Source: Bigelowiella natans CCMP2755
Taxonomy: Eukaryota; Protista; Cercozoa
Direction of reading: 5' to 3'
Assembly: GCA_000320545.1 (NCBI GenBank)
Contig: ADNK01002608.1
Coordinates: forward strand, 62,001 to 126,000
DNA: 64,000 nucleotides
The notes beneath the pieces were generated by a model. That model was not told the DNA's origin. It saw only the letters and a program-made list of their open reading frames with translations, and did no database searches. Positions 1 through 64,000 of this stretch are shown here, in pieces; positions within the stretch are counted from its first letter, which is position 1; the number at the start of each line of letters is the position of its first letter. Both the position numbers and the translations under genes were made by a program.

Positions 1-174
1 AGAAGAAGAGGAAGAAGAAGAAGAAGAAGCACAACAACATCAATCATAATCCTAGACTATTATAAGTACTACTAGTAGTACTATTGCCCAGATCCACATA
101 TTCTTACATGAAACAAAGCTCCTCTTCTCATTCTCTTCTATCTCCTCCTCCTCACCCTTCCACTACTGGCTCAG

Positions 175-634
175 GTACAATGCTACAGCAATCGTGCAGG
201 GTGCTACTTGATGCTGTTTAGGACGGCTGTGGCCTCTGATAATAGACTCATGGTACTATTGTTATTATCACATACTACCTACCTACCTACCTACCTACCT
301 ACCTACTACCACGGAAGGACTACTGCCATAAATAAATGAATACAATCACGACGAAGAAAAAGAAGAAGAAGAAGAAGAAAAAGAAGAAGAAGAAGATCGG
401 AAACATGAACAATAGGACGAGATAAACCTCCATTCCTCCTAGTCTCGTTTTTCCGCTGAGTACTTGACAATATCTCCTCCTCCTCCTCCTCCTCTTCCTT
501 CTTCAACTTATAAGATTCATCAGCTGCGAAGTTGCAGATCTGATTGTTCCACGGCAATAGACATTCTGAACACCGTAAAACATCTGGAGCTTACCGATAA
601 ACAACGACAACTTTGTCTGCTTAAGGTGTACTAC

Positions 635-666
<32 letters not shown>

Positions 667-934
667 GCTGCTACCACCGCTATTGTTTGCTGCTAGTCTG
701 TATTATGTGCCTGGCTTAATCATCATCATCATCATCATCATCATCATTATATTTATGATCGTCAGTGTCACATCAAAAGAGGGCAAGCATACAGTGAACT
801 AGGTGATCTGAAAGATGCTGTAGCTGATTTCCTCGTAGCTGCTCAGAGAATGAAAGGCAATAAGGAAATTGAAATCAAGGTAATAATATGCTACCCGCTG
901 AGTGCCAGAGCAGGAGTAGGGGGTATTCTGATAC

Positions 935-973
<39 letters not shown>

Positions 974-1313
974 TATTACTACTAATAGTATTAAAGCGGA
1001 TACGGAGAAGCTATGTCTGTCTCATATGATGAGATTATACTACAGATTATTTAGTGTAGTACCTCCACACTTTAAATCAAATTTATTATCGTGCGTTTTG
1101 GAGAAGGGGGGGGGGGGGGGGCACTGGTTCTCTCTAAAATGATCTAGTGGTTTGAATTTCTTCTTTTTGTTGTTTCTTTTTTTTCTTCTGTTGCTTCTTC
1201 TTCTGTATCTGAAATGTTAAGAGATAATAGACAGCATGTAATCATCTTTCTTATGCAGCACCAACACCTTGCTTGTTTGCTTATTTCCAAAAGTATAAGA
1301 CACAAACACTCAA

Positions 1314-1354
<41 letters not shown>

Positions 1355-1549
1355 CACGCACACACACACACGCATGCATTCATACACATATTCTCATCAT
1401 GATATAAAGATCCAACGCCTGGGAGAGTTATTGAAGAATGCCGAGAAATCAGATAGTTTGAAGAGAAGCTGTCAACAAGCTTTAAGCAAGGTGTGCATTC
1501 ATTGACTCATTCACCCAACCCTGCATCTTGTTCTTGTTCTTGTACATCA

Positions 1550-1581
<32 letters not shown>

Positions 1582-2009
1582 TATTGGTAGAACAACTTAA
1601 TCGAAGCAAAAAAGCTGTTGGACTTGTTAGTCGGTATCTCTCCTCTTGATCCAAATCTTAGAGTGCAGCGGTATAAACGATGATTCTGATGATTCTGATG
1701 ATGATTCTGATGATGATGATGATGATGATAGTCAAGACCATGTTATTATTGTTGCTGCTGTTGTCATTATGAATCAACAGTACTACCTAGTTAGATCATA
1801 AAACAAACTGAATAAAATAACTGCATACTCCATTCCTAGACCCTTTCCTTCTCCTTCTTCATTTTCTTCTTCTTCATCTTCTTTATACCGCTATTAATCC
1901 TCCTCCTCCTCCTATTCCAGTGCTCATTGTTTGATGAAAACCGGCTATTTCGTGGAGAGTTTATGGGACTCAACAATGGCTCTTGCCACCCTTGACGACA
2001 GAAATCAGG

Positions 2010-2041
<32 letters not shown>

Positions 2042-2073
2042 TTACTACTAGTAGTAGCGGGGAGAATGGGTAA

Positions 2074-2108
<35 letters not shown>

Positions 2109-2484
2109 GATAGATGATATGGATAAGTGTTGTTGTCAGCTCACTGCAAGCTACAAATCGTTGTATATTATCATAATCGTTGTATATGATTATACCGTTG
2201 ACTCGCAGGTTGATTTGGACAGTGAGGAGGAAACATCAATGGCGGAATCGTTAAAAAAGTAGTAGTTAGTTAGTTAGTCAGTCAGAGTTATCAGTTCTTC
2301 TTATGTTGTAAATATATCTCTTTCCTCATGTAAAACAAATAACAGGGTTAGAAATAAGCAGATTCTTCGGTCGCGTATTCTGAGCGTAAGGGCAGGTCAA
2401 TTTAGTTTTCTTCTTCTTCTTCTTCTTCTTCTTCTTCTTCTTTATTTCATCGCAAGCCCCGTAATCTTCATTTCCCCCTTCTCT

Positions 2485-2515
<31 letters not shown>

Positions 2516-3927
2516 AAGGAGGATACGCGGCATTGCACAAGTATGAGAAGGCCAAAGATGTAAACATTATCATCATCATTATCATCATCATCATCATCAC
2601 TGTTATAAAAATCTTATTAAATCAAGTCCTTACACTACGACGACGGCACTATTGTGGTTGTTATGTCGGTTTGTGTGTGCTCTCTGTCTAAACTGAATTA
2701 TTTACCTGATGGTGGTGCTTGTGCTGCTGCAGATAATAATGATAATAATAATAATAATAATAATAATGATGATGATCTACGGTTGGGAGTGATGATGCTC
2801 AAGGATTAGAAATTTTTGTGATGATGATGGTTGGCATTGAGAAAAGAGATGGTTAGAGGGGAGAGAGAGAGAGAGGGAGAGAGAGGAAAAGTAAAAACAG
2901 GAACTATTCTATCATTTGTTTGAATTACGCATAGCCTTCTGGTGCGCTGTTTGTAAGAAGAAACATTTGTTGTTGTTGCTGTTGTTGTTGATCAAGTTGT
3001 TAATGTTGTTATTGTTGTTGTGTAATATAACACCAGGACTACGAATCGGCTCTCGCATTAGTTCCAACTCATCCAGACCTCCAAAAGGCTGTACAAGACG
3101 TTAAAATGCTTATTACTGCACGAAAATTAGGTATGTGGTTGGAGGTGGCCACTAGTGTAAGGGAGATAGATAGATACTATTGTGCTGCAATTAAGAATGG
3201 ACGATGTTGCTTGTTGAAATGCTGCTACTGCATGCTATAGCTGCTGGTCATCTGAATAGTAGTAGAAGTAGTAGTAGAAGTAGTAGTAGTAGCGTGTTCG
3301 TGTAGATGCTCTCTTAAAAATGCTACTTACTACTTACTATATTTACAAATTTGCGCAGTAGTACCATTTACATAACGTATATCTTGATGACCTGTATATT
3401 CACCGAAGTAGCTCTGTCACCACCATCATTATCATCATCATCATTCCAACCTAGCTTCCCCCTCTCCCTACCACTACCACTACTGCTTTTACTGCTACTT
3501 ATTCTACTACTACTAATACTACTTCTATGTCTCCTCCTCCTCCTCCTCCTCCTCCTCCTCCTCCTCCTCCTCACAAAGTCAAGCAATCCAAAGAGCTTTT
3601 CGCAAAGCATAAGTATTTCAAGGTGGTAGTATGAATAATTTCATGTTCTACTGCTCCTATTACTACCACTACTACTGTGACTATATTACTATTACTGATA
3701 GAAGAGGAGAGAAATAGTAACGATGATGACCAGAAAACATACTACGCACACAAACACCTACCCAATTTCATCCCACAAGCAATTTTGTATATGCTACTAC
3801 TGGTACACGTCTATTAGGCTGCCAATATGTTAACGACGTTCTTGAAGAAGATACCGATGCCGCATTTGCACATCAGTATTCTGTGCAACCGCAGTGCGTG
3901 TTATCTCGCCTCTCGAGAGTATGTGAT

Positions 3928-3961
<34 letters not shown>

Positions 3962-4460
3962 TGATGATGATGATTTCGACGACGAAAAAGTGATCATCAC
4001 GAAATGATGACTTTGTTTTTATATTGAGCTGCACTGCACTCAGAGTTTTCTTCTTCTTACTTGTTCTTGTTTTTGTTCTCCTCCTCCTCCTCCTCCTCCC
4101 CCTCTCACTGCGGTCCGACAGATACGATAAGTGTGTGGCTGATTGCACACGTGCTCTCAACTTTTTCCACGCGTTTAAAGAGCAACCACCGCCTGGGTCT
4201 GATATCGATTTTTCCCAAGATGATACACCAAGAACCCTAGGGTGGCTACGTACCTCACACATCCGACGAGGTAAGATCATTATATTCTGTCATCGATCTC
4301 ACTGCTTGCGCTTGCACTCTACTTGTGCTAAAACTCGTAGTAGTAGAAGTAGTAGCAGAATTAGTAGTAGTTGTGGCAAAAGCAAAAGGAGGGAGGAGAT
4401 GGGGGAGAAGGGCATGGGAGAGCATTGAAAAATTATTGAGTTGTAAGCGTTGAAGAAGAT

Positions 4461-4498
<38 letters not shown>

Positions 4499-5028
4499 TA
4501 TCTATGATAATATCAATTATAACATTTCGATGTTAGGATCGGCACTATGCTGGCAGGGCAAACTGGAAGATGGCCTGAAGGATTATCTCATGGCTCTAAC
4601 CCTGCAGAAGAAGATCGAGAAAATACAATTTGTTGCGTCACAATCAGAAGGAGAGGACACAAAAGATGATGATGAGGGGAAAAGAATCGATAGCAGCAAT
4701 CAAAATGGTATTATTGTGGGCTGGGAAGTTGGGTTTGTGTTTTCCTTATTTGCTTTTCTTTATCTCTTGTTCTCTTCTTCTTCTTTTCAACTAGTGCTCG
4801 TTATTTCCTTTATGTCCGTCCTAATGCCTCACCTCACTTAGTCTGCATGACCTTATAGTTGAGCTAATGTATTGTTCTATCGATCGATGTAATAATAACC
4901 CAGGAGAAGATGATTTTACGTATTCCAAAGAAGTAGCGAGCATTCAGCAAGACATCGAACGAATTCGTGCAGAGATAAATGGAAGTAGTGCTGATGATGG
5001 AAATGATGATATCACCGAGATAAGCTAA
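175..5028 (+). CDS. TPR-repeat protein, DNAAF4/DYX1C1-like C-terminal region (multi-exon, 5' part outside window)
   Basis: Spliced exons give TPR motifs CYSNRAGCYL (175-), ILCNRSACYL (~3880), YDKCVADCTRAL (~4122) and HIRRG|SALCWQGKLEDGLKDYLMAL. The last exon reads SIQQDIERIRAEINGS...*, stop TAA 5026-5028. The C-terminus resembles DNAAF4; orthology is not proven. Confidence 0.7.
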
Positions 5029-5553
5029 TAGATGCAGAAGTAGTGAGATATCATTCACAAGAGTCTTCCACTCGACTGGAGAGAAGTTATTATAACTTCT
5101 AAATTGTGGTCTTGTTCATTTGTTTCGAAATAGTTTCTCTGATCAATAGCATTGTGAGTATGGGCCACCATTGTGCATATGCATTCTGTTTCACTGCTGT
5201 GTCTCATTGTGTGTGTTCACTTCTTGAGAACAAGCCAAAATTTCTGCTCGTATACGAACATTTGTAATCAGAGACATTTTAGCATGCGACATTGAACTTC
5301 TATGTAGCCGCCATGGAGGCCATGATGGCCACGGCGTGCTTGCACGCTGTGAACTAGCTAGTTAGGTGTACGTACGTTACGATACAATTACAACAGCGCT
5401 GCATGCATCGTCCACATACTAGACATAGGCCATGCATGACGAGCACGCGCGGTGCCATGATGCATGCTAGCATGATGCATGCCGCTATTGTGCTGTGACC
5501 GTACGATTGATGCATTGCTACATCATTGCCGCTATGACGATCAATCGATGCAT

Positions 5554-5608
5554 CGCTGTAGCCGCTGCATTGCATAGCTACATTAGGATGACAATTGAAA
5601 AAATTTAA
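5554..5608 (+). mobile_element. LINE 3'-end fragment
   Basis: cgctgtagccgctgcattgcatagctacattaggatgacaattgaaaaaatttaa matches 15320-15374 of the full LINE. Confidence 0.85.
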
Positions 5609-5627
5609 ACTTTATACGTATATACAT

Positions 5628-5797
5628 ATGAGACGGATGTAATGAAATATTTAAATTTTTTCAATGGTCATCCTAATGTAGCTGTGCAATGCAGCGGCTA
5701 CAGCGCTTAAATTGTATCTGTTTGTTTCCTTGGTCACATGGCGCATGCATGTGAATGCATCATGTTTTGGTCTAGCATGTCGCGCTTTGCGCGCAGC
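5628..5797 (-). mobile_element. 5'-truncated LINE copy (about 170 bp of 3' end), antisense
   Basis: Reverse complement of 6493-6662 (atgagacggatgtaatgaaatatttaa...ctttgcgcgcagc). Confidence 0.9.
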
Positions 5798-5829
5798 ATG
5801 TGTACATGTACATGTACATGTGTACATGC

Positions 5830-6660
5830 GGCAACATTACCACCACGTCATCGCACACAAGTCCAATGCGCCGCAGCATGGTTGCGCACCAATGCATATG
5901 GGTGGATAAAAATGATGGCAACGGTCACGTGGTTGAAGAAGAAGTGCTCAATTGGAGCTCCTTCGGATGCCATGTTGAAACCTTGCTAGAACACAAATGG
6001 CATGACACAACTAGATCATGGAACAGAGTGTCCTTGTACCGCCGACTCAGTTTGATCACAACCAAATTGCTTGGAGCGGAACACCCCACAACACATGCTA
6101 CAAGCAAGACACTAAAAAAGAAATTGAATGCACGTGGCAAAACGATCATGCGGAACGCTGCATCTAACTTCAAAACAAACTGGTGCAAAGAGGGAACAAA
6201 GGCCATGCCTTTGAAGAAACTTGGATTCATGCCTGGCTCTAGCACAACAGGAATCACATTGAAGCTACCTAGCATTGCCACATCATGGATGCGCGCCATG
6301 GCAACCTTGGAACTTTCTTGCTATCCAGAGGACAACGCACAGAATTGGAAGCAACATGCGACACATGCAACACATTGCAAGACATGGACCACAGCTAGAC
6401 AGAGACTCAGAATCAACAAACAACTGACGGCCATCATGGATCGCAACGATGAAACTACGCGTCTCTCAAACGCAGGAAAATTAGCTCGTGCAGCTGCGCG
6501 CAAAGCACGACATGCTAGACCAAATCACAATGCATTTTCATGCATGCAACATGTGACCAAGGAAACAAACAGATACAATTTAAGCGCTGTAGCCGCTACA
6601 TAGCACAGCTACATTAGGATGACCATTGAAAAAAATTAAATATTTCATTACATCCGTCTC

Positions 6661-6662
<2 letters not shown>
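5830..6662 (+). mobile_element. 5'-truncated, frameshifted LINE copy (related subfamily)
   Basis: Translates to TLPPRHRTQVQCAAAWLRTNA, LKLPSIATSWMRA and ETNRYNLSAVAA, homologous to the ORF2 C-terminus at 14530-15374. Ends catccgtctcat followed by (TA)n. Confidence 0.92.
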
Positions 6663-6702
<40 letters not shown>

Positions 6703-6879
6703 TACTATGTAAACTATGCATTCATCGAGCTAGATTATTTGCCTTGATAATGTGTTCAAATTTAGCATTTTATCCAAATGCGGGCTTATTGACGAACGAA
6801 GCTACTAGTGTCCATCATTTGTGCGCATGTCTGACACGCTTTTCTAACTTTCAAGTTGGGGGCCGCCTGGTAGATACGA

Positions 6880-7737
6880 CTAGCCAGTACATGATTCAGA
6901 TGCTTGGGAGAGGATAAGAGCCACGATTAGTCCGTAAAGCCCAAGGGCTTCGGCAAAGATTAGAATGAGAATTAAACCTACGAATAGATTTTCATTCTGT
7001 CCAACGGCACGTACACCGGCATCACCAACGATGCCAATGGCTATGCCAGCTGCTAGGCCACTAAGTCCACAACAGAGCCCCGCCGTCAGGTGAGCGTATC
7101 CATCATAAGCAGAATAACTATCCTTGGAAACTGAATATAAAACGCAAAGTGATAGTACACAAAAGAAATTAGTTCAAATTTCCTACATTTGTAGTACAAA
7201 ATGTTAGTATGTTATCAAACTGTTACCGCTTTGAGTAATAATCACAGCTACGATGAGGCCGTAAATTCCCAAGACCCCCGCCATAACCACAGGGATAATG
7301 TTTTTCATTACCAACTCCGGCTTCAAAGTTCCCAAGGATGCAATTCCTACCCCACTCTTAGCCGTGCCGTATGCAGCGCCGATATCTAGTAGAAGCAATT
7401 GAATTTTTGAGCACAGAACAGATGTAGAACAATGATATATTGTCTTTGTTTTTATACGATGATTGTTCAATTCGATACTATGTCTCATGAGATGTTCATT
7501 TTTCAACTCCCACTTTTCTTTATTATGTGTAGCTCAAGAAAAAGAGAAATGAATTGCTAGAAGGCTTTGGTACTAGCTCTTCTCAGCGTGGATGTAATGT
7601 TGTCGCTATTTAACCAGAAAATCAGAAAATAAAAGTTATGGTGTTTTACTCGCAAATATCATCGCGGCTGCGACTCCCCCAAAGCCAAAGAATGAGGCAG
7701 TCTTGGAGCAGGCAAACGCCAACAGTACGGGCACCAT
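6880..7737 (-). CDS. ATP6V0C: V-type H+-ATPase 16 kDa proteolipid subunit c
   Basis: Exons [29 protein letters not shown] / [14 protein letters not shown]...[21 protein letters not shown] / [17 protein letters not shown]...GDAGVRA...[20 protein letters not shown]. The proton-binding Glu is present. Confidence 0.97.
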
Positions 7738-8521
7738 TTTCTGTGGATCTGTAATTCCAGAAGATTAATCACTAGTGCAGAAACCAAAAACAGGTGCAAT
7801 TCATTCCTCTTTCGGTAAATAAGCCTTTGCTATCATGTCTTAAGTATAAAATAGAAAGAGTTATTATCTTCCTTGCTGTATACCTTAGTCTTGAAAATAT
7901 GATTTTGTCAGATCTCAGCAATAACATTCGCATTTGATATCTCTATTCTTTCACTATATACCTATTAAATTATTAAACGACAAGATGTATTTCGTGTCTT
8001 TATTATTATTACGTTCTGCTGCATGTTGGAAAGCTTCGAAATCTTGCGCAAATGTGGTAGAACTTTTCCTTCTTTGCTGAATTTAGCGATATACGACAAT
8101 CATTTTCCCTTTCATTTAAGAATAAAAAGCCCCCGTAAGCCTTTCGTTTGCACACTTTGAGTCGATTCGTTTCAAATACTGCTGATTGCCGAGCGCAAAC
8201 TTCACCCTCGTCATCATAGGCTCTAATCGGAAAAGAATATGTCGGAGGAGACAACTGCGAAAATGAGAATATTCTCCTTGTCGTCTCCAAATAATAACAA
8301 CAAACATTCTGAGAAGCTTCCTAATAATGTGTGTTTCAGGAATTATTTCCGGTTAGGAGAACATTTCAAGCTGATCTCATAGGTCGCAGATATGAATTCG
8401 AGAGATTTTACTGTATTTTTCTGTGGTTACCGATTTTCGGCACGACGACAAGGCCTTGACGTCAAGAACTCATCTCGTATCATACTCATTGCTGAAGCTG
8501 AAGGGGGGGAGGGCCAACAGT

Positions 8522-9178
8522 ATGTCGGTAAGGGCACTATTTCGCATTGATCTGTTATTTTAAAAATATTTTTTTTTTAATTCTTACCTGATGTGGGATG
8601 GGATGATAATTAATTATGGGTGGGGAATTAGAAGGGTTTGGAAGAACGAACCACATAAGAGTATGTTGGCTTTCCTTTACATTTCATCCCTTCGAGCAAA
8701 ATGATCCTGCCACGACCAATGGTCTGAATTACTAATTATAAATCGTCACATGATCTGTAGTTCCTTTACTTTATTCACTTCTGTCCTGTTCTCCAAGTTT
8801 TGCCATAAGCTCGGGATTGAAAATAATTTTTTTTTGTCGTTTTTAGATTCAGGATTATTATGCAGACCTCGATGAGTTGTTCGGAGAAATTAAAGCTGAA
8901 ACAAAGAAAGGAAAAATAGACGAACTGCTCTCTGAAGCGGATGAAATTGTACCTCATAACTCAACCGAAAATCTGCACTTATCACACATCATATTCTTCT
9001 TCGTAATGGTGAAACTTTAGGTTGGTCAGATAAAGATTGAAATAGCTTCTATCACTAATCCGAATGAAAAAAAGGAAGCATTATCAAAGACTTCATCTTA
9101 TGAGAAAAAGGTAGAAGCACCACCGTCTAAGCCTTGTTGTTAACAAACCTATTTATATTTACCGCACCGTCGTATATA

Positions 9179-9224
<46 letters not shown>

Positions 9225-9236
9225 ATACATATTCTG

Positions 9237-9302
<66 letters not shown>

Positions 9303-9893
9303 GCATCATATGTAATCGAGAGTATATAAATTTGTGGATGTATGTGTGTACCATCAGATACAAGCGTATAAGAGAAAAGCTCTACTCGGCCCTCAGGATG
9401 ATAGTGCTGATGGGGGGCAGAAGTTGTCAAGTGTAAGATCCACCAACGCTGCTCGGCAGCCACAGTGAACATGGTTGGAACGTGATTATTTTCTCCTCCC
9501 AGGTTGACAAGTCCAAGCAGGGCTTAGCAAAACTGAACGGCGCGCGGGAGATGCTAGCAGAAACAGAAGAGGTATACAAGAAAAACATTGATGGCGCTGA
9601 TAACGATCATATCTAAGAGGAGAGTGCCTCCTCCCTCCTGTCGGGTTGAGGTATTCTGGTACTAATATTTGGTTTTTATTCAAGGTTGGAACGAAGGTGT
9701 TGTCTGACTTAGCGATACAGAAAGAAGTTATCAAACGATCAACGAAAACGGTCCATACAATGGCTTTCCTCCAAATTACGAAACTTTTTAGGTGAAACAT
9801 TCTTTTTTATTGTTTCAGATGAAGGAAACAAATCAGGAGCTTTCTATGGCACAAAAATTGGCGAATAAGATGAGTAGATGGTGGCGAGCATGA
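8522..9893 (+). CDS. Vti1-like Qb-SNARE (6 exons), no C-terminal TM helix evident
   Basis: ATG TCG|gtaagg at 8522. Exons [16 protein letters not shown]..., [11 protein letters not shown]..., [10 protein letters not shown]|[19 protein letters not shown]|[24 protein letters not shown] form an Habc-like region plus a Qb SNARE motif. Missed by the ORF track. Confidence 0.8.
9178..9300. repeat. (TA)n microsatellites in intron
   Basis: Two long uninterrupted TA tracts, representative of many intronic (TA)n, (CA)n, (GA)n, (TAC)n, (GAT)n, (GAA)n and (GGA)n tracts across the window. Confidence 0.98.
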
Positions 9894-10320
9894 AATTACT
9901 TTTACATTGATGAATACAAAAAAAAGGGTTGCAAGAAAGGGAGTCAATGAAGCTCTCGCATTAATGCACTTATGCATGCGCACGCGCATGCACAAAGCCG
10001 ACTTAGACCTGTCGGCAAGGTCACAATTTGAAATAGTAGCTGCTTTTCGCATACTATCGTTTGATAGCGAAAAAAGGCCGTGCGTGCACGACTAGATGAC
10101 CGAAGATGCGTCGAGCATCGTCAAATAATCGATGCATCGCTTAATGATGCGAGCCTCGCTCTATAGATCCACCACACTAGCACAGCAAGACACAGCAGAG
10201 CACCGGACGTGCAAATTATTGTACGTTTGGATCCACACATCTATATATCTCCAAATCTATAGAGATCTAGCTAGACATGCAAGTCTGGAAATGCTGTGCG
10301 TGTGTGCTAGATTGCGTAAT

Positions 10321-10435
10321 ATGAGACGGATGTAATGAAATATTTAAATGTTTTCAATGGTCATCCTAATGTAGCTGTGCAATGTAGCGGCTACAGCGCT
10401 TAAACTGTATCTGTTTGTTTCCTTGGTCACATGTT
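10321..10435 (-). mobile_element. Left part of a short antisense LINE copy split by the full-length LINE
   Basis: Reverse complement of the LINE 3' end; continues at 15394-15463. Outer 15-bp TSD agattgcgtaatatg at 10309-10323 and 15464-15478. Confidence 0.93.
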
Positions 10436-10480
10436 ATAACGGACTCATAGCCGCGCACAAGTGAAATATTGCCCACCGTG

Positions 10481-11911
10481 ATGATCACGCGCAGCGCGCG
10501 TGGCAACAACAAGCACCAGACACCCAAAAAGGGAAGAAAGCACAAAAAGAACCAACACGCAACGTTGGATCTCGATTCAGAATGCAATGATGACGACTGT
10601 GGCTCTGATAGGAAAAGTCATGATCTGTCTCAATGCCTTCGCGAAGTTACTTCAACACTGTCTGCAACAATGGAACGCAAAGAAACTCCTCAGTGGAACA
10701 CAATGAAAAAATTGTGTGAAATGCTGACCACAATGGTCCAGTTAGTTGATGAGAAACAACAACAATTGCAGCAAGATCAAAAAGACATGCAGGAGGAAAA
10801 CGCTGGGCTTAAAAACAAATTACTGAAACTTGAAGAAGAACTGACTTATATCAAGGAACATCAGAAGAATGGCACAATGGAAGCTCAACCCTCCTCGATG
10901 CAACGGACCTCGAGAACTTACGCTAGTGTCACAACCTCATCACGCGCTGATGAACCTCATGGTCGAGATAAATATCCTGAAGCAGAAGTACAAAGACTAG
11001 CTGAGCGAAAGAATAGCCAGAGTTGGCAAGTTCCAAAAAGTCACGCCAGGAATCAAAGGAAATACAACCGGAAGTATAAACAGAACGTGCTCATATTGGA
11101 ACTTGACAAAAAAGCCATGCTGCAAGCGGGGGGCGCCATTATGGCCTCCGGCGACCCATGTCGCACTGTTCTCACTGGCAAAAAAAAACATGCCAACGAA
11201 CCAACAAGTGAGGAAACAAACACAGCAGATCCGAGGGATGAAAACCGCGACACACTGACAGAAGTTAACACCGAGGAAGAAGAGACTAAATGCCTAGCCG
11301 GAAAGAACGTAGAGGATTTGAACCCATCCAGTGAAAAAAAAGATGTTCCAGATATTGGGAAAAACCTGTCCAAAATAACTCCAAAGTTGATCGATGCACT
11401 AGGATTGAACGAATTCCAAATGCACGTAGCTTTCCAAGCGAAATATGGGAAGGACTTTCAAGGAATCCAATTCAAATCTAGGAATAAAACCCACCTAAAA
11501 GTGTTCTTCAAAGGCTCCAGAGAATCTAAGATGGATGCTTACCTGGATCTGCTTAACACCGAACATCAGTTAGGACAAGGATCATTCCTTCCCTCACTCT
11601 TTGGATTAGTGACCACAGTCAGAGCAGCTAAGTCAAGGCCAAGTAAGCACTCTGTAGTTCTGAGAGGCCCAAGGCTGGGACCTAACGAGCAGGAAAAATC
11701 AACACGAATTGGAATCATCAAGCAGATAATCGAAACCAACATCGATGTAAAAGTCGCAGCAATAGAACCTCTCGGCAAGGGCCCTCTACTTCAGCTGTTT
11801 GTGCACTCGCATGAAGAGGCCACCAAACTGCTGAATTCACAAATCACATATCAGGGCAGCTACCTACGATTCAGGGCATATGAAAACAGAAGGACACGTA
11901 AATATGGTTAA
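10481..11911 (+). CDS. LINE ORF1 (coiled coil plus probable C-terminal RRM-like fold, no CCHC knuckle seen)
   Basis: About 476 aa open frame upstream of ORF2. Coiled coil QQLQQDQKDMQEENAGLKNKLLKLEEEL; SVVLRG...EEATKLLNSQITYQGSYLRFRAY is typical of LINE ORF1 ends. Confidence 0.85.
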   Translation: MITRSARGNNKHQTPKKGRKHKKNQHATLDLDSECNDDDCGSDRKSHDLSQCLREVTSTLSATMERKETPQWNTMKKLCEMLTTMVQLVDEKQQQLQQDQKDMQEENAGLKNKLLKLEEELTYIKEHQKNGTMEAQPSSMQRTSRTYASVTTSSRADEPHGRDKYPEAEVQRLAERKNSQSWQVPKSHARNQRKYNRKYKQNVLILELDKKAMLQAGGAIMASGDPCRTVLTGKKKHANEPTSEETNTADPRDENRDTLTEVNTEEEETKCLAGKNVEDLNPSSEKKDVPDIGKNLSKITPKLIDALGLNEFQMHVAFQAKYGKDFQGIQFKSRNKTHLKVFFKGSRESKMDAYLDLLNTEHQLGQGSFLPSLFGLVTTVRAAKSRPSKHSVVLRGPRLGPNEQEKSTRIGIIKQIIETNIDVKVAAIEPLGKGPLLQLFVHSHEEATKLLNSQITYQGSYLRFRAYENRRTRKYG

Positions 11912-14900
11912 TCATTTGAATCTCCCCTACTACTACCAAAACATACGCAGTAAAAACGGAACTGAACAAGGCAGGCAAAGAATAAATAGAAGATATAATA
12001 TGTTAAAAGAAATGATAACCACCAACAACATCGAACTCGCCTGGTTTGGGGAAGGCCGCCTCAAAGAATCGGAGAGGCTGCATCCTCCAGCGGGATACGA
12101 AGTGATTCGGACGAGCGGCTCCTCTGGGAGCTTTGGATTAAGAAAAAAGAACACAGATATAATTCATATACCTATAGATGATAACAATTACGATATTAGT
12201 TTTTTCATACACAGCATTGAAAAATATGCTGTCATAATGGTGTACCTCCAGCCACACCAAAACATCTCACATCTGAAAGAGAGATTAGATTTCATAATGA
12301 ACATCATTCGGAAACAGAAATGGAAAAAATACATCATCGTGGGGGACACTAATGCTAAACACTCCACCTACGATGTCCGAAACCAAGAAGATAGACGTGG
12401 CAGATACCTACACCAGTGGTTGTCGGATAACAACATCATGATGGTCAACCCTGGGGAAGCCACATATTTCAGAAAAGGAAACACAAGCACACTTGATCAT
12501 GTGCTGTGCTCCTCAAACTTCGCACACCAAATAGAATATCAGATGGCCAACACCACGACAAGTGACCATTTCGGTATCCACTTTGGAAAACCTGTGGCAA
12601 TCCATCAACAGACTTCACCAATGATATATGACATCGACAAATTCGATGTAAAACGATTTGACGAAAAATTGAATAATATTACCGAACGCTTGCACCAGCG
12701 CATACTAAACGTTCAATCGGAGGCTGATGCAAAAAAGCTTGAACGCTGGTTCTGGGACTTTACCGGAAAAGCTTTTAATAGCTGCACACCAAAAAAACGA
12801 CAACGTTGGAGTCCAATCAAGCCATACCAAAACGACAAAAAATATAAATCCATCAAAGATCAACAAGAAAAATTATTTAGATCCTTGAAACACGAAAGGA
12901 AATTTCGGAAGAGAAAATTATTAGAAACCAAGATCCAAGAAATCAACGCCGAACTTGAACGAACCACCGAAACCCTTCAGTACGAAGCATGGCAATTATT
13001 CTTGTCTCGCTTCGAAAAATACAACAATGGGAATCATACCAGAATGCTGTACAAATTATTCCAAAAATCCAGAGGGCGGGATAAATTCGGAGGACTCGAT
13101 GGCGAAACCTCTGAAGAAAAAAAATGTGAAGTGTGTGTTGCCAAATGGAAACATATCTACAAACCACACCCGTCAGACAAGAAAAATCGAACCTTTCACG
13201 CTGAAACTGAGGCCTGGAGAAATACCTTCAGGAAAAATGAAGACAAAAAGATCCACAGTGTTAATTCATACAACAGAGATTTTTCTATGCATGAACTAAG
13301 AAACGTGATCAACAAAGCATCACCGTACAAGTCTCCTGGCGATGATGGTGTTCACCTAAACATGTTGAAAAAAAGCAAGAAACTCCATCAACTGTGGTTA
13401 GCTACATTCAACACGTCATATAGATGGGGTACCCGAGATGGCTCACGTAAGGCGGCCATTTTTTGTCTCATCCCTAAGGCCAACAAAGAACTTAACACCC
13501 CTCTCAACGGGAGAACGATTTCTCTCCTACAAATAGCTTCAAAAATAGAAGACAAACTAATAGAACAACGGCTCCGCGAAGCTATACCCCCCAAAAACAT
13601 TAGCATACATCAGTATGCATTCATGAAAAATCGATCCTGCGAAACTGCACTCACAAAGATGACGCAGTCAATCGAGGATGGAGTATATAACAAAAAGCTT
13701 GCAGCCATCCTGTTGTTTACAGATGCCTCTAAAGCTTATCCAAAAGCCTGGCATTCCGGCATGATACGCAAGTTACATGACAAATACGGAATACGAGGCT
13801 CGCTATTGCTGTGGATCGACGACTGGCTCAGAGATCGTACCGCCAGATTCAGATTTGGCAATACTCTCTCTGAGCACATGAACCTTGGGAGCGGCGTCCC
13901 CGAAGGATCATCTCTCAGCTGTTTCCTTTTCATAACCTATTACGACATTTACGAACATATTACCAACACAGATTTCCAAATATACTGTGACGACGTTACC
14001 CCCTACAAATTGTTTTCGCCAAACCGATGGGGGAAAATGCAAGATGATATCCAGGCCGACCTAAACCAAATGACGGACTGGTGCATGAAATGGCGGATGC
14101 GATTCAATGGGGACAAGAGCGGGTACCTTATAATTGACAAAAGAAATAAAGCCCACCGACACCAAACCTCCTGGAACATCTCTCTCAATCTCCAAGGAAA
14201 AATAAAAAGAGTCGACAGCGGCAGATGTCTCGGACTAATCTTCGACAACAAATTAACCTTTGAAAAACATGCTCTTGCTTCTCACCTGAGATTGCAAAAG
14301 AAGCGAAGGTTTTTGTTAAGGTTGTGTTATTCCAGACACCTTGTACCGCTAAACGTCAGACTGAAATTTTACAAATCATGGTTCCTTGCATCCAGCAGAT
14401 ACGCTGCTCCAATATGGAGATCACGAAGAAACATACGAATAAAACAGATGGATTCCATGGAATCCCAAACCCTGAAACGTATATTGGGATTACCTGGATC
14501 CATCTCCAACGACGTCCCCCACGTCCTCACTGGCACGTTGCCACCCCGATATCAAACTAAAGTGCAGTGTGCTAAATCATGGTTACGCACTAACGCATGG
14601 ATCGACACAGGCAGCGGTCCTCAAATCCATGAGGGAATAAATGATTGGAGCAGTTATGGCTTCATCATTGAAAATCGAAAAATGTTGGATGGCACATCGT
14701 GGATTGATGTGGCCACACACACGTGGAACAAAGCATCCTTGTTTCGACGGCTCAAATCGATCACTGACGACTTGTTAGGTGACGAATTGCCCACCGTTTT
14801 GGCGACAACAGAGGCGCTGAAAAAAGAACTGAAAAAACATCACAAGGTGATGAAATCTTGTGCTTTCAACGAATTCGAAGAGGAATGGTCCAATGATTCA

Positions 14901-15374
14901 TTGCGCGCTGTGCATCTCAAGAATCTTGGTTTCCTCCCGTCATCTTCGATCACCGGCATCAAACTGAAACTTCCAAGTGTTGCTACATCATGGATGCGCG
15001 CCATCTGTGGTGTCGGCAATCTTGGCAAATTCATGCTGTCACGTGGACAATGCACAGAGGAAGATGCCACGTGCGATGCATGTGGCATCCTGAAGGACAT
15101 GGATCATCTCCTGCAATGTCCAATGCATGGTCGAGAACAAATCAGATTGCGCAATCAAATGCGCGCGATCATGAATCGCAACGACGACACGAACCGGTTG
15201 ACAAAGGCTGAAATTGAATCCAGAACTGCTGCGCGCAGTGCGCGGCAACATCGGTCGCATGAGGACGCTTTCAAATGCATGAAACACATTGTGGCAGAAA
15301 CCAACAGATGCAACATTAGCGCTGTAGCCGCTGCATTGCACAGCTACATCAGGATGACCATTGAAAAAATTTGA
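11904..15374 (+). CDS. LINE ORF2: APE endonuclease, reverse transcriptase, C-terminal CCHC zinc motif
   Basis: Endonuclease motifs YQNIRS, IVGDTNAKH, TLDHVL, TSDHF; RT motifs KSPGDDG, QYAF, DASKAY, GVPEGSSLS, YCDD, CLG; zinc motif CDAC...HLLQC. ATG 11904 overlaps the ORF1 stop (ATGGTTAA). Confidence 0.96.
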   Translation: MVNHLNLPYYYQNIRSKNGTEQGRQRINRRYNMLKEMITTNNIELAWFGEGRLKESERLHPPAGYEVIRTSGSSGSFGLRKKNTDIIHIPIDDNNYDISFFIHSIEKYAVIMVYLQPHQNISHLKERLDFIMNIIRKQKWKKYIIVGDTNAKHSTYDVRNQEDRRGRYLHQWLSDNNIMMVNPGEATYFRKGNTSTLDHVLCSSNFAHQIEYQMANTTTSDHFGIHFGKPVAIHQQTSPMIYDIDKFDVKRFDEKLNNITERLHQRILNVQSEADAKKLERWFWDFTGKAFNSCTPKKRQRWSPIKPYQNDKKYKSIKDQQEKLFRSLKHERKFRKRKLLETKIQEINAELERTTETLQYEAWQLFLSRFEKYNNGNHTRMLYKLFQKSRGRDKFGGLDGETSEEKKCEVCVAKWKHIYKPHPSDKKNRTFHAETEAWRNTFRKNEDKKIHSVNSYNRDFSMHELRNVINKASPYKSPGDDGVHLNMLKKSKKLHQLWLATFNTSYRWGTRDGSRKAAIFCLIPKANKELNTPLNGRTISLLQIASKIEDKLIEQRLREAIPPKNISIHQYAFMKNRSCETALTKMTQSIEDGVYNKKLAAILLFTDASKAYPKAWHSGMIRKLHDKYGIRGSLLLWIDDWLRDRTARFRFGNTLSEHMNLGSGVPEGSSLSCFLFITYYDIYEHITNTDFQIYCDDVTPYKLFSPNRWGKMQDDIQADLNQMTDWCMKWRMRFNGDKSGYLIIDKRNKAHRHQTSWNISLNLQGKIKRVDSGRCLGLIFDNKLTFEKHALASHLRLQKKRRFLLRLCYSRHLVPLNVRLKFYKSWFLASSRYAAPIWRSRRNIRIKQMDSMESQTLKRILGLPGSISNDVPHVLTGTLPPRYQTKVQCAKSWLRTNAWIDTGSGPQIHEGINDWSSYGFIIENRKMLDGTSWIDVATHTWNKASLFRRLKSITDDLLGDELPTVLATTEALKKELKKHHKVMKSCAFNEFEEEWSNDSLRAVHLKNLGFLPSSSITGIKLKLPSVATSWMRAICGVGNLGKFMLSRGQCTEEDATCDACGILKDMDHLLQCPMHGREQIRLRNQMRAIMNRNDDTNRLTKAEIESRTAARSARQHRSHEDAFKCMKHIVAETNRCNISAVAAALHSYIRMTIEKI

Positions 15375-15393
15375 TTCTTCATCACATCCGTCT

Positions 15394-15463
15394 CATGTTG
15401 CATGCATGAAAATGCATTGTGATTTGGTCTAGCATGTCGTGCTTTGCGCGCAGCTGCATGAGC
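15394..15463 (-). mobile_element. Right part of the split antisense LINE copy
   Basis: catgttgcatgcatgaaaatgcattgtgatttggtctagcatgtcgtgctttgcgcgcagctgc is the reverse complement of 6490-6553 and is contiguous with 10321-10435. Confidence 0.93.
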
Positions 15464-15718
15464 AGATTGCGTAATATGTACGCATGCATGCTGATACAGC
15501 GTAAGCGATGCATGGTATGCTGGTACAGCTTAGCTGGGAAGTCATATATGCACGAGGCTTGAATGAGAGATATTTTAATTTATCATTGCTAGATTGGAAT
15601 ATTTTAGGTTGCTAGATGCATCATGGATTAGCTGGCGTTGGGGCAGAGATTACAGCAACTCTTTACGATTCAAATAATAGTTCATGATACAACTTAAATC
15701 CTCTAGCCCTGTTGAATC

Positions 15719-15836
15719 ATAATCCATCGCTTTCTGCAGCCTCACCAGCGTCAGAAGACTCTTTTTCATAGAATTTTAGTCCTAACTCTGGGTCAATAGG
15801 CTTGTGCTTCTTGTCGGATCTCTGCAACAAGCAGAG

Positions 15837-15896
<60 letters not shown>

Positions 15897-17332
15897 AATG
15901 GTGTATTACATCTATCTAAAAATATATGTGGAGAGACGACGATGACGACGACGGCGACACAAAGTCATGATGATGATATACCAATAACCCAAGACGGTAC
16001 AAATCCAGGCTGGCTATTTCTGAGATTTCCGTTATGACCTGCAACATGACTATTTTCCCAATACAACTCGATTTTTTTGAAATTTGCATGTAAGCAATGG
16101 CATCTGCAAAATTGCTATTGCGACCCTTCCATTTTTCAAGTAATTGTTCTTATATAAAGAAAACGACACAGCTAATAATGAGTACAAATACATCAATAGA
16201 CCGACCCCTTCTATTCCATTGAGCAACGAAAGATCCAATTGCTCCTAGTGTACGTACACAATTAACATATCGCTGTCAAACAAATAAGGGTTTGGTAAAT
16301 AAGGCTAAGGGTAGAATGAAGTCACTGCTCGTAAGAGTTTTTAAGAAAAGAGAAAGAAAGAGATTTTCCACAAGAGCTACTACTACTAGATAATAGTGAT
16401 CATTTAGTCGAATGCCTGCAACCTTGCGAACCACAGTCGCTAGCGCAAGGAATTTATCTGCTTCACCCTAATGGTTGTTATCGTCACGATTATATTTCAT
16501 TATGCATTTTTATCAGTTATTGTTGTTGTTGTTGTTGTTGTGTCGTCGTCCTTTGATAGTAAAATAAAGCTCAGAGCACCCACCCTGTATTCATGCACAG
16601 GAACTTGAAGAGGCCTTGGTCGCATTCTCTCCCTGGTTCAACAACATGCACCAATTGGTGAATAATAATTACTCTTTTCAGCGAATACTATGAGGAGGAT
16701 TATGTTATCGCATTCGTTTTGTTTTTATCCCATCTTCATAATTCATAATATCATCATTTATTGTCGTTATCATGATCGTCGCCACCAATTCGGGTGTTTA
16801 GTCATCAGCCATCTGATAGATAAATAAATATATAGATAGGGTGAAGCATAAGAATAAGTATAGGAGGAGGAAAGGGAGGGGGGAGGTTAGTAGTGCGTTT
16901 AGAAGTAATTTCTGTCTATGCGATAGTACTTTGAGATCAGATTTCTACATCAAGAGAGGGATGCTTACTACTCTACTACTACTACTACTACTATTACCTC
17001 ACACGTACGCACTCTTCCCAATCCTCAAAACCGATGAGTATTCGAGCCTCCACCTAACAGAGAGGAGAAGTATATTTAAATGGAATGAAGGGATTGTGAG
17101 TAAGAGGGTTGATGTTGGCAACCACTACCGCAAGCACTGTTTTGTTTCCTGCAGCAATACATCAGTATATACGTAATAAAAACATTTTATCATCAATTAT
17201 CATCGTCGTAGTCAGTGAGTGACCTCATGAAAGGCTGCTATAGTACAGGTATTTGGCAAGAGTGAACGTTTCACACACGCCCGCGAGCGCACACACTCAC
17301 TCACACTCAAACACACATTACGATTCTCCTCT

Positions 17333-17380
<48 letters not shown>

Positions 17381-17470
17381 CCATCTCCCTGACTTGAGGA
17401 ATAACGAAAGATAACCAGCCTTTTCCTGCCCTGCTGTCAACAACCTGATTAGTCAGTGAATATGATGAAT

Positions 17471-17505
<35 letters not shown>

Positions 17506-18759
17506 GACGACGATGATGATTTAAACACGCTTCTACTACCTCAATGACTGAGATATAAGGTAATTCTTCCCACCAAAAGGTTTCCGTTTGATACAGACTC
17601 CTTCCTTTTCCCTAGGTTTAAAATACGACGACGACGAGGAACAAGAAAGAGTATAAACAGAAATAAAGGTATAAATGCATGTGCACCGCTGGTGGGATAA
17701 TGCTTACGATGAAAAGTTTCAAAATAATAATCTAAAGGTTTGCGTATTGTTAATTGTGTAAAAAAGGGGTGATTATTTTGGATGACTGATAAAATCATAC
17801 CAAAATTAATGGAGATATCATTATATTTTCATGTGCAGTTGTTATCATGTGTGGTCCATCGTCGTCGTCGTCGTCGTCGTCGTCGTCAATTTGTTCACTT
17901 ATGATGTGATGAACCCGTACATATCGCGACACAGTAGTCATCATCTTCATCATAATCTTTTCCATCCTAATTATCTTGTATCACACTACTACCCACCCAC
18001 CTTGATTTTACTTTGAGCCTCATCAAAATACTGATCGATCGGATTTATTGACCCTGTAGTATTATTATTAGATGATGAAGCAGCAGCAAATTAAGAAGTC
18101 AATTGATGATGTCGACAGTAGCTGTGTTGTATCTACAACGATAATGATTATGGTGATGATGATGATGATGATGACGACGACGATACCGCTTCTAAGAATT
18201 GCTAACTCTTTCTCCTCGTCCTAGTTCAGAGAGGGAAAACAAGAGCATAAGGGACAAGAATACAAATTAATCCTGACCAATCAAATCTAAGAAGGCTGAA
18301 GGATGTAACCACCATATCGTAGACATAGTTGAGTTCCTCTGTCGCGTCCTCCTCCTCCTCCTCCTCCTCATTGAAGAACTCGTCATCACCATCTTCGGGA
18401 TCTTGATGAATATCATTGACGGGGCTTTCATCTGCTACTATGTCGACGGGATAATAAATCTGCTTAGTTGTTTTTTTCGAGCCATCGCTTCGAGGGTGAT
18501 GTGCGCGAATTTGAGCTGCACCATCATCTTTCCACACCTTCCTCATCGAATCCATCATTCTTCCACGAAAAATGCGACCACTAGGGATGTTATTGTTTTT
18601 GCTGAGATAACTACTTTGGGCAAAATTTCTCCATCCTAGAGCTCCTCCTCCACTTAAATGTACTCTCTGATGGTTCCTCTCCGAAGTCCATTCCAATTTC
18701 GATAGGTTAGGAGACATTATGACTACAAAAATTGAGATGATGAAAATCAGCGCACGCAT
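15719..18759 (-). CDS. Hypothetical multi-exon protein with N-terminal signal peptide and basic/Ser-rich leader
   Basis: Exon 1 is MRALIFIISIFVVIMSP plus an R/S-rich segment and an acidic tract. About 10 small GT-AG bounded exons follow between microsatellite introns. The 3' end is uncertain and no family was recognised. Confidence 0.55.
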
Positions 18760-19789
18760 AGATGCTCTTGCGAAATTATACTATCTTGGACTGTGATTGT
18801 CTGGAGAGGTATGCGAATAGGGGGTGAAGTTGCCTGTGGCACTAGGATCTACTCATTTATCTCCCTCCTCCCATGATGATGGGTGCACAGTGGCTTCTTC
18901 AGAGAATGTTGCGATGACATTGAAATGCAATGCTTTTTGAATCTGCGACAACCCAGTATTTGATGATTTTCTAGTTTTTTGGTGGTAATGAGGTGTCTTT
19001 CTGCTTTGAGGACGGATGAGTTAGCCCCATGATCCTTTCAACTGCTCCGATGGAAACCCTTCTTTCTTTCTTTCTTTCTTTCTTTCTCTCTTGACCATCT
19101 ACTTGAGTGCGTCCAGCTTGTTAATAGTGCTAGCAGCGCACCTTGTTGGAATGTCGAATGAGTGCGAGCCTTGAATCTTGATCCACGGCAGTCTTCTGGT
19201 CTCAATCGAGGACGTGGTGAAGCTGGGTGCCCGTCCAATGACTTCCAGCCTTCCAGCTGCACGATTGCAGTTGTTTCGTTCACCCATGTGTTCTTGATGA
19301 CTTGAGACCCGAGGGTCACAGATGAATGTATCAATCACGTCAGCGCATGCGTGCGACGAACAAACCCTCCGTTTTCCTTGGAGGTCCATTTGTTTGGGAA
19401 TCGAGGAAGTGGGCGATGAAAGGTGATGAATTGACACTTTCAGGAATCCGATCTTTCAGCTACGTAACGTTGCAAACACTCCGTTCATTTGTTTGTTTAA
19501 TCACTCCTAGACTCCGTCTGTTCACTCCTAGCTAGCCAGACTCGTCTGTCCACCCGCGTTCATGCAAACCCTCCGCTAGTCCGGGTTCCTGATGCACGAC
19601 AGGCTGGCTAGCTGGTGAAAGTGGCGACAAGCGACCGCCAGCGAACGGCAGCAACAAACGAGCAGTAGCACGCAAGGAGCGAGACGCGCATGACCGCTCT
19701 GCGCTTTTTCATGCATGCGATGAAAGATGAAAGACATCTAGACATCACAATAATGATGCAATGGTGCAGAAGAACCAAGCCGCATGTGC

Positions 19790-19930
19790 ACAATTTGAGC
19801 GGTGTGTGGCCGCTGCTTTGCACAGCTCTAGCTAGCTAGACTAGTAGAGCCAAATTCTAGGCGAATTGTGATTAGGATGACCATTGACAAAATTCAATTT
19901 GATCATTCTGGCATTGCCATCCGTCTCGTG
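19790..19930 (+). mobile_element. Highly degraded LINE 3' end
   Basis: gccgctgctttgcacagct...attaggatgaccattgacaaaatt...ccatccgtctc matches the family tail, interrupted by a CTAG-rich insert. Confidence 0.8.
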
Positions 19931-20885
19931 CAGCATGCTAGCATCTAGGCATGCTTGTCTAGATGTGTGTGCATGTCCATTGTCGAGGCACCAAGCCTGC
20001 ATCATGCTAGCATGATGCGTGACGACTGGCTAGCTGGGCCCAGGCTTTGTTGATCATTTCCGCATCACAGCACGCGCATAGGAATGAGGGAACAGCGCTG
20101 AGCACTAGCTAGCTAGCTAGAGCGGGGCAGCCAGCATGCACACAACTAGCCTAGATCTGACAACACCAGAACAACATGCATGCACTTGTTAGCTCCTTCA
20201 TCTCTAGCCTAGTCATGCATCGCATCCATGCAAGCACATAACTCTAGAATTAGACAACCTAGCTAGCTAGCTAGATCTTGCTTTCAGCTTGAATGATCTT
20301 GATGATGATCCGATGAATGTGCACAGCGCATCTCGCTAGCTCGCAGCTATGCGATGTACACACCGCACGCAGGTGTATCAGTATGCTAGCATGATATAGT
20401 GATGTGTATGTAGCGCATTGTAGCAGCTCTGAACCAGCGTCATCTAGATCATGGTTAGATGGGTCCCGCATCGCACTTGGTACGTCTTGAAACGAAGGCA
20501 TGATTGAGTTTGTCTAGCTATTGAATTACATGACTACAAGAACATTCACTGAATCTAAGAACAAATGCATACTGATGTGTAATTTATTGATGAACAACGT
20601 TAACATATATGATTAATTATCACAATGGTTATTTATAATCACTACGCTAATCAATTGAGTTGATCCGGATGTAAAACCGATGTACACCGTTACTACTGAT
20701 ATTACTATAATTTCTACTAATCCTATGGTGTCGCGAATTGATAATACTAGTGCAGGAAGAATGTACAGTTTAAGTCTTGCCTCATCCCTTTGTTAACAGG
20801 ACTACGACGACGGTTCCGGGATGTTATAACGTGATGGAATAAGGAGCGCGAATGATGATGAGCGCTTGCTCAGCGTCAATCATCC

Positions 20886-21912
20886 TCAAATTCGTAGCTC
20901 GTCCTCAAGATGACAGTACTCAAATGTGAAATCTGACTTTATCCTCTTGCACCAACCACTCTCATAGTCGAAGAAAACGTAAGTACCCTGTTCATAGTCC
21001 TCGTTTTTAAATTTTGGGTCATTGTGGCGCTGAAACCATGTGAGAAACTTCTTATGGTAGCGCCAGCTCTGCTTCTTCAACTCCCGAGCGGCGAGATATT
21101 GGTGTTGGGTGCCTTGCTGGAAGTAGAAGATGAAGAACAACGTGTCCGTATCAAATTTGGAGAAGAAGTTTGGCGAGTCGAACACCTGAAATATGATGAA
21201 TGAATACTTTAATGCATAAGAAGTTGTTGGGATTATTTTTTGTTCTTCTTCTTGTGTCTCATCATCTGTGGGACGATTGAAACTGACCGGTGCTGGTAGA
21301 TCAGGAAAGCAGGAGGGCGTCCTGTATGGATTTCCAGGCACGTACTGCTTCGGCCTCTCTGTATCTACTGATCCAGGCATATTCCTTCTGGAAGAATCTA
21401 ACATATCTAAATTCTTCAAATATCTCTGTGTGATATTTTTCTTGCCCAGCACAGACAACGACGCTGCCCCCCCTACATTTCTTTCGGCTGTAGGATCTCC
21501 TCGAAGATCCCTAGAGATTGATCCCCCAACAGCAGCGCCAACAACGCCAGGTATGCCATCTGCAAGAACCCTCTGTGAATTGCAAGACGGACCGCTACTA
21601 CTACTACTACTAGTTCCACCAGTGAGAGTAGTTCTATTACCATTTGCTGCACTTCTTCCCATTAGTCCAATGACTCCCGGAGGTACTCCTCCTGCTCCAC
21701 CTCCTGAAGAACCACCCACATAACGACTACCAGTACCTGTTAGGAATAAGGATAAGGAATCAGCTTTAAGGTGGATGTTAGTAGTAGTAGTGGAAGGTGA
21801 GAGAGGAAGTACGATAATACGGCAAATGTAAGATATGCCACTCGCATTCAAGTATCGTTCCTCCACTCCTACTACGACCTCGGAAGTCGGCCATTATGGA
21901 GAAGGAGAGGGA

Positions 21913-21945
<33 letters not shown>

Positions 21946-24460
21946 GAGGAGGAGGAGGTGGTGGTAAGACCGGTGGACTTGGAATGATGGAGCGGGACTT
22001 GTGCTAGCCCGCCATGCGAAGAAGACCCACCCTGCCGCTGCGAATCTGATTAACCAAAGGAAAACGAGATGAGGAGGAGAACAGTCATTAGTTACCTCAT
22101 TATCATCACTATGCGTGGGTCTCTCACTCTACTTCTTCTATATAATTCACAGAATACTACCTCCTCCCATCAAAGCTCCCATCGATGATTGCCGACCACC
22201 GACCCCTGGCATTCCAATTCCTCCTTCATAGTTGGACGACGTAGTATAATTTATGCAATTGTTCAAAAGAAAAAATGATTACCACAAAAACAATTTTCAA
22301 CAAAAGTATCATAATGTAATAGGTGGTTCGAGGAAGGGGTGAATTGTCAACAATCATCCTTAATTTTTGTGCAATACTTTGCGTTGCTTTTCCTTCTTCT
22401 TGCTGCTGCTGCTGTTGTTGCGCTGCTGCTGCCCTTTGTCTTACGGCGATCTGTTTCTGGTGCGCCATAGCCGCAGCAGCAGCAGCGGCTCGCATTTCCT
22501 CCTGCTTCTTTAGCATGGTGGCTAACGTCTGCCCCCCCCTTCCACCACCTTGTGCAGCAGTACCCCATATAGGAGGTGGTGCTTGACTTGTTGATGATGT
22601 AGAGGATTGTCCACCACGGTTATTCCATTCTCCTCCTCCTACACTCTTAACTTTCTTTGCAGCCTCAACCTTGGCCGACTCGCTCTTTCTATCACCTCCC
22701 TTAGCAGATGAACTACTGGCAGACGATTTGCTCTTGGTAAGCGTAGAGGAGGAGGAGGAGAGCTTCGTTGCCTTTTTATCTCCGCCACCTTTCTTCGACA
22801 GCGATTTATCGTCGCTGGCCTGTTTCTTCTTGTCTGTTGATGAGGAGTTTGATCCTTTGGAAGAAGCTGATCCCCCCCTCGAGCTGGACTTACCACTCTT
22901 CGTGTTGCTGCTAGATGAAGCCTTGCCATTGCCGGCTTTGCTATTTTTCAGATCCTTCTTACCCCTTGAAGTAGTATCCGACTGGTGTTTCGATTTTTTT
23001 GGTGGTTCAGGTTCAGGTTCAGGCTCCGAGTCTTCCTCTTCCTTCTCTTCTTCCTCTTCGGAGTCATCCTCATCAATCGCTTCATATCTAGGAGGAGGAG
23101 GAACAGCAACGATGACGAGGGAAAAAACAAGTTACATTTTCAACAAATTCCGCATTTACTCGCAACATCATCCTTCAACCTAAAATCATTGACCTTTTCC
23201 CATACACCTCCCTAAAACTAAATCCCGACAACCATTACAATCAATACCACTACTTTTTAAACACGTGATCGACATCTAATACTTACAAGAACTCATCTTC
23301 AACGAAGCCGGGTTCCTGATTGTCGGAAATGTAGTAATCCAGATCCTCTTCAATCCGATTCGCTTGCTTTATGGAGATCTCCTTTTTTTCCAATCGTGAT
23401 TTCACAGCATTGAGTTGATCAAGATGCCAATTATGCCGCGAAATCCAGTGATCGAGGGTCACGAGCTGCTCCGACTTCGCCTTACTTTTCCGCTTCCCTC
23501 CAGATGCTGTGGCAGCTTCATATTGTTCCTCAAACTCTTCCAGCTGCTCGCGCAACTCATCTTGCTTCTCACCGATCCAGTGATACACCTATTTAATATT
23601 CAAACAAACAAAAAAACCTTTTCATCCCAACGCCGAATAGTCGAACCATTTAAAATTCATTTTTGAGTTTCCATACAGCTTCACGGGGGTCAGCCTTCTT
23701 CGTCTTTCCCGACTGAGCCAGGCCCTCCTTGGAGTATTTCTTCGTCTTGGACTCCTTTTCTAAGACCTTGAATCGCTCCATTTGCTATAGATTATACAAA
23801 TTTTTATACGATGTCACGAGTAGTAACTTTTTTCAAAATTTACCCTTTCTATGCTTTTCCTCGCTTCAAGCAGCGGCCGCTTGTCTGTTATCTCTGATTG
23901 TGAGGCCCATGACTTGATCTGCTCTCGATATCTTTGTAATTTCTGAGATAGGTGTCGAGCGGTAAAATTACAAGACCAAGTGAGAAAACACACGTACAGT
24001 TTTGAATTGTCTTGAGAGGTTGTGAATCAATAAAAAGAATAACCTTGATTTCCTTTTTCAAGTCGCCTTCATATTTTTCTTTGAGATTGGGCGTTGTTGC
24101 TTTCCGTACCTAAGGTGGGTGAGGAATTACCACTATAATTTCCAACTTGAAGCACACATTCTCAGCACAGATTTCCTCTTTCTCACGAATATTCTTCGGA
24201 CTCATTTCCCACACAGAATAAACCGTATCGCGCACAGTAGAGTCAAGTAATTGGAACATGAAAAAATGTTATTTATTATACTTTGAATTCTTTCACATAC
24301 TCATTTTTGCTGCAAATTTTACTTCACTGGGCCACTTTATCTCTCTTATCTCGAATACATTATCTACCTTATCCCAAATACTGTCGAATTCAATCATGCC
24401 CTCCTGCACACGCTTGAACACGCGTTCTATCTCCGCTTGCTTCTTCCGTGGCAAACTCAT
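20886..24460 (-). CDS. CNOT3: CCR4-NOT complex subunit NOT3/NOT5
   Basis: N-terminus [21 protein letters not shown]...[36 protein letters not shown]-terminal NOT box [44 protein letters not shown]...[10 protein letters not shown]. Confidence 0.96.
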
Positions 24461-24933
24461 CTCCCCTCCGTATTATAATCTTCTCTGTTCCAATTCGTCA
24501 ATTGCTGCTACTCGTTGAACTTTGGAGAGGGTGGGGTGACCGCGATTAGTGAGAGGATGTGGAAAAGAAAAGAAAACTTCGGTCCAAGCCGAGAAGGACG
24601 GGTTGGCTCAATATTAATGCTGACGACAATGTATGATCCATGTCGTAAAATAAAATCTACTGAAAGAAGAAAATATTTTCCTCAAAAGAGTGTAATAAGG
24701 GCAATTGAAATGAGCGACATGATGATCAATGAGACTCATGCTGTTATTACAGCTGTTACGTAAGAAAAAGCTGTTAGTAGTGCATGCATCAGATCAACAC
24801 AGAAACGATAAATAACAACCAACAAGGGGAGGAGAGGAGGATTCATCTGTCCTAATTTAGTGAACGGTGTCAGTTGCACCAGCTAGGACTCTTCTGTAGG
24901 ATCAGAGCGTAATATAGAGAGAATTAAACGTTT

Positions 24934-26207
24934 ATGTCGCACTCATACTTCAATGAGAAGTGGCAGCATGCTGTTGAGCGACTCAACGAACAGGTGCTGA
25001 AGAAGAAGAAAAGAAGACAAAGATGATGATGATGATGATGAAGAAGTTGAAGAAGAAGAAGAAAAGAAAAAATAGCAATAATATAAAGAGAGAAGAAGTA
25101 ATTTTCCATCACTATCACTTCGATGTGCACATACAACCAACATTATATGATGGTCACGTTTCACGACGAAGAGAATTTTTTACAATGATGCCCCAACATC
25201 AAACACTAGGTCGAAATCGAAAATCCCGAGGAAAATAAGCTGCAACTTAATGGGAACACGCAGTGGAATGACTTATGGCAGCATTACACGCACTTGTATA
25301 TCCGATATGTTCAGGTGACACGGAACTATTTTAATACACACACACACACACACACACACACAAGCACACGCACGCACATCACATATGTATAAATATTAAA
25401 TATATATACGTGTATGTGTGTATGTGCGCGCGCGTACAATTGTTGAAGAGCACAGTGGCCGCATACTTTGGAATGAGTTCATGTTTAAGAGAGAGAGCAA
25501 AAGCTTGAAAACAAAGCTCCTCATTATTTGAAATACTGGTAGATTTTTCGTCAACTCGAAGAATGCTACGACCAGATGGTTCATCCTCAGAAGCGAATGG
25601 TTAGTAATACTAAGACATCATACTACCAGCAGTATGACCTGCAATTATTTTCTTTTTTGTAGTAGTTGAGGTGCCAAACTATCTCGTCAAATCTTACTGC
25701 TTATTATTATTCCCAGAATAACCTTGATTCGTTGTACATAAGCTGAACACAAATCATTGTTTGGTCTCTTTCTCAGGACGTTAAGTCAGGCATGAAAACA
25801 GTAATGGCAAGGCTAATCATGTTGAAGGCGCAGCTCAAAGCCTTCGGCTACAAGGTTGTTATACACAGAGCTGGACATTTAAATGGACATTGCGTACATA
25901 TAAGCATTCTAGCTTTATTTGGCACACCACTACAGAGCCCCATGCACCATTATCATCATCATGATGCTCATCATCATCATCATCCTTCCCTTCCATTTAG
26001 GGAACTAAAATGGAATACTTGAACCTCGACGAGCAAATCATGGACCTGAAATTGCTACCACAGGATTTGGAGGTGATGATGATGATGATAATTGTGTGAG
26101 AAACAAATTCAGTTAGTTGTGTAAAACAAGACAGAAATAATGATTATCATACGCTACAGCCATTTATCGTAAATAAAGCGTAAGGAAGGGCTCTTTACCG
26201 TTCTCTC

Positions 26208-26238
<31 letters not shown>

Positions 26239-26297
26239 CTCCTCTCTGACTATCCCCGAGTACTACTACTTCTTCTTCACCTTGGAACATCATCACA

Positions 26298-26333
<36 letters not shown>

Positions 26334-26786
26334 AACTACCGTTAGATCCCAATCCCACGATATTTCATTGACGAAGACCTCATTACGCTTCCGGACGTAA
26401 AATAATTGGAAAAAAAATAATATTGTTGTGTGAATCTGCTGTGTGCCATTGAAAAATAGACAGAGAGACTGACAGCAGTTGTGCGGATTGGGGTTGTTTA
26501 TTTTTCAGCAATATCATCATTATCATCATCATCATCATCAGCAGCAGCAGCCTGTAAATAACATTAATTTATACTTCACTCTCTTTCAGGCTGTTAAGGC
26601 AATGTATATTTTGAAGCGATGCATGAAGTTACAAGCAGAAACAGTACCTGCTGAGGAAGCTCTTCCTGATCTTGGCCATCGGATGGACCGTGCGGAGGCA
26701 ATTCGCATTATCCAGAGAAATGAGGTCAAATATTTCTCTTCTTCTTCTTTTTCTGCTAGGGTTATTAACATCTTACTCGTATTTAC

Positions 26787-26824
<38 letters not shown>

Positions 26825-27461
26825 GCACTCTGGATACGTGCGTAGTCAATCGAATTGTATGCTGATCAATATCCCCCACTGAACTTGTTGAATTTATGCT
26901 GGTCAATTCCCTCCACTTAACTTGTTCAATAATAATAAAGCGTGGACGCCAAGGCAGACTAAGGGCCAAGATGATGCGTCTTTACCGGTTGTACTTATAT
27001 ATAAATAACATAATCATGTGACGAGGAGGCAGTCTTGCAAGTGCAAACAGTGATAGTATTGAATTGACAAATCTTGCAAATTGAAATCATCGTCAAAGTT
27101 GTATTTCTTCTCTTTTTCATGATTACTAATATCAGTCTTGAAGAAAAGAAAGCACAGGAAGCTGCCAATCCCAAAGAGGAGGAAGGACTCGACTTGAAAT
27201 CAGCGACAACAGCGTTAGTACTAGGACACCTAGGCCGATCAAAGGTTAGGAAGATGCGACAAAGAGAGCTCAAATTCCTCGGAATGCGCTCCCCAGTAAA
27301 GGTAAAAAGAAGGTGACGGTTTGATGATGATATGTCCTATACATATGATGATATTGCTTTAACAATGATGATGATGATGATGGAGGTGATGATCGTAATT
27401 GTGATGGTGTAATTAAGAGTAGTCTTTAAGTGAAAAAATAACTGACTGTTGTTGCTTTTGC

Positions 27462-27492
<31 letters not shown>

Positions 27493-27940
27493 CATGTGTC
27501 TAAAGCCGTTTGAGAGGGTCAAGTCCGAGGGGGAGGAAAAACCAAGAATTGTCGAGTGAGTAAATGTGTTGTTGTATGCGCACGAAAACACAAAAAACAC
27601 TAAATAAGTATATACATTTTATACTGTAGTATGTCTTCGTTGGCATTTTAGTTGTATGTAACCAGCAGTATCTTTTCTAAGAAGAATCTTTGTAGGATTA
27701 AGTCAGAAGCCAAAAAAAAAATGGAAGAATACAGGTTGCAGCGGAAAAAACAGCAGGTGGTATTTTCAATGAATTTTGCATGCAATTATTATGACAATGT
27801 TTGGCCTTGTGTTGGTTGTATTAGAATAGTGATAATATCTAACATGCTAGCTTGAATGGTGTGTGTCTATTTTTGGACTAGACTATACTTTATACTATAC
27901 TTGTGTTAAATGTTATTTTGAAAATTGAAGATATGTAGAC

Positions 27941-27981
<41 letters not shown>

Positions 27982-27983
27982 TA

Positions 27984-28021
<38 letters not shown>

Positions 28022-28454
28022 TATCGTATTTTTTGGCTAATGTTGATGAATAATACTACTAAAAAGGCATACAACGAGAGGGAATTTGGACAGCAACTAC
28101 AGGCTCTCCAATCTAAAGGTGGTTCTAATAAAACAATATATCAAACGGTGAAAATTATTCTACTAATTAGCCTAAAAAATGTGCCGCCTTTCTCCCTCTT
28201 CGTTATCCTTCTTGTCGTTTTAAGAAGAAACGGTCAGGCAGATAACTAAGGAGTCAATTGGAGTTTTTTTGTCTTCTTTTGGTTTATTCACCATTTCTGA
28301 CTTCTACGTTCAAGTTTTTTTATTCTTCCAAATTTTAATATCTTTAGTGAAAGTGAGTGACATCGGTGAGATGAAGGATGAATTGTGGCAGGAAAGGTAG
28401 TAGTAGTAGTAGTAGTAGTAGTAGTTGTAGTTGTAGGAAAAGACAAAATTATGG

Positions 28455-28494
<40 letters not shown>

Positions 28495-29553
28495 ACCATA
28501 CGTACCTTAACATTCCTTCGTGATCATCATCAACATCATCATCATGATCATCCTCCTTCTTCTTCTTGTTCTTCTTCTTCTTCCTCAAATTAGATATCAA
28601 TGGTTCGTTGAACAAAAGAGGACTACGGGAAAATATCCAACCAACTGGACCAACTTCTATAGAGAAAAACATCTTAACTCACTCACCCCTGAGCAGAAGC
28701 TGGTAAGACTACGTGAGAAGAAGAAGAAGAAGAGGGAAACAATAATAGAGACAGGCGACAATGGAAAATAATTCACTTGATTAATGAATGCTAATGCTAT
28801 GTACTCATCATCATTATCTGCTTTACTTCCCTGATAGAAATTTCTTGCGAAGCAAGAAGAGGAGAAGAAAAAGGCTGAGGCAGGAGGGGGTGGAAAGAAA
28901 GGCAAGAAGGGGAAGAAGGGGAAAGATAAAAAGGACAAGAAAGGGAAGAAGAAGAAGGGCAAGAAGGGCAAGGTGCGAAACCATTTGTTATTTGCTGTTT
29001 GCTGCGATGGTTGTGGTGGTTGTGGTATGCAGATTATAATACCAATCGAACCACCTAAGAGTGGATCGATGACGACGATAATTGTGACTACTCTGTTCTC
29101 TGTTGTCTATAGAACAAAATAATAGCAGTAGCCTTGGACTGCTGTTTTCAAATCAACCATTCTTTTATTCTTATCATCTTCTTCTTTCTCCTTCTTGTAG
29201 GGCGGGGGAGAGCCACCAGCATCAATACTAGCAGTTAACCCTGCAGGTTGTGTGCTGATGAAATAGTAGTGCGAGAGAGAGAGAGAGAATAAAGAGAGGG
29301 TGGAGTGCAGCAACAATCACCCTGATCTGTACATAAATAATGTGCCCATGCTCTCTTTTTCCTTCCCCCTCCTCCTCCTCCTCCTCCTCCTCCTCCTCCT
29401 CCTTGTGCATCATCGTTCAATGAAATAAATATATAACAGGCCCTGTACCTGAGCTTGTGGATCTTATGCATGAAACCGTTACGAAATACAAGTCAACATG
29501 GTCAACTTTGGATGAAACCGAGAATTTTAATCAAGGTGTGTCTACAGATATAT

Positions 29554-29595
<42 letters not shown>

Positions 29596-30100
29596 CATCA
29601 GAGAAGATTCTTCATCAGATTTGGTTCAGAAATTGATATTTATCCTCTTCTTACCAAAGAGGAACCAAAACCATCATCATCATCATCATCATCATCATTT
29701 GGTATAATTTGTCTTGATACCACCTCTTCTAACGAGGAATGGCTGCTTGTGTCTTTCCTGAATATTAATTCACTCTTCTTGTTCTCATTGTTGTCGTATA
29801 TCTTTGTATATCTTTCAGGCTACGATAAAGGCATTGCTGAAGAAACCGTAAACTATACTGAGAAATAATGATTGATCGATCCCATGCTGCTTTCAAATAT
29901 TTGTGCAAGAAAAAATTATCTTTCTTCTTCTTCTTCTTCATCATCGTAACAACACAACTAATCAGGCAAAGAGATTAGTCCGCGCAGAGATCACACCGAA
30001 TTGGGACGACCAGCTTCTCGCATATCTACAAAATATTGTCAACCCAGGAGGAGGGTTAGTACTAGTACTTCGTTTATTAAACGTCAATGATAGTGCGCGC

Positions 30101-30188
<88 letters not shown>

Positions 30189-30384
30189 GGGGGGGGGTCG
30201 CAAAGCGCTTGAGTGCACAGTGTAAGAAAGTGCCGTGATAAACGTCGTCGTCGTCAATATTGTTGTTGATTGTACATTATTGTTAATCTAACTTATCAGG
30301 GGTGCAAAGAAGGCGGGGAAAAAGGGGAAAAAGGCAAAGAAGGGAGGGAAGAAGACTTCCAAGAAAGAAGGTAGCAGCAATCTC

Positions 30385-30427
<43 letters not shown>

Positions 30428-30438
30428 GATGCACAAGT

Positions 30439-30479
<41 letters not shown>

Positions 30480-31255
30480 GTATTTGTAGTAGCAAGCTCC
30501 ACGATTACTTCTAAATAAATAACAGGAGGTGAAAAGAAAAAGTCATCAAAGGGGGGTTCAAAAAGCAAGAAAAAGAAGAAAGCAGGTGGAAAGTCGTCCA
30601 AAGGCAAGCAGTATACAGAGGAGCTTTTTCTCAAAGACGTGCCCCCAGAAGACCACTTAATGCACATGATTAAGCAGCTCTTGCAAAATGGGATTCTGAA
30701 AAAACTCGAAACACCAAAGCCTCTCAACGATCTTATCGGGGATGCGAATCTAATAGGTGGGTGGGTGGGTGCCTGCTTCTCCTTATTTAATAAGTCGTCG
30801 TCGTAGTAGTACTAGAGACTTAGTGGAGAATGGCGTTGTGGTGTGAGCCTTTTTGTCAAGCTAAGGAAAATAGAAATGATATCAACGAATTATAGAATAT
30901 ATTTTTGCTTAGGATGTTGATAGAGAAGCATTTAAGTCTCCTCCTCATGAGCATTATACAACTAATACGCCATCATCATCATCATCATCATCATCATCAT
31001 AATTACCATATCTGATCAGGCATGCACTACCAGAAGCAGAACGCATACAATGCCCCCTCCATGGCTCAGCTACGTGCCTGTGTCACCTTGCATGGAATTC
31101 TCCCTCTTGGAGAGCAGGAAGTCAAAAATATGCAGGCTAAAGGACCTGGAGGTAAACAAAGAAGGAGTACCTACCTGTGAGATTGGATGATGGAAGAGGA
31201 GAGAAAAAAATAAACAAAGAATTCTTAAGTCTATAACTGCATTGTCTAGTATTGC

Positions 31256-31291
<36 letters not shown>

Positions 31292-33201
31292 GATTATCTG
31301 TTGTAAATTACCTAATGTTATTATTATTATAATTATTATTATTATTTGTTCCTCTTTCAGGTTTGTGTAAGGCAATATTGCTAGCTGGACCTAAGGGAAC
31401 AGGGAAGACTCATATTGCAAAGGCTATTGCTGGACATACGAACGCCATTTGGATGGATATTTCACCTACCGTATGTACAAACCTACATTTGATGAATGAT
31501 AACTGCATATCGATTTTGAGATTGATGCTGCCTTTCAAAATGGGCATCCTTGCATTAAATCGATGGAAATATTGTGATTCTATTGAATAAATTTTATTTA
31601 GAATATCATGCCAAAGATCAAGAACAAGAAGCACGCCCAAGCGTTAGCGTATATGTGTTTTGAGGTTGTTCTCTCCAAAGTGAATTCTATACTAATATGT
31701 ACCATGTTACTATTGATAAAGAATGCTAGTAGGAGTTATACAAGAGCAGGGTGGGTATGGAAAATATAGGGAGATGATGGGAATAAAACAGCTTAAAAAC
31801 CATTGTTGCTGGTGATGCTACTACTGATGCTACTGCCGCTGCTGCTACTGTGTTGAGATGTTGTATTGTTGTGTGTGCTGTTTATGAATCAGGTTGCTAG
31901 GCAATTCTCTGAATTTGGAAAACCAACTGTCATGTACATGGATGAGGCCGAACGCTTTTTTGGTACTATCAGAAGAATTCTTACATAATAGCGACGATGC
32001 ATGCAGCCGCTAATTCTTTTCAATAATTCTAAGAATAATTCACACTACTTTTTCTTGCATCCTGTTCTCAGCTAAGAAGAAAGTAGTAACTAAGATTGCG
32101 GAAACAAGGGCACGATTTGCAAGGTTCTGTAAACAGGATTTTATCGGATTCAAAGACATTTTCGTAGAGGAATCAAAGAAACTCTCAGCGAATAAAGTTA
32201 CGAGCAACTATCCTAGAGTGCTCATCGTAGGTACTTTCTACTACTACCACTACCACTACCACTACCACTATTGCTACTGCTACTGCTATTGCTGCTGCTG
32301 CTACTACTTTCCAACCTTGCATACATCTGTATATGTGCACGGCGCGCGCATGTGTGCGCTGACATATAGTACGGTAGCTAATTGCTTCACACTTTATCCA
32401 TCGTCATCATCAGGAAATACATGCAAACCGAACCATGAATTTACCGAGAAAAAGGAGTTTCCAGGTTTCTTTAAAAAAACCGGAAACAAGCTGTTTTTTA
32501 CCCCACTGCCAAACTATGATACAAGGTAATTATAAAAGTCACATTTTTTCAAAGTTAAATTCAAGAAAAGCCAGAACAAACAAGAATAATAGCTCGGAAG
32601 ATGCTAATCATCATACAGACTACTGTGAAGACTTTTCTTTCGCTTTCACTTCGCCCCTCTCCACCCCCCTCCCCTCTGCTGATGAAATTACCATCGTAGA
32701 CTACTGATATGGAAGCATTACATCAACCGGGCTAGCCTGGATTCATTCGATTTGTCAGCAAATAAGAAGTAAGGAAAACAAGACCGGAAGGCCTTCTATT
32801 CCTCCCCAACACATCCCTGATTGATCCCCAAATATACTGAGGATGCGTCTTAACTGCGCATGGACGCACACCAAGCCGTTTGGGCGAAACACATCCTTTT
32901 TTTTCTGCTGGAAAACTTCTGGCCTTTTATTAAACACTATTATTTTCCCACGAACAACAGATTTTCGCTGTCGATTCTAGCGCATATTTCATCTGGATAT
33001 TCGGCTGGTAAGAGAAGAGAAGAGAGAGAGGGTTGTGTCGGACAGGGAGAGTAATTTATATGCAGTAACTCCACTTTGTATGTATCCATTGTTATCCCGT
33101 AAGAACATAGATAATTACCAATAAGTAGACAAGAACTTATTTTGCATTTGTTCATGCAGGGAACATTCGCAACGCCGTCATGATTACGCTACCAGATGCT
33201 A

Positions 33202-33233
<32 letters not shown>

Positions 33234-33591
33234 TGTTCCTTTCATTCTGCTCATTCATCACAGATCTGTAAAGCTGATATATAGTCCATGGATACCATTG
33301 ATGACAACCAATAACGACGTTATGCAACAACCTGAAACACTTCCTCGGGTTCCTCACTACTACTCCATGCTGACTTCACTAACTCCTTGATATAAAAAGG
33401 TGGAAAACATACAGAAACAAGTGGATGTAGGGCGCACGCCGAATCTTACCACAAACGATTTTGTCTCTGCGTTATCCAAGGTAGTAGCGACAAGATGGAA
33501 GGGAGGGGGGTAGAAAAAGCGCGAAAGTGATGTCTGCTAAAGGAGAAATAATTCCTTCAAACTTAAACGGAGATATTTACAAATGCTGGCT

Positions 33592-33630
<39 letters not shown>

Positions 33631-33997
33631 TCCTCAGCTTCCTTTCATGTTCAAAGAGGACTACGGCTCTTTCGTGCAATATATGATCAAGCAAATTCCG
33701 GGCGAGGTGGATCGTAGAAAGCTAGAAGCCAACCCTGAGGCACTGAAAGAACAGAAAAAGGTATATGTGTGAGCATTTGCTACATTAAGCGTATAATACT
33801 GCAGGGTAGGTATCACTTGCACAATGACCTTCGATAGCCCTGTTCCTCATTTTTTTAATAAAAAAGTAGTAACTTCCGCGTGAATGAATAATATGATTTA
33901 TGATACTTACTTACCTAAACGTCCGGGTTTTCACGAATGTCTTTGTTTCCCCTAGGCCGGCAAGAAGGGGAAAAAGGGAAAAAAGAAGAAGAAATAA
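24934..33997 (+). CDS. IQCA1: Dynein regulatory complex protein 11 (IQ and AAA domain protein)
   Basis: MSHSYFNEKW..., LYIRYVQ|IFRQLEECYDQMVHPQKR, IPIPRYF, IIQRNE|RGRQGRLRA, Walker A GPKGTGKT (~31387), Walker B VMYMDEAE, SLSILAHISSGYSAG and a Lys/Gly-rich tail; stop 33995-33997. Confidence 0.92.
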
Positions 33998-35296
33998 AAG
34001 TGTTCGCCACCACCAACATAATTAGCAGGTGCACCCACTGATTTAGCATGTGGACTGAGAAAGGTTGCTAAAAATCGTGTGTTTGGTTCACAAGCATAGA
34101 TGAACTGCGGCAATGACTAGATGACATGAGTGAGCGTTGCATGATGGGCATGCTACACCCTACGCACCATGCTAGCTCTGTGCATCGATCCGCCGCCGCA
34201 GCGCTACGATGCAAATCGATGGGTGATGTGTAGATGATACCATGCGCACATTGTGCAATGATAGAACATTGCATTGTTGTGTTGCGGAGCCATGTCAGCG
34301 CTGGTGTCATTGTGATTTCATAGCATTGCTGCGGACGCACGTACATGCAAACAAATTGCATAGTGGAGGCATCGCTGCGCATCGCATTAATGTCATTGCG
34401 CAGTAGTTACTCGGCTTGTCGTAGACATGACAATGCATGTACGTCTGCACAGCTAGAGCGCATCGCCAGCATCACACATGGATCCGATGCATCACATATC
34501 TAGACATGCAGGCAGACCAAACAACCACGGGCACTGGAAACCTCTGCTCCTAGCGTCGGCAGTTTGCACTGTCTAGCTATATATAGCTGTTACGCAGGTC
34601 AACGTACATGTGATGCAGCGTGGCGTGAATTTCAATGTGTCCATGCATCCATCGTGCACATGCGACTTGAATGTCTCGCACACTGAGAGCATTCATGCAT
34701 ACTCACATGTGCATCATGGCGTGCTCAACTGCATGTATCGTAGCCCACTACACCGCGTGTGCCAATCTAGCTATAGCAATAATGAGTTCATGGATGCATG
34801 GCTGTGCCTTTCTAGCTTTTCTCATGCACACTTCTAGACATAATCACTACACATGAATGAAGCTAAACTTCAGCGAAGTGATGTATGTGCCACTCATCTG
34901 CTTAATAGTGGTCCACGTAGAGACATGAAGTCTCTATGTTTGATCATTGCTGTGCGTGCTAGTAGTACTTGACATGAGGCTATCCATAGTTGACAACAGG
35001 CACAGTTCATGTGACGCACACATTGAGTACAAATATGAAAGTTATGTCTATGGTGTGACGTACGTGCGCAGAAATACTGTTCTATTTGACATCACATGCA
35101 TCGGTGTCGTATCTCTCAACCAACTATGAGCGAGAGAAAATTTTCAGCAAAGTGCCATGAGTATTTTTCTATAAAAACACTAGACATTCTTCGTTCGCGG
35201 ATTTGTCATCACAGGGATCTCCAGCACCTAAGTAAGTGGTTTGATTAAGAACGACAATGATTGGAGGAAATCGTGTGCCATTACTTGCGAATAGGG

Positions 35297-35512
35297 CTAG
35301 AGAGCACGTATGTCGGAATCATCATCAGATAGTGAACCTGCAGCAGTATTGTAGTGCAGGCGAGACCACCATCCAATTGCTGCACAAGTGGAAATTATAA
35401 CTATGCTGCCACCAAGGAGGACAGCGAGAACATCTCCCATATCTGCGGCAACGCAAACAGGTTGAACGAATAGAAGTACAGAAAACAGTAGGCTTCGCCA
35501 TATTTCTGCCAT
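35297..35512 (-). CDS. SMIM30-like small membrane protein (71 aa, single exon)
   Basis: Signal peptide followed by ADMGDVLAVLLGGSIVIISTCAAIGWWSR, matching the SMIM30 pattern (GDAIALLLG...ICACLGVYAR) from recall. Confidence 0.7.
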   Translation of the reverse strand: MAEIWRSLLFSVLLFVQPVCVAADMGDVLAVLLGGSIVIISTCAAIGWWSRLHYNTAAGSLSDDDSDIRAL

Positions 35513-35907
35513 AGTGTCTAAATTGTGGGCCGTTACGGCCCGGGAGAGACGAAGGGAGGAGAGGGGTTAAAGGGAGAGGGAGAAGCAAGAAAGCTATGTC
35601 AATTCTAATTTTCTTGAAAGGAATCGAATCCTCCTGAATATGAGGCTGTTTTCATGCTGCGACATGACTCATAGACCGATAGAAGTCGTCTTAATTCTTA
35701 ATTCTGTTTTCCATTTCAATCGAGCTCGCAGCTCGAAGGGGAGGGGATTCGAAGGAAAAGAGAGGAGAGTAGTCTCCATTGGTGATAGTAAAAAAGTTGT
35801 GGTGACAACAGATAACAACAAGAACAAAGAAAAGGAAAGCGCTGTGATCATCAAGAAGGACTAGTAAAGTTCCTGCTCTCCGTAATAGGCCATTCTCGCT
35901 CACACGC

Positions 35908-36887
35908 ATGCTTCCGAATGACCATGAGAATCGTGGAGGGTTGCAGGTAATGATGAGGAGCCACTTTGAATTTATCAAATCGATATAAACTGACTATAAA
36001 TGATAACAGAATTGTCTCTGCGCCACTCCTCAGTATAGGTGCATTGATTAACATCTGTGAACATCTGCATTGTGTTTTGATCAACAATCTTCTTTGACTT
36101 TAGGCGAAACGTGATGTTGATAGTTCTTGCAGCAATTATCCTCTCACAAGGAGGATTGTTTCCATATTTCGGAATTGCTGTCGCAATTATCATCGTCTCG
36201 GCCCTGATCCTATATTCTTTAAGGTTGTGTGATAATTAGTACATATGCCACCGCATCTGATGTGGCTTTCCTTCATTTTGCAGGCACTGCAGGTACCACA
36301 ACCCTTTAATATCGTATCAACGGGTTCCTATGGGTCATAATGGATCTGATATGGCGATGGGTGACACGGTGGCTCTTGACATTAATCCCGATCACTTGAG
36401 GCTTATGGCAGCATCGAGGGACTTCGATGCAAACGGTAATTTGTTGAGGGTGACCGCGATGATGTCAAAATTTTTGATGCATTTTGGATTCGACTAACTT
36501 CAAAATCAAGACTGTAGTAATATTAGAATGAATTTTGAACTCTTAGATTACGAGGAACTACTTCGTCTTGATGAGGGAGCAGGCGTTCACCATGGACTTC
36601 ATCAATCCCAGATTGAGCGGTTTCCGAGGCACATGCACACAAAGTTAGTTATTTTTCTTCATTAAACAAATGTGACAAGGGACTCTTACACATGCAATTT
36701 AAAAAGGGAAATCAAAGCGAAAAAGTTATCATGCTCGATTTGTTTGGAAACCGTTCAGTTGGGTGAAGAGATAAGAATATTACCATGCCTTCACAAGTTT
36801 CATGTGACGTGCATTGATAAATGGCTGAGCGACAAACCCATTTGCCCAGTGTGTTTGTTCCCTGTGAATCAAGCGCTCTCGATGTAA
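35908..36887 (+). CDS. Membrane-anchored RING-H2 E3 ubiquitin ligase, SDIR1-like
   Basis: Two TM segments (36103-36220), [14 protein letters not shown]|[10 protein letters not shown], then RING-H2 CSICLE...[16 protein letters not shown]...CPVC. Start codon is approximate. Confidence 0.88.
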
Positions 36888-38672
36888 GTAAAGACATCGT
36901 TCAATGCCTCTAATATATTCCTTTCACAAATACTCAAACAATTCTTACGTAAACAGATCTGGAGTGCAAGCAGAAAGTAGCCACATAGAGGAAAAGGGCG
37001 ATTCAATTTAACTTTAGAAGCCGGATCTAGCGAGATTCGGTGTAGCAGCATCGTCCGTATCCATATTAATCGCGGTAGAAGTCATTTTTTTCTTTTCAAT
37101 CCCAAGCACATGCATTTTGTACAGAGTGGTTTGATACCAACAACGTTCCGGGCTCATCATGCGAATGATCGTGCGGCACATACACAAAACAACCACACAA
37201 TCACATCATTGGTCACAAACGTACATCTTCCCACCACGCAACGCCCATGCAAAATTAGATGATGTCATCAATCTAGCAATCATAATCAAGGGTAGAGACA
37301 CCAGCACAGACGTTGTATGCCTAGGCAATCAAGTGGTTGCTGCATTGACTAGCTAGAGATTCCATGCGAAGCAAATATGCAAAACTAGACTGTGTCAAAT
37401 CAAAAAACCAGAGCAATAATCATCGATTCTGTCCGCAAAATCGCACGTGATTTGATCATTAGTCGTACGCGACGCCGCGCGCGCGTCTGGACAACTCCGT
37501 CAAACAAACAATGAGAAAATCTGGTCCACGCCGTGACCCTGCGTTGATGCTGGCTTGCTAGCGGGCTCCAGTGCTGCTGCTAGCTTGACAAAGCGTCTAG
37601 CTGTGTCTCCAGAAAACATGCAAGTGTTCGCTCTCAAGTGTAGAAGAGATTATTTTCAAATTTCAAATCTTTTCGCTGCAAACTTTGGCCAAACTTGCTT
37701 GCCAAGCACGATGAGCCACCAGAGCACGGAGCAAGCGAGCGCGATGCCCAATGTGACGACTAGACGATCAGACGATGTTGTTGTCACTGGCTAGCTGGCT
37801 CTAGAGCTACGGGCTACACCCATGATTGTTGCGAGAGACCGTTTTTCATGGCATGATCAACCTCTGCATGGATGCACACGCGTGTGCTATGATCATTGCT
37901 GTGAAGATGCGCAAGCTCACCATCTTCGTTTTGCCACGTCATCACCCAGCTGTTCTTTGAAAGGAAATTCTCTGAAAGACAGCACTGATGGTTCTTCAGC
38001 TCTCCATTCATGTGACATGCAGCCCAATTTCAGTCGCAAGGCCATCAAGGGGATGCGGATGAGGCTTTCGTGATCAATTTCAATGAAGAGGAGGAAAAAG
38101 AAAACGTGTGCGGTGTCGACGAAGTGACCCGCATCGTGGAGACGGCTGATGAACGAACGAATGAATGAACGAGTGCACTGGTCAACGAAGTGATTTCAAT
38201 GGTGCCATGAGGATTTTTGGGCTTTCTGACTCATCCACTTCCTCCTCGATCAGCAAGACCCCCATGATCAACGAGCTCTCCAGGGGAGGGAGGAAAAAAA
38301 GACAGAAAGCATGCTCATGTCGCAGTGGTTAAGTCCCCTCGGTTATTCACTTTGCGACAACACCTGTGGTGCATTCTAACTCTATTTAAGGAGTCTCTCC
38401 GCATTTCCCGCCAAATATTTATTGACACAAAATAAATAATTACCCTTTGGAACATCCCTCCTTTACTCTGTAAGTGTGAGAGAGGGGCCTCAGTAAAGTG
38501 TGAAAAAATAACGTTTGTGCTCTATGGGACGAAGTGTTGCGGGATGTTTGGGGAATTTTAGTCATTCATGTTCTTGTCAGAGGTTATTTATCTGGTGCGA
38601 TGTGCACTGTGAACTTTTAGCACACATCGTGTTCGAATAAATTGCTTATGGTTGATTCCATTAGATAGCAAG

Positions 38673-39277
38673 ATGGATATGCTCTCCACGGAGCTCAAAG
38701 TTAGGTATGCAGAGAGAAAGATGAAGGAAAGAAGAACATATTTTTGTTTGTTCTTTTGAGAAATGAGGATGGTAGGGTTGGCCGTGATGATGATAAGAAT
38801 GGCGCTGTTTGGCACGATTTTCTTCTTTATGCTGATCTTCATCTTGAAGTTTTGAACATCATATTATTGTTTTTTGTTGGTGCTGGTGATGCATCAATGT
38901 GGTGCTGTTCTTCTCTCTCAACTGCCATTCAATCGCGTATCGTTACGGGTAGGCGTGGGGCTTCGAATTATATCCCAAAGCAGCGAGTTACGATCGAACC
39001 TTTCAAGAGTAAGTTGCGGATAAGAGATGTGACGCACCACATGCTGTTATCCAACCATCAATTTGTGAATTCGCTCCGTAGAACCTGATGATGTATTCTA
39101 CATGAGCAGTACAAGATTTGATCGGTATGTTCATAGGACGACCAGAACCGCCATCTGATTTTGAGCAGAAGGTAGAAGTAACTTCTAGCTTAAAGACAAC
39201 CCGATCATGCGTGATGTTATACCCAATGATTGTGCCTACTCTTTCAGTCTGCTATACATATACGTGTACATATATAA

Positions 39278-39324
<47 letters not shown>

Positions 39325-40579
39325 CCACTATTCTGCTCTTTCCCTTCCTACAACTGGCTACTCCCTCCTCCCTCCTCCTTACTTCCTCAATCTTAGGCTC
39401 TGGAAACTTTGACGGAAGCAGTGAACCGTATTCACCGGAAGGTTCCTATCGGATTTAGCAGAGAGGAGCTTTACCGGGTAGTATTTGAGAATGACCACAA
39501 ATGATGATGATGATGATGATGATGACGAAGAAGCTGATTATTCTCAGGATATTATGCAGTGGTCATTGAGATAAACTTACACCTATTGTAGATGATGATT
39601 CTTCTTCGCTGTTATATATTCAGCTGGTCGAAAGTTTATGCATTCACGAGAAAGCATCGAAGCTTTATAGTTGTCTCCACGATCTCTGCAAACAATTTGT
39701 GCAGCAGCAAGTCAGGAGCCTCGGGGGGGAGAGTATCAATAAAGGTGCTGCTGCTGCTGCTGCTAGTAGTAGTGGTGTGTTAGTCAATAGCCTATAAAAA
39801 TGACCTCCTTTTTTTTCATTCATGGCTATTCCTTACCTTGCAAGTTCTTGTGTTTTTGCCATCATCCAACATCTGTATATCGTTGTCGCAAACCACCTCT
39901 TTGCAAAGGTATTGGTGGAAAATTAGAAGTTGGAGCAGTTGCTGTTGCTGTAACACAACAGGATGAAAAGTATGGCTTCGCTAGTAAAAGACTACTACTT
40001 GTGCATTTCACCACCCCATCAGTGTGTATGTTTGCATCGAAATCATTAGTTATCCTCCCTCCTCTGAATTAATGATCACTTTCAGAAAAAACAAATACAC
40101 ACATATATAACTATATGTTATCTATGTATATATCAGTGTGTATATGCAATTGATATCCTCCTCCTCCTCTAGGATCTTGATGAAAGCAAGTTCGATTTGG
40201 CAGGACCATCGTAAGCAAATGAATGCTATCCGAAGGTAATATGGTAATGTTGCTTTTAGTAGTTTCTTTCCTTTCACGAATCCAACGCAACGTTATGGGT
40301 TATATATAAAAGGTGGAAGGTATCTGCTATGTATAACAGTGTGTATCGTTTGCTTCTAGTCAATAGTCAAATATTGTTCTTTTTTTGTTATACTATGATT
40401 GATTATGATTCTATCTCTCTTCTTCTTTTAACCTTTCTCCTCGCGCTCTCTTCCTCTCCACCTTCTCATAATATCATCAGCATTTTCCTGTATCTTGATC
40501 GGAGCTACGTCGTATCTCATCCGAGACTAACTTCCCTCAAGGGCATGGGCTTGTCCCTGCTTCGTACCACATTAACGTA

Positions 40580-40615
<36 letters not shown>

Positions 40616-40795
40616 GTTGTTAACTCTAAACTAACGAATCCCAACGGAGGGAAGAAAAGATAGAAGAAAGACAGACTTACATCTATACAATATAATAAGA
40701 AACAGCGACCTTAGCGATAATGAATCAAAAAATTAGAGCAGATAACAATCAATCCGAGGATTGATAATAGAATGAACACCTTTTACAATTTTGGT

Positions 40796-40829
<34 letters not shown>

Positions 40830-41059
40830 GAGGAGGAGGAGGAGGAGGAGAAGGAGTAAACGCATAGAACCACGTATTTTCAACTAGTTGTAGGAGAAGG
40901 CAACTGCTCATCGATAGACATCTCACCATAATTATTACCACACACATACATACAATCCCCCAGTATACCACCAACCACTATCATATCATTAAGCATTGTG
41001 GTTGTCTTCTGACACAGATTGGTGAGTCCAGTTACTGCCTCCTCATATACTACCACTAT

Positions 41060-41093
<34 letters not shown>

Positions 41094-42670
41094 GGCTTAT
41101 CATTTCAGTTCTCAACATCCACAATTACTACTACTACTGGTTTATTATTTCAGTTCTCAACATCCAGAAGTTTTGAGGGATATTGTAAGAGCTGTACTCT
41201 CTTACATAAAGAGAGATAGATCAAGGAAAGATAAGGTAGTAGTAGTAGTGGTAGTAGTAGTAGTAGTTGTTGCGCATGATTATGATGCTGTATTATTATG
41301 TATGATTTAGCGAATTATGATGATGATGATATTGATGATAACAACATATATCATAGGTAACAGCTGATACAGTCTTACTAAAATCTGTTCTGGATATGCT
41401 TTCGCATTTGGAAATATACGTCCAAGAATTTGAGGGTAGCAGTAGTAGTAGTAGTAGTAATAGTTATAGTAGTAGTTGTAGTTGTACAAGCATATTATCA
41501 TTCTTACACACCTATTTGCCATTGGATAATGCATAATATGAAAGGGAAGTCCCATCATTATGTGTTGTGTTGTCATCATGTGTTGTTCTGCATTCATTTT
41601 ACTTTAAATTGACAATAGCAACAGTTAGCGATTTGCAAATTGCTATTATCATACTTCACAATTGAAGGCGAACCAAATAGTTTAATTGAGATCGACATAT
41701 AGAAAAGAGGAGTAGAGAGAGTGGGGTTGCGGGGAGAGGGAGGGAGGGAGAGAGAGAGAGAGAGAGAGAGACGCATACTTGCCTCACTAGCAAGGGTTAT
41801 TGGAGGAGAAAGATTAAAAACATAACGTAGCATCACAAGTAGCAGTATCAGGAATTATACTAAATCTTAATAGAAAGAAGATATTTGGTGTGTGTGCGTG
41901 TGTGCGTGTGTGCGTGTGTGCATTGGTTGAAGAGGACATCATGAAACATTTATTTCTCTCTAAGGGATTGGAACGTGTAGATCATCAGCTTCACCACTAT
42001 TCACCATCATCATTGTCGTTGAGAACCCTCTTTGTTAAATTATATAAGGAGTATTCTTGAAAGCTACAAAGGAGTTTTATGCATACGAGGGTCAAAGGTT
42101 TGCAATGGTGAAGGGGGTGCCTGCTTATATGAAACACATATCGGAAAGATTGATCGAGGAAAACAAAAGGGTATGTATCATTCAAGTATGTATTGTTAAA
42201 TTCTTTTCGAAAAATACCGGCGGGGGGGGGGGGCATAAAACAACCACCCTGTGCGGTGGTCGCATCATTTATTCAGTTGGATTGGGTTTCTTTCTATCTG
42301 CTGATTTCTCCTCCTCCTCTTGCTACTTGCCCGATCGAATAATAATAACGACTGACTATATAAATACGTGCTATAGGTTGAAGATTATTTAGCAGAGAGC
42401 ACCAGGAAACCGCTGCTCAAAGCATTAGAAGAGGTAGGAATGCTAAAATATTAGTAGTAACAAGCGACGACTTTGGATATCCTGCCGTCCTCGTCGTGGC
42501 CACTATCTTGTATGATGTAACTTGCATGAGTATCTCCACAATAACAACAACAACTGAATAATCTGATACCACAGTCAGTGCACAAACAGAAGTGTTTTGT
42601 TATAATATGCTGATGGTCATTTAGTAGTAGTACATGTTTTGTTATAAAATGCTGATGGTCGTGTAGTAGC

Positions 42671-42708
<38 letters not shown>

Positions 42709-42999
42709 GAGTACATAAAACAACAAGAAGAAGAGGAGTACATAAAACAACAAGAAGAAGAAGGAGAAGAAGAAGACTGCTACGTTATTTGTTGACGTTA
42801 AAACCAGAAGAAGAAGATGATGAAGAAATAGAGTAGGAATTCACTTTGTTTAGTAATCTTCCGTGTTTCATTTATCTTTACTTCATGACTGTAGGCACTA
42901 ATTGCTAGCCATGTAGATACAATCGTCAGGTAAAGAATACATTATATAAAGATGATGATGTTGATGATAATGATGATGATGAGATTTTCATGGTACGCA

Positions 43000-43030
<31 letters not shown>

Positions 43031-43288
43031 TCTCTCTCTCTCATGTATGAGCATAGCTTATCTCCGTCTATATTGGCAAGCAGATGTATTGAAAAATTGT
43101 GAATAAAATTGTTAAATTGTGGTTGGAAAACTAGGAGAGGAGTTGATGAATTAGTGGAGAAGTACGCGACAGAGGATCTAGCGAGAATGTATCATCTTCT
43201 TTCTCGTGTGGTACTACTACTACTAGTAGTAGTAGTAGTAGTAGTAGGAGTAAAAGTAGCGAGAATGTATCATCTTCTTTCTCGTGTG

Positions 43289-43320
<32 letters not shown>

Positions 43321-43375
43321 TTGTCCACCCCAACTCAATAATAATTATTATTATTATAATAATAATAGCTTAAAA

Positions 43376-43408
<33 letters not shown>

Positions 43409-43568
43409 TATGACCTTGTTGCTGTAGTGCTTAATAATATTACGAATAATACGAATAATACTGATGATGATAATGGTGATACTACTGCTACTACTACTAT
43501 TACTACTACTACTACTGCAGGATGCATTGGCATCTCTAAAGAAGTACTTCCTAGATCATCTCAAAGTC

Positions 43569-43602
<34 letters not shown>

Positions 43603-44614
43603 GTGTGCGCATGTTTCTTCATAATAATGTACCTATGAATGGGGAACAACATCAACAAAGTCAGCAACCAGAGGTTCTCCTTACTTATCCATTGGTCAAC
43701 AACGACACCAGCCGTATCTACTTGTATAAATCCTTAGATTTTTAATGCGAACAACTCCTACCATGATGACGATGATTATTATTATTCTTCTATGATTGAT
43801 TGGATCTTCATTATTATTAGGTTGCTGGAAGAAATCTTGTGATGATGGGTGATGAGTCTCAAGTACTAAAGGATAAACAGCCAGGAGAAAGACTTAATCC
43901 CCACGAAATCAAACTCCTAGAACAGGAAGAAAAGAAAGTAGTAGTAGTAGTAGCGAGTAGGTTTCACAACAATCGAAGGGAGGGGGGTGATGATGATGAT
44001 GAGGATAATAATAATAATAATAATAATGATGATGATGATGAGAATGTAACGATGCTTGCTTCTGGTGTCGCAATGCCACATGATGTAAATCATCAATCAT
44101 ATCACTCTTCCTGGGAAATTAGAATACCTTTTTATTCTATGAGAAGGGATTGTTGTTGAAATAGGAGGCGGGGGAGGAAGAATGCAATAATGACAATTTA
44201 TCACTAACTGCTCACATCATCATCACCATCATCATCATTATTTTCATCATCACCACCATCAGAAAACAGGTACTACCTACTTAGTACCTAACATCCCTCC
44301 TCTTTCCTTCTTTCCTTCTTTCCTTCTTTCCTTCCTTCCTTCCTTCCTTCCTTCCTTCCTAGGTGATTCCTGAATTGCTAATGTATAAGAAGCGATTGGA
44401 TAAACTAGTGCACGATGCTTTTGAAAATGACCAGAACTTCACGTATGCACTGAAACAAGGGTAAAGAATACACTAGTAGTAGTAGTAGTAGTAGTAGTAG
44501 TAGAACCAGCCGGAGATATCAACAAGAGGAGGAGGAAGAGGAAAGGAGGAGAAGGAGGAGGAGGGGGAGGGTGCTCCTTCGTTGCTACTGCACACACACA
44601 GCCACACACCCCAC

Positions 44615-44652
<38 letters not shown>

Positions 44653-45159
44653 TTGTTACATCTTCTTGCTTCGTTCTCAACTTCCTAGTCGTTTCTATAT
44701 TATAAGACATTATCATCATCATCATCATTATTTTGGTTTGCCTTGTTTACCTGCCTGGCAGCACCCTAATCCATTATTATTGTTCTTGGTGCTTGAATCA
44801 ATAAAACCCCAGTTTTGAATATTTCGTTGGAGGTGCAGATTACCGAGTAGCTGAGCTACTCTCAAGACATGTTGATGCACTGTTGAGAGGAGCTAAGGCA
44901 AGAACTCTCACCACGGAACCTCAAGTCAATGAGATATTCAATCCACTCCTTACGCTATTTGGATTTGTGCAATCCAAGGATGTCTTCAAAGGGTATTCAT
45001 TATTATTAGTAGTAATAGTGGCAGTAGTAATAGTAATAGTAGTAGTAGTAGTTGTAGTAGTAGTAGTTGCTGTTGTTGTTGTAGTAGTGAAGAGAAGTGC
45101 AAAGCAACGACGTACGAATTCACTGTTATTTCTCATTATCATCAGATCATCATCATCAG

Positions 45160-45192
<33 letters not shown>

Positions 45193-45721
45193 TACTGTGC
45201 TACTGTGAATCATACAACCACCATAAAATTATATCACCTTAATACCATATGAGAAAATCTCCCTCGAGACTATTTAATGTGTTTCTCTTTCCCTTCTCTC
45301 TCACGTCGTTATACTCTTACGTGGTAAAACTGCTAAATTAATATTCATTAACATTACACGTTAGATTTTATCAAAAGGAGTTAGCGACCCGGTTACTAAC
45401 AGGGAAATCAGCTTCAAGGAACGTGGAGAAGGCATGAATGAAATATGATGATGTTGGTGTTGTTGTTGATAACAATAGTACTGATATTGATAATACATAC
45501 ATCATTACTACGTTGATATGATTTTGCTACTATAATGTGATCTTCATTTCATTAAATAAGGAGAAGGGCAGTGTTCCATCATCAACCGATTATGATATCA
45601 TTGCATTGTTGTAGATAATGCTGCAAAAATTGAGGGCTTTGTGCGGTGCCGCTTTTACGAAACATATGGAGTCTATGTTTGGGTCGGTTAACAACAACAA
45701 TATATAACCATTTATATCTTA

Positions 45722-45754
<33 letters not shown>

Positions 45755-47343
45755 AATGAGGATGACGACAATACGGTCTGTAGTGGTAGTAGTAGTAGTA
45801 GTAGTAGTAGTACCAGGATTACTAGTTTATTCGTTTTCTTAAATAGGATTAATCACCTCTATATACTGCTGCTGCTACTACAACCAATCCCTTCTACTTA
45901 CTTACTTACTACCAACTACTACAACTGCTATTACTACTGCTGCTGCTACTACTACTACTACTACTACTAGTGATATATCGCTGTCTGAGGACCTAGCACG
46001 GGAGTTTCATCGGAGTGGAAGTAGTAGTAGTGTCGCCCATCAAAGTGGAACACAGTTGTCGAGTAATAAAGATCAGGATAATGATGATAATGATGATGAT
46101 GACGATGATGATGATGGTGATGGGAAGCAGAGGGAAATGAAAAAAACATCGTCGTTGCAATTATATCTTTATTTTGTTGTTAACTAGTAACATTTATTAT
46201 TTCTATCATGATAGCTTTCATTATAATATCGATTGTCATTAGATTCACAATTAATGTATTACTTTATTGTTTTTGTTGTTGCTATTATCCTACATGTTGG
46301 TCTTTCCACGTCGTCATCGTCGTCCTTCTCCCTCCCTCCCCCTTTATTCATTCCTCTTGGTTTTTCTTCTTTTTCTTCTTCTTCTTCATCTTTCCTCGTT
46401 CTTCTGTAGTTGATTTCAGTGTTCGAGTGCTGACAGAAGGATCATGGCCAAAAAGCGATGATAACGGCAGCATGCAATCCATTTCACTAAATTTACCACA
46501 GGAAATCAAAGACTCACAAGCATCTTTTGAGGCCTTCTATGCCAAACGCCACAAAAACAGAAAATTAGTGTAATAGTACTTAAATGAATTTATGAACATG
46601 AATATGAATATACTATAATTACTCGCTAATGTCTTCTTCTGACACCATAAAATAATATGTCACTTCTTTTTCTTCTTCTTCTACTTCTTCTTCTTCTTTC
46701 TTTTCATCACCATACATATACTACTATCATCCACGGATATTGGTTGCTTACACAGGTGGCAGTACCCACGATGTGAAGCGCTAATAACCGCAGAATTTCC
46801 CATATGTGGCAAGAAGGAACTCAAAGTAGTAGTAGAACTAGTAGTAGTAGTAGTAGTAGTACTAGTAGGCAATTTTTATATGTTCTTTATCATCATTATT
46901 ATGTTTTACTACTATCCTATCTATCTCGCCCTTGTATTTAGTTGTTGTTGTAACTGTCATCGGTCGTCGTAGTAGTACCATTTGTAGCAGCAGCAGCAGC
47001 AGCAGCATATGATCCATTTAATATATATATAATATCTACTATTGTGATGATGATGATGATGATGATGGGGGATTGTTGTTGTTGTTGAATGTGTGTATTT
47101 GTTGTATATGGTAGTAGTGTAGTAGTAGTAGTAGTAGTAGTAGTAGTATAGTAGTAGTTATTGTTTGTACATGATTGATTTCTTTAAGAAATACTGTGAC
47201 ACGTTCCCCCTTCATATCAACGAACAAGATTTAACAGATGATAATGATGATGATGATGATGATGATGACGATGCAGAAATACTAGTAATAGTGGTGGTTG
47301 TTGTGCTATACTTCGCGCCTTCATTGCTAATATTTTCCTCATA

Positions 47344-47385
<42 letters not shown>

Positions 47386-48137
47386 TTGCAGGTAAATGCT
47401 TTCCAGGCTGTTGTATTAGCACAAATGTCTAACAAAACAGAAGCGATGAACTTTGCTGCTCTATCATCTGCCACAGGTACTGGATATGTCGGTATTGATA
47501 GTAGTCCTGTATCCTTCATTATTCCTTTTAATGATCGATTCGTTTACTCACCAGGAAGTAGTAGTAAACTAAGTATTGGTTGCTTATATGAACGACAATT
47601 CTTCCTCTTCATCTTATGATGATGATAATGATGATGATGATTTTTACATGATGATGATGCCTAAAAGGGTTAGATAGTAAAAACCTCCAAGAATCATTGT
47701 ATAGTCTCTTGGACTCAAAAATCATCTTGAAGGTGAGTAGTAAGTAGTAGTCAAAGATTATGATGACTATGCTGATGATGATGATCAATGAAATTATTAT
47801 TGAAACGAATAACATGCTGTCAGTCGTTAAATAGCTCTTTTTCATTCAATACCATTATACAAATGTGAGAGTAGTTTGCGTAGTACCTGAGGGAGAGGAG
47901 GAGGAAAAGGAGGAGGAGGAAGTATATGAGGAACTGCACTAGTATTAGCAACAATAGCAAACAATAGTAGCATCAGAGAAATGTTGTTACTGATATCCCC
48001 ATCATTATAAGATATATTATTATTACATATTGTGTTGTGTTTGTGTGTCATCAGGCTGGTAGTCATCATCGTAAGATTCTTCCAACAGATACATTCGTTG
48101 CGAATGGGTACTACTTATTCTAGTATTTGTGCTAGTC

Positions 48138-48168
<31 letters not shown>

Positions 48169-48234
48169 ACGGCAGCAGCAGCAGCACTGTAGTAGTGGTA
48201 GCAGTAGTCGTAGTAAATATGATCATCACTAGTC

Positions 48235-48309
<75 letters not shown>

Positions 48310-49673
48310 TATCTGGTACGCACGTACGATGATAATCCTCTAAATCATCGTCATCAATGTATGATCCTTCTTCTTCCTCTAAGCGGCTTCAAAACACATC
48401 TTCGTGTGCTGAAGGTTGTACATCATTATCATCATGATCATCATCATCATGTTGTTGATTGGAGCTAGTAGTAGGGGTGCTGTTGTATCTCTAAATGATG
48501 ATCATGATGATGATGATAATGAGACTAAGCAGCAGCAGCAGTAATAGTGGGTTTATCATCGAGTACACAGTAAGTATAAATTATGAAGTGTTACTGGTGG
48601 ATGATGGTAATGATTATGATTCTTTGATGATACTATTAAATCAAGTACATTGTTATACAATCAAAATAAAATCATTCATTCGTTTGTTCCAAGCTGAATC
48701 GCGAGCGACCGAAGATTAGGAGAAGAATGGAACGAAAACAAGTTCAAGAACAGGTGATTAGTGTGTTATGTATGCTGCTGTGACATTAGTGCAGCTGCTA
48801 CTATTAATTATCAAATTACAGAGTGAGTAGTAGGCAGTGAGTAGTGAGTTTGTTTGTTATCATTAAGCTCGATGAGAACTTTGTTGGTTGTAATAACAAA
48901 CAACAAATAAGGTATTGGCGGATAGAGGCTCCGTCCTGGATGCTACTATTGTACGAATCATGAAAACCATGAAAACAATGGCACATAAGGTTGATGATGT
49001 TGCTTTTTTGCCCTAGGATCCTTGGATATTTTATTTCCCTCCTCATCGTCAATATCATCATCTTCTTCTTCATCGCTGACCGATGTGTTTTTAAAAAATG
49101 TAAATCATTTGTGGAGTGCATTTTGCGATTAGCGTACGTTTGACTTATTTTCTGCTTGTTTGGCGTTCCAACATCATCATTATCATTAGGACCTTATGGC
49201 TGATGTTGTGAAACTAATCAAGTTTACGTGCACGGTTGGTTGTTATCACTATTATCAAAAAGTATGCGTTTATAATAGTATGAGTGGAACGTTGCTGTGC
49301 TGTGATAAGACCCATTAAACCCTAATAAATAAAAAGTGCTGCCATGGCGAAAGAATCATAACCAAAAAAGTGGAATATTAGATCACCTATTCAGTTGAGA
49401 AAAACGACGACAACGACGACGACGACGACGAATCCATTACCATTGAAATGTTTGATTGATTTTAAAATCAATTTGGACTATTAATAAGAGCATATTTATT
49501 CTTATTGCTATATTAGTTACTGATTTCATTCTAAGGTTATGGTAACGATGATAATCACTAATTACCATGATAATCAGGCGCAAGATATAAAGAAGCAAAT
49601 TGATGCTTTACTTCGCAGAGAGTACATAGAAAGAGATGAAAATAATCCAGAGATATACAATTACAAAGCCTAG
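38673..49673 (+). CDS. CUL4: Cullin (cullin-4-like), about 25 exons
   Basis: SREELYR, IFLYLDRSYV, SKDVFKG|FYQKELATRLL, VRVLTEGSWP, HKNRKL|WQ, neddylation motif DATIVRIMK and REYIERDENNPEIYNYKA* (49671-49673). Start uncertain; the CUL4 assignment rests on motif resemblance. Confidence 0.9.
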
Positions 49674-50277
49674 ATGTTTTTGATTGGGGTAAAACATTGA
49701 CACGGAAAAAAGATAATCACGGACGAATTTGTAAGTAAGAAAAATAAGAAGCCATATTTCGCTCAGCGCGGGTTGGATGAATGAAAACTATGCTATCGAC
49801 CAAGGTGTTTAGATGTACATCCAACTCTAGAAAGGTTTGTTTGCACGCATGCGACTCGAACAGATATGTAGAAATTGCAGTTTGAATGTCGAGATAGATT
49901 AATCACTATCTAGCTATGCCATGCCGCCCATAAAGTACATGTACACCGCAGCTAAATTTGCAGCGCACATCCAAGGATGAACGGTGCCGTAGGTGGTTGC
50001 AAACATGATGTACACAGTCTAGCAGTGTCCAAAACGCTGGTAGATGCTGTGCAGTCTACATCTGAACATCTCTAGATCTAGACATGCACATTTTTACACG
50101 TGAAACTGCCATGGTACTGTGAATCACCATGCACCTTCTAGCGTTCTAGCGTTGCCGCGCTCACATCATGAGATGCAACTCGGCACTCTAGCACTGATGA
50201 TGATCGGTCGACTTCATCGTTCGCACATGTACATCACATTCCATCAAGCAATCTGTTCAATTGTGTCTAGCGAGTAA

Positions 50278-50337
50278 GTGGCTACAGCGGTAACTGACAT
50301 TGAATCTGTTGGTCTCCGCTACGATGTGTTTCATGCA
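50278..50337 (-). mobile_element. Degraded LINE 3' fragment
   Basis: gtggctacagcg...aatctgttggtctccgctacgatgtgtttcatgc resembles the reverse complement of 15277-15331. Confidence 0.7.
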
Positions 50338-50752
50338 GTCTAGCAGTGCGTCAACAAATGCATCTTGCTTCGCTAGCTTCGCTCATCTAGTCATGCACAC
50401 GTGTGAGGAGGTGTTAGATTTCAGATGATTTCTGTTCACATGTGCACAAACACAAACACGCATGCGCACGGCTAGACGGCATGGCTAGATCTGAGATGGC
50501 AACAAGGCCATGTTTGTTGCGAAAGAGAAAGAATTGGGATGTCTTGCATGCATGTCATGTGAGCTAGTGTACACGATGATCACTTCTCCAGTGCATCATT
50601 GATTCCAATGTGCGGGCGGCGTGCGGACATCGGATGTGATGTTTGCACCCATTATTTCTCCTCACATGTGTTATCAGAGAATGATGGCGAGTGTTTGACA
50701 TGCAACTTTCATTTTCATCCTCTCGTGTCCTAGTGTCCTCCATCTACACCGT

Positions 50753-50787
<35 letters not shown>

Positions 50788-51073
50788 CATGCATGCATGC
50801 ATATACACATGCACATGTGTATGTATATATTATATGGTATGTATATACATACACACATCATGCATGCACACGCTGTGCCCGCATTCAAGCAGTGTAGCGT
50901 GTTGCGTTGCGTGTCAAACACGTAATGCCCATTGTCTGTTGCTGACAATGGACATAACATGCATGCTACACATTCTGCATGTAGCACATGGTGTGTTCAC
51001 AGTCTACAGTGCTGGATCAAGTTAGACATTGCTGGTCAAGAGAATTAGACAGGCATTTTAGGTGCAATGCACA

Positions 51074-51576
51074 TTAATTTTCGGCTTCACTTCCGACAAC
51101 TGATGGTTTTCTCTGAAATCGGAGTTGTTTCCACGTTTTCCCAAAATACTCAACGTTCCCTATAAATAAAATAATACGTCAAAATTAGGATTAGAAATAC
51201 ACTGCTTGATGTAGTGCACAACCGCTCTTCCTGTCTTCATCAAAGAACATGCAAGTTCCTATGGAATCCAAGAATTTCCCCTCATAGATCTTCCCGTCTA
51301 GAGAGAGGGACGGCCTCAACGAGTTCAGATTCTGAAAGTTTGAAAATTAGACATTATTCTCCTTTCTCTTCATCTCCAACCTTTCACCTCAATTTTCCGA
51401 CCTATCTACGCTCTCGCATTCCTCTTTCTGTTCCAGTCATCATGCTTGACATAGTTGATTTTAACAACCTTTATACCCAATATTTTGCCGGGTTTAATTG
51501 TCAGTGCATCCAGGCAACAATCTAAATCAACTAAAACATAAGTCTCCTCATATTCAGAGTCCGAGGCTTCCTCCAT
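51074..51576 (-). CDS. GTF3C6: TFIIIC subunit 6-like protein (3 exons)
   Basis: MEEASDSEYEETYVLVDLD...ILGIK|NLNSLRPSLSLDGKIYEGKFLDSIGTCMFFDE...|NVEYFGKTWKQLRFQR fits the TFIIIC_sub6 pattern. Not in the ORF track. Confidence 0.8.
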
Positions 51577-52535
51577 CCTGAAGAGAAATTATTGTCAAAG
51601 GACATGCTGTAAGTCTTTCAAGAAAGAATTGTAATTTAGGAATGGCTAAAGGCATAAGCGTTTTCAGAACTTGGCACGGCAAACAACTTATTACGCTGGT
51701 GGGCAGGACTCTCGTGTGTTTGCCCCTTCCTTGTTTTTTGTGAGAAGCTCTCAACTTGTATTCGTGAGTGAGGAGATGGAGACAAAAGTGTAGGGGAGAA
51801 AATGTATCGCCAATCTATTATTCCGTGTCGCAGGTGCAAATTCGAGAACGAACGAACAACGAAAATAGAGTTAAAGATCCATCGGATGTTTCGTTTTCGA
51901 GAAGGGTTGATGAGGGTAATTATTATGTGTATTTGTGAAAGCCTTAGCTTCCTAAGATCAAAAATTGCGAGCGCGGTCCTCGTGGAGGTCCGGTCGCGGG
52001 TATTGGACATAGTTTTCAATTAGCACAGAAACCGATTCAGCAAAGCTTCATAATCTGGTTTATGCCTCCTGAGCAAGGACAAATATTGGAACAAGCGACT
52101 CATGTGGGACATTGAGATAGATCTCATTGCCATGAGACTTCCAGGCCTTTGAAATTTTTTCCAAATGTAAAATGGCTCATTTTGGTTGCAGCAGATGTGT
52201 TTTGGCCTGTAGTTTTCCTTTTCATCGATTTCAATTTTTGTCCTTTTCGTCTGTGTTTTCACGAAGCGACAACATCATCTTGGCGTCCTGTCTAGTCGTA
52301 GTGCATTTTCACATGCGCGTTGAGCGAAATCAAGAGCATGATCATCATTTCATGGTCAGGTCCGAAGCAAGAATGCATCGGACCAGCAGGATCGAATCGA
52401 TGAGAGTCTGGGTGAATCACAGACACAGCACAGCAATGTGATGTGTGCACAATGTGCACATCATGCTGCATGTCCATCATGTGAAAGTGGGCACAGACGG
52501 TCGGGCCCACCTAGCTAGCTAGCTAGCTAGCCACG

Positions 52536-53340
52536 ATTGGTGAAACTTTCCAGCTGTTTGTTGATCGACCACACCTCCAAAGAGTTGCACGAGCGTGACC
52601 ACCATTTTCAGTCTCAACAAGCAAGCTGCATGCTCACATGGTTTGGTGGTGCTGCCAGTCGACACCAGCTAGTTTTGACCATCAACACCAACAGGGCTAG
52701 AGGGTGCTGACTGCACGTGCTGACAAGTCCTCGCAATGATTTTTGTTTGCAGGTGCGGCTTCGTGCAAATGCACGTCTCCCACGTGGTTCTTGCGCACGT
52801 TGATTTTTGCACCAACCCAGCTCCAGAGCTAGCCAGCAATGCTCAGTTCAATGTTCAACCTTCAGTGTTCTTTGTCTTTCTTTCTTTCTTTCAAACAAGC
52901 AACATTCCACTTGCACACGCTCGTGCACACAGAGCCTTCATGGCTACATGGCGTACGCACACATGCGAACATGTGTTGCGCGGCATTTTTTGTGTCATGT
53001 GTTGTGAACACAGACATGACACCAAAAAGGACCCACACACGCAGTGGACAACATGTGTGCTGATGGGCTGTGCGCCATGGAGCCTTCTAGCCTTTGTGGC
53101 TACACATGATAAAATCCGTGGCACGAAAAGTTCTGACATGGCAGGTGTTCTTGTGACCTGGCTACTGGTGGTCTAGCTAGCTGGTGGTGTTGAAATCGGG
53201 GTGGCTATGGAAACCCCGCCTAGCACGTCACAGCTAGTGCGTGCGGACAAACACAACACTACGCTGCAGAGACGTGTGACATGGCGCATTGGTGGCACAC
53301 TAGCAGCTCGCGCGCATGCAAGCATGACTAGATGATGGCG
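52536..53340 (+). pseudogene. Possible hypermutated ERD2/KDEL-receptor-like relic
   Basis: Collinear fragments IGETFQLF, KSC...SLNKQ, QVLAMIFVCRC, IFCVMCCEHRHDTKKD, APWSLLAFV, GVLVTW, VEIGVAM..SQL resemble ERD2 once His/Cys/Met are reverted to Tyr/Ile. Frameshifts and stops present. Confidence 0.3.
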
Positions 53341-53379
53341 GGGTCTACTCACTGCAAGCATGTTGAACATCACTAAACC

Positions 53380-53558
53380 ATTGCTATGTGATGCATGTCA
53401 TATGTACGGCGAACAACAACCTGCTCTAAATGAAGGATTAGGACTTGTTTTCAAATACAGCTTAACAATTGCTATGTGATGCATGATGCATGTTGTATGT
53501 ACCGAGCCTATGCGAACAACCTGCTCTAAATGAAGGATTGGGACTTACTGTGAAATAC
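53380..53558. repeat. Imperfect tandem duplication (about 80-90 bp x2)
   Basis: attgctatgtgatgcatg...aacaacctgctctaaatgaaggatt(a/g)ggactt...aaatac occurs twice. Confidence 0.9.
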
Positions 53559-53705
53559 TGGTACTGTTATCCAAATTTTTCGTCAAAGCAAAGTATTCGC
53601 TTTGCTTAATAGATGCTGGATAATTGAGTCACTGTACATTGCAAATAATCACACCGAACACAAAAATTAGCTTTCACATGCGACTGATTGTGGTCATACT
53701 GATGA

Positions 53706-55394
53706 TTACTTGTGTACAAAAATGCCTCTGCCAAATTTTTCTCCTGGTTCATCGGTCTGCGCCAATACACAAACACGCACACGAACACTCTTAATATTTG
53801 AATAATTTATGTTTCAGTAGTTTATACGTACACATGAACAGGCACTCCGTATGGATGTGTGTGAGGAGGTGGGGGGGGGATGGGCAATCGTACTTCTACA
53901 TTTAAATGCATTGCATAAATTGAGAATAAACTTTATAATTTATCTCATACGGTAAGTATAATATCTCTCTCACTAATACTCACTTGGATTGATTCATAAT
54001 GGCCTGTATTTCCTACAGCACTGATAATTACATGTGGCGATAATGATGATGTTAGCACGGATGATGGCAATAGACAGATAGGGTAGACAGATATATTGAT
54101 AATCAGATAGAAAGGGGGTTCACACTCCCATGACAACAACAACAACAGCAGCAGCAGCAACAACAACAACAATAACAATAACGTACCGATGAAATAGGAT
54201 AATGCTGGGCTTCGTACTGTTATATTGAGCTGCTCCATCAGGGGAGGATATGCGTACGAAAAAATCCTTAACAATATACAATCAACAAAGAAGGACCATA
54301 GAAACCACATCAAACATATTTTTTTCATCATACAAGATGGGCAGCATGGCTTTTGATTGAGTTTATCAATAATGTCATATCTATTCTTCCTCAACATGTT
54401 GATGTGTAGATACAGATCTTTACGTGCATCAAACCACCCGTTGTTTTGTCTCTGGATGCGTGTAGAAAGATACAAAGAAGATATTCACTTCAAAGAATGC
54501 CGCCACATGCATATTGTGTGTTGGCCCAGCCGAAAACTTGACGTTTTGATATTGCTGATGTTGGTTAATAATAACAACGGTGTGAACATTAAAAGTAAGA
54601 CATATATTGCAGTACAATTACTACTATCTGATAATGGATGCAATGAGGTTGCTGCTTACGCTACCAGCTTGATTCTATCTCATAGTCATTAGGTTACTTT
54701 CAACTCTTCTTTCAAAGATTCTGTCCCTCTTACTACCACTACTACTATTACACTACTGCTACCACTACTATTACACCACAAACTGTTTCTACTATCTCTG
54801 TAAGAGAGGTAGTAGTAGTTGTAGTAGCAGCACCACCACCACACCTGTAGATACTCTTCGAAATCACATACATTTCCAAGATTCTTTCTAAACCTTTGAT
54901 TTACCAGCATCCACTTTGTCAGTTAGTAGTCATCAAAAATGGAGGAGTAGGAGGAGGAGGATGAGAAGGAGAAGGAGCAGAGCTACAGCAATGAGGTTGG
55001 TACAAAGCTGTCTATTTAGTGAATGGGAGAGGAGGTAATTGTCTGTTTCTAGTTTGAAAATCAGCGTCATTATTCGCTCTTGAATGAAGAACACCATCAT
55101 ATGGTAGTGTATTAGTAGCGGGTGAAGTTGGTGTGGATGTTTCAAGGTTGAGAATTTATACCAAATTGACAGATGATGAAAATGTAATGAGGGTGATAAC
55201 ATGAAAACCAGGAGGATTTACAAATATTATATAAATATATGCATTTTTTTCAAGCAAGAACTATCCTTCGTCTTCTTCACCATTCTTCTTTCACGCATTC
55301 TCGTAACACCTTCCGCCATTCCTTGCCTTTGATAAGTCTGGTGAAGAGAATGGAGTTATACACACGAAGAAGGTGAATCGATCACAATGATGAC

Positions 55395-55435
<41 letters not shown>

Positions 55436-55738
55436 AGAAAGTGGAAGAGGATTTCTGTCTTTAGTAAATATTCACTTGCAGCACTACTATTACCACAGAG
55501 AGAAAGTTACTCTAGCAATAACCACCACTACCATACCAACCTATCTTCTAAATGTGTGGATTATTTATAAGTTGGATGGCATTTGATATGGGGGAAATAA
55601 TAAGAATCATCATCATCATCATCATACCTCTGATTTGGTGTGAGCTGTCTGTAGGAGAGCGTACTTATTTCTTCTTCACTCGTACCAAACTTCTTCTCTT
55701 CTTCTCTCCTTTTCTCTCCCATTACTCCTTTACTACTA

Positions 55739-55778
<40 letters not shown>

Positions 55779-55968
55779 CTTGAAGACGATTCTTCGCAGC
55801 GGCTGTTCCAATAGCGGGAGGAGCAGCAGCAGAAGCAACAGCATATTTTGGCATTTTGATGAAGGGATGCTGTTTTTGTAATAATATCGTTAACAATACC
55901 GCCACTTACTCTCACTAGGTATTCTATACTCCAAGTAAATAGTTATAATAGTAATTATCTGATCATAT

Positions 55969-56030
<62 letters not shown>

Positions 56031-56381
56031 AAAACCCACCACCTTAGCATCTAACGAGTGAAATACAGCGTGAAAGAAGCATGTGCCATCGGCATGAGCT
56101 CCAACACGTTTTAAAGGTTTGGCTTTCTCGAAAACAATAAGTCCATAACTTCTTTTCCGAACGGGCCTACAGACACGACACAATCGTCACGACAAATAAT
56201 AGAATTTTAATAGAATTTAGTAATAGTTTTACTGATATGTGAAAGATTACTTCTAGTTTGGCGTTTTATAATGTAGATATTTAATAAATACATTGAGAGC
56301 AAGAACATAGGCATCTAAACTACCGGTGCTACCAATTTTATCATCATTATGGAGATAATGATGATGTAGACGACCCCTGTG

Positions 56382-56417
<36 letters not shown>

Positions 56418-57534
56418 CACTACTATTGGCTGATATGATGATTGACACATATCAGTACAACTGCAACTACCGCTCTCTCCATCAGGAAGATCTTTCATAT
56501 CGTCCACAGATTCTATGTTTATCCACCTTGTAAACAGTCATTCAGAAGCGATGATAAATCAAATATATCTTAAATTATCATGAAATCTTTTTATCCTTGC
56601 AAACTCGTTTTTACTTCGCACGTATGTTATTTATCCTCCAAATATGAAGGCAATGATCAATATATACTACCCTATCATCCTCATCGATTCAACGATAAAT
56701 TACCTTTCGTAATCTTCTTGTGGATGCACTTCTGCTTGGTGATAATGGTACCAGTATTGAAACGTGATTCCTCGATAGGAGTACTGCACCTATGATGACG
56801 ATGATGACGATGATGACGGTGATGATGATGATGACGATGATAAAGGGCAGAGTAGTAGTAGCAGTAGTAGAGATTCCTGATGATACTGATAAGTAACGAC
56901 GATGGATGTGGAGGAATATACTATTGCTACATCATTAGCTGTATTAGGTATCATAAAAAACAAAACAGTTGTTATTCTTATTCTGGTTCAATATCTGCGA
57001 AATTCCGTTATTGTATGCTACTACTTAATTATTATATTGTCTTTCAAAGTGGTTGTTAATGAAGAGTTTTTGATTATCATTACTACCATTATCACAACTG
57101 TAGTACCTGGATTTGTGGACCATCAACAACCCGCACAAAGCCTGGGATCCATTTTCCTCTTGCCTGATAAGTGATGAAGATTAGTCGGTGATAGTTGAAG
57201 TATTACTTCTATGATGCTGCTGCCGGTGATGATGAAGAAAATTCTGAACAAGTTGCTGTTAAATAGTATAGATACCTCATTGGGCTTCCGTCGCAGAATT
57301 ACCACATTTTGGCTCGGCTGACATGAGTACAATGTTTATTACTTGTGCATTTATCTGCAAGAGCATATAATAATGCACACTAGTATTTTATACACACATA
57401 TCAGTTTACATTTGTTACTACCATATATAAATATATTATATGTAATAATATAAATTTCACTGCACATTATTTATGTACATCATCATTTTCTACAATCAGT
57501 GAAGATTCATCATCATATATCACACAAACACACA

Positions 57535-57565
<31 letters not shown>

Positions 57566-58143
57566 CACCAACAGAAACCAATATAGATTCGTACATATGA
57601 TTACACAATTATCACAAATTCAATGATGGGGTACATCACCTTAAATTCTTCGCAAACATCCAAATTAGACGAAAATTGTCCTGGCTGTGCAAACCTTACA
57701 CAAAGTAATACAACAAGAGAATTAAAAATAATAACAATGATAGCAATAACGACGCACTGCTAGGGAAATAATTATATTATGACCGTCCCTACTACAAGGG
57801 GAAAATGTGACAAATGATAATAATAGAGAAAAGGAATCGACGCACGGAGGAGCAAGACAGTGTGTCAGAATTGTGGAAAAAGGGGGAAATTTAGGACGGA
57901 AAATAGGGAAAACAGCAGGCAAAATAGAAATAAATATGCCCTCTTTTACCTGTCCTTATCGTTTACTTTATGCAAAATCTCAGGAGGAGGGGGATCAGGA
58001 GGAGGAGGACGAGGAAAAGATAATGTTTAGAATAATGTAAAGCTTCTGGAAGCAGGCATGTAATTCATTTGTTCAAGCAACATTACGCTGCCAAGCTCTT
58101 GAGGACGGACAAATCAACCAATATGTATCTGTTACGCATAATT

Positions 58144-58182
<39 letters not shown>

Positions 58183-58704
58183 ACAAACTAAAATTGTGAA
58201 CGATGTTATTTAATGAATAATTACCAAATCCCACTTTGTATCCCATCCAACAAAATGAACATGAACCTATGTAGTAAGTAGTAGTAGTAGTAGTAGTAGT
58301 AGTGTCGGTAGTCGTAGCAGCACAGTAGTAGCAATAGTAGTGAGTACTATGTAAGTTCTAACACACTAGCCTGCTTCGTATCTTTACTGACCAAAACGAA
58401 AACATCTACTCACTCACTACTAAATCAGCTGGGGGGTGGTGGATTATTATTCACTTTATTTTTCATCATTTCGACTGGCGTGACCTGAAATTAAGAGCAG
58501 TAGCATAAAAGAAGACAAAGGCAACTAGATTATATATGCTTGAATAATAAATGAATAAATAATGCATACCTCGCCTAGAACCCACTTTCCAAACTCATCT
58601 CGAACATCCATTGTTTTTAATAGATCCTCCTTCTGCGTGTTCCCCTTTTGTTTGTTGGGTAGCCGTCGCTGTTGCGAAAAGCATGCTGATCGACCCTGTC
58701 CCAT
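53706..58704 (-). CDS. OTU-like cysteine protease/deubiquitinase with N-terminal extension (multi-exon)
   Basis: Catalytic Cys box GAHADGTCFFHAVFHSL (~56050-56100), VAAFFEVNIFFV, and His box GNTGHYESIQ (~53985-54015). Upstream exons include MDVRDEFGKWVLGE (Tudor/SH3-like pattern). The start MGQGRS at 58704 is tentative. Confidence 0.72.
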
Positions 58705-59239
58705 ATTCTCTTTGTGCCGCTTTTATGTGTTTAGCTACGTGGGGAGGATGAACAGAGGAGGAGGAGGAGGAATGGGATCAATTTCGCGTCGCTCTGTTTA
58801 GATATAGTGGAAGATTCATTGCTATCAGAGTGAGTGTGAGCATGTACAATGAATGATGCTTGGGTTCTTATTGGGTGGGGTGTCAATGAAGCACCAGGAT
58901 GTCCTTCCCGTACCAACTCACTCTTTGTGGTGTGGGAGGGAAGGAGGCGGAGAGGGTAGCGGTGGAACAGAGCGTGAAGAAGCAGGCTGATGGTAGTAGT
59001 AATGGTTTGTAGTAACGTCGTACATCTTTCTAGGATTTCTTCCTAATCTCGAAGTCGCACACATTGTAATTCAGGCAAACAGCATCTACGACACAGTAGA
59101 GCTGAAGCACTTGCTAACTTTCTTCTGCGACAAAGAAAGGAGCTTCAGTATTCGTAGAAGTTTTGTGCTACATTTTGGTTCTTTCTCTCATCCGAGCTGC
59201 CGACGAATCCCAATCTGGGACACTAGCGCATGTGAAACA

Positions 59240-59565
59240 TGTTGCGCGTAAGGTGTTCACAGGCCGAGGCGCTACGTGCACAAGTAGGCAGGGGGGGGGA
59301 AAGGCACGTTTGCTTCCTTTTGAAGAGTTGTGTTTATTTTTATTAAAGATTATATTTTTATTAAATCGTGCACTGCGTAATCATTCGCGAAGCTTTCGCG
59401 AATGCCGCCGCACGTGGGGCAGCACACTTCCGGTGTGCTGCCATGAGTCCCGCCGGAACCCACGTGCCTATGCTGTATTAATATCTACGTTATCTATATT
59501 CTATATCCGCGACAACCCCTTTGTTGTCGCACGTGACTTGTGCCCGCGTAGTGGTACGCGCTACA
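59240..59565 (-). repeat. 3' LTR of the gypsy element (326 bp)
   Basis: TG...CA ends with a 10/11 inverted repeat tgttgcgcgta / tacgcgctaca. On the minus strand it is immediately preceded by the PPT GGGGGAGG (59566-59573) and contains AATAAA signals. Confidence 0.88.
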
Positions 59566-59616
59566 CCTCCCCCAAGTCACGTTGCTCCTTCCTTCCTTCC
59601 TTATTCCCTTAGACCT

Positions 59617-62600
59617 TCATCGCTTTCGGAACTTCACCAACCACCAGGTAATAGATTCCTCTCTAACCTTATCTCCTTTGTCGCTTACCCAGAACTCACC
59701 TTCGTCCTTAGGTTCGTGTCCATACCAGCCCTCTGCATCAAGGTCCCCCAGGACCTTATACCAGTGCTCAAAGGGTAAGTCGGGAACAGCTAGGTAGAGT
59801 AGCTGATATTTTCCGTCCTTTATTTTCATAGCTACCCTCTCCATATTTCGTAATCCAGGGTAGCCTAGATAGACAATCTTCATGCGCCAATCGTCGTTCA
59901 CCCTGACCTTATTGTTTCCATATTCCACATCGAACTTAGGTCGGGGTCCTAAACAAGGCATTGCTCGCTCCCACACAGTAGGGTTTACTTTAACATCCTC
60001 TAGGAGCTTCTCACCGATATCATAATTCTTTAGGTGACTGATGTGGCGCAAGGTGACCCTGTTCCCATCATAGATGTAGTACTGCTTCCTCCCCTTCCTC
60101 TCGGTAACCTTTGCAACGCCACCCCAGAAGGGGTCTTGTTTATTTCTCGATCTCAGATTTACCTTGGCCCTAACATACTGTCCTTCCTTTAGAACTCGGC
60201 CATCGTACGGGACCTTCTCGTCTTCGCTCTCGGTATCGTCGTCGTTGTCGTCGCCTTCTTCCCTCTCCTTATCCTTGATACCTCCCCCAGACGTGAAGGT
60301 GTCGTTTACTAACCCTTGTATCTTGTCTGGTGTGGTGCTATTTATCCTGCTTAGGTTGGCCAAGGTGCGGTGGAGTCGCTCTACCTTGGAGTTGGACTGG
60401 GCATAGTATACAGGTGAGGCATCAATATTAGGGTGTGGTAGCTGTAGAAGAGAGGTCTCATTATCCACATGTAACTTCTTTGGTATCTTGTTTATGCTAA
60501 CTTCATCAGGGATAGCCTGGAGCTCAGACTCCCAGGTACGGTAGCAGTTAGTAAGCCTCTGCTTATATAAGCCTTTGTTCTTCTTAGCAACGTTGACCTT
60601 GATAATCTTTTTAACCCAGCACTTTCCAGTGGCCACATCAACGAAGGTAAGGTAGTGATAGCCATCGTACTTATAAACATCAATTTGCACGATATCTAAG
60701 AAGTTCCTTGCTTTGATTTTCTTAGATGCACGGCTCTTGCTGGACTCCTTGGTGGCGACGCCTGCCGCCTTCAAGCTGGAGCACCTGCAGCCACGCAGGT
60801 ATGTCCTTATCTCTTTTAGCTTGTAGGGCCAGTAGTAATGGTAGAGTAGAGCAGTGATATGGTTTTCTCCTACGTGTGCAGGTCCATGGGCGGTAAAGAG
60901 AAGGGCTCCCCTGGTCCGCCGTGGCACGTAGGTACGCCTAACATTATTAGTGTATACATATATCCTATCACTAAGTACCTCATGCTTGTGTTTGTATTTA
61001 TCCAGGTGTTCTTGAAGGTGCTGGAGCTCCTCTGGCTCAGGCAGGAAGTCGCCGTCCTCGAAGGTAATCGCGTTAACCATAGGGGTGACCTGGGTAGGGA
61101 CTTTCTTTTCGAACAGCCTGCTGAAATAGTCAGCAAGCTGCTTGTCTCCTGGTGCGTAGACCACTGTCCTCTTGTCCCTAAACTCTTCCGTGTCCGCCCT
61201 CATAGCTGCATACTCATCGTTAGGCGCTTCGAGCTTGCGGTCGATGCCTAGGAGGGGCTTGTGGTCAGTCATTAAGGTGAAGCTGGGCACCGACAGCAGG
61301 TAGTATCTTAGTTTCCTCTGCGCCTCAGTCATGGCTTTATACTCTCCTTTTGTAGGGCTGTACTTGGCCTCAGCTGCTGTGCAGGCCCTGCCCCACACCC
61401 GTATGATCTGCTGGTCTTGGGTAAGTACAGCAGCCATACCTAGCTTAGACCAGTCTGTCCATAGGGTAGCTGGTCTAGTAGTGTCTAGCTTAGCATTCAA
61501 TAGGGTGTTGCTGCATAACTTTATTAGGTTATCGAAGTGGGCATCAAGGCCAGCCTTGGCCCACACCTTAGCGAAGCTGAGGCCTACAGAGTTCTCCTTC
61601 CGGTAAGCAGTAGTAAAAGCAGCTGCAGTCCTAGCGTAGGTAGGGGAGAACCTACGTAGTATCCAAGCTGCAGTCTGCAAGAATGACTTTAACTCCTTTG
61701 CATTCTTAGGTTTAGGGGCTTGCTGTAGTGCTGCTACTTTCTCGGGGTTTGGGGTGATGCGGCCTTGCTCCAGGTAATATCCACACCACTTGATTCTTGT
61801 AGCTAGGAATGTACACTTCTGCAGTCTAATAGTAAAACCGAAGTGTGCAAACCTAATAAATATATTTTCCAGGAGGAAGATCTGAGCGACGACTGTGTTG
61901 GTACATATTATGTCATCATCCACATACACAAACACAAACACCCACAACACAGACGCCATCCCATCATGTGTGTATGCCCTGTAGTTCTGACTACTGAACG
62001 CATCCCCTGATATGCTTAGGCCGTAAGGGAATACGACGAAGTGCCACTTCCTGTGCCTGCTGGAGAACGCGGTAATGGGGCGGGAGGTTTTGTGGATGGG
62101 TGTCTGCATGTATGATTCATTTTTATCTAGGGAAGAGTAGTATTTGTATCCTATGACGTGTTCAATAACGTCATCTATCCTTGGTGTAGGTGTCTGGATC
62201 CTCTTTATTACTCGGTTGTGGCGGATGAAGTTGTGCGCCAGGCGGAAGAAAGGGTAAGTAGGTTTCTTAGCTAGCACATGTCTCACGTTCCATGGTGAGT
62301 TGCTTGGCTCTATCTTCCCTTCCTTTGCCCATTCATTGATCTGCCACTCTATCTTTTCCCAGTCCGCTTCCGGTCGCCTATGTTCTGGGTCATTGATGAT
62401 GCACTCTTCGTATCCCTTCTTTAGCTCGATCTTTACTGGGGTAAGCTTGCTGGAGGGCTTCGTCGTCGGCTTGGTGATGTCAGAGTACTTCTCGTTTAAT
62501 ATTTTATTAATGTACTTTTTGCCTTTGTCGATATCCCAATCATCAGCTGGGGGGGTCTTGTCCAGTAGCTCCGTTATCTGTCGGATGGTCTTGCCGGGGT

Positions 62601-64000
62601 TCTTCTTCCGTAGCTCGGTAGGTGTAGGTAGCTTGTTGTCCGCTAGGTCCATAAACTCTAACGCATTAACGCTTGACTCAGAGGTCCACTCGTCAAGCCG
62701 TATCATGTTCTGGCTGATGGTCCTGCCTGACTTCTTTGGCAACTTAGCAAAGTATATCTTGTGATTGTAGAATGATATGATCCCCCCTAATTTTTCTAGG
62801 GCATCCTGTCCGAGGAGTAGTTCCATGGATAAAGTCATGGCTACTCGGGTCTTGATTTGGGTCTCCGCGTCGCTGCCAGGTATCTGTAGCTTTAGCATTA
62901 GCTCACCGACGGTCTTCATGGAAGAGCTTCCGTCTGCTTGAGCATATTTACGTTCTTTCTTAGTCACTTGATCCAATAGTCCTAACCTTCTTACTGTGCT
63001 TAGGCTTATGAAGGACTTCGGCATGCTGCCACTATCCCAAAGGGCAGGTAGTTTCTTGTAGTCTCCGTAGCTGTCTTTAACTTTAACCTTGGTCATAGCA
63101 ACTTTGATAGTCCTGTTAGCGTCTTCGTCATTAATGTTGCATACTCCTAAGTTCTTTATGTCGTCTAGGGTCATGGGCTTGTCTTGGTCCTGCGTTGCTG
63201 GTACTGCTGTCTTCGTCGGCGCCTGCTTAAGGTGATCTAATATTCCGTTTATCTGCTGCTGTATAGCATTGATACTGTTCTGCTTTTTGTTCTTATATTT
63301 ATTGTTCTTCCCGTTGTTGCTGCCTTGCCATTTGCTGTTGTTATATCCTTGTCCTCTGCCTTTCTTTCTCTTTAACTTCTCGTAGTGTTCGTTGAGCTGC
63401 CTGATCGTCATCCTGGGTCGTCCTTCTTTCCTGTCTCTGCAGTCTTTAGCGGTGTGTTTCCCTTTACGTGAGCAGTATCCGCAACGTCGGTTACCTTCCC
63501 TGTCCTTGTACCAGTCTCGCTGCGGCTTAATAGCGTTAATGTTTCCTATGCCAGGTACCTTAGGGCTGGTAAACTTGCGGTCCTGCTCCTGCTCGCGTAG
63601 GGATATAGCCTGCACTGCTGCCTCCATCGTGGTGTAGCCTTTCTCCGTAACGTAAGTGGATTCCTTTATCTTTAACTTGAACTCTTCAAACCTTGCCTGA
63701 TCATCACCTGTGTTGTAATTAAAATCATGTAGTTCGTCGATCATATCCTGGAAGCGCGTGGCAAAGTCTCTAACAGGTTCTCTCTCATGCTGCATCATTG
63801 CTCTGTATTTTCTAATAGCCTGGGGTAGGGAGTTAGCATCCTGTTCATTTACAAAAGCCTTCATTATCGCCTCAACGTCTCGTAGCCCACTAACTGTAGT
63901 GTGTATTTTCTCTAGCTGCCTGATCCGGGTCCTGCCTGTCTCGTAAAGGTCCATGGCTTGCTTTATTATAGCTAGCCATTTGAGCTTGTCGTTTTCGGTG
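59617..64000 (-). CDS. Gag-Pol polyprotein (more than 1445 aa, frame open to the window edge)
   Basis: Knuckle CGYCSRKGKHTAKDC; protease LWDSGS; RT LDKNESYMQ, FPYGL, YVDD; RNase H WTDWS, GEY, TDHKPL; integrase HGPAH..CRC, QIDVY, HVDNE, KVER; SH3-like segment; extra C-terminal domain of about 120 aa. Confidence 0.96.
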   Translation of the reverse strand, partial: TENDKLKWLAIIKQAMDLYETGRTRIRQLEKIHTTVSGLRDVEAIMKAFVNEQDANSLPQAIRKYRAMMQHEREPVRDFATRFQDMIDELHDFNYNTGDDQARFEEFKLKIKESTYVTEKGYTTMEAAVQAISLREQEQDRKFTSPKVPGIGNINAIKPQRDWYKDREGNRRCGYCSRKGKHTAKDCRDRKEGRPRMTIRQLNEHYEKLKRKKGRGQGYNNSKWQGSNNGKNNKYKNKKQNSINAIQQQINGILDHLKQAPTKTAVPATQDQDKPMTLDDIKNLGVCNINDEDANRTIKVAMTKVKVKDSYGDYKKLPALWDSGSMPKSFISLSTVRRLGLLDQVTKKERKYAQADGSSSMKTVGELMLKLQIPGSDAETQIKTRVAMTLSMELLLGQDALEKLGGIISFYNHKIYFAKLPKKSGRTISQNMIRLDEWTSESSVNALEFMDLADNKLPTPTELRKKNPGKTIRQITELLDKTPPADDWDIDKGKKYINKILNEKYSDITKPTTKPSSKLTPVKIELKKGYEECIINDPEHRRPEADWEKIEWQINEWAKEGKIEPSNSPWNVRHVLAKKPTYPFFRLAHNFIRHNRVIKRIQTPTPRIDDVIEHVIGYKYYSSLDKNESYMQTPIHKTSRPITAFSSRHRKWHFVVFPYGLSISGDAFSSQNYRAYTHDGMASVLWVFVFVYVDDDIICTNTVVAQIFLLENIFIRFAHFGFTIRLQKCTFLATRIKWCGYYLEQGRITPNPEKVAALQQAPKPKNAKELKSFLQTAAWILRRFSPTYARTAAAFTTAYRKENSVGLSFAKVWAKAGLDAHFDNLIKLCSNTLLNAKLDTTRPATLWTDWSKLGMAAVLTQDQQIIRVWGRACTAAEAKYSPTKGEYKAMTEAQRKLRYYLLSVPSFTLMTDHKPLLGIDRKLEAPNDEYAAMRADTEEFRDKRTVVYAPGDKQLADYFSRLFEKKVPTQVTPMVNAITFEDGDFLPEPEELQHLQEHLDKYKHKHEVLSDRIYVYTNNVRRTYVPRRTRGALLFTAHGPAHVGENHITALLYHYYWPYKLKEIRTYLRGCRCSSLKAAGVATKESSKSRASKKIKARNFLDIVQIDVYKYDGYHYLTFVDVATGKCWVKKIIKVNVAKKNKGLYKQRLTNCYRTWESELQAIPDEVSINKIPKKLHVDNETSLLQLPHPNIDASPVYYAQSNSKVERLHRTLANLSRINSTTPDKIQGLVNDTFTSGGGIKDKEREEGDDNDDDTESEDEKVPYDGRVLKEGQYVRAKVNLRSRNKQDPFWGGVAKVTERKGRKQYYIYDGNRVTLRHISHLKNYDIGEKLLEDVKVNPTVWERAMPCLGPRPKFDVEYGNNKVRVNDDWRMKIVYLGYPGLRNMERVAMKIKDGKYQLLYLAVPDLPFEHWYKVLGDLDAEGWYGHEPKDEGEFWVSDKGDKVREESITWWLVKFRKR

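Follow-up and report, generated by a model that had tools for sequence, protein, structure and literature searches.

Repeat-induced point mutation (RIP), as known from Neurospora and other ascomycetes, scars mobile DNA through dinucleotide-specific transitions that make TpA from CpA, leaving genomes with two compositional compartments. A 2026 preprint (bioRxiv 10.64898/2026.01.13.699255) measured TpA to TpG/CpA hypermutation in two endogenous viral regions of Bigelowiella natans, and the portions of its text available to us give the direction, both-strand action, rate and episodic activity of the process and an ADAT2-like candidate enzyme. In the same portions, mutation-accumulation lines showed no hot spot beyond the two viral regions, outside of which the spectrum was AT-biased, the hypermutable NCLDV region was single-copy and silent, and the footprint was reported as 124 clusters, each spanning three or more 1-kb windows; the mutator's choice of targets and its reach beyond the two viral inserts were left open. 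The main text mentions neither CTAG nor introns, does not treat gene orientation and does not describe end-limited depletion of a live LINE. The preprint's supplements aside, literature searches on Bigelowiella and chlorarachniophyte methylation, retrotransposons, CTAG and reverse RIP turned up no description of the islands reported here. TadA/ADAT and ADAR adenosine deaminases favor an A that follows U or T, with an A to G outcome, and the engineered TadA8.20 edits UAG well on RNA (PMC12027372, in the available part). In yeasts, promoter-bearing gaps have a minimal size that is alike for one-way and two-way promoters, and convergent gaps are the shortest (PMC3128071, available part).

Here, a 64,000-nt stretch of gene-rich DNA (the window), very likely of the same species, was subjected to second-order Markov/Viterbi segmentation. 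Exactly eight segments were returned, matching all eight islands with no extra calls; single islands measure 0.8–1.4 kb and together comprise 9,146 bp, or 14% of the window. Each island was found again after being excluded from training (eight or nine segments per run, the ninth in the run without I2a), and training on I4, I5 and I7 alone detected all the others. No segment was called in the introns, divergent gaps, LINE body or Gypsy element of the window. Islands were present in all seven convergent or tandem gaps and in none of the three divergent gaps (7737–8522, 24460–24934 and 35512–35908; Fisher p = 0.008, for the 10 gaps of this one window). A sequence-only reading of this DNA had proposed precisely this siting, and the absence from divergent gaps and introns, and on both points it was borne out. 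It had further described the islands as lying downstream of genes in intergenic DNA. The three tandem-gap islands, however, are also directly upstream of a gene, and 14658–15394 and 10436–10791 are not plain intergenic DNA but the coding 3′ end of an intact LINE ORF2 and the 5′ end of the same LINE.

From left to right, I1 (5282–6628, convergent gap) is followed by the gene for V-ATPase proteolipid subunit c (6880–7737, minus strand; PF00137, translation, RNA) and a plus-strand gene (8522–9893; translation, RNA) that we take to encode a Vti1-like SNARE. I2a (9974–10791) and I2b (14658–15514) include the two ends of an intact LINE, after which comes a minus-strand gene (15717–18720; translation, RNA; ends approximate). 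I3 (19127–20520, tandem gap) is followed by the gene for CCR4-NOT subunit NOT3 (20886–24460, minus) and a plus-strand gene (24934–33998; sequence, RNA), presumably an IQCA1-like AAA ATPase. Between I4 (34025–35025, convergent gap) and I5 (37107–38209, tandem gap) lie genes for a small DUF4730 membrane protein (35297–35512, minus; RNA) and for a protein whose translation has a C-terminal RING motif (35908–36887, plus; RNA). A cullin gene (38680–49673, plus; RNA end at 49724), I6 (49759–51074, convergent gap), an expressed gene without a Pfam match (51100–51576, minus; 3′ end approximate), presumably TFIIIC subunit-6-like, and I7 (52092–53401, tandem gap) complete the series. Stranded RNA reads support the strands assigned to the genes, as do Pfam or tblastn matches for four of them; several gene ends, taken from translations, are approximate. 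The open frames of I3, I5 and I7 had no Pfam match, I4 and I7 contain no recognizable TE, and scans of viral contigs found nothing.

The tandem-gap islands end 407, 471 and 516 bp short of the ATG of the downstream gene. The divergent gaps are 396–785 bp long, and since two of the three (474 and 396 bp) are no longer than one such promoter-side margin, the absence of islands there requires no sensing of orientation; the orientation rule fits a promoter exclusion zone of 400–500 bp combined with short divergent gaps. A minimum size for gaps holding promoters is shared with yeasts, but unlike the yeast gaps described in the available part of PMC3128071, convergent gaps here are long (1.3–1.8 kb, or 5.8 kb including the LINE) because of the islands, and divergent gaps are short (0.4–0.8 kb).

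The sequence-only reading had taken TpA depletion as the mark of the islands. This needed revision, because plain TpA observed/expected ratios of I1, I2a, I3, I4 and I6 (0.62–0.76) coincide with those of the divergent gaps (likewise 0.62–0.76); it is the CpA/TpG excess (1.43–1.83 in islands vs 0.83–1.06 in divergent gaps) that discriminates, and loss of CC/GG and excess of CTAG also set the islands apart. Of pure (TA)n arrays, 11 were counted outside islands and none inside. ATA, GTA and TTA had moved about 5-fold toward ACA, GCA and TCA; A(T/C)A, G(T/C)A and T(T/C)A were shifted by −2.3, −2.2 and −2.5 log2 relative to host DNA, and 11 of the 12 contexts without a following A stayed within 0.45 log2 of it, a near-zero shift. 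Outside LINE sequence, the islands had DTA/DCA counts of 251/1094, as compared with 2902/2486 for three host genes. Loss of TpA thus goes with gain of CpA and TpG, as in the B. natans footprint, and simulations changing TA only yielded a CpA of ≈1.6, a rise in GC and part of the CC loss. An in-register 16-unit run at 5797–5828 within I1, composed entirely of TA, CA and TG (4, 5 and 7), is likely a converted (TA)n tract, and I6 contains a mixed TA/CA/TG array (50752–50870).

The intact LINE-A (10436–15394, plus) has the layout of a non-LTR retrotransposon, with ORF1 (10451–11911) upstream of an ORF2 (11835–15374) that encodes an APE endonuclease and reverse transcriptase (PF14529, PF00078). It is a nested insertion: an inverted LINE-B tail surrounds it, and 6 bp of target sequence are duplicated. 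I2a accordingly consists of unique DNA (9974–10318), inverted LINE-B tail (10319–10435) and the LINE-A 5′ end (10436–10791), and I2b of the TpA-depleted coding 3′ end of LINE-A and the remainder of the split tail (15390–15463). A LINE with its own terminal inverted repeats (DIRS- or Penelope-like) was considered and rejected: the 5′ arm is subfamily-B tail, which resumes past the LINE-A 3′ end. The body is estimated from contig depth at ≈20 near-identical copies, with 0–1 differences on contigs of 0.6–1.5 kb; depth climbs toward the 3′ end, making the tail the highest-copy part (5′-truncated copies are present). Four LINE homologues were found, and the ORF2 tail is 92–99% identical to JGI Bigna1 models, a match that, along with that of the Gypsy element below, supports the species assignment. 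Of the three subfamily-B 3′ fragments in I1, a short one (5554–5609, plus) lies tail-to-tail with an inverted one (5619–5797, minus; 95% identical to L002, a subfamily-B sequence from a separate marine assembly), and the third is a dead, 5′-truncated copy (5826–6660, plus; 82% identical to L002) with a pure (TA)n tail behind it. Degenerate LINE tails occur in I3 (≈19780–19930) and I6 (50277–50337). LINE remnants, overlooked by the sequence-only reading, were found in four of the seven gaps and not in I4, I5 or I7, three islands for which there is no ancestor to polarize changes.

TpA was depleted at both ends of the intact LINE and spared in its middle, even at synonymous sites, which is a new observation. 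Synonymous T|A vs C|A junctions numbered 57/120 in the body and 2/42 in the tail (p = 9e-5), and synonymous Leu/Val xTA vs xTG codons 28/33 and 2/19 (p = 0.003); because both classes were depleted, both strands were hit in the tail. At the 5′ end, which is depleted at a copy number equal to that of the spared body, the synonymous-only test was weak (p = 0.09). The tail of L002 is depleted likewise, and island-type flanks were present at two of two metagenome loci. A Tyr codon of P0001 reads His in L002 and Cys in the window copy. In the dead A-tail copy P0003, TA-type sites had changed at 3 of 10 positions, and other A>G sites at 3 of 242 (p = 0.0009). The unpolarized X1 variant totals comprise 331 A>G/T>C and 189 C>T/G>A, a lean toward the former.

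A young Ty3/Gypsy element (59620–64000, minus; a single open 1460-aa frame, 95–99% identical to JGI Bigna1 models) served as a control. Its TpA was undepleted (synonymous T|A vs C|A, 130/167), and no TA-type replacement was seen in 11 database models of this multi-copy family. Conversely, a single-copy contig from DNA runs (33639–39251, depth ≈55) covers both I4 and I5 without a break. Simple RIP-like homology targeting is disfavored by these single-copy islands and by the sparing of Gypsy and of the LINE body with its 20 copies. The sequence-only reading had also doubted homology as the guide; this evidence agrees with it, but the most depleted sequence is the highest-copy tail, and episodic timing could mask a duplication trigger. 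The islands share with RIP dinucleotide-specific transitions on mobile DNA and two compartments, and differ from it in direction (TpA is lost in islands, a shift opposite to C to T change at CpA) and in scarring single-copy DNA while sparing the near-identical LINE body and Gypsy.

We consider the islands to be likely the long-term scar of B. natans TpA to TpG/CpA hypermutation, which would act episodically on non-promoter, non-genic DNA; since they carry its signature, the process behind them would be one already known. Compared with the hypermutation described in the available text of the preprint, they agree in species (very likely), dinucleotide, direction and both-strand action; TE domains are enriched among its TpA-poor sequences, and LINE remnants lie in four of the seven gaps here. 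That process is ongoing in two large viral inserts, however, and these are 0.8–1.4 kb islands among housekeeping genes. Such a footprint between ordinary host genes, under the preprint's scale of detection, is new: of 64 windows tested here, only 1 passed both of its cut-offs. The mutator, this suggests, has touched ≈14% of the ordinary gene-rich sequence in patches that the 1-kb cluster rule misses. Episodes of what would be the same process may fall on the non-promoter DNA that separates the 3′ end of one gene from the gene that follows, in the same space where LINE fragments accumulate. A silent-chromatin or RNA-marked domain, not duplication alone, would direct them and would extend 0.35–1.1 kb into inserted elements; genes and ≈400–500 bp of promoter would be exempt, leaving short bidirectional promoters too small for an island. 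Chromatin targeting is plausible. Against the scar stands the lack of hot spots beyond the viral regions in the preprint's mutation-accumulation lines, in which unique islands should presumably have been callable; the unchanged TA sites of dead LINE-B fragments and the unreproduced CTAG and CATG levels, both given below, also count against it. A wider version, a genome-wide intergenic compartment running from each gene's 3′ end to the following promoter, with chromatin- or RNA-marked, homology-independent conversion of TpA adenines, spreading 0.35–1.1 kb into elements and paired with a CTAG-building process, is a tentative proposal that may well be wrong. If true, live LINE lineages would be rewritten from both ends, and the process would mirror RIP without depending on homology while setting the architecture of the genome.

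Alternatively, the islands could be transposon graveyards, in which mobile or foreign DNA is hit, through homology or upon invasion, master copies acquire TA-poor ends, islands are piles of copies too decayed to recognize and orientation reflects only survival of insertions. The remnants in four gaps, the nested insertion and the strongest depletion in the highest-copy tail speak for this, as does the enrichment of TE domains among TpA-poor CDS given in the available part of bioRxiv 10.64898/2026.01.13.699255. The three dead LINE-B fragments point the same way: none of 32 TA strand-sites had changed where the outgroup agrees, and their low TpA was therefore inherited, not made in place. However, ≈6.7 kb of island DNA had no detectable match to LINE or other islands, composition aside, and pairwise comparison among islands gave compositional matches only, LINE tails excepted. 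Non-LINE island DNA has ≈9–21 CTAG per kb vs 1–2 in master LINE tails, so island composition was not simply inherited. Together with the single-copy I4–I5 contig, the LINE 5′ end depleted at body copy number and the spared Gypsy, this makes graveyards an unlikely account.

Less likely still is guidance by RNA, in which dsRNA that directs the mutator would arise from 3′ read-through and from antisense transcripts of inverted LINE tails, islands being transcribed-through DNA. Islands start 27–370 bp past stop codons (gene ends approximate), and the I1 fragments are arranged tail-to-tail and head-to-head. In the RNA evidence, ≈6% of one run, LINE tails had reads on both strands, antisense RNA crossed 10240–11307 and fell to near zero on the spared LINE body, and I5 carried minus-strand reads (depth 1.9 across 37502–38168). 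The tail reads, however, have very many copies as possible sources, I4, I6 and most of I3 were nearly read-free in this sample, and the NCLDV region is reported as silent in the available text of the preprint. The claim that islands are untranscribed is thus partly contradicted, by the reads in I5 and on the LINE tails, whereas reads are low in I3, I4 and I6.

Ordinary cytosine-methylation decay (CpG to TpG/CpA) or a microsatellite artefact is very improbable as the main cause: the CpA/TpG excess and CCGG loss (0.13–0.17) are also products of such decay, but island CpG (0.8) is not below that of the host (0.74), simulated decay gave TpA 1.0, CpG 0.14 and 30% GC against an observed 0.6, 0.8 and 49%, microsatellites were masked, and the reverse direction was measured in B. 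natans (bioRxiv 10.64898/2026.01.13.699255, available part).

CTAG is enriched ≈3-fold in the islands, most of all in I3, a new feature that the simulations fall short of explaining. Tandem (CTAG)n accounts for 23 of 88 CTAG, and observed/expected is still 2.9 once these are collapsed. No simulation gave CTAG ≈3 together with CATG ≈5 (best CTAG 2.7, maximum CATG 3.0) in coarse searches of 14–22 random draws per model, started from the window's host or TE DNA. CCAG to CTAG or TAA to TAG models reached CTAG 1.4–2.7 and were mutually indistinguishable; CC to CT, CWG and AA to AG additions left the observed profile unreached. Absolute sparing of TAG was rejected (simulated CTAG ≤0.8; P0003 has a TAG among its three changed TA-type sites), as were viral methyltransferase motifs, which include neither CTAG nor CATG in the available part of PMC13196603. 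The preference for A preceded by T and the A to G outcome match TadA/ADAT/ADAR, but TadA8.20 edits UAG well, and TAG/CTA, CTAG most of all, survive in islands; the excess is therefore unexplained by known TadA preference. A second, slower process may create it, and cytosine-methylation decay could account for this component if islands prove to carry 5mC at CCAG/CTGG. In dead copies, CAG to TAG changes were 4/27 vs 24/355, with small numbers. The excess either constrains the enzyme in a new way or signals a second DNA modification.

With the LINE ends and middle, Gypsy and the unique islands as controls, genome and polymorphism data that already exist allow a direct test of homology, chromatin and RNA as alternatives. 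Loss of TA also deletes stop codons, and the host gene models P0003 and P0004 contain fused LINE tails.

The window was segmented with a second-order Markov model and the Viterbi algorithm, which returned eight segments matching the TA-poor, CA/TG-rich islands of the sequence-only reading: I1 (5282–6628), I2a (9974–10791), I2b (14658–15514), I3 (19127–20520), I4 (34025–35025), I5 (37107–38209), I6 (49759–51074) and I7 (52092–53401). Together they amount to 9,146 bp, or 14% of the window. Every island was still recovered in leave-one-out training, and training on I4, I5 and I7 alone recovered all the others. Islands had been said to occupy every convergent or tandem gap, no divergent gap and no intron, and this was borne out for the most part: they are present in 7/7 convergent or tandem gaps and 0/3 divergent ones (p = 0.008), and across the whole window no segment falls in introns, divergent gaps, the body (middle) of the intact non-LTR retrotransposon (LINE) or the Ty3/Gypsy control element. 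The window is rich in introns and microsatellites. The strands of the flanking genes are consistent with stranded RNA reads (run X23, about 6% of which was sampled), and these reads showed two doubtful small genes to be expressed. The product of g7 was identified as a DUF4730 protein by a Pfam-type domain match, and the closest named relative of NOT3 (g5) is from Amorphochlora.

The rule can be explained by exclusion of islands from transcription units and core promoters, with no need for orientation sensing, as shown by the margins on the two sides of the islands and the shortness of the divergent gaps. In tandem gaps, islands end 407, 471 and 516 bp short of the downstream ATG, and the entire divergent gaps measure only 785, 474 and 396 bp. 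Islands start 27–370 bp beyond stop codons (gene ends being approximate), and I6 starts 35–190 bp past the cullin RNA end at 49724. In yeasts, by contrast, convergent gaps are the shortest, according to the accessible part of PMC3128071; the pattern in the window is reversed.

The accompanying claim that islands are untranscribed held only in part. Minus-strand reads were found within the single-copy I5 (37502–38168, depth 1.9), reads from both strands lie on LINE tails (the 3' end of ORF2), and antisense reads cover the LINE 5' end and ORF1 start (10240–11307, depth 10–21), falling to near zero across the rest of the body. The I5 reads could come from antisense transcription starting at the cullin promoter, in which case the gap would be divergent in function. 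Minus-strand coverage at 51600–52070, upstream of the g10 ATG and reaching near the edge of I7, reflects either a long 5' UTR or an additional small gene. In a V-ATPase c exon, most RNA reads (80% likeness) differed from the DNA at 7018, 7033 and 7042 (G>A, G>C and T>C), probably due to a paralogue or another strain.

TpA depletion itself distinguishes the islands less well than had been claimed: for I1, I2a, I3, I4 and I6, observed/expected TpA is 0.62–0.76, equal to divergent-gap values. CpA/TpG does separate them, at 1.43–1.83 in islands and 0.83–1.06 in divergent gaps, with a maximum of 1.46 over 82 host windows. Other discriminators are a GC content of 46–50%, CC/GG of about 0.6, and an excess of CTAG and CATG. 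For island DNA outside the LINE pieces, the log2 shift of the T/C ratio before A is −2.3 following A, −2.2 following G, −2.5 following T and just −0.07 following C; 11/12 contexts without a following A are within 0.45 of host DNA. The four-mers rank from DTAH (0.09–0.34) through DTAG and CTAH (0.43–0.79) to CTAG (3.2). All seven old island segments show this D-versus-C contrast (p between 0.01 and 6e-19), as do the flanks of the two metagenome loci, L001 and L002; it is milder but in the same direction in 2/3 host genes. It is weak or missing in the LINE ends and in the second TA-poor repeat of L001. At L001:2740–3930, a TA-poor element distinct from the LINE has inverted repeats, is interrupted by a TA-normal stretch of about 300 bp and lacks the CTAG excess. 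In-register TA/CA/TG runs at 5797–5828 and 50752–50870 resemble (TA)n tracts that have been converted. None of the 11 nearly pure (TA)n arrays falls within a segmented island, although two directly adjoin I1, and mixed TA/CA/TG arrays number three within 9 kb of island DNA versus two in the 55 kb outside; this distribution is suggestive of conversion inside islands.

Some of the islands contain mobile DNA. I2 comprises both flanks and both ends of the LINE (10436–15394, +). We rejected the possibility that this element carries its own inverted terminal repeats, since the arms are a single tail of the related subfamily B that the insertion divided, leaving a 6-bp target duplication. I1 contains three subfamily-B fragments, and I3 and I6 contain degenerate LINE tails; a search of I4, I5 and I7 against the LINE and the other islands gave no match beyond composition. 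A single-copy contig of 5.7 kb spans both I4 and I5. Long LINE contigs have a depth of about 940–990 vs. 42–58 for unique flanks, climbing steeply toward the LINE 3' end, which suggests about 20 near-identical copies, a figure that reflects summed contig depth rather than true copy number. Two JGI Bigna1 gene models match the ORF2 tail at 92% and 99% identity.

Synonymous T|A vs. C|A junctions number 57/120 in the LINE body and 2/42 in the tail, and Leu/Val xTA vs. xTG codons 28/33 and 2/19. Since both are depleted in the tail, the TA loss is mutational and affects both strands. In subfamily B at L002, about 1.1 kb of the tail shows the same loss. Depletion is also seen in the first 350 bp at the 5' end of the window LINE (9/56 vs. 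305/383, p = 6e-7; synonymous sites only, p = 0.09), a stretch with the same copy number as the body; the body itself is mildly depleted (odds ratio relative to its own control, 0.55). The Gypsy element is not TA-depleted (odds ratio 1.33).

A TpA mutation process that likely underlies the islands is already reported for B. natans. In the available part of that preprint (bioRxiv 10.64898/2026.01.13.699255), mutation-accumulation lines revealed a roughly 1000-fold higher mutation rate in two endogenous viral regions, almost entirely by TpA→TpG/CpA and seen in some lines only. Of the two regions, the larger is single-copy and silent. TpA-poor coding sequences show an enrichment of RT, endonuclease and DDE domains, and the proposed enzyme is an ADAT2 homologue. 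The preprint's genome scan required three consecutive extreme 1-kb windows; in this stretch, just 1/64 windows satisfies both of its cut-offs. The main text, as available, lacks the words "CTAG" and "intron" as well as any analysis of gene orientation, and our literature search found no published description of how far the footprint extends between genes, of the rewriting of a live LINE at its ends only or of the CTAG signature.

Simulations of TA mutation alone reproduced some of the CC loss and a CpA value of about 1.6, with CTAG at ≤0.4. Sparing of TAG as the source of the CTAG excess was rejected (simulated CTAG ≤0.8). Nor is the excess a known deaminase preference, since engineered TadA edits UAG well (PMC12027372, accessible part). 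Adding CCAG→CTAG or TAA→TAG raised CTAG to 1.4–2.7, and no simulation reached the CATG value of about 5. Our guess is a second process behind CTAG, e.g., cytosine modification at CCAG/CTGG.

Sequence comparisons on whether TA loss was made in place or inherited gave a mixed result. In P0003, a dead subfamily-A tail copy, TA-type sites changed at 3/10 vs. 3/242 other A>G sites (p = 0.0009), one of the three changes falling at TAG. Dead subfamily-B fragments in I1 and I2 had 0/32 TA strand-sites changed, and no TA-type change was seen in 11 Gypsy models, nine of which may overlap the window locus. These counts fit patchy, episodic action of the mutator, which need not be active in these islands today; such action also agrees with the absence of mutation hot spots beyond the viral regions in the available part of bioRxiv 10.64898/2026.01.13.699255.

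The Gypsy element (59620–64000, −) is a young Ty3/Gypsy with a single open 1460-aa frame (gag–protease–RT–RNase H–integrase region), its protein 95–99% identical to two further JGI Bigna1 models; its observed/expected TpA is 1.08, yet AATT is strikingly rare (0.15). In the JGI models P0003, P0004, P0134 and P0135, pieces of LINE or Gypsy are fused to host genes, a kinesin among them; these models are likely annotation artefacts. P0002, a distant ORF2 relative (43%), carries about 160 additional residues, spread over several blocks ahead of the C-terminal Cys motif and missing from both B. natans LINE subfamilies; they look RNase H-like, and a Pfam search with them gave no match. At the right edge of I7 (53373–53558), a sequence of about 90 bp is imperfectly duplicated in tandem.

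Follow-up and report, generated by a model that had tools for sequence, protein, structure and literature searches.

The locus examined here raises the question of why a retrotransposon with an ordinary TpA level in its core should carry so few TpA dinucleotides at its two ends. It lies in a 64,000-nt stretch of Bigelowiella natans DNA (the window, to which all positions refer), and a first-pass annotation of this stretch described both ends of the element as hypermutated around a pristine core, with a process caught in progress on a young insertion that either spreads inward from marked flanking repeats or depends on copy number or pairing. TpA>TpG/CpA hypermutation is already known in B. natans, where it affects integrated NCLDV and virophage DNA (bioRxiv 10.64898/2026.01.13.699255, as far as its accessible text goes); no paper was found describing either the end pattern or the CTA/TAG context rule set out below.

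A full-length LINE inserted into an inverted relic

The element (10436–15395, plus strand) is a full-length APE-type LINE, judged by its ORFs, Pfam matches, contig depth and identity, and junctions; it is one of roughly 15–20 near-identical full-length copies, together termed family A. ORF1 (10481–11911, plus strand; 476 aa) has an N-terminal part predicted to form a coiled coil and matches no Pfam family above cut-off; its exact sequence is present in the protein collection, in a cluster whose members carry the name Bigelowiella natans. ORF2 (11835–15374, plus strand; 1,179 aa from stop to stop, first Met at 11880) comprises an APE endonuclease (PF14529, 64.6 bits; cut-off 27.4), a reverse transcriptase (PF00078, 65.5 bits; cut-off 29.6) and a C-terminal knuckle, CX2CX7HX3C as read by eye; it contains the motifs GDTN, SDH and YCDD, the last being that of the reverse transcriptase. 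Self-comparison revealed no direct terminal repeat, so the element is without LTRs. Family A shares with APE-type LINEs the two ORFs, the endonuclease, the reverse transcriptase and a CCHC-type C-terminal knuckle, as well as a short target-site duplication and many 5′-truncated copies, but differs in that a poly(A) tail is absent from the present copy; other copies continue into TA-rich sequence, which may be tail or target. The nearest relatives outside the family are only 23–27% identical, a PDB search yielded weak matches to R2 reverse transcriptases only (E about 1e-6), and the viral contig collection contained no relative; among 594 pattern matches in metagenome contigs there is at least one locus.

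The target-site duplication noted in the first-pass annotation is real: 4–6 bp of the sequence (CA)TGTT, whose first two bases are also compatible with the 3′ end of the element, flank it at 10430–10435 and 15394–15399 (plus strand), and joints of the empty site (10431 to 15396, and 10429 to 15394 where 6 letters are shared) occur in contigs of three runs at depths of 500–679. The target was an inverted 3′ relic of a sister family, the halves of which lie at 10319–10435 and 15397–15463 (minus strand); by sequence comparison and TpA counts the left half is not TpA-purged. Self-comparison places 5′-truncated relics in the window at 5619–5797, 5823–6662 and 10319–10435; that at 5823–6662 (plus strand) is an older sister-family copy which matches the sister element L001 at 82% and ends at a (TA)n run. 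Together with a contig depth that rises toward the 3′ end, these relics bear out the remark that 3′ ends are over-represented.

TpA-poor ends common to the copies

Two zones are purged of TpA, one of about 340–370 nt at the 5′ end (10471–10810) and one of about 740 nt at the 3′ end (14657–15396). The earlier counts were reproduced: 3 TpA in 10471–10800, where base composition predicts 21.1 (rho 0.14), and 5 in 14657–15396, where 50.4 are expected (rho 0.10). Relative to the core (10811–14656), depletion is significant by Fisher's test both in 10471–10850 (p = 4.6e-4) and in the 3′ zone (p = 1.7e-12), and a free change-point evaluated by permutation gave p = 0.0008 and p = 0.0002, respectively. 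Open-context sites are TpA in 1/44 cases in the 5′ zone, 129/443 in the core and 0/102 in the 3′ zone; for synonymous sites the values are 3/22, 141/391 and 4/80 (p = 0.037 for the 5′ and 1.5e-9 for the 3′ zone). The 5′ trough is the weaker of the two signals, with an inner edge only loosely fixed (support range 10760–11849), and the first 35 nt of the element keep 3 TpA. As had been stated, the first 120 or so residues of ORF1 lack tyrosine (the first is residue 123); relatives carry merely 2 in that stretch. The core, on the other hand, is not "TpA-rich": its rho of 0.66–0.67 is ordinary, lying between the values for two host ORFs in the window (0.64 and 0.84), and in place of a smooth gradient the profile makes two steps, near 10810 and 14660. 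Nor is the core pristine except in the young lineage, as other copies have lost TpA there and dead copies have lost core tyrosines.

Copies were compared through contigs of public runs and through protein collections, not locus by locus; contigs drop rare variants, their depth is a rough measure of copy number, the variant comparison rests on 40 of 825 variant rows listed, and gaps in the cover of run X19 were left out of the argument. In run X8, a contig of 586 letters corresponds to 10438–11023 with 0 other letters at a depth of 987.6, about 16–19 times single-copy (single-copy pieces, 51–62; core contig, 938.5); three further runs agree with the present copy over 10499–11023, and residues 1–226 of ORF1 are identical in 4/4 cluster members. 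The 3′ zone shows 0–2 differences from multi-copy contigs per listed piece (0, 0, 0 and 1 in run X8, at depths of 968–2141), with one differing place in a 760-letter contig of run X15. Among the listed variants the present copy departs from the majority at 13414, 14712, 15124 and 15125, at all of which the majority is non-TpA; no listed site has TpA in the majority and something else in the present copy, which at both ends is the family's majority sequence. Because roughly 15–20 copies have the TpA-poor ends in nearly identical form, the pattern stems from the parent element and is not damage entering the present one: the ends belong to the source sequence of the family. A process in progress on this insertion is thereby contradicted, at the level of contigs, by the very finding that the first-pass annotation had named as speaking against it, namely TA-poor ends common to the copies.

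Hypermutation spreading from marked flanks into the present young insertion is, accordingly, barely tenable. It has an analogy in RIP leakage (PMC2973834, in the part seen), the region 9900–10318 is partly purged (11/66), and one contig with an otherwise matching haplotype has lost the boundary TpA at 14655–14656 (plus strand; Tyr941); this TpA reads CA in the X15 contig and in about 13% of the depth of run X8, and Tyr941 is Cys in another copy's gene model. But the present copy lacks no listed majority TpA and has the 586 identical letters at multi-copy depth, and TpA is retained in its first 35 nt and in the adjacent left flank, where 6/20 open-context sites are still TpA, as are 19/54 in 15464–15830. 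Since most of the flanking DNA is at present unpurged, no spread is demonstrated at this locus; the positional effect itself exists. Spread from flanks would survive only as a history of past source copies.

The mutator mark and its context

Among the differences between copies TpA losses predominate, and they affect both strands. Run X13 has 168 places with A>G and 158 with T>C versus 81 with C>T and 85 with G>A, and 14/16 listed variants in 13051–14638 are TpA losses, against a background of 17% of A/T. The purged zones follow the same context rule, in that TpA resists when preceded by C or followed by G: surviving TpA lie within CTA/TAG in 7/8 cases in the zones versus 63/193 in the core (p = 0.003), including all 5 survivors of the 3′ zone, and hit sites do so in 1/15 versus 25/72 cases (p = 0.03). 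Elsewhere in the window the context figures are 109/167 versus 1363/3609; in L001 alone the enrichment is not significant (9/19 versus 51/178, p = 0.12). TACG appears favoured by the hits in a small sample. A hairpin as the cause of the last three TpA of the 3′ zone was considered and set aside, its fold z-scores (0.49 and −1.84) being unpersuasive and context explaining these sites equally. Double differences of the TG/CA type between lineages were likewise dropped as proof of a TpA ancestor, because a CpG ancestor fits them too.

In the proteins, of the tyrosines common to the sister families B and C, family A retains 10/10 at core sites and 1/3 at zone sites; the zone changes in family A polarised by these two families are His1098 (T>C) and Cys1159 (A>G), and one Tyr codon has become His in family B and Cys in family A. 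In dead copies the hits run through the core, where Tyr has changed to Cys or His at 5/7 (P0069) and 6/7 (P0023) sites. The claim that TpA>TpG/CpA mutation produced the ends is thus upheld by losses on both strands, by Tyr-to-His/Cys changes and by the resistant context of the survivors, and the ends probably preserve a lasting trace of the TpA mutator of B. natans. That no mutator acted, the ends reflecting either selection for promoter and 3′ recognition sequences poor in TpA or amino-acid composition, is highly improbable: the N-terminus of ORF1 is indeed T-poor and the ends are functional regions, but TpA is lost at synonymous sites also, the survivors are confined to mutator-resistant context, and the same Tyr codon took two different routes. 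ADAR-like editing of the element's RNA, for example when paired with the inverted relic, and its fixation by reverse transcription is scarcely conceivable, even if the inverted 3′ relic in which the element sits shows 86% similarity over 104 nt and A after U is an ADAR preference cited in the portion seen of bioRxiv 10.64898/2026.01.13.699255. ADAR hyper-editing yields A>G confined to the sense strand, but here T>C is about as common, His1098 and Cys1159 are both fixed, CpA and TpG are both raised in the 3′ zone, and the paired stretch of about 100 nt compares with a zone of 740 nt.

The LINE ends resemble the hypermutated viral DNA described in the accessible text of the preprint (bioRxiv 10.64898/2026.01.13.699255) in species, judged by protein identity, and in substitution on both strands, but differ in that LINE lineages which are multiplying carry the mark fixed in their ends, with CTA/TAG as a resistant context. 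The same text reports endonuclease-reverse transcriptase domains, and also reverse transcriptase domains, as enriched among TpA-depleted coding sequences of B. natans, and measured new mutations in two viral regions (231 in all), leaving out sites above twice the mean depth; in its main text, so far as available, the words gradient, spread, trinucleotide and flank and the stem retrotranspos- are absent. It describes hypermutation aimed at foreign DNA with host genes spared, and the same contrast is seen here in a single host exon, which retains TpA at 34/99 open-context sites versus 1/146 in the LINE ends; a Ty3/Gypsy-like element in the window is likewise unpurged at its visible end.

Position within the element and its possible cause

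A sister family, 69% identical to family A, is also TpA-purged at both ends, over longer spans. In its element L001, open-context sites are TpA in 7/81 cases at the 5′ end, 123/404 in the core and 7/139 at the 3′ end (permutation p = 0.0002 each); the 5′ end reaches significance with open-context sites only, a choice made after the data had been seen, the change-point on plain TpA giving p = 0.07. A greater number of TpA in the old relic than in the present source (12 versus 2 sites) was dropped as proof, because little TpA is left in L001 that could be lost and C>T differences are just as frequent at CT and CG. No clear signal of position emerged from the amino-acid variants in four ORF1 clusters of relatives; P0027 is hit at 3/17 sites, in residues 123–165, which is compatible with a 5′ gradient but too few.

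Survivor bias alone, with hit patches falling anywhere and only those missing essential codons leaving an active source, we consider quite unlikely. Clustered internal hits do occur (YLI>HPM in P0017), and no tyrosine is conserved between families A and B in 14403–15344, nor does any before 10919 stay fully conserved when family A is compared with its four relatives in ORF1; the lack of tyrosine in the zones is, however, partly a result of the purge, and internal stretches without fully conserved tyrosine are unpurged, both 11078–11846 (25/80) and the poorly conserved ORF1 linker (8/28 synonymous sites versus 7/102 in the zones, p = 0.004). The boundary in family A is not fixed by the last conserved tyrosine, because 14403–14656 retains 11/28 synonymous TpA; in family B the purged zone extends past conserved tyrosines.

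It is also possible, though on the whole unlikely, that the mutator is aimed at the 3′ ends of source copies by copy number or by homology (through pairing, small RNAs of the many 5′-truncated copies, or 3′-end swaps from mutated truncated ones), the 5′ zone having another cause. Family depth in run X8 climbs from about 1000 in the core to 4447 from 14656 and 79833 over the last 190 nt, and several 3′ haplotypes exist (run X19 has 0 differences in 14348–14675 and 18 in 14883–15250). Yet only 2/4 runs show the depth jump at 14656, open-context TpA persist in short relics of the highest-copy terminus (6/20 and 6/31), the main target in the preprint is, in the text available, single-copy (bioRxiv 10.64898/2026.01.13.699255), and the 5′ zone lies at core-level depth (1048 and 1009 versus 939–1072 in run X8) and is nevertheless purged in both families. 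Of what had been suggested about copy number or pairing, the 3′ zone does go with copy number; the 5′ zone does not and cannot be explained by it.

On balance we somewhat favour the reading that the TpA-poor ends are a fixed record of the B. natans mutator reaching past source copies from their ends, on which its hits, we infer, were anchored. A source copy would be exposed first near its junctions, over 0.4–1 kb; since the entire element is copied in retrotransposition, all daughters would receive every hit that is tolerated, and such hits would add up over successive sources. Sources hit as far as the endonuclease and reverse transcriptase tyrosines would stop multiplying, so that the surviving lineage would keep its core TpA, synonymous ones too, by linkage. 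Anchoring at the ends is supported by the purge of both ends in L001, by the unpurged ORF1 linker and by the loss of the boundary TpA at 14655 in some copies. End-first exposure was not observed: single-copy changes in sister-family proteins fall inside the core too (alignment columns 397, 419–421, 738 and 765–767). The enzyme might, speculatively, be an adenine deaminase of the TadA/ADAT type acting on silenced DNA; the preprint names ADAT2/ADAT3 candidates. More tentative, and to our minds rather doubtful, is a stronger form in which the mutator erodes active LINEs inward from both junctions over 0.4–1 kb, a TadA/ADAT-like deaminase preferring TACG and sparing CTA/TAG, while families persist with saturated ends and both boundaries are still moving inward; if true, each LINE family would be a ruler for the mutator's reach and context.

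The family bears on the mutator's choice of target, left open in the accessible text of the sole preprint describing it (bioRxiv 10.64898/2026.01.13.699255), and provides evidence that source lineages of active retrotransposons, and not dead DNA alone, are rewritten. The positional rule, at both ends and in two families, separates models of spreading, copy number and selection, and the context rule, with CTA/TAG spared and TACG favoured in a small sample, bears on the identity of the enzyme.

The RIP of fungi makes TpA from CpA and TpG, which is the opposite chemistry to that of the LINE, where TpA is lost and CpA and TpG are gained. The RIP change is C>T (bioRxiv 10.64898/2026.01.13.699255, in the part available); the LINE ends are like RIP in that transitions strike specific dinucleotides of mobile DNA, on either strand, and in distance effects over up to about 1 kb (PMC2973834, as excerpted). 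According to the same excerpt RIP leaks outward from repeats into flanks, whereas in the LINE it is the ends of the repeat itself that would have been exposed (PMC2973834). RNA-directed DNA methylation at the edges of plant transposons, in the portion of bioRxiv 10.1101/253567 seen, is similar in that a host silencing activity is concentrated at the edges of elements, but it is methylation, while the LINE ends carry a fixed A>G change.

TpA depletion at the ends of the LINE

The full-length LINE (10436–15395, +; recognised by its ORFs and Pfam domains) encodes ORF1 (10481–11911, +) and ORF2, carrying an APE endonuclease and an RT (11835–15374, +); its target-site duplication is 4–6 bp, the empty site is present in public DNA runs, and the element divides a sister family's 3′ relic that lies in inverted orientation (10319–10435 and 15397–15463). 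The first-pass annotation had described a mutation gradient, with TpA-poor ends and a TpA-rich core. The counts at the ends are borne out, with 3 TpA in 10471–10800 (rho 0.14) and 5 in 14657–15396 (rho 0.10), but the core has an ordinary TpA level (189 in 10851–14656, rho 0.66) and the present copy has no smooth gradient, its profile instead stepping twice, at ~10810 and ~14660. Protein composition does not explain the depletion, because it persists at synonymous-choice sites, where TpA occupies 3/22 in the 5′ zone (10471–10810), 141/391 in the core and 4/80 in the 3′ zone (14657–15396). The first 35 nt retain three TpA.

For TpA levels, a host exon encoding a NOT2/NOT3/NOT5 C-terminal domain (20886–21893, −) was used as control. 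Also unpurged is a Ty3/Gypsy-like LTR element (59617–64000, −), in which the open TpA share, that is, TpA/(TA+TG+CA) at sites without preceding C or following G, is 0.18–0.44 in 250-nt bins from 59251; it was named from its domain order by eye (RT and RNase H by Pfam), and its single open frame of 1460+ aa extends beyond the window. CC/GG rho is also low in 10471–10800 (0.65/0.66) and 14657–15396 (0.53/0.77), whereas simulated TpA conversion of the core lowers CC/GG only to 0.86–0.88 and 0.98; T stands at the third position before C in 22/31 cases in the zones vs 61/133 (p = 0.016), and a second signature beside TpA loss is possible.

The probable mark of a known mutator

In mutation-accumulation lines of B. 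natans, two viral regions integrated in the genome undergo TpA>TpG/CpA changes at ~6e-7 per site per generation, endonuclease-RT and RT domains are enriched among TpA-depleted coding sequences, and an ADAT2-like deaminase is proposed as the mutator, as reported in the main text of a preprint (bioRxiv 10.64898/2026.01.13.699255); both the process and the connection with LINE domains have thus been described before. In the literature covered, which included that main text and few subscription journals, neither end-limited purging in active LINE lineages nor the CTA/TAG rule described here was found.

The TpA-poor ends bear the same mark. Of the eight TpA remaining in the zones, seven have a CTA or TAG context, vs 63/193 in the core (p = 0.003), contexts which the listed hits avoid (1/15 vs 25/72; p = 0.03); other TpA-poor windows behave likewise (109/167 vs 1363/3609), and a full-length family-B element, L001, on its own gives 9/19 vs 51/178 (p = 0.12). 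TACG holds 5/15 hit adenines vs 8/159 (p = 0.002), in a small sample and with five motifs tried in all; for TadA-derived editors, PMC8052359 reports the motif UACG. Where family B (P0003) and family C (P0065), its two sisters, have tyrosine in common, the present family, A, retains 10/10 in the core and 1/3 in the 3′ zone, the other two sites being His and Cys. The codon of this Cys1159 is Tyr in 3/10 and His in 7/10 family-B proteins, which indicates that one TpA was lost in both directions.

Further TpA-poor islands (19001–20000, 34001–35000, 37501–38500, 50001–51000 and 52001–53500) have their surviving TpA in CTA/TAG, with open TpA at 3–10% in the four measured; they are likely other mutated repeats.

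Ends shared among copies

LINE copies in one DNA-type run (X13) show A>G at 168 places and T>C at 158, vs 81 for C>T and 85 for G>A. TpA losses make up 14/16 of the variants listed in 13051–14638, where 17% of A/T lie within TpA; the core variants belong to older copies, since most disappear at 95% likeness. Gene models of dead copies have turned core Tyr into Cys/His (P0069 5/7, P0023 6/7 and, compared with its own family, P0074 3/3). The core is therefore mutable, and the earlier description of it as pristine holds for the young lineage only.

Four DNA-type runs (X8, X9, X13, X14) were compared over 10000–15800, in contigs which lose rare variants and with depth as a rough measure. A single X8 contig spans 10438–11023 with zero other letters at depth 987.6 (single-copy pieces, 51–62; a 1463-letter core contig, 938.5), and X13, X14 and X9 each yield a 525-letter contig (10499–11023) with zero differences from the present copy; roughly 15–20 copies share this 5′ end (range 11–24 over the four runs). 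Such a TpA-poor majority indicates inheritance: had the copies mutated independently, the majority path would retain TpA or be divided between TG and CA.

The 3′ end was compared at 95% likeness and 8% share, with a complete listing of 23 rows. Within the zone, the pieces from X8, at depth 968–2141, differ from the present copy at 1, 0, 0 and 0 places and those from X9 at 1, 0 and 2, while a 760-letter X15 contig (RNA by automated guess) differs at a single place, the lost boundary TpA at 14655. Among the variants listed (40 of 825), the present copy differs from the DNA majority at 13414, 14712, 15124 and 15125, where no majority letter lies in TpA; at 15350 it has CA where 29% of X8 depth has TA. 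With ends TpA-poor across near-identical multi-copy contigs, the proposal of a process caught in progress on a young insertion was wrong.

In protein collections, ORF1 residues 1–226 are identical in 4/4 members of a cluster that holds the exact ORF1 sequence and has two members with names, both of them gene models from Bigelowiella natans; two further such models match parts of ORF2 at 92% and 99% identity. The window itself is read as B. natans on these LINE proteins, with no host gene matching a named entry. Proteins labelled as Prorocentrum lima transcriptome are 99.5% (P0067; 13287–13919) and 97.8% (P0070; 12012–12569) identical to ORF2, which points to either a contaminated transcriptome or a recent horizontal transfer. 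The gene model P0027 fuses the ORF1 front (10670–11215) with the ORF2 tail (14934–15371), reflecting either a copy with an internal deletion or a prediction artefact. Contigs of X19, a seawater RNA run, have 0 differences over 14348–14675 but 18 over 14883–15250, from either separate copies or mosaic 3′ ends. The last 100–160 nt (15238–15396) reach ~80x core depth in three runs, like a SINE-sized family.

Why the ends

The LINE ends are cleaner than the flanking DNA from which the process had been suggested to spread inward: open TpA is 1/44 in the 5′ zone, 129/443 in the core and 0/102 in the 3′ zone, vs 6/20 in the left relic, 11/66 in 9900–10318 and 19/54 in 15464–15830; the right relic (0/15) is itself part of its sister family's purged zone. 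L001, drawn from a metagenome and 69% identical to family A over 3.1 kb, is purged at both ends, with softer edges than in family A: open TpA is 7/81 in the first 800 nt and 7/139 in the terminal 1020 nt, vs 123/404 in the core (by permutation, p = 0.0002 for each end).

Copy number as the cause agrees roughly with the 3′ zone but not with the 5′ zone, and tolerance of hits alone does not suffice, given that the ORF1 linker retains 8/28 synonymous TpA. For these two reasons we favour, by inference, junction exposure together with selection: past source copies would have been exposed to the mutator from their junctions, with effects summed over generations, while selection would have eliminated sources hit in the catalytic core. 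Against junction exposure, family-B proteins carry scattered internal hits and the zone boundary does not coincide with the final conserved Tyr. In B. natans, transposons and repressed genes are reported to share a single heterochromatin state that combines H3K9me3 and H3K27me3 (bioRxiv 10.1101/2025.03.17.643675), which might guide the mutator; RIP leakage (PMC2973834) and edge-directed RdDM offer only analogies for end-limited LINE purging.

Relics at 5554–5613, 5619–5797 and 10319–10435 are clustered and nested in inverted orientation. Copies terminate at (TA)n or CATG-like runs (5795–5830 and 6652–6710, and L001 4969–5000), and TA microsatellites may be preferred insertion targets; at 5823 the 5′ flank of the copy resembles a mutator-rewritten (TA)n run, and the 3′ run is nearly pure TA.
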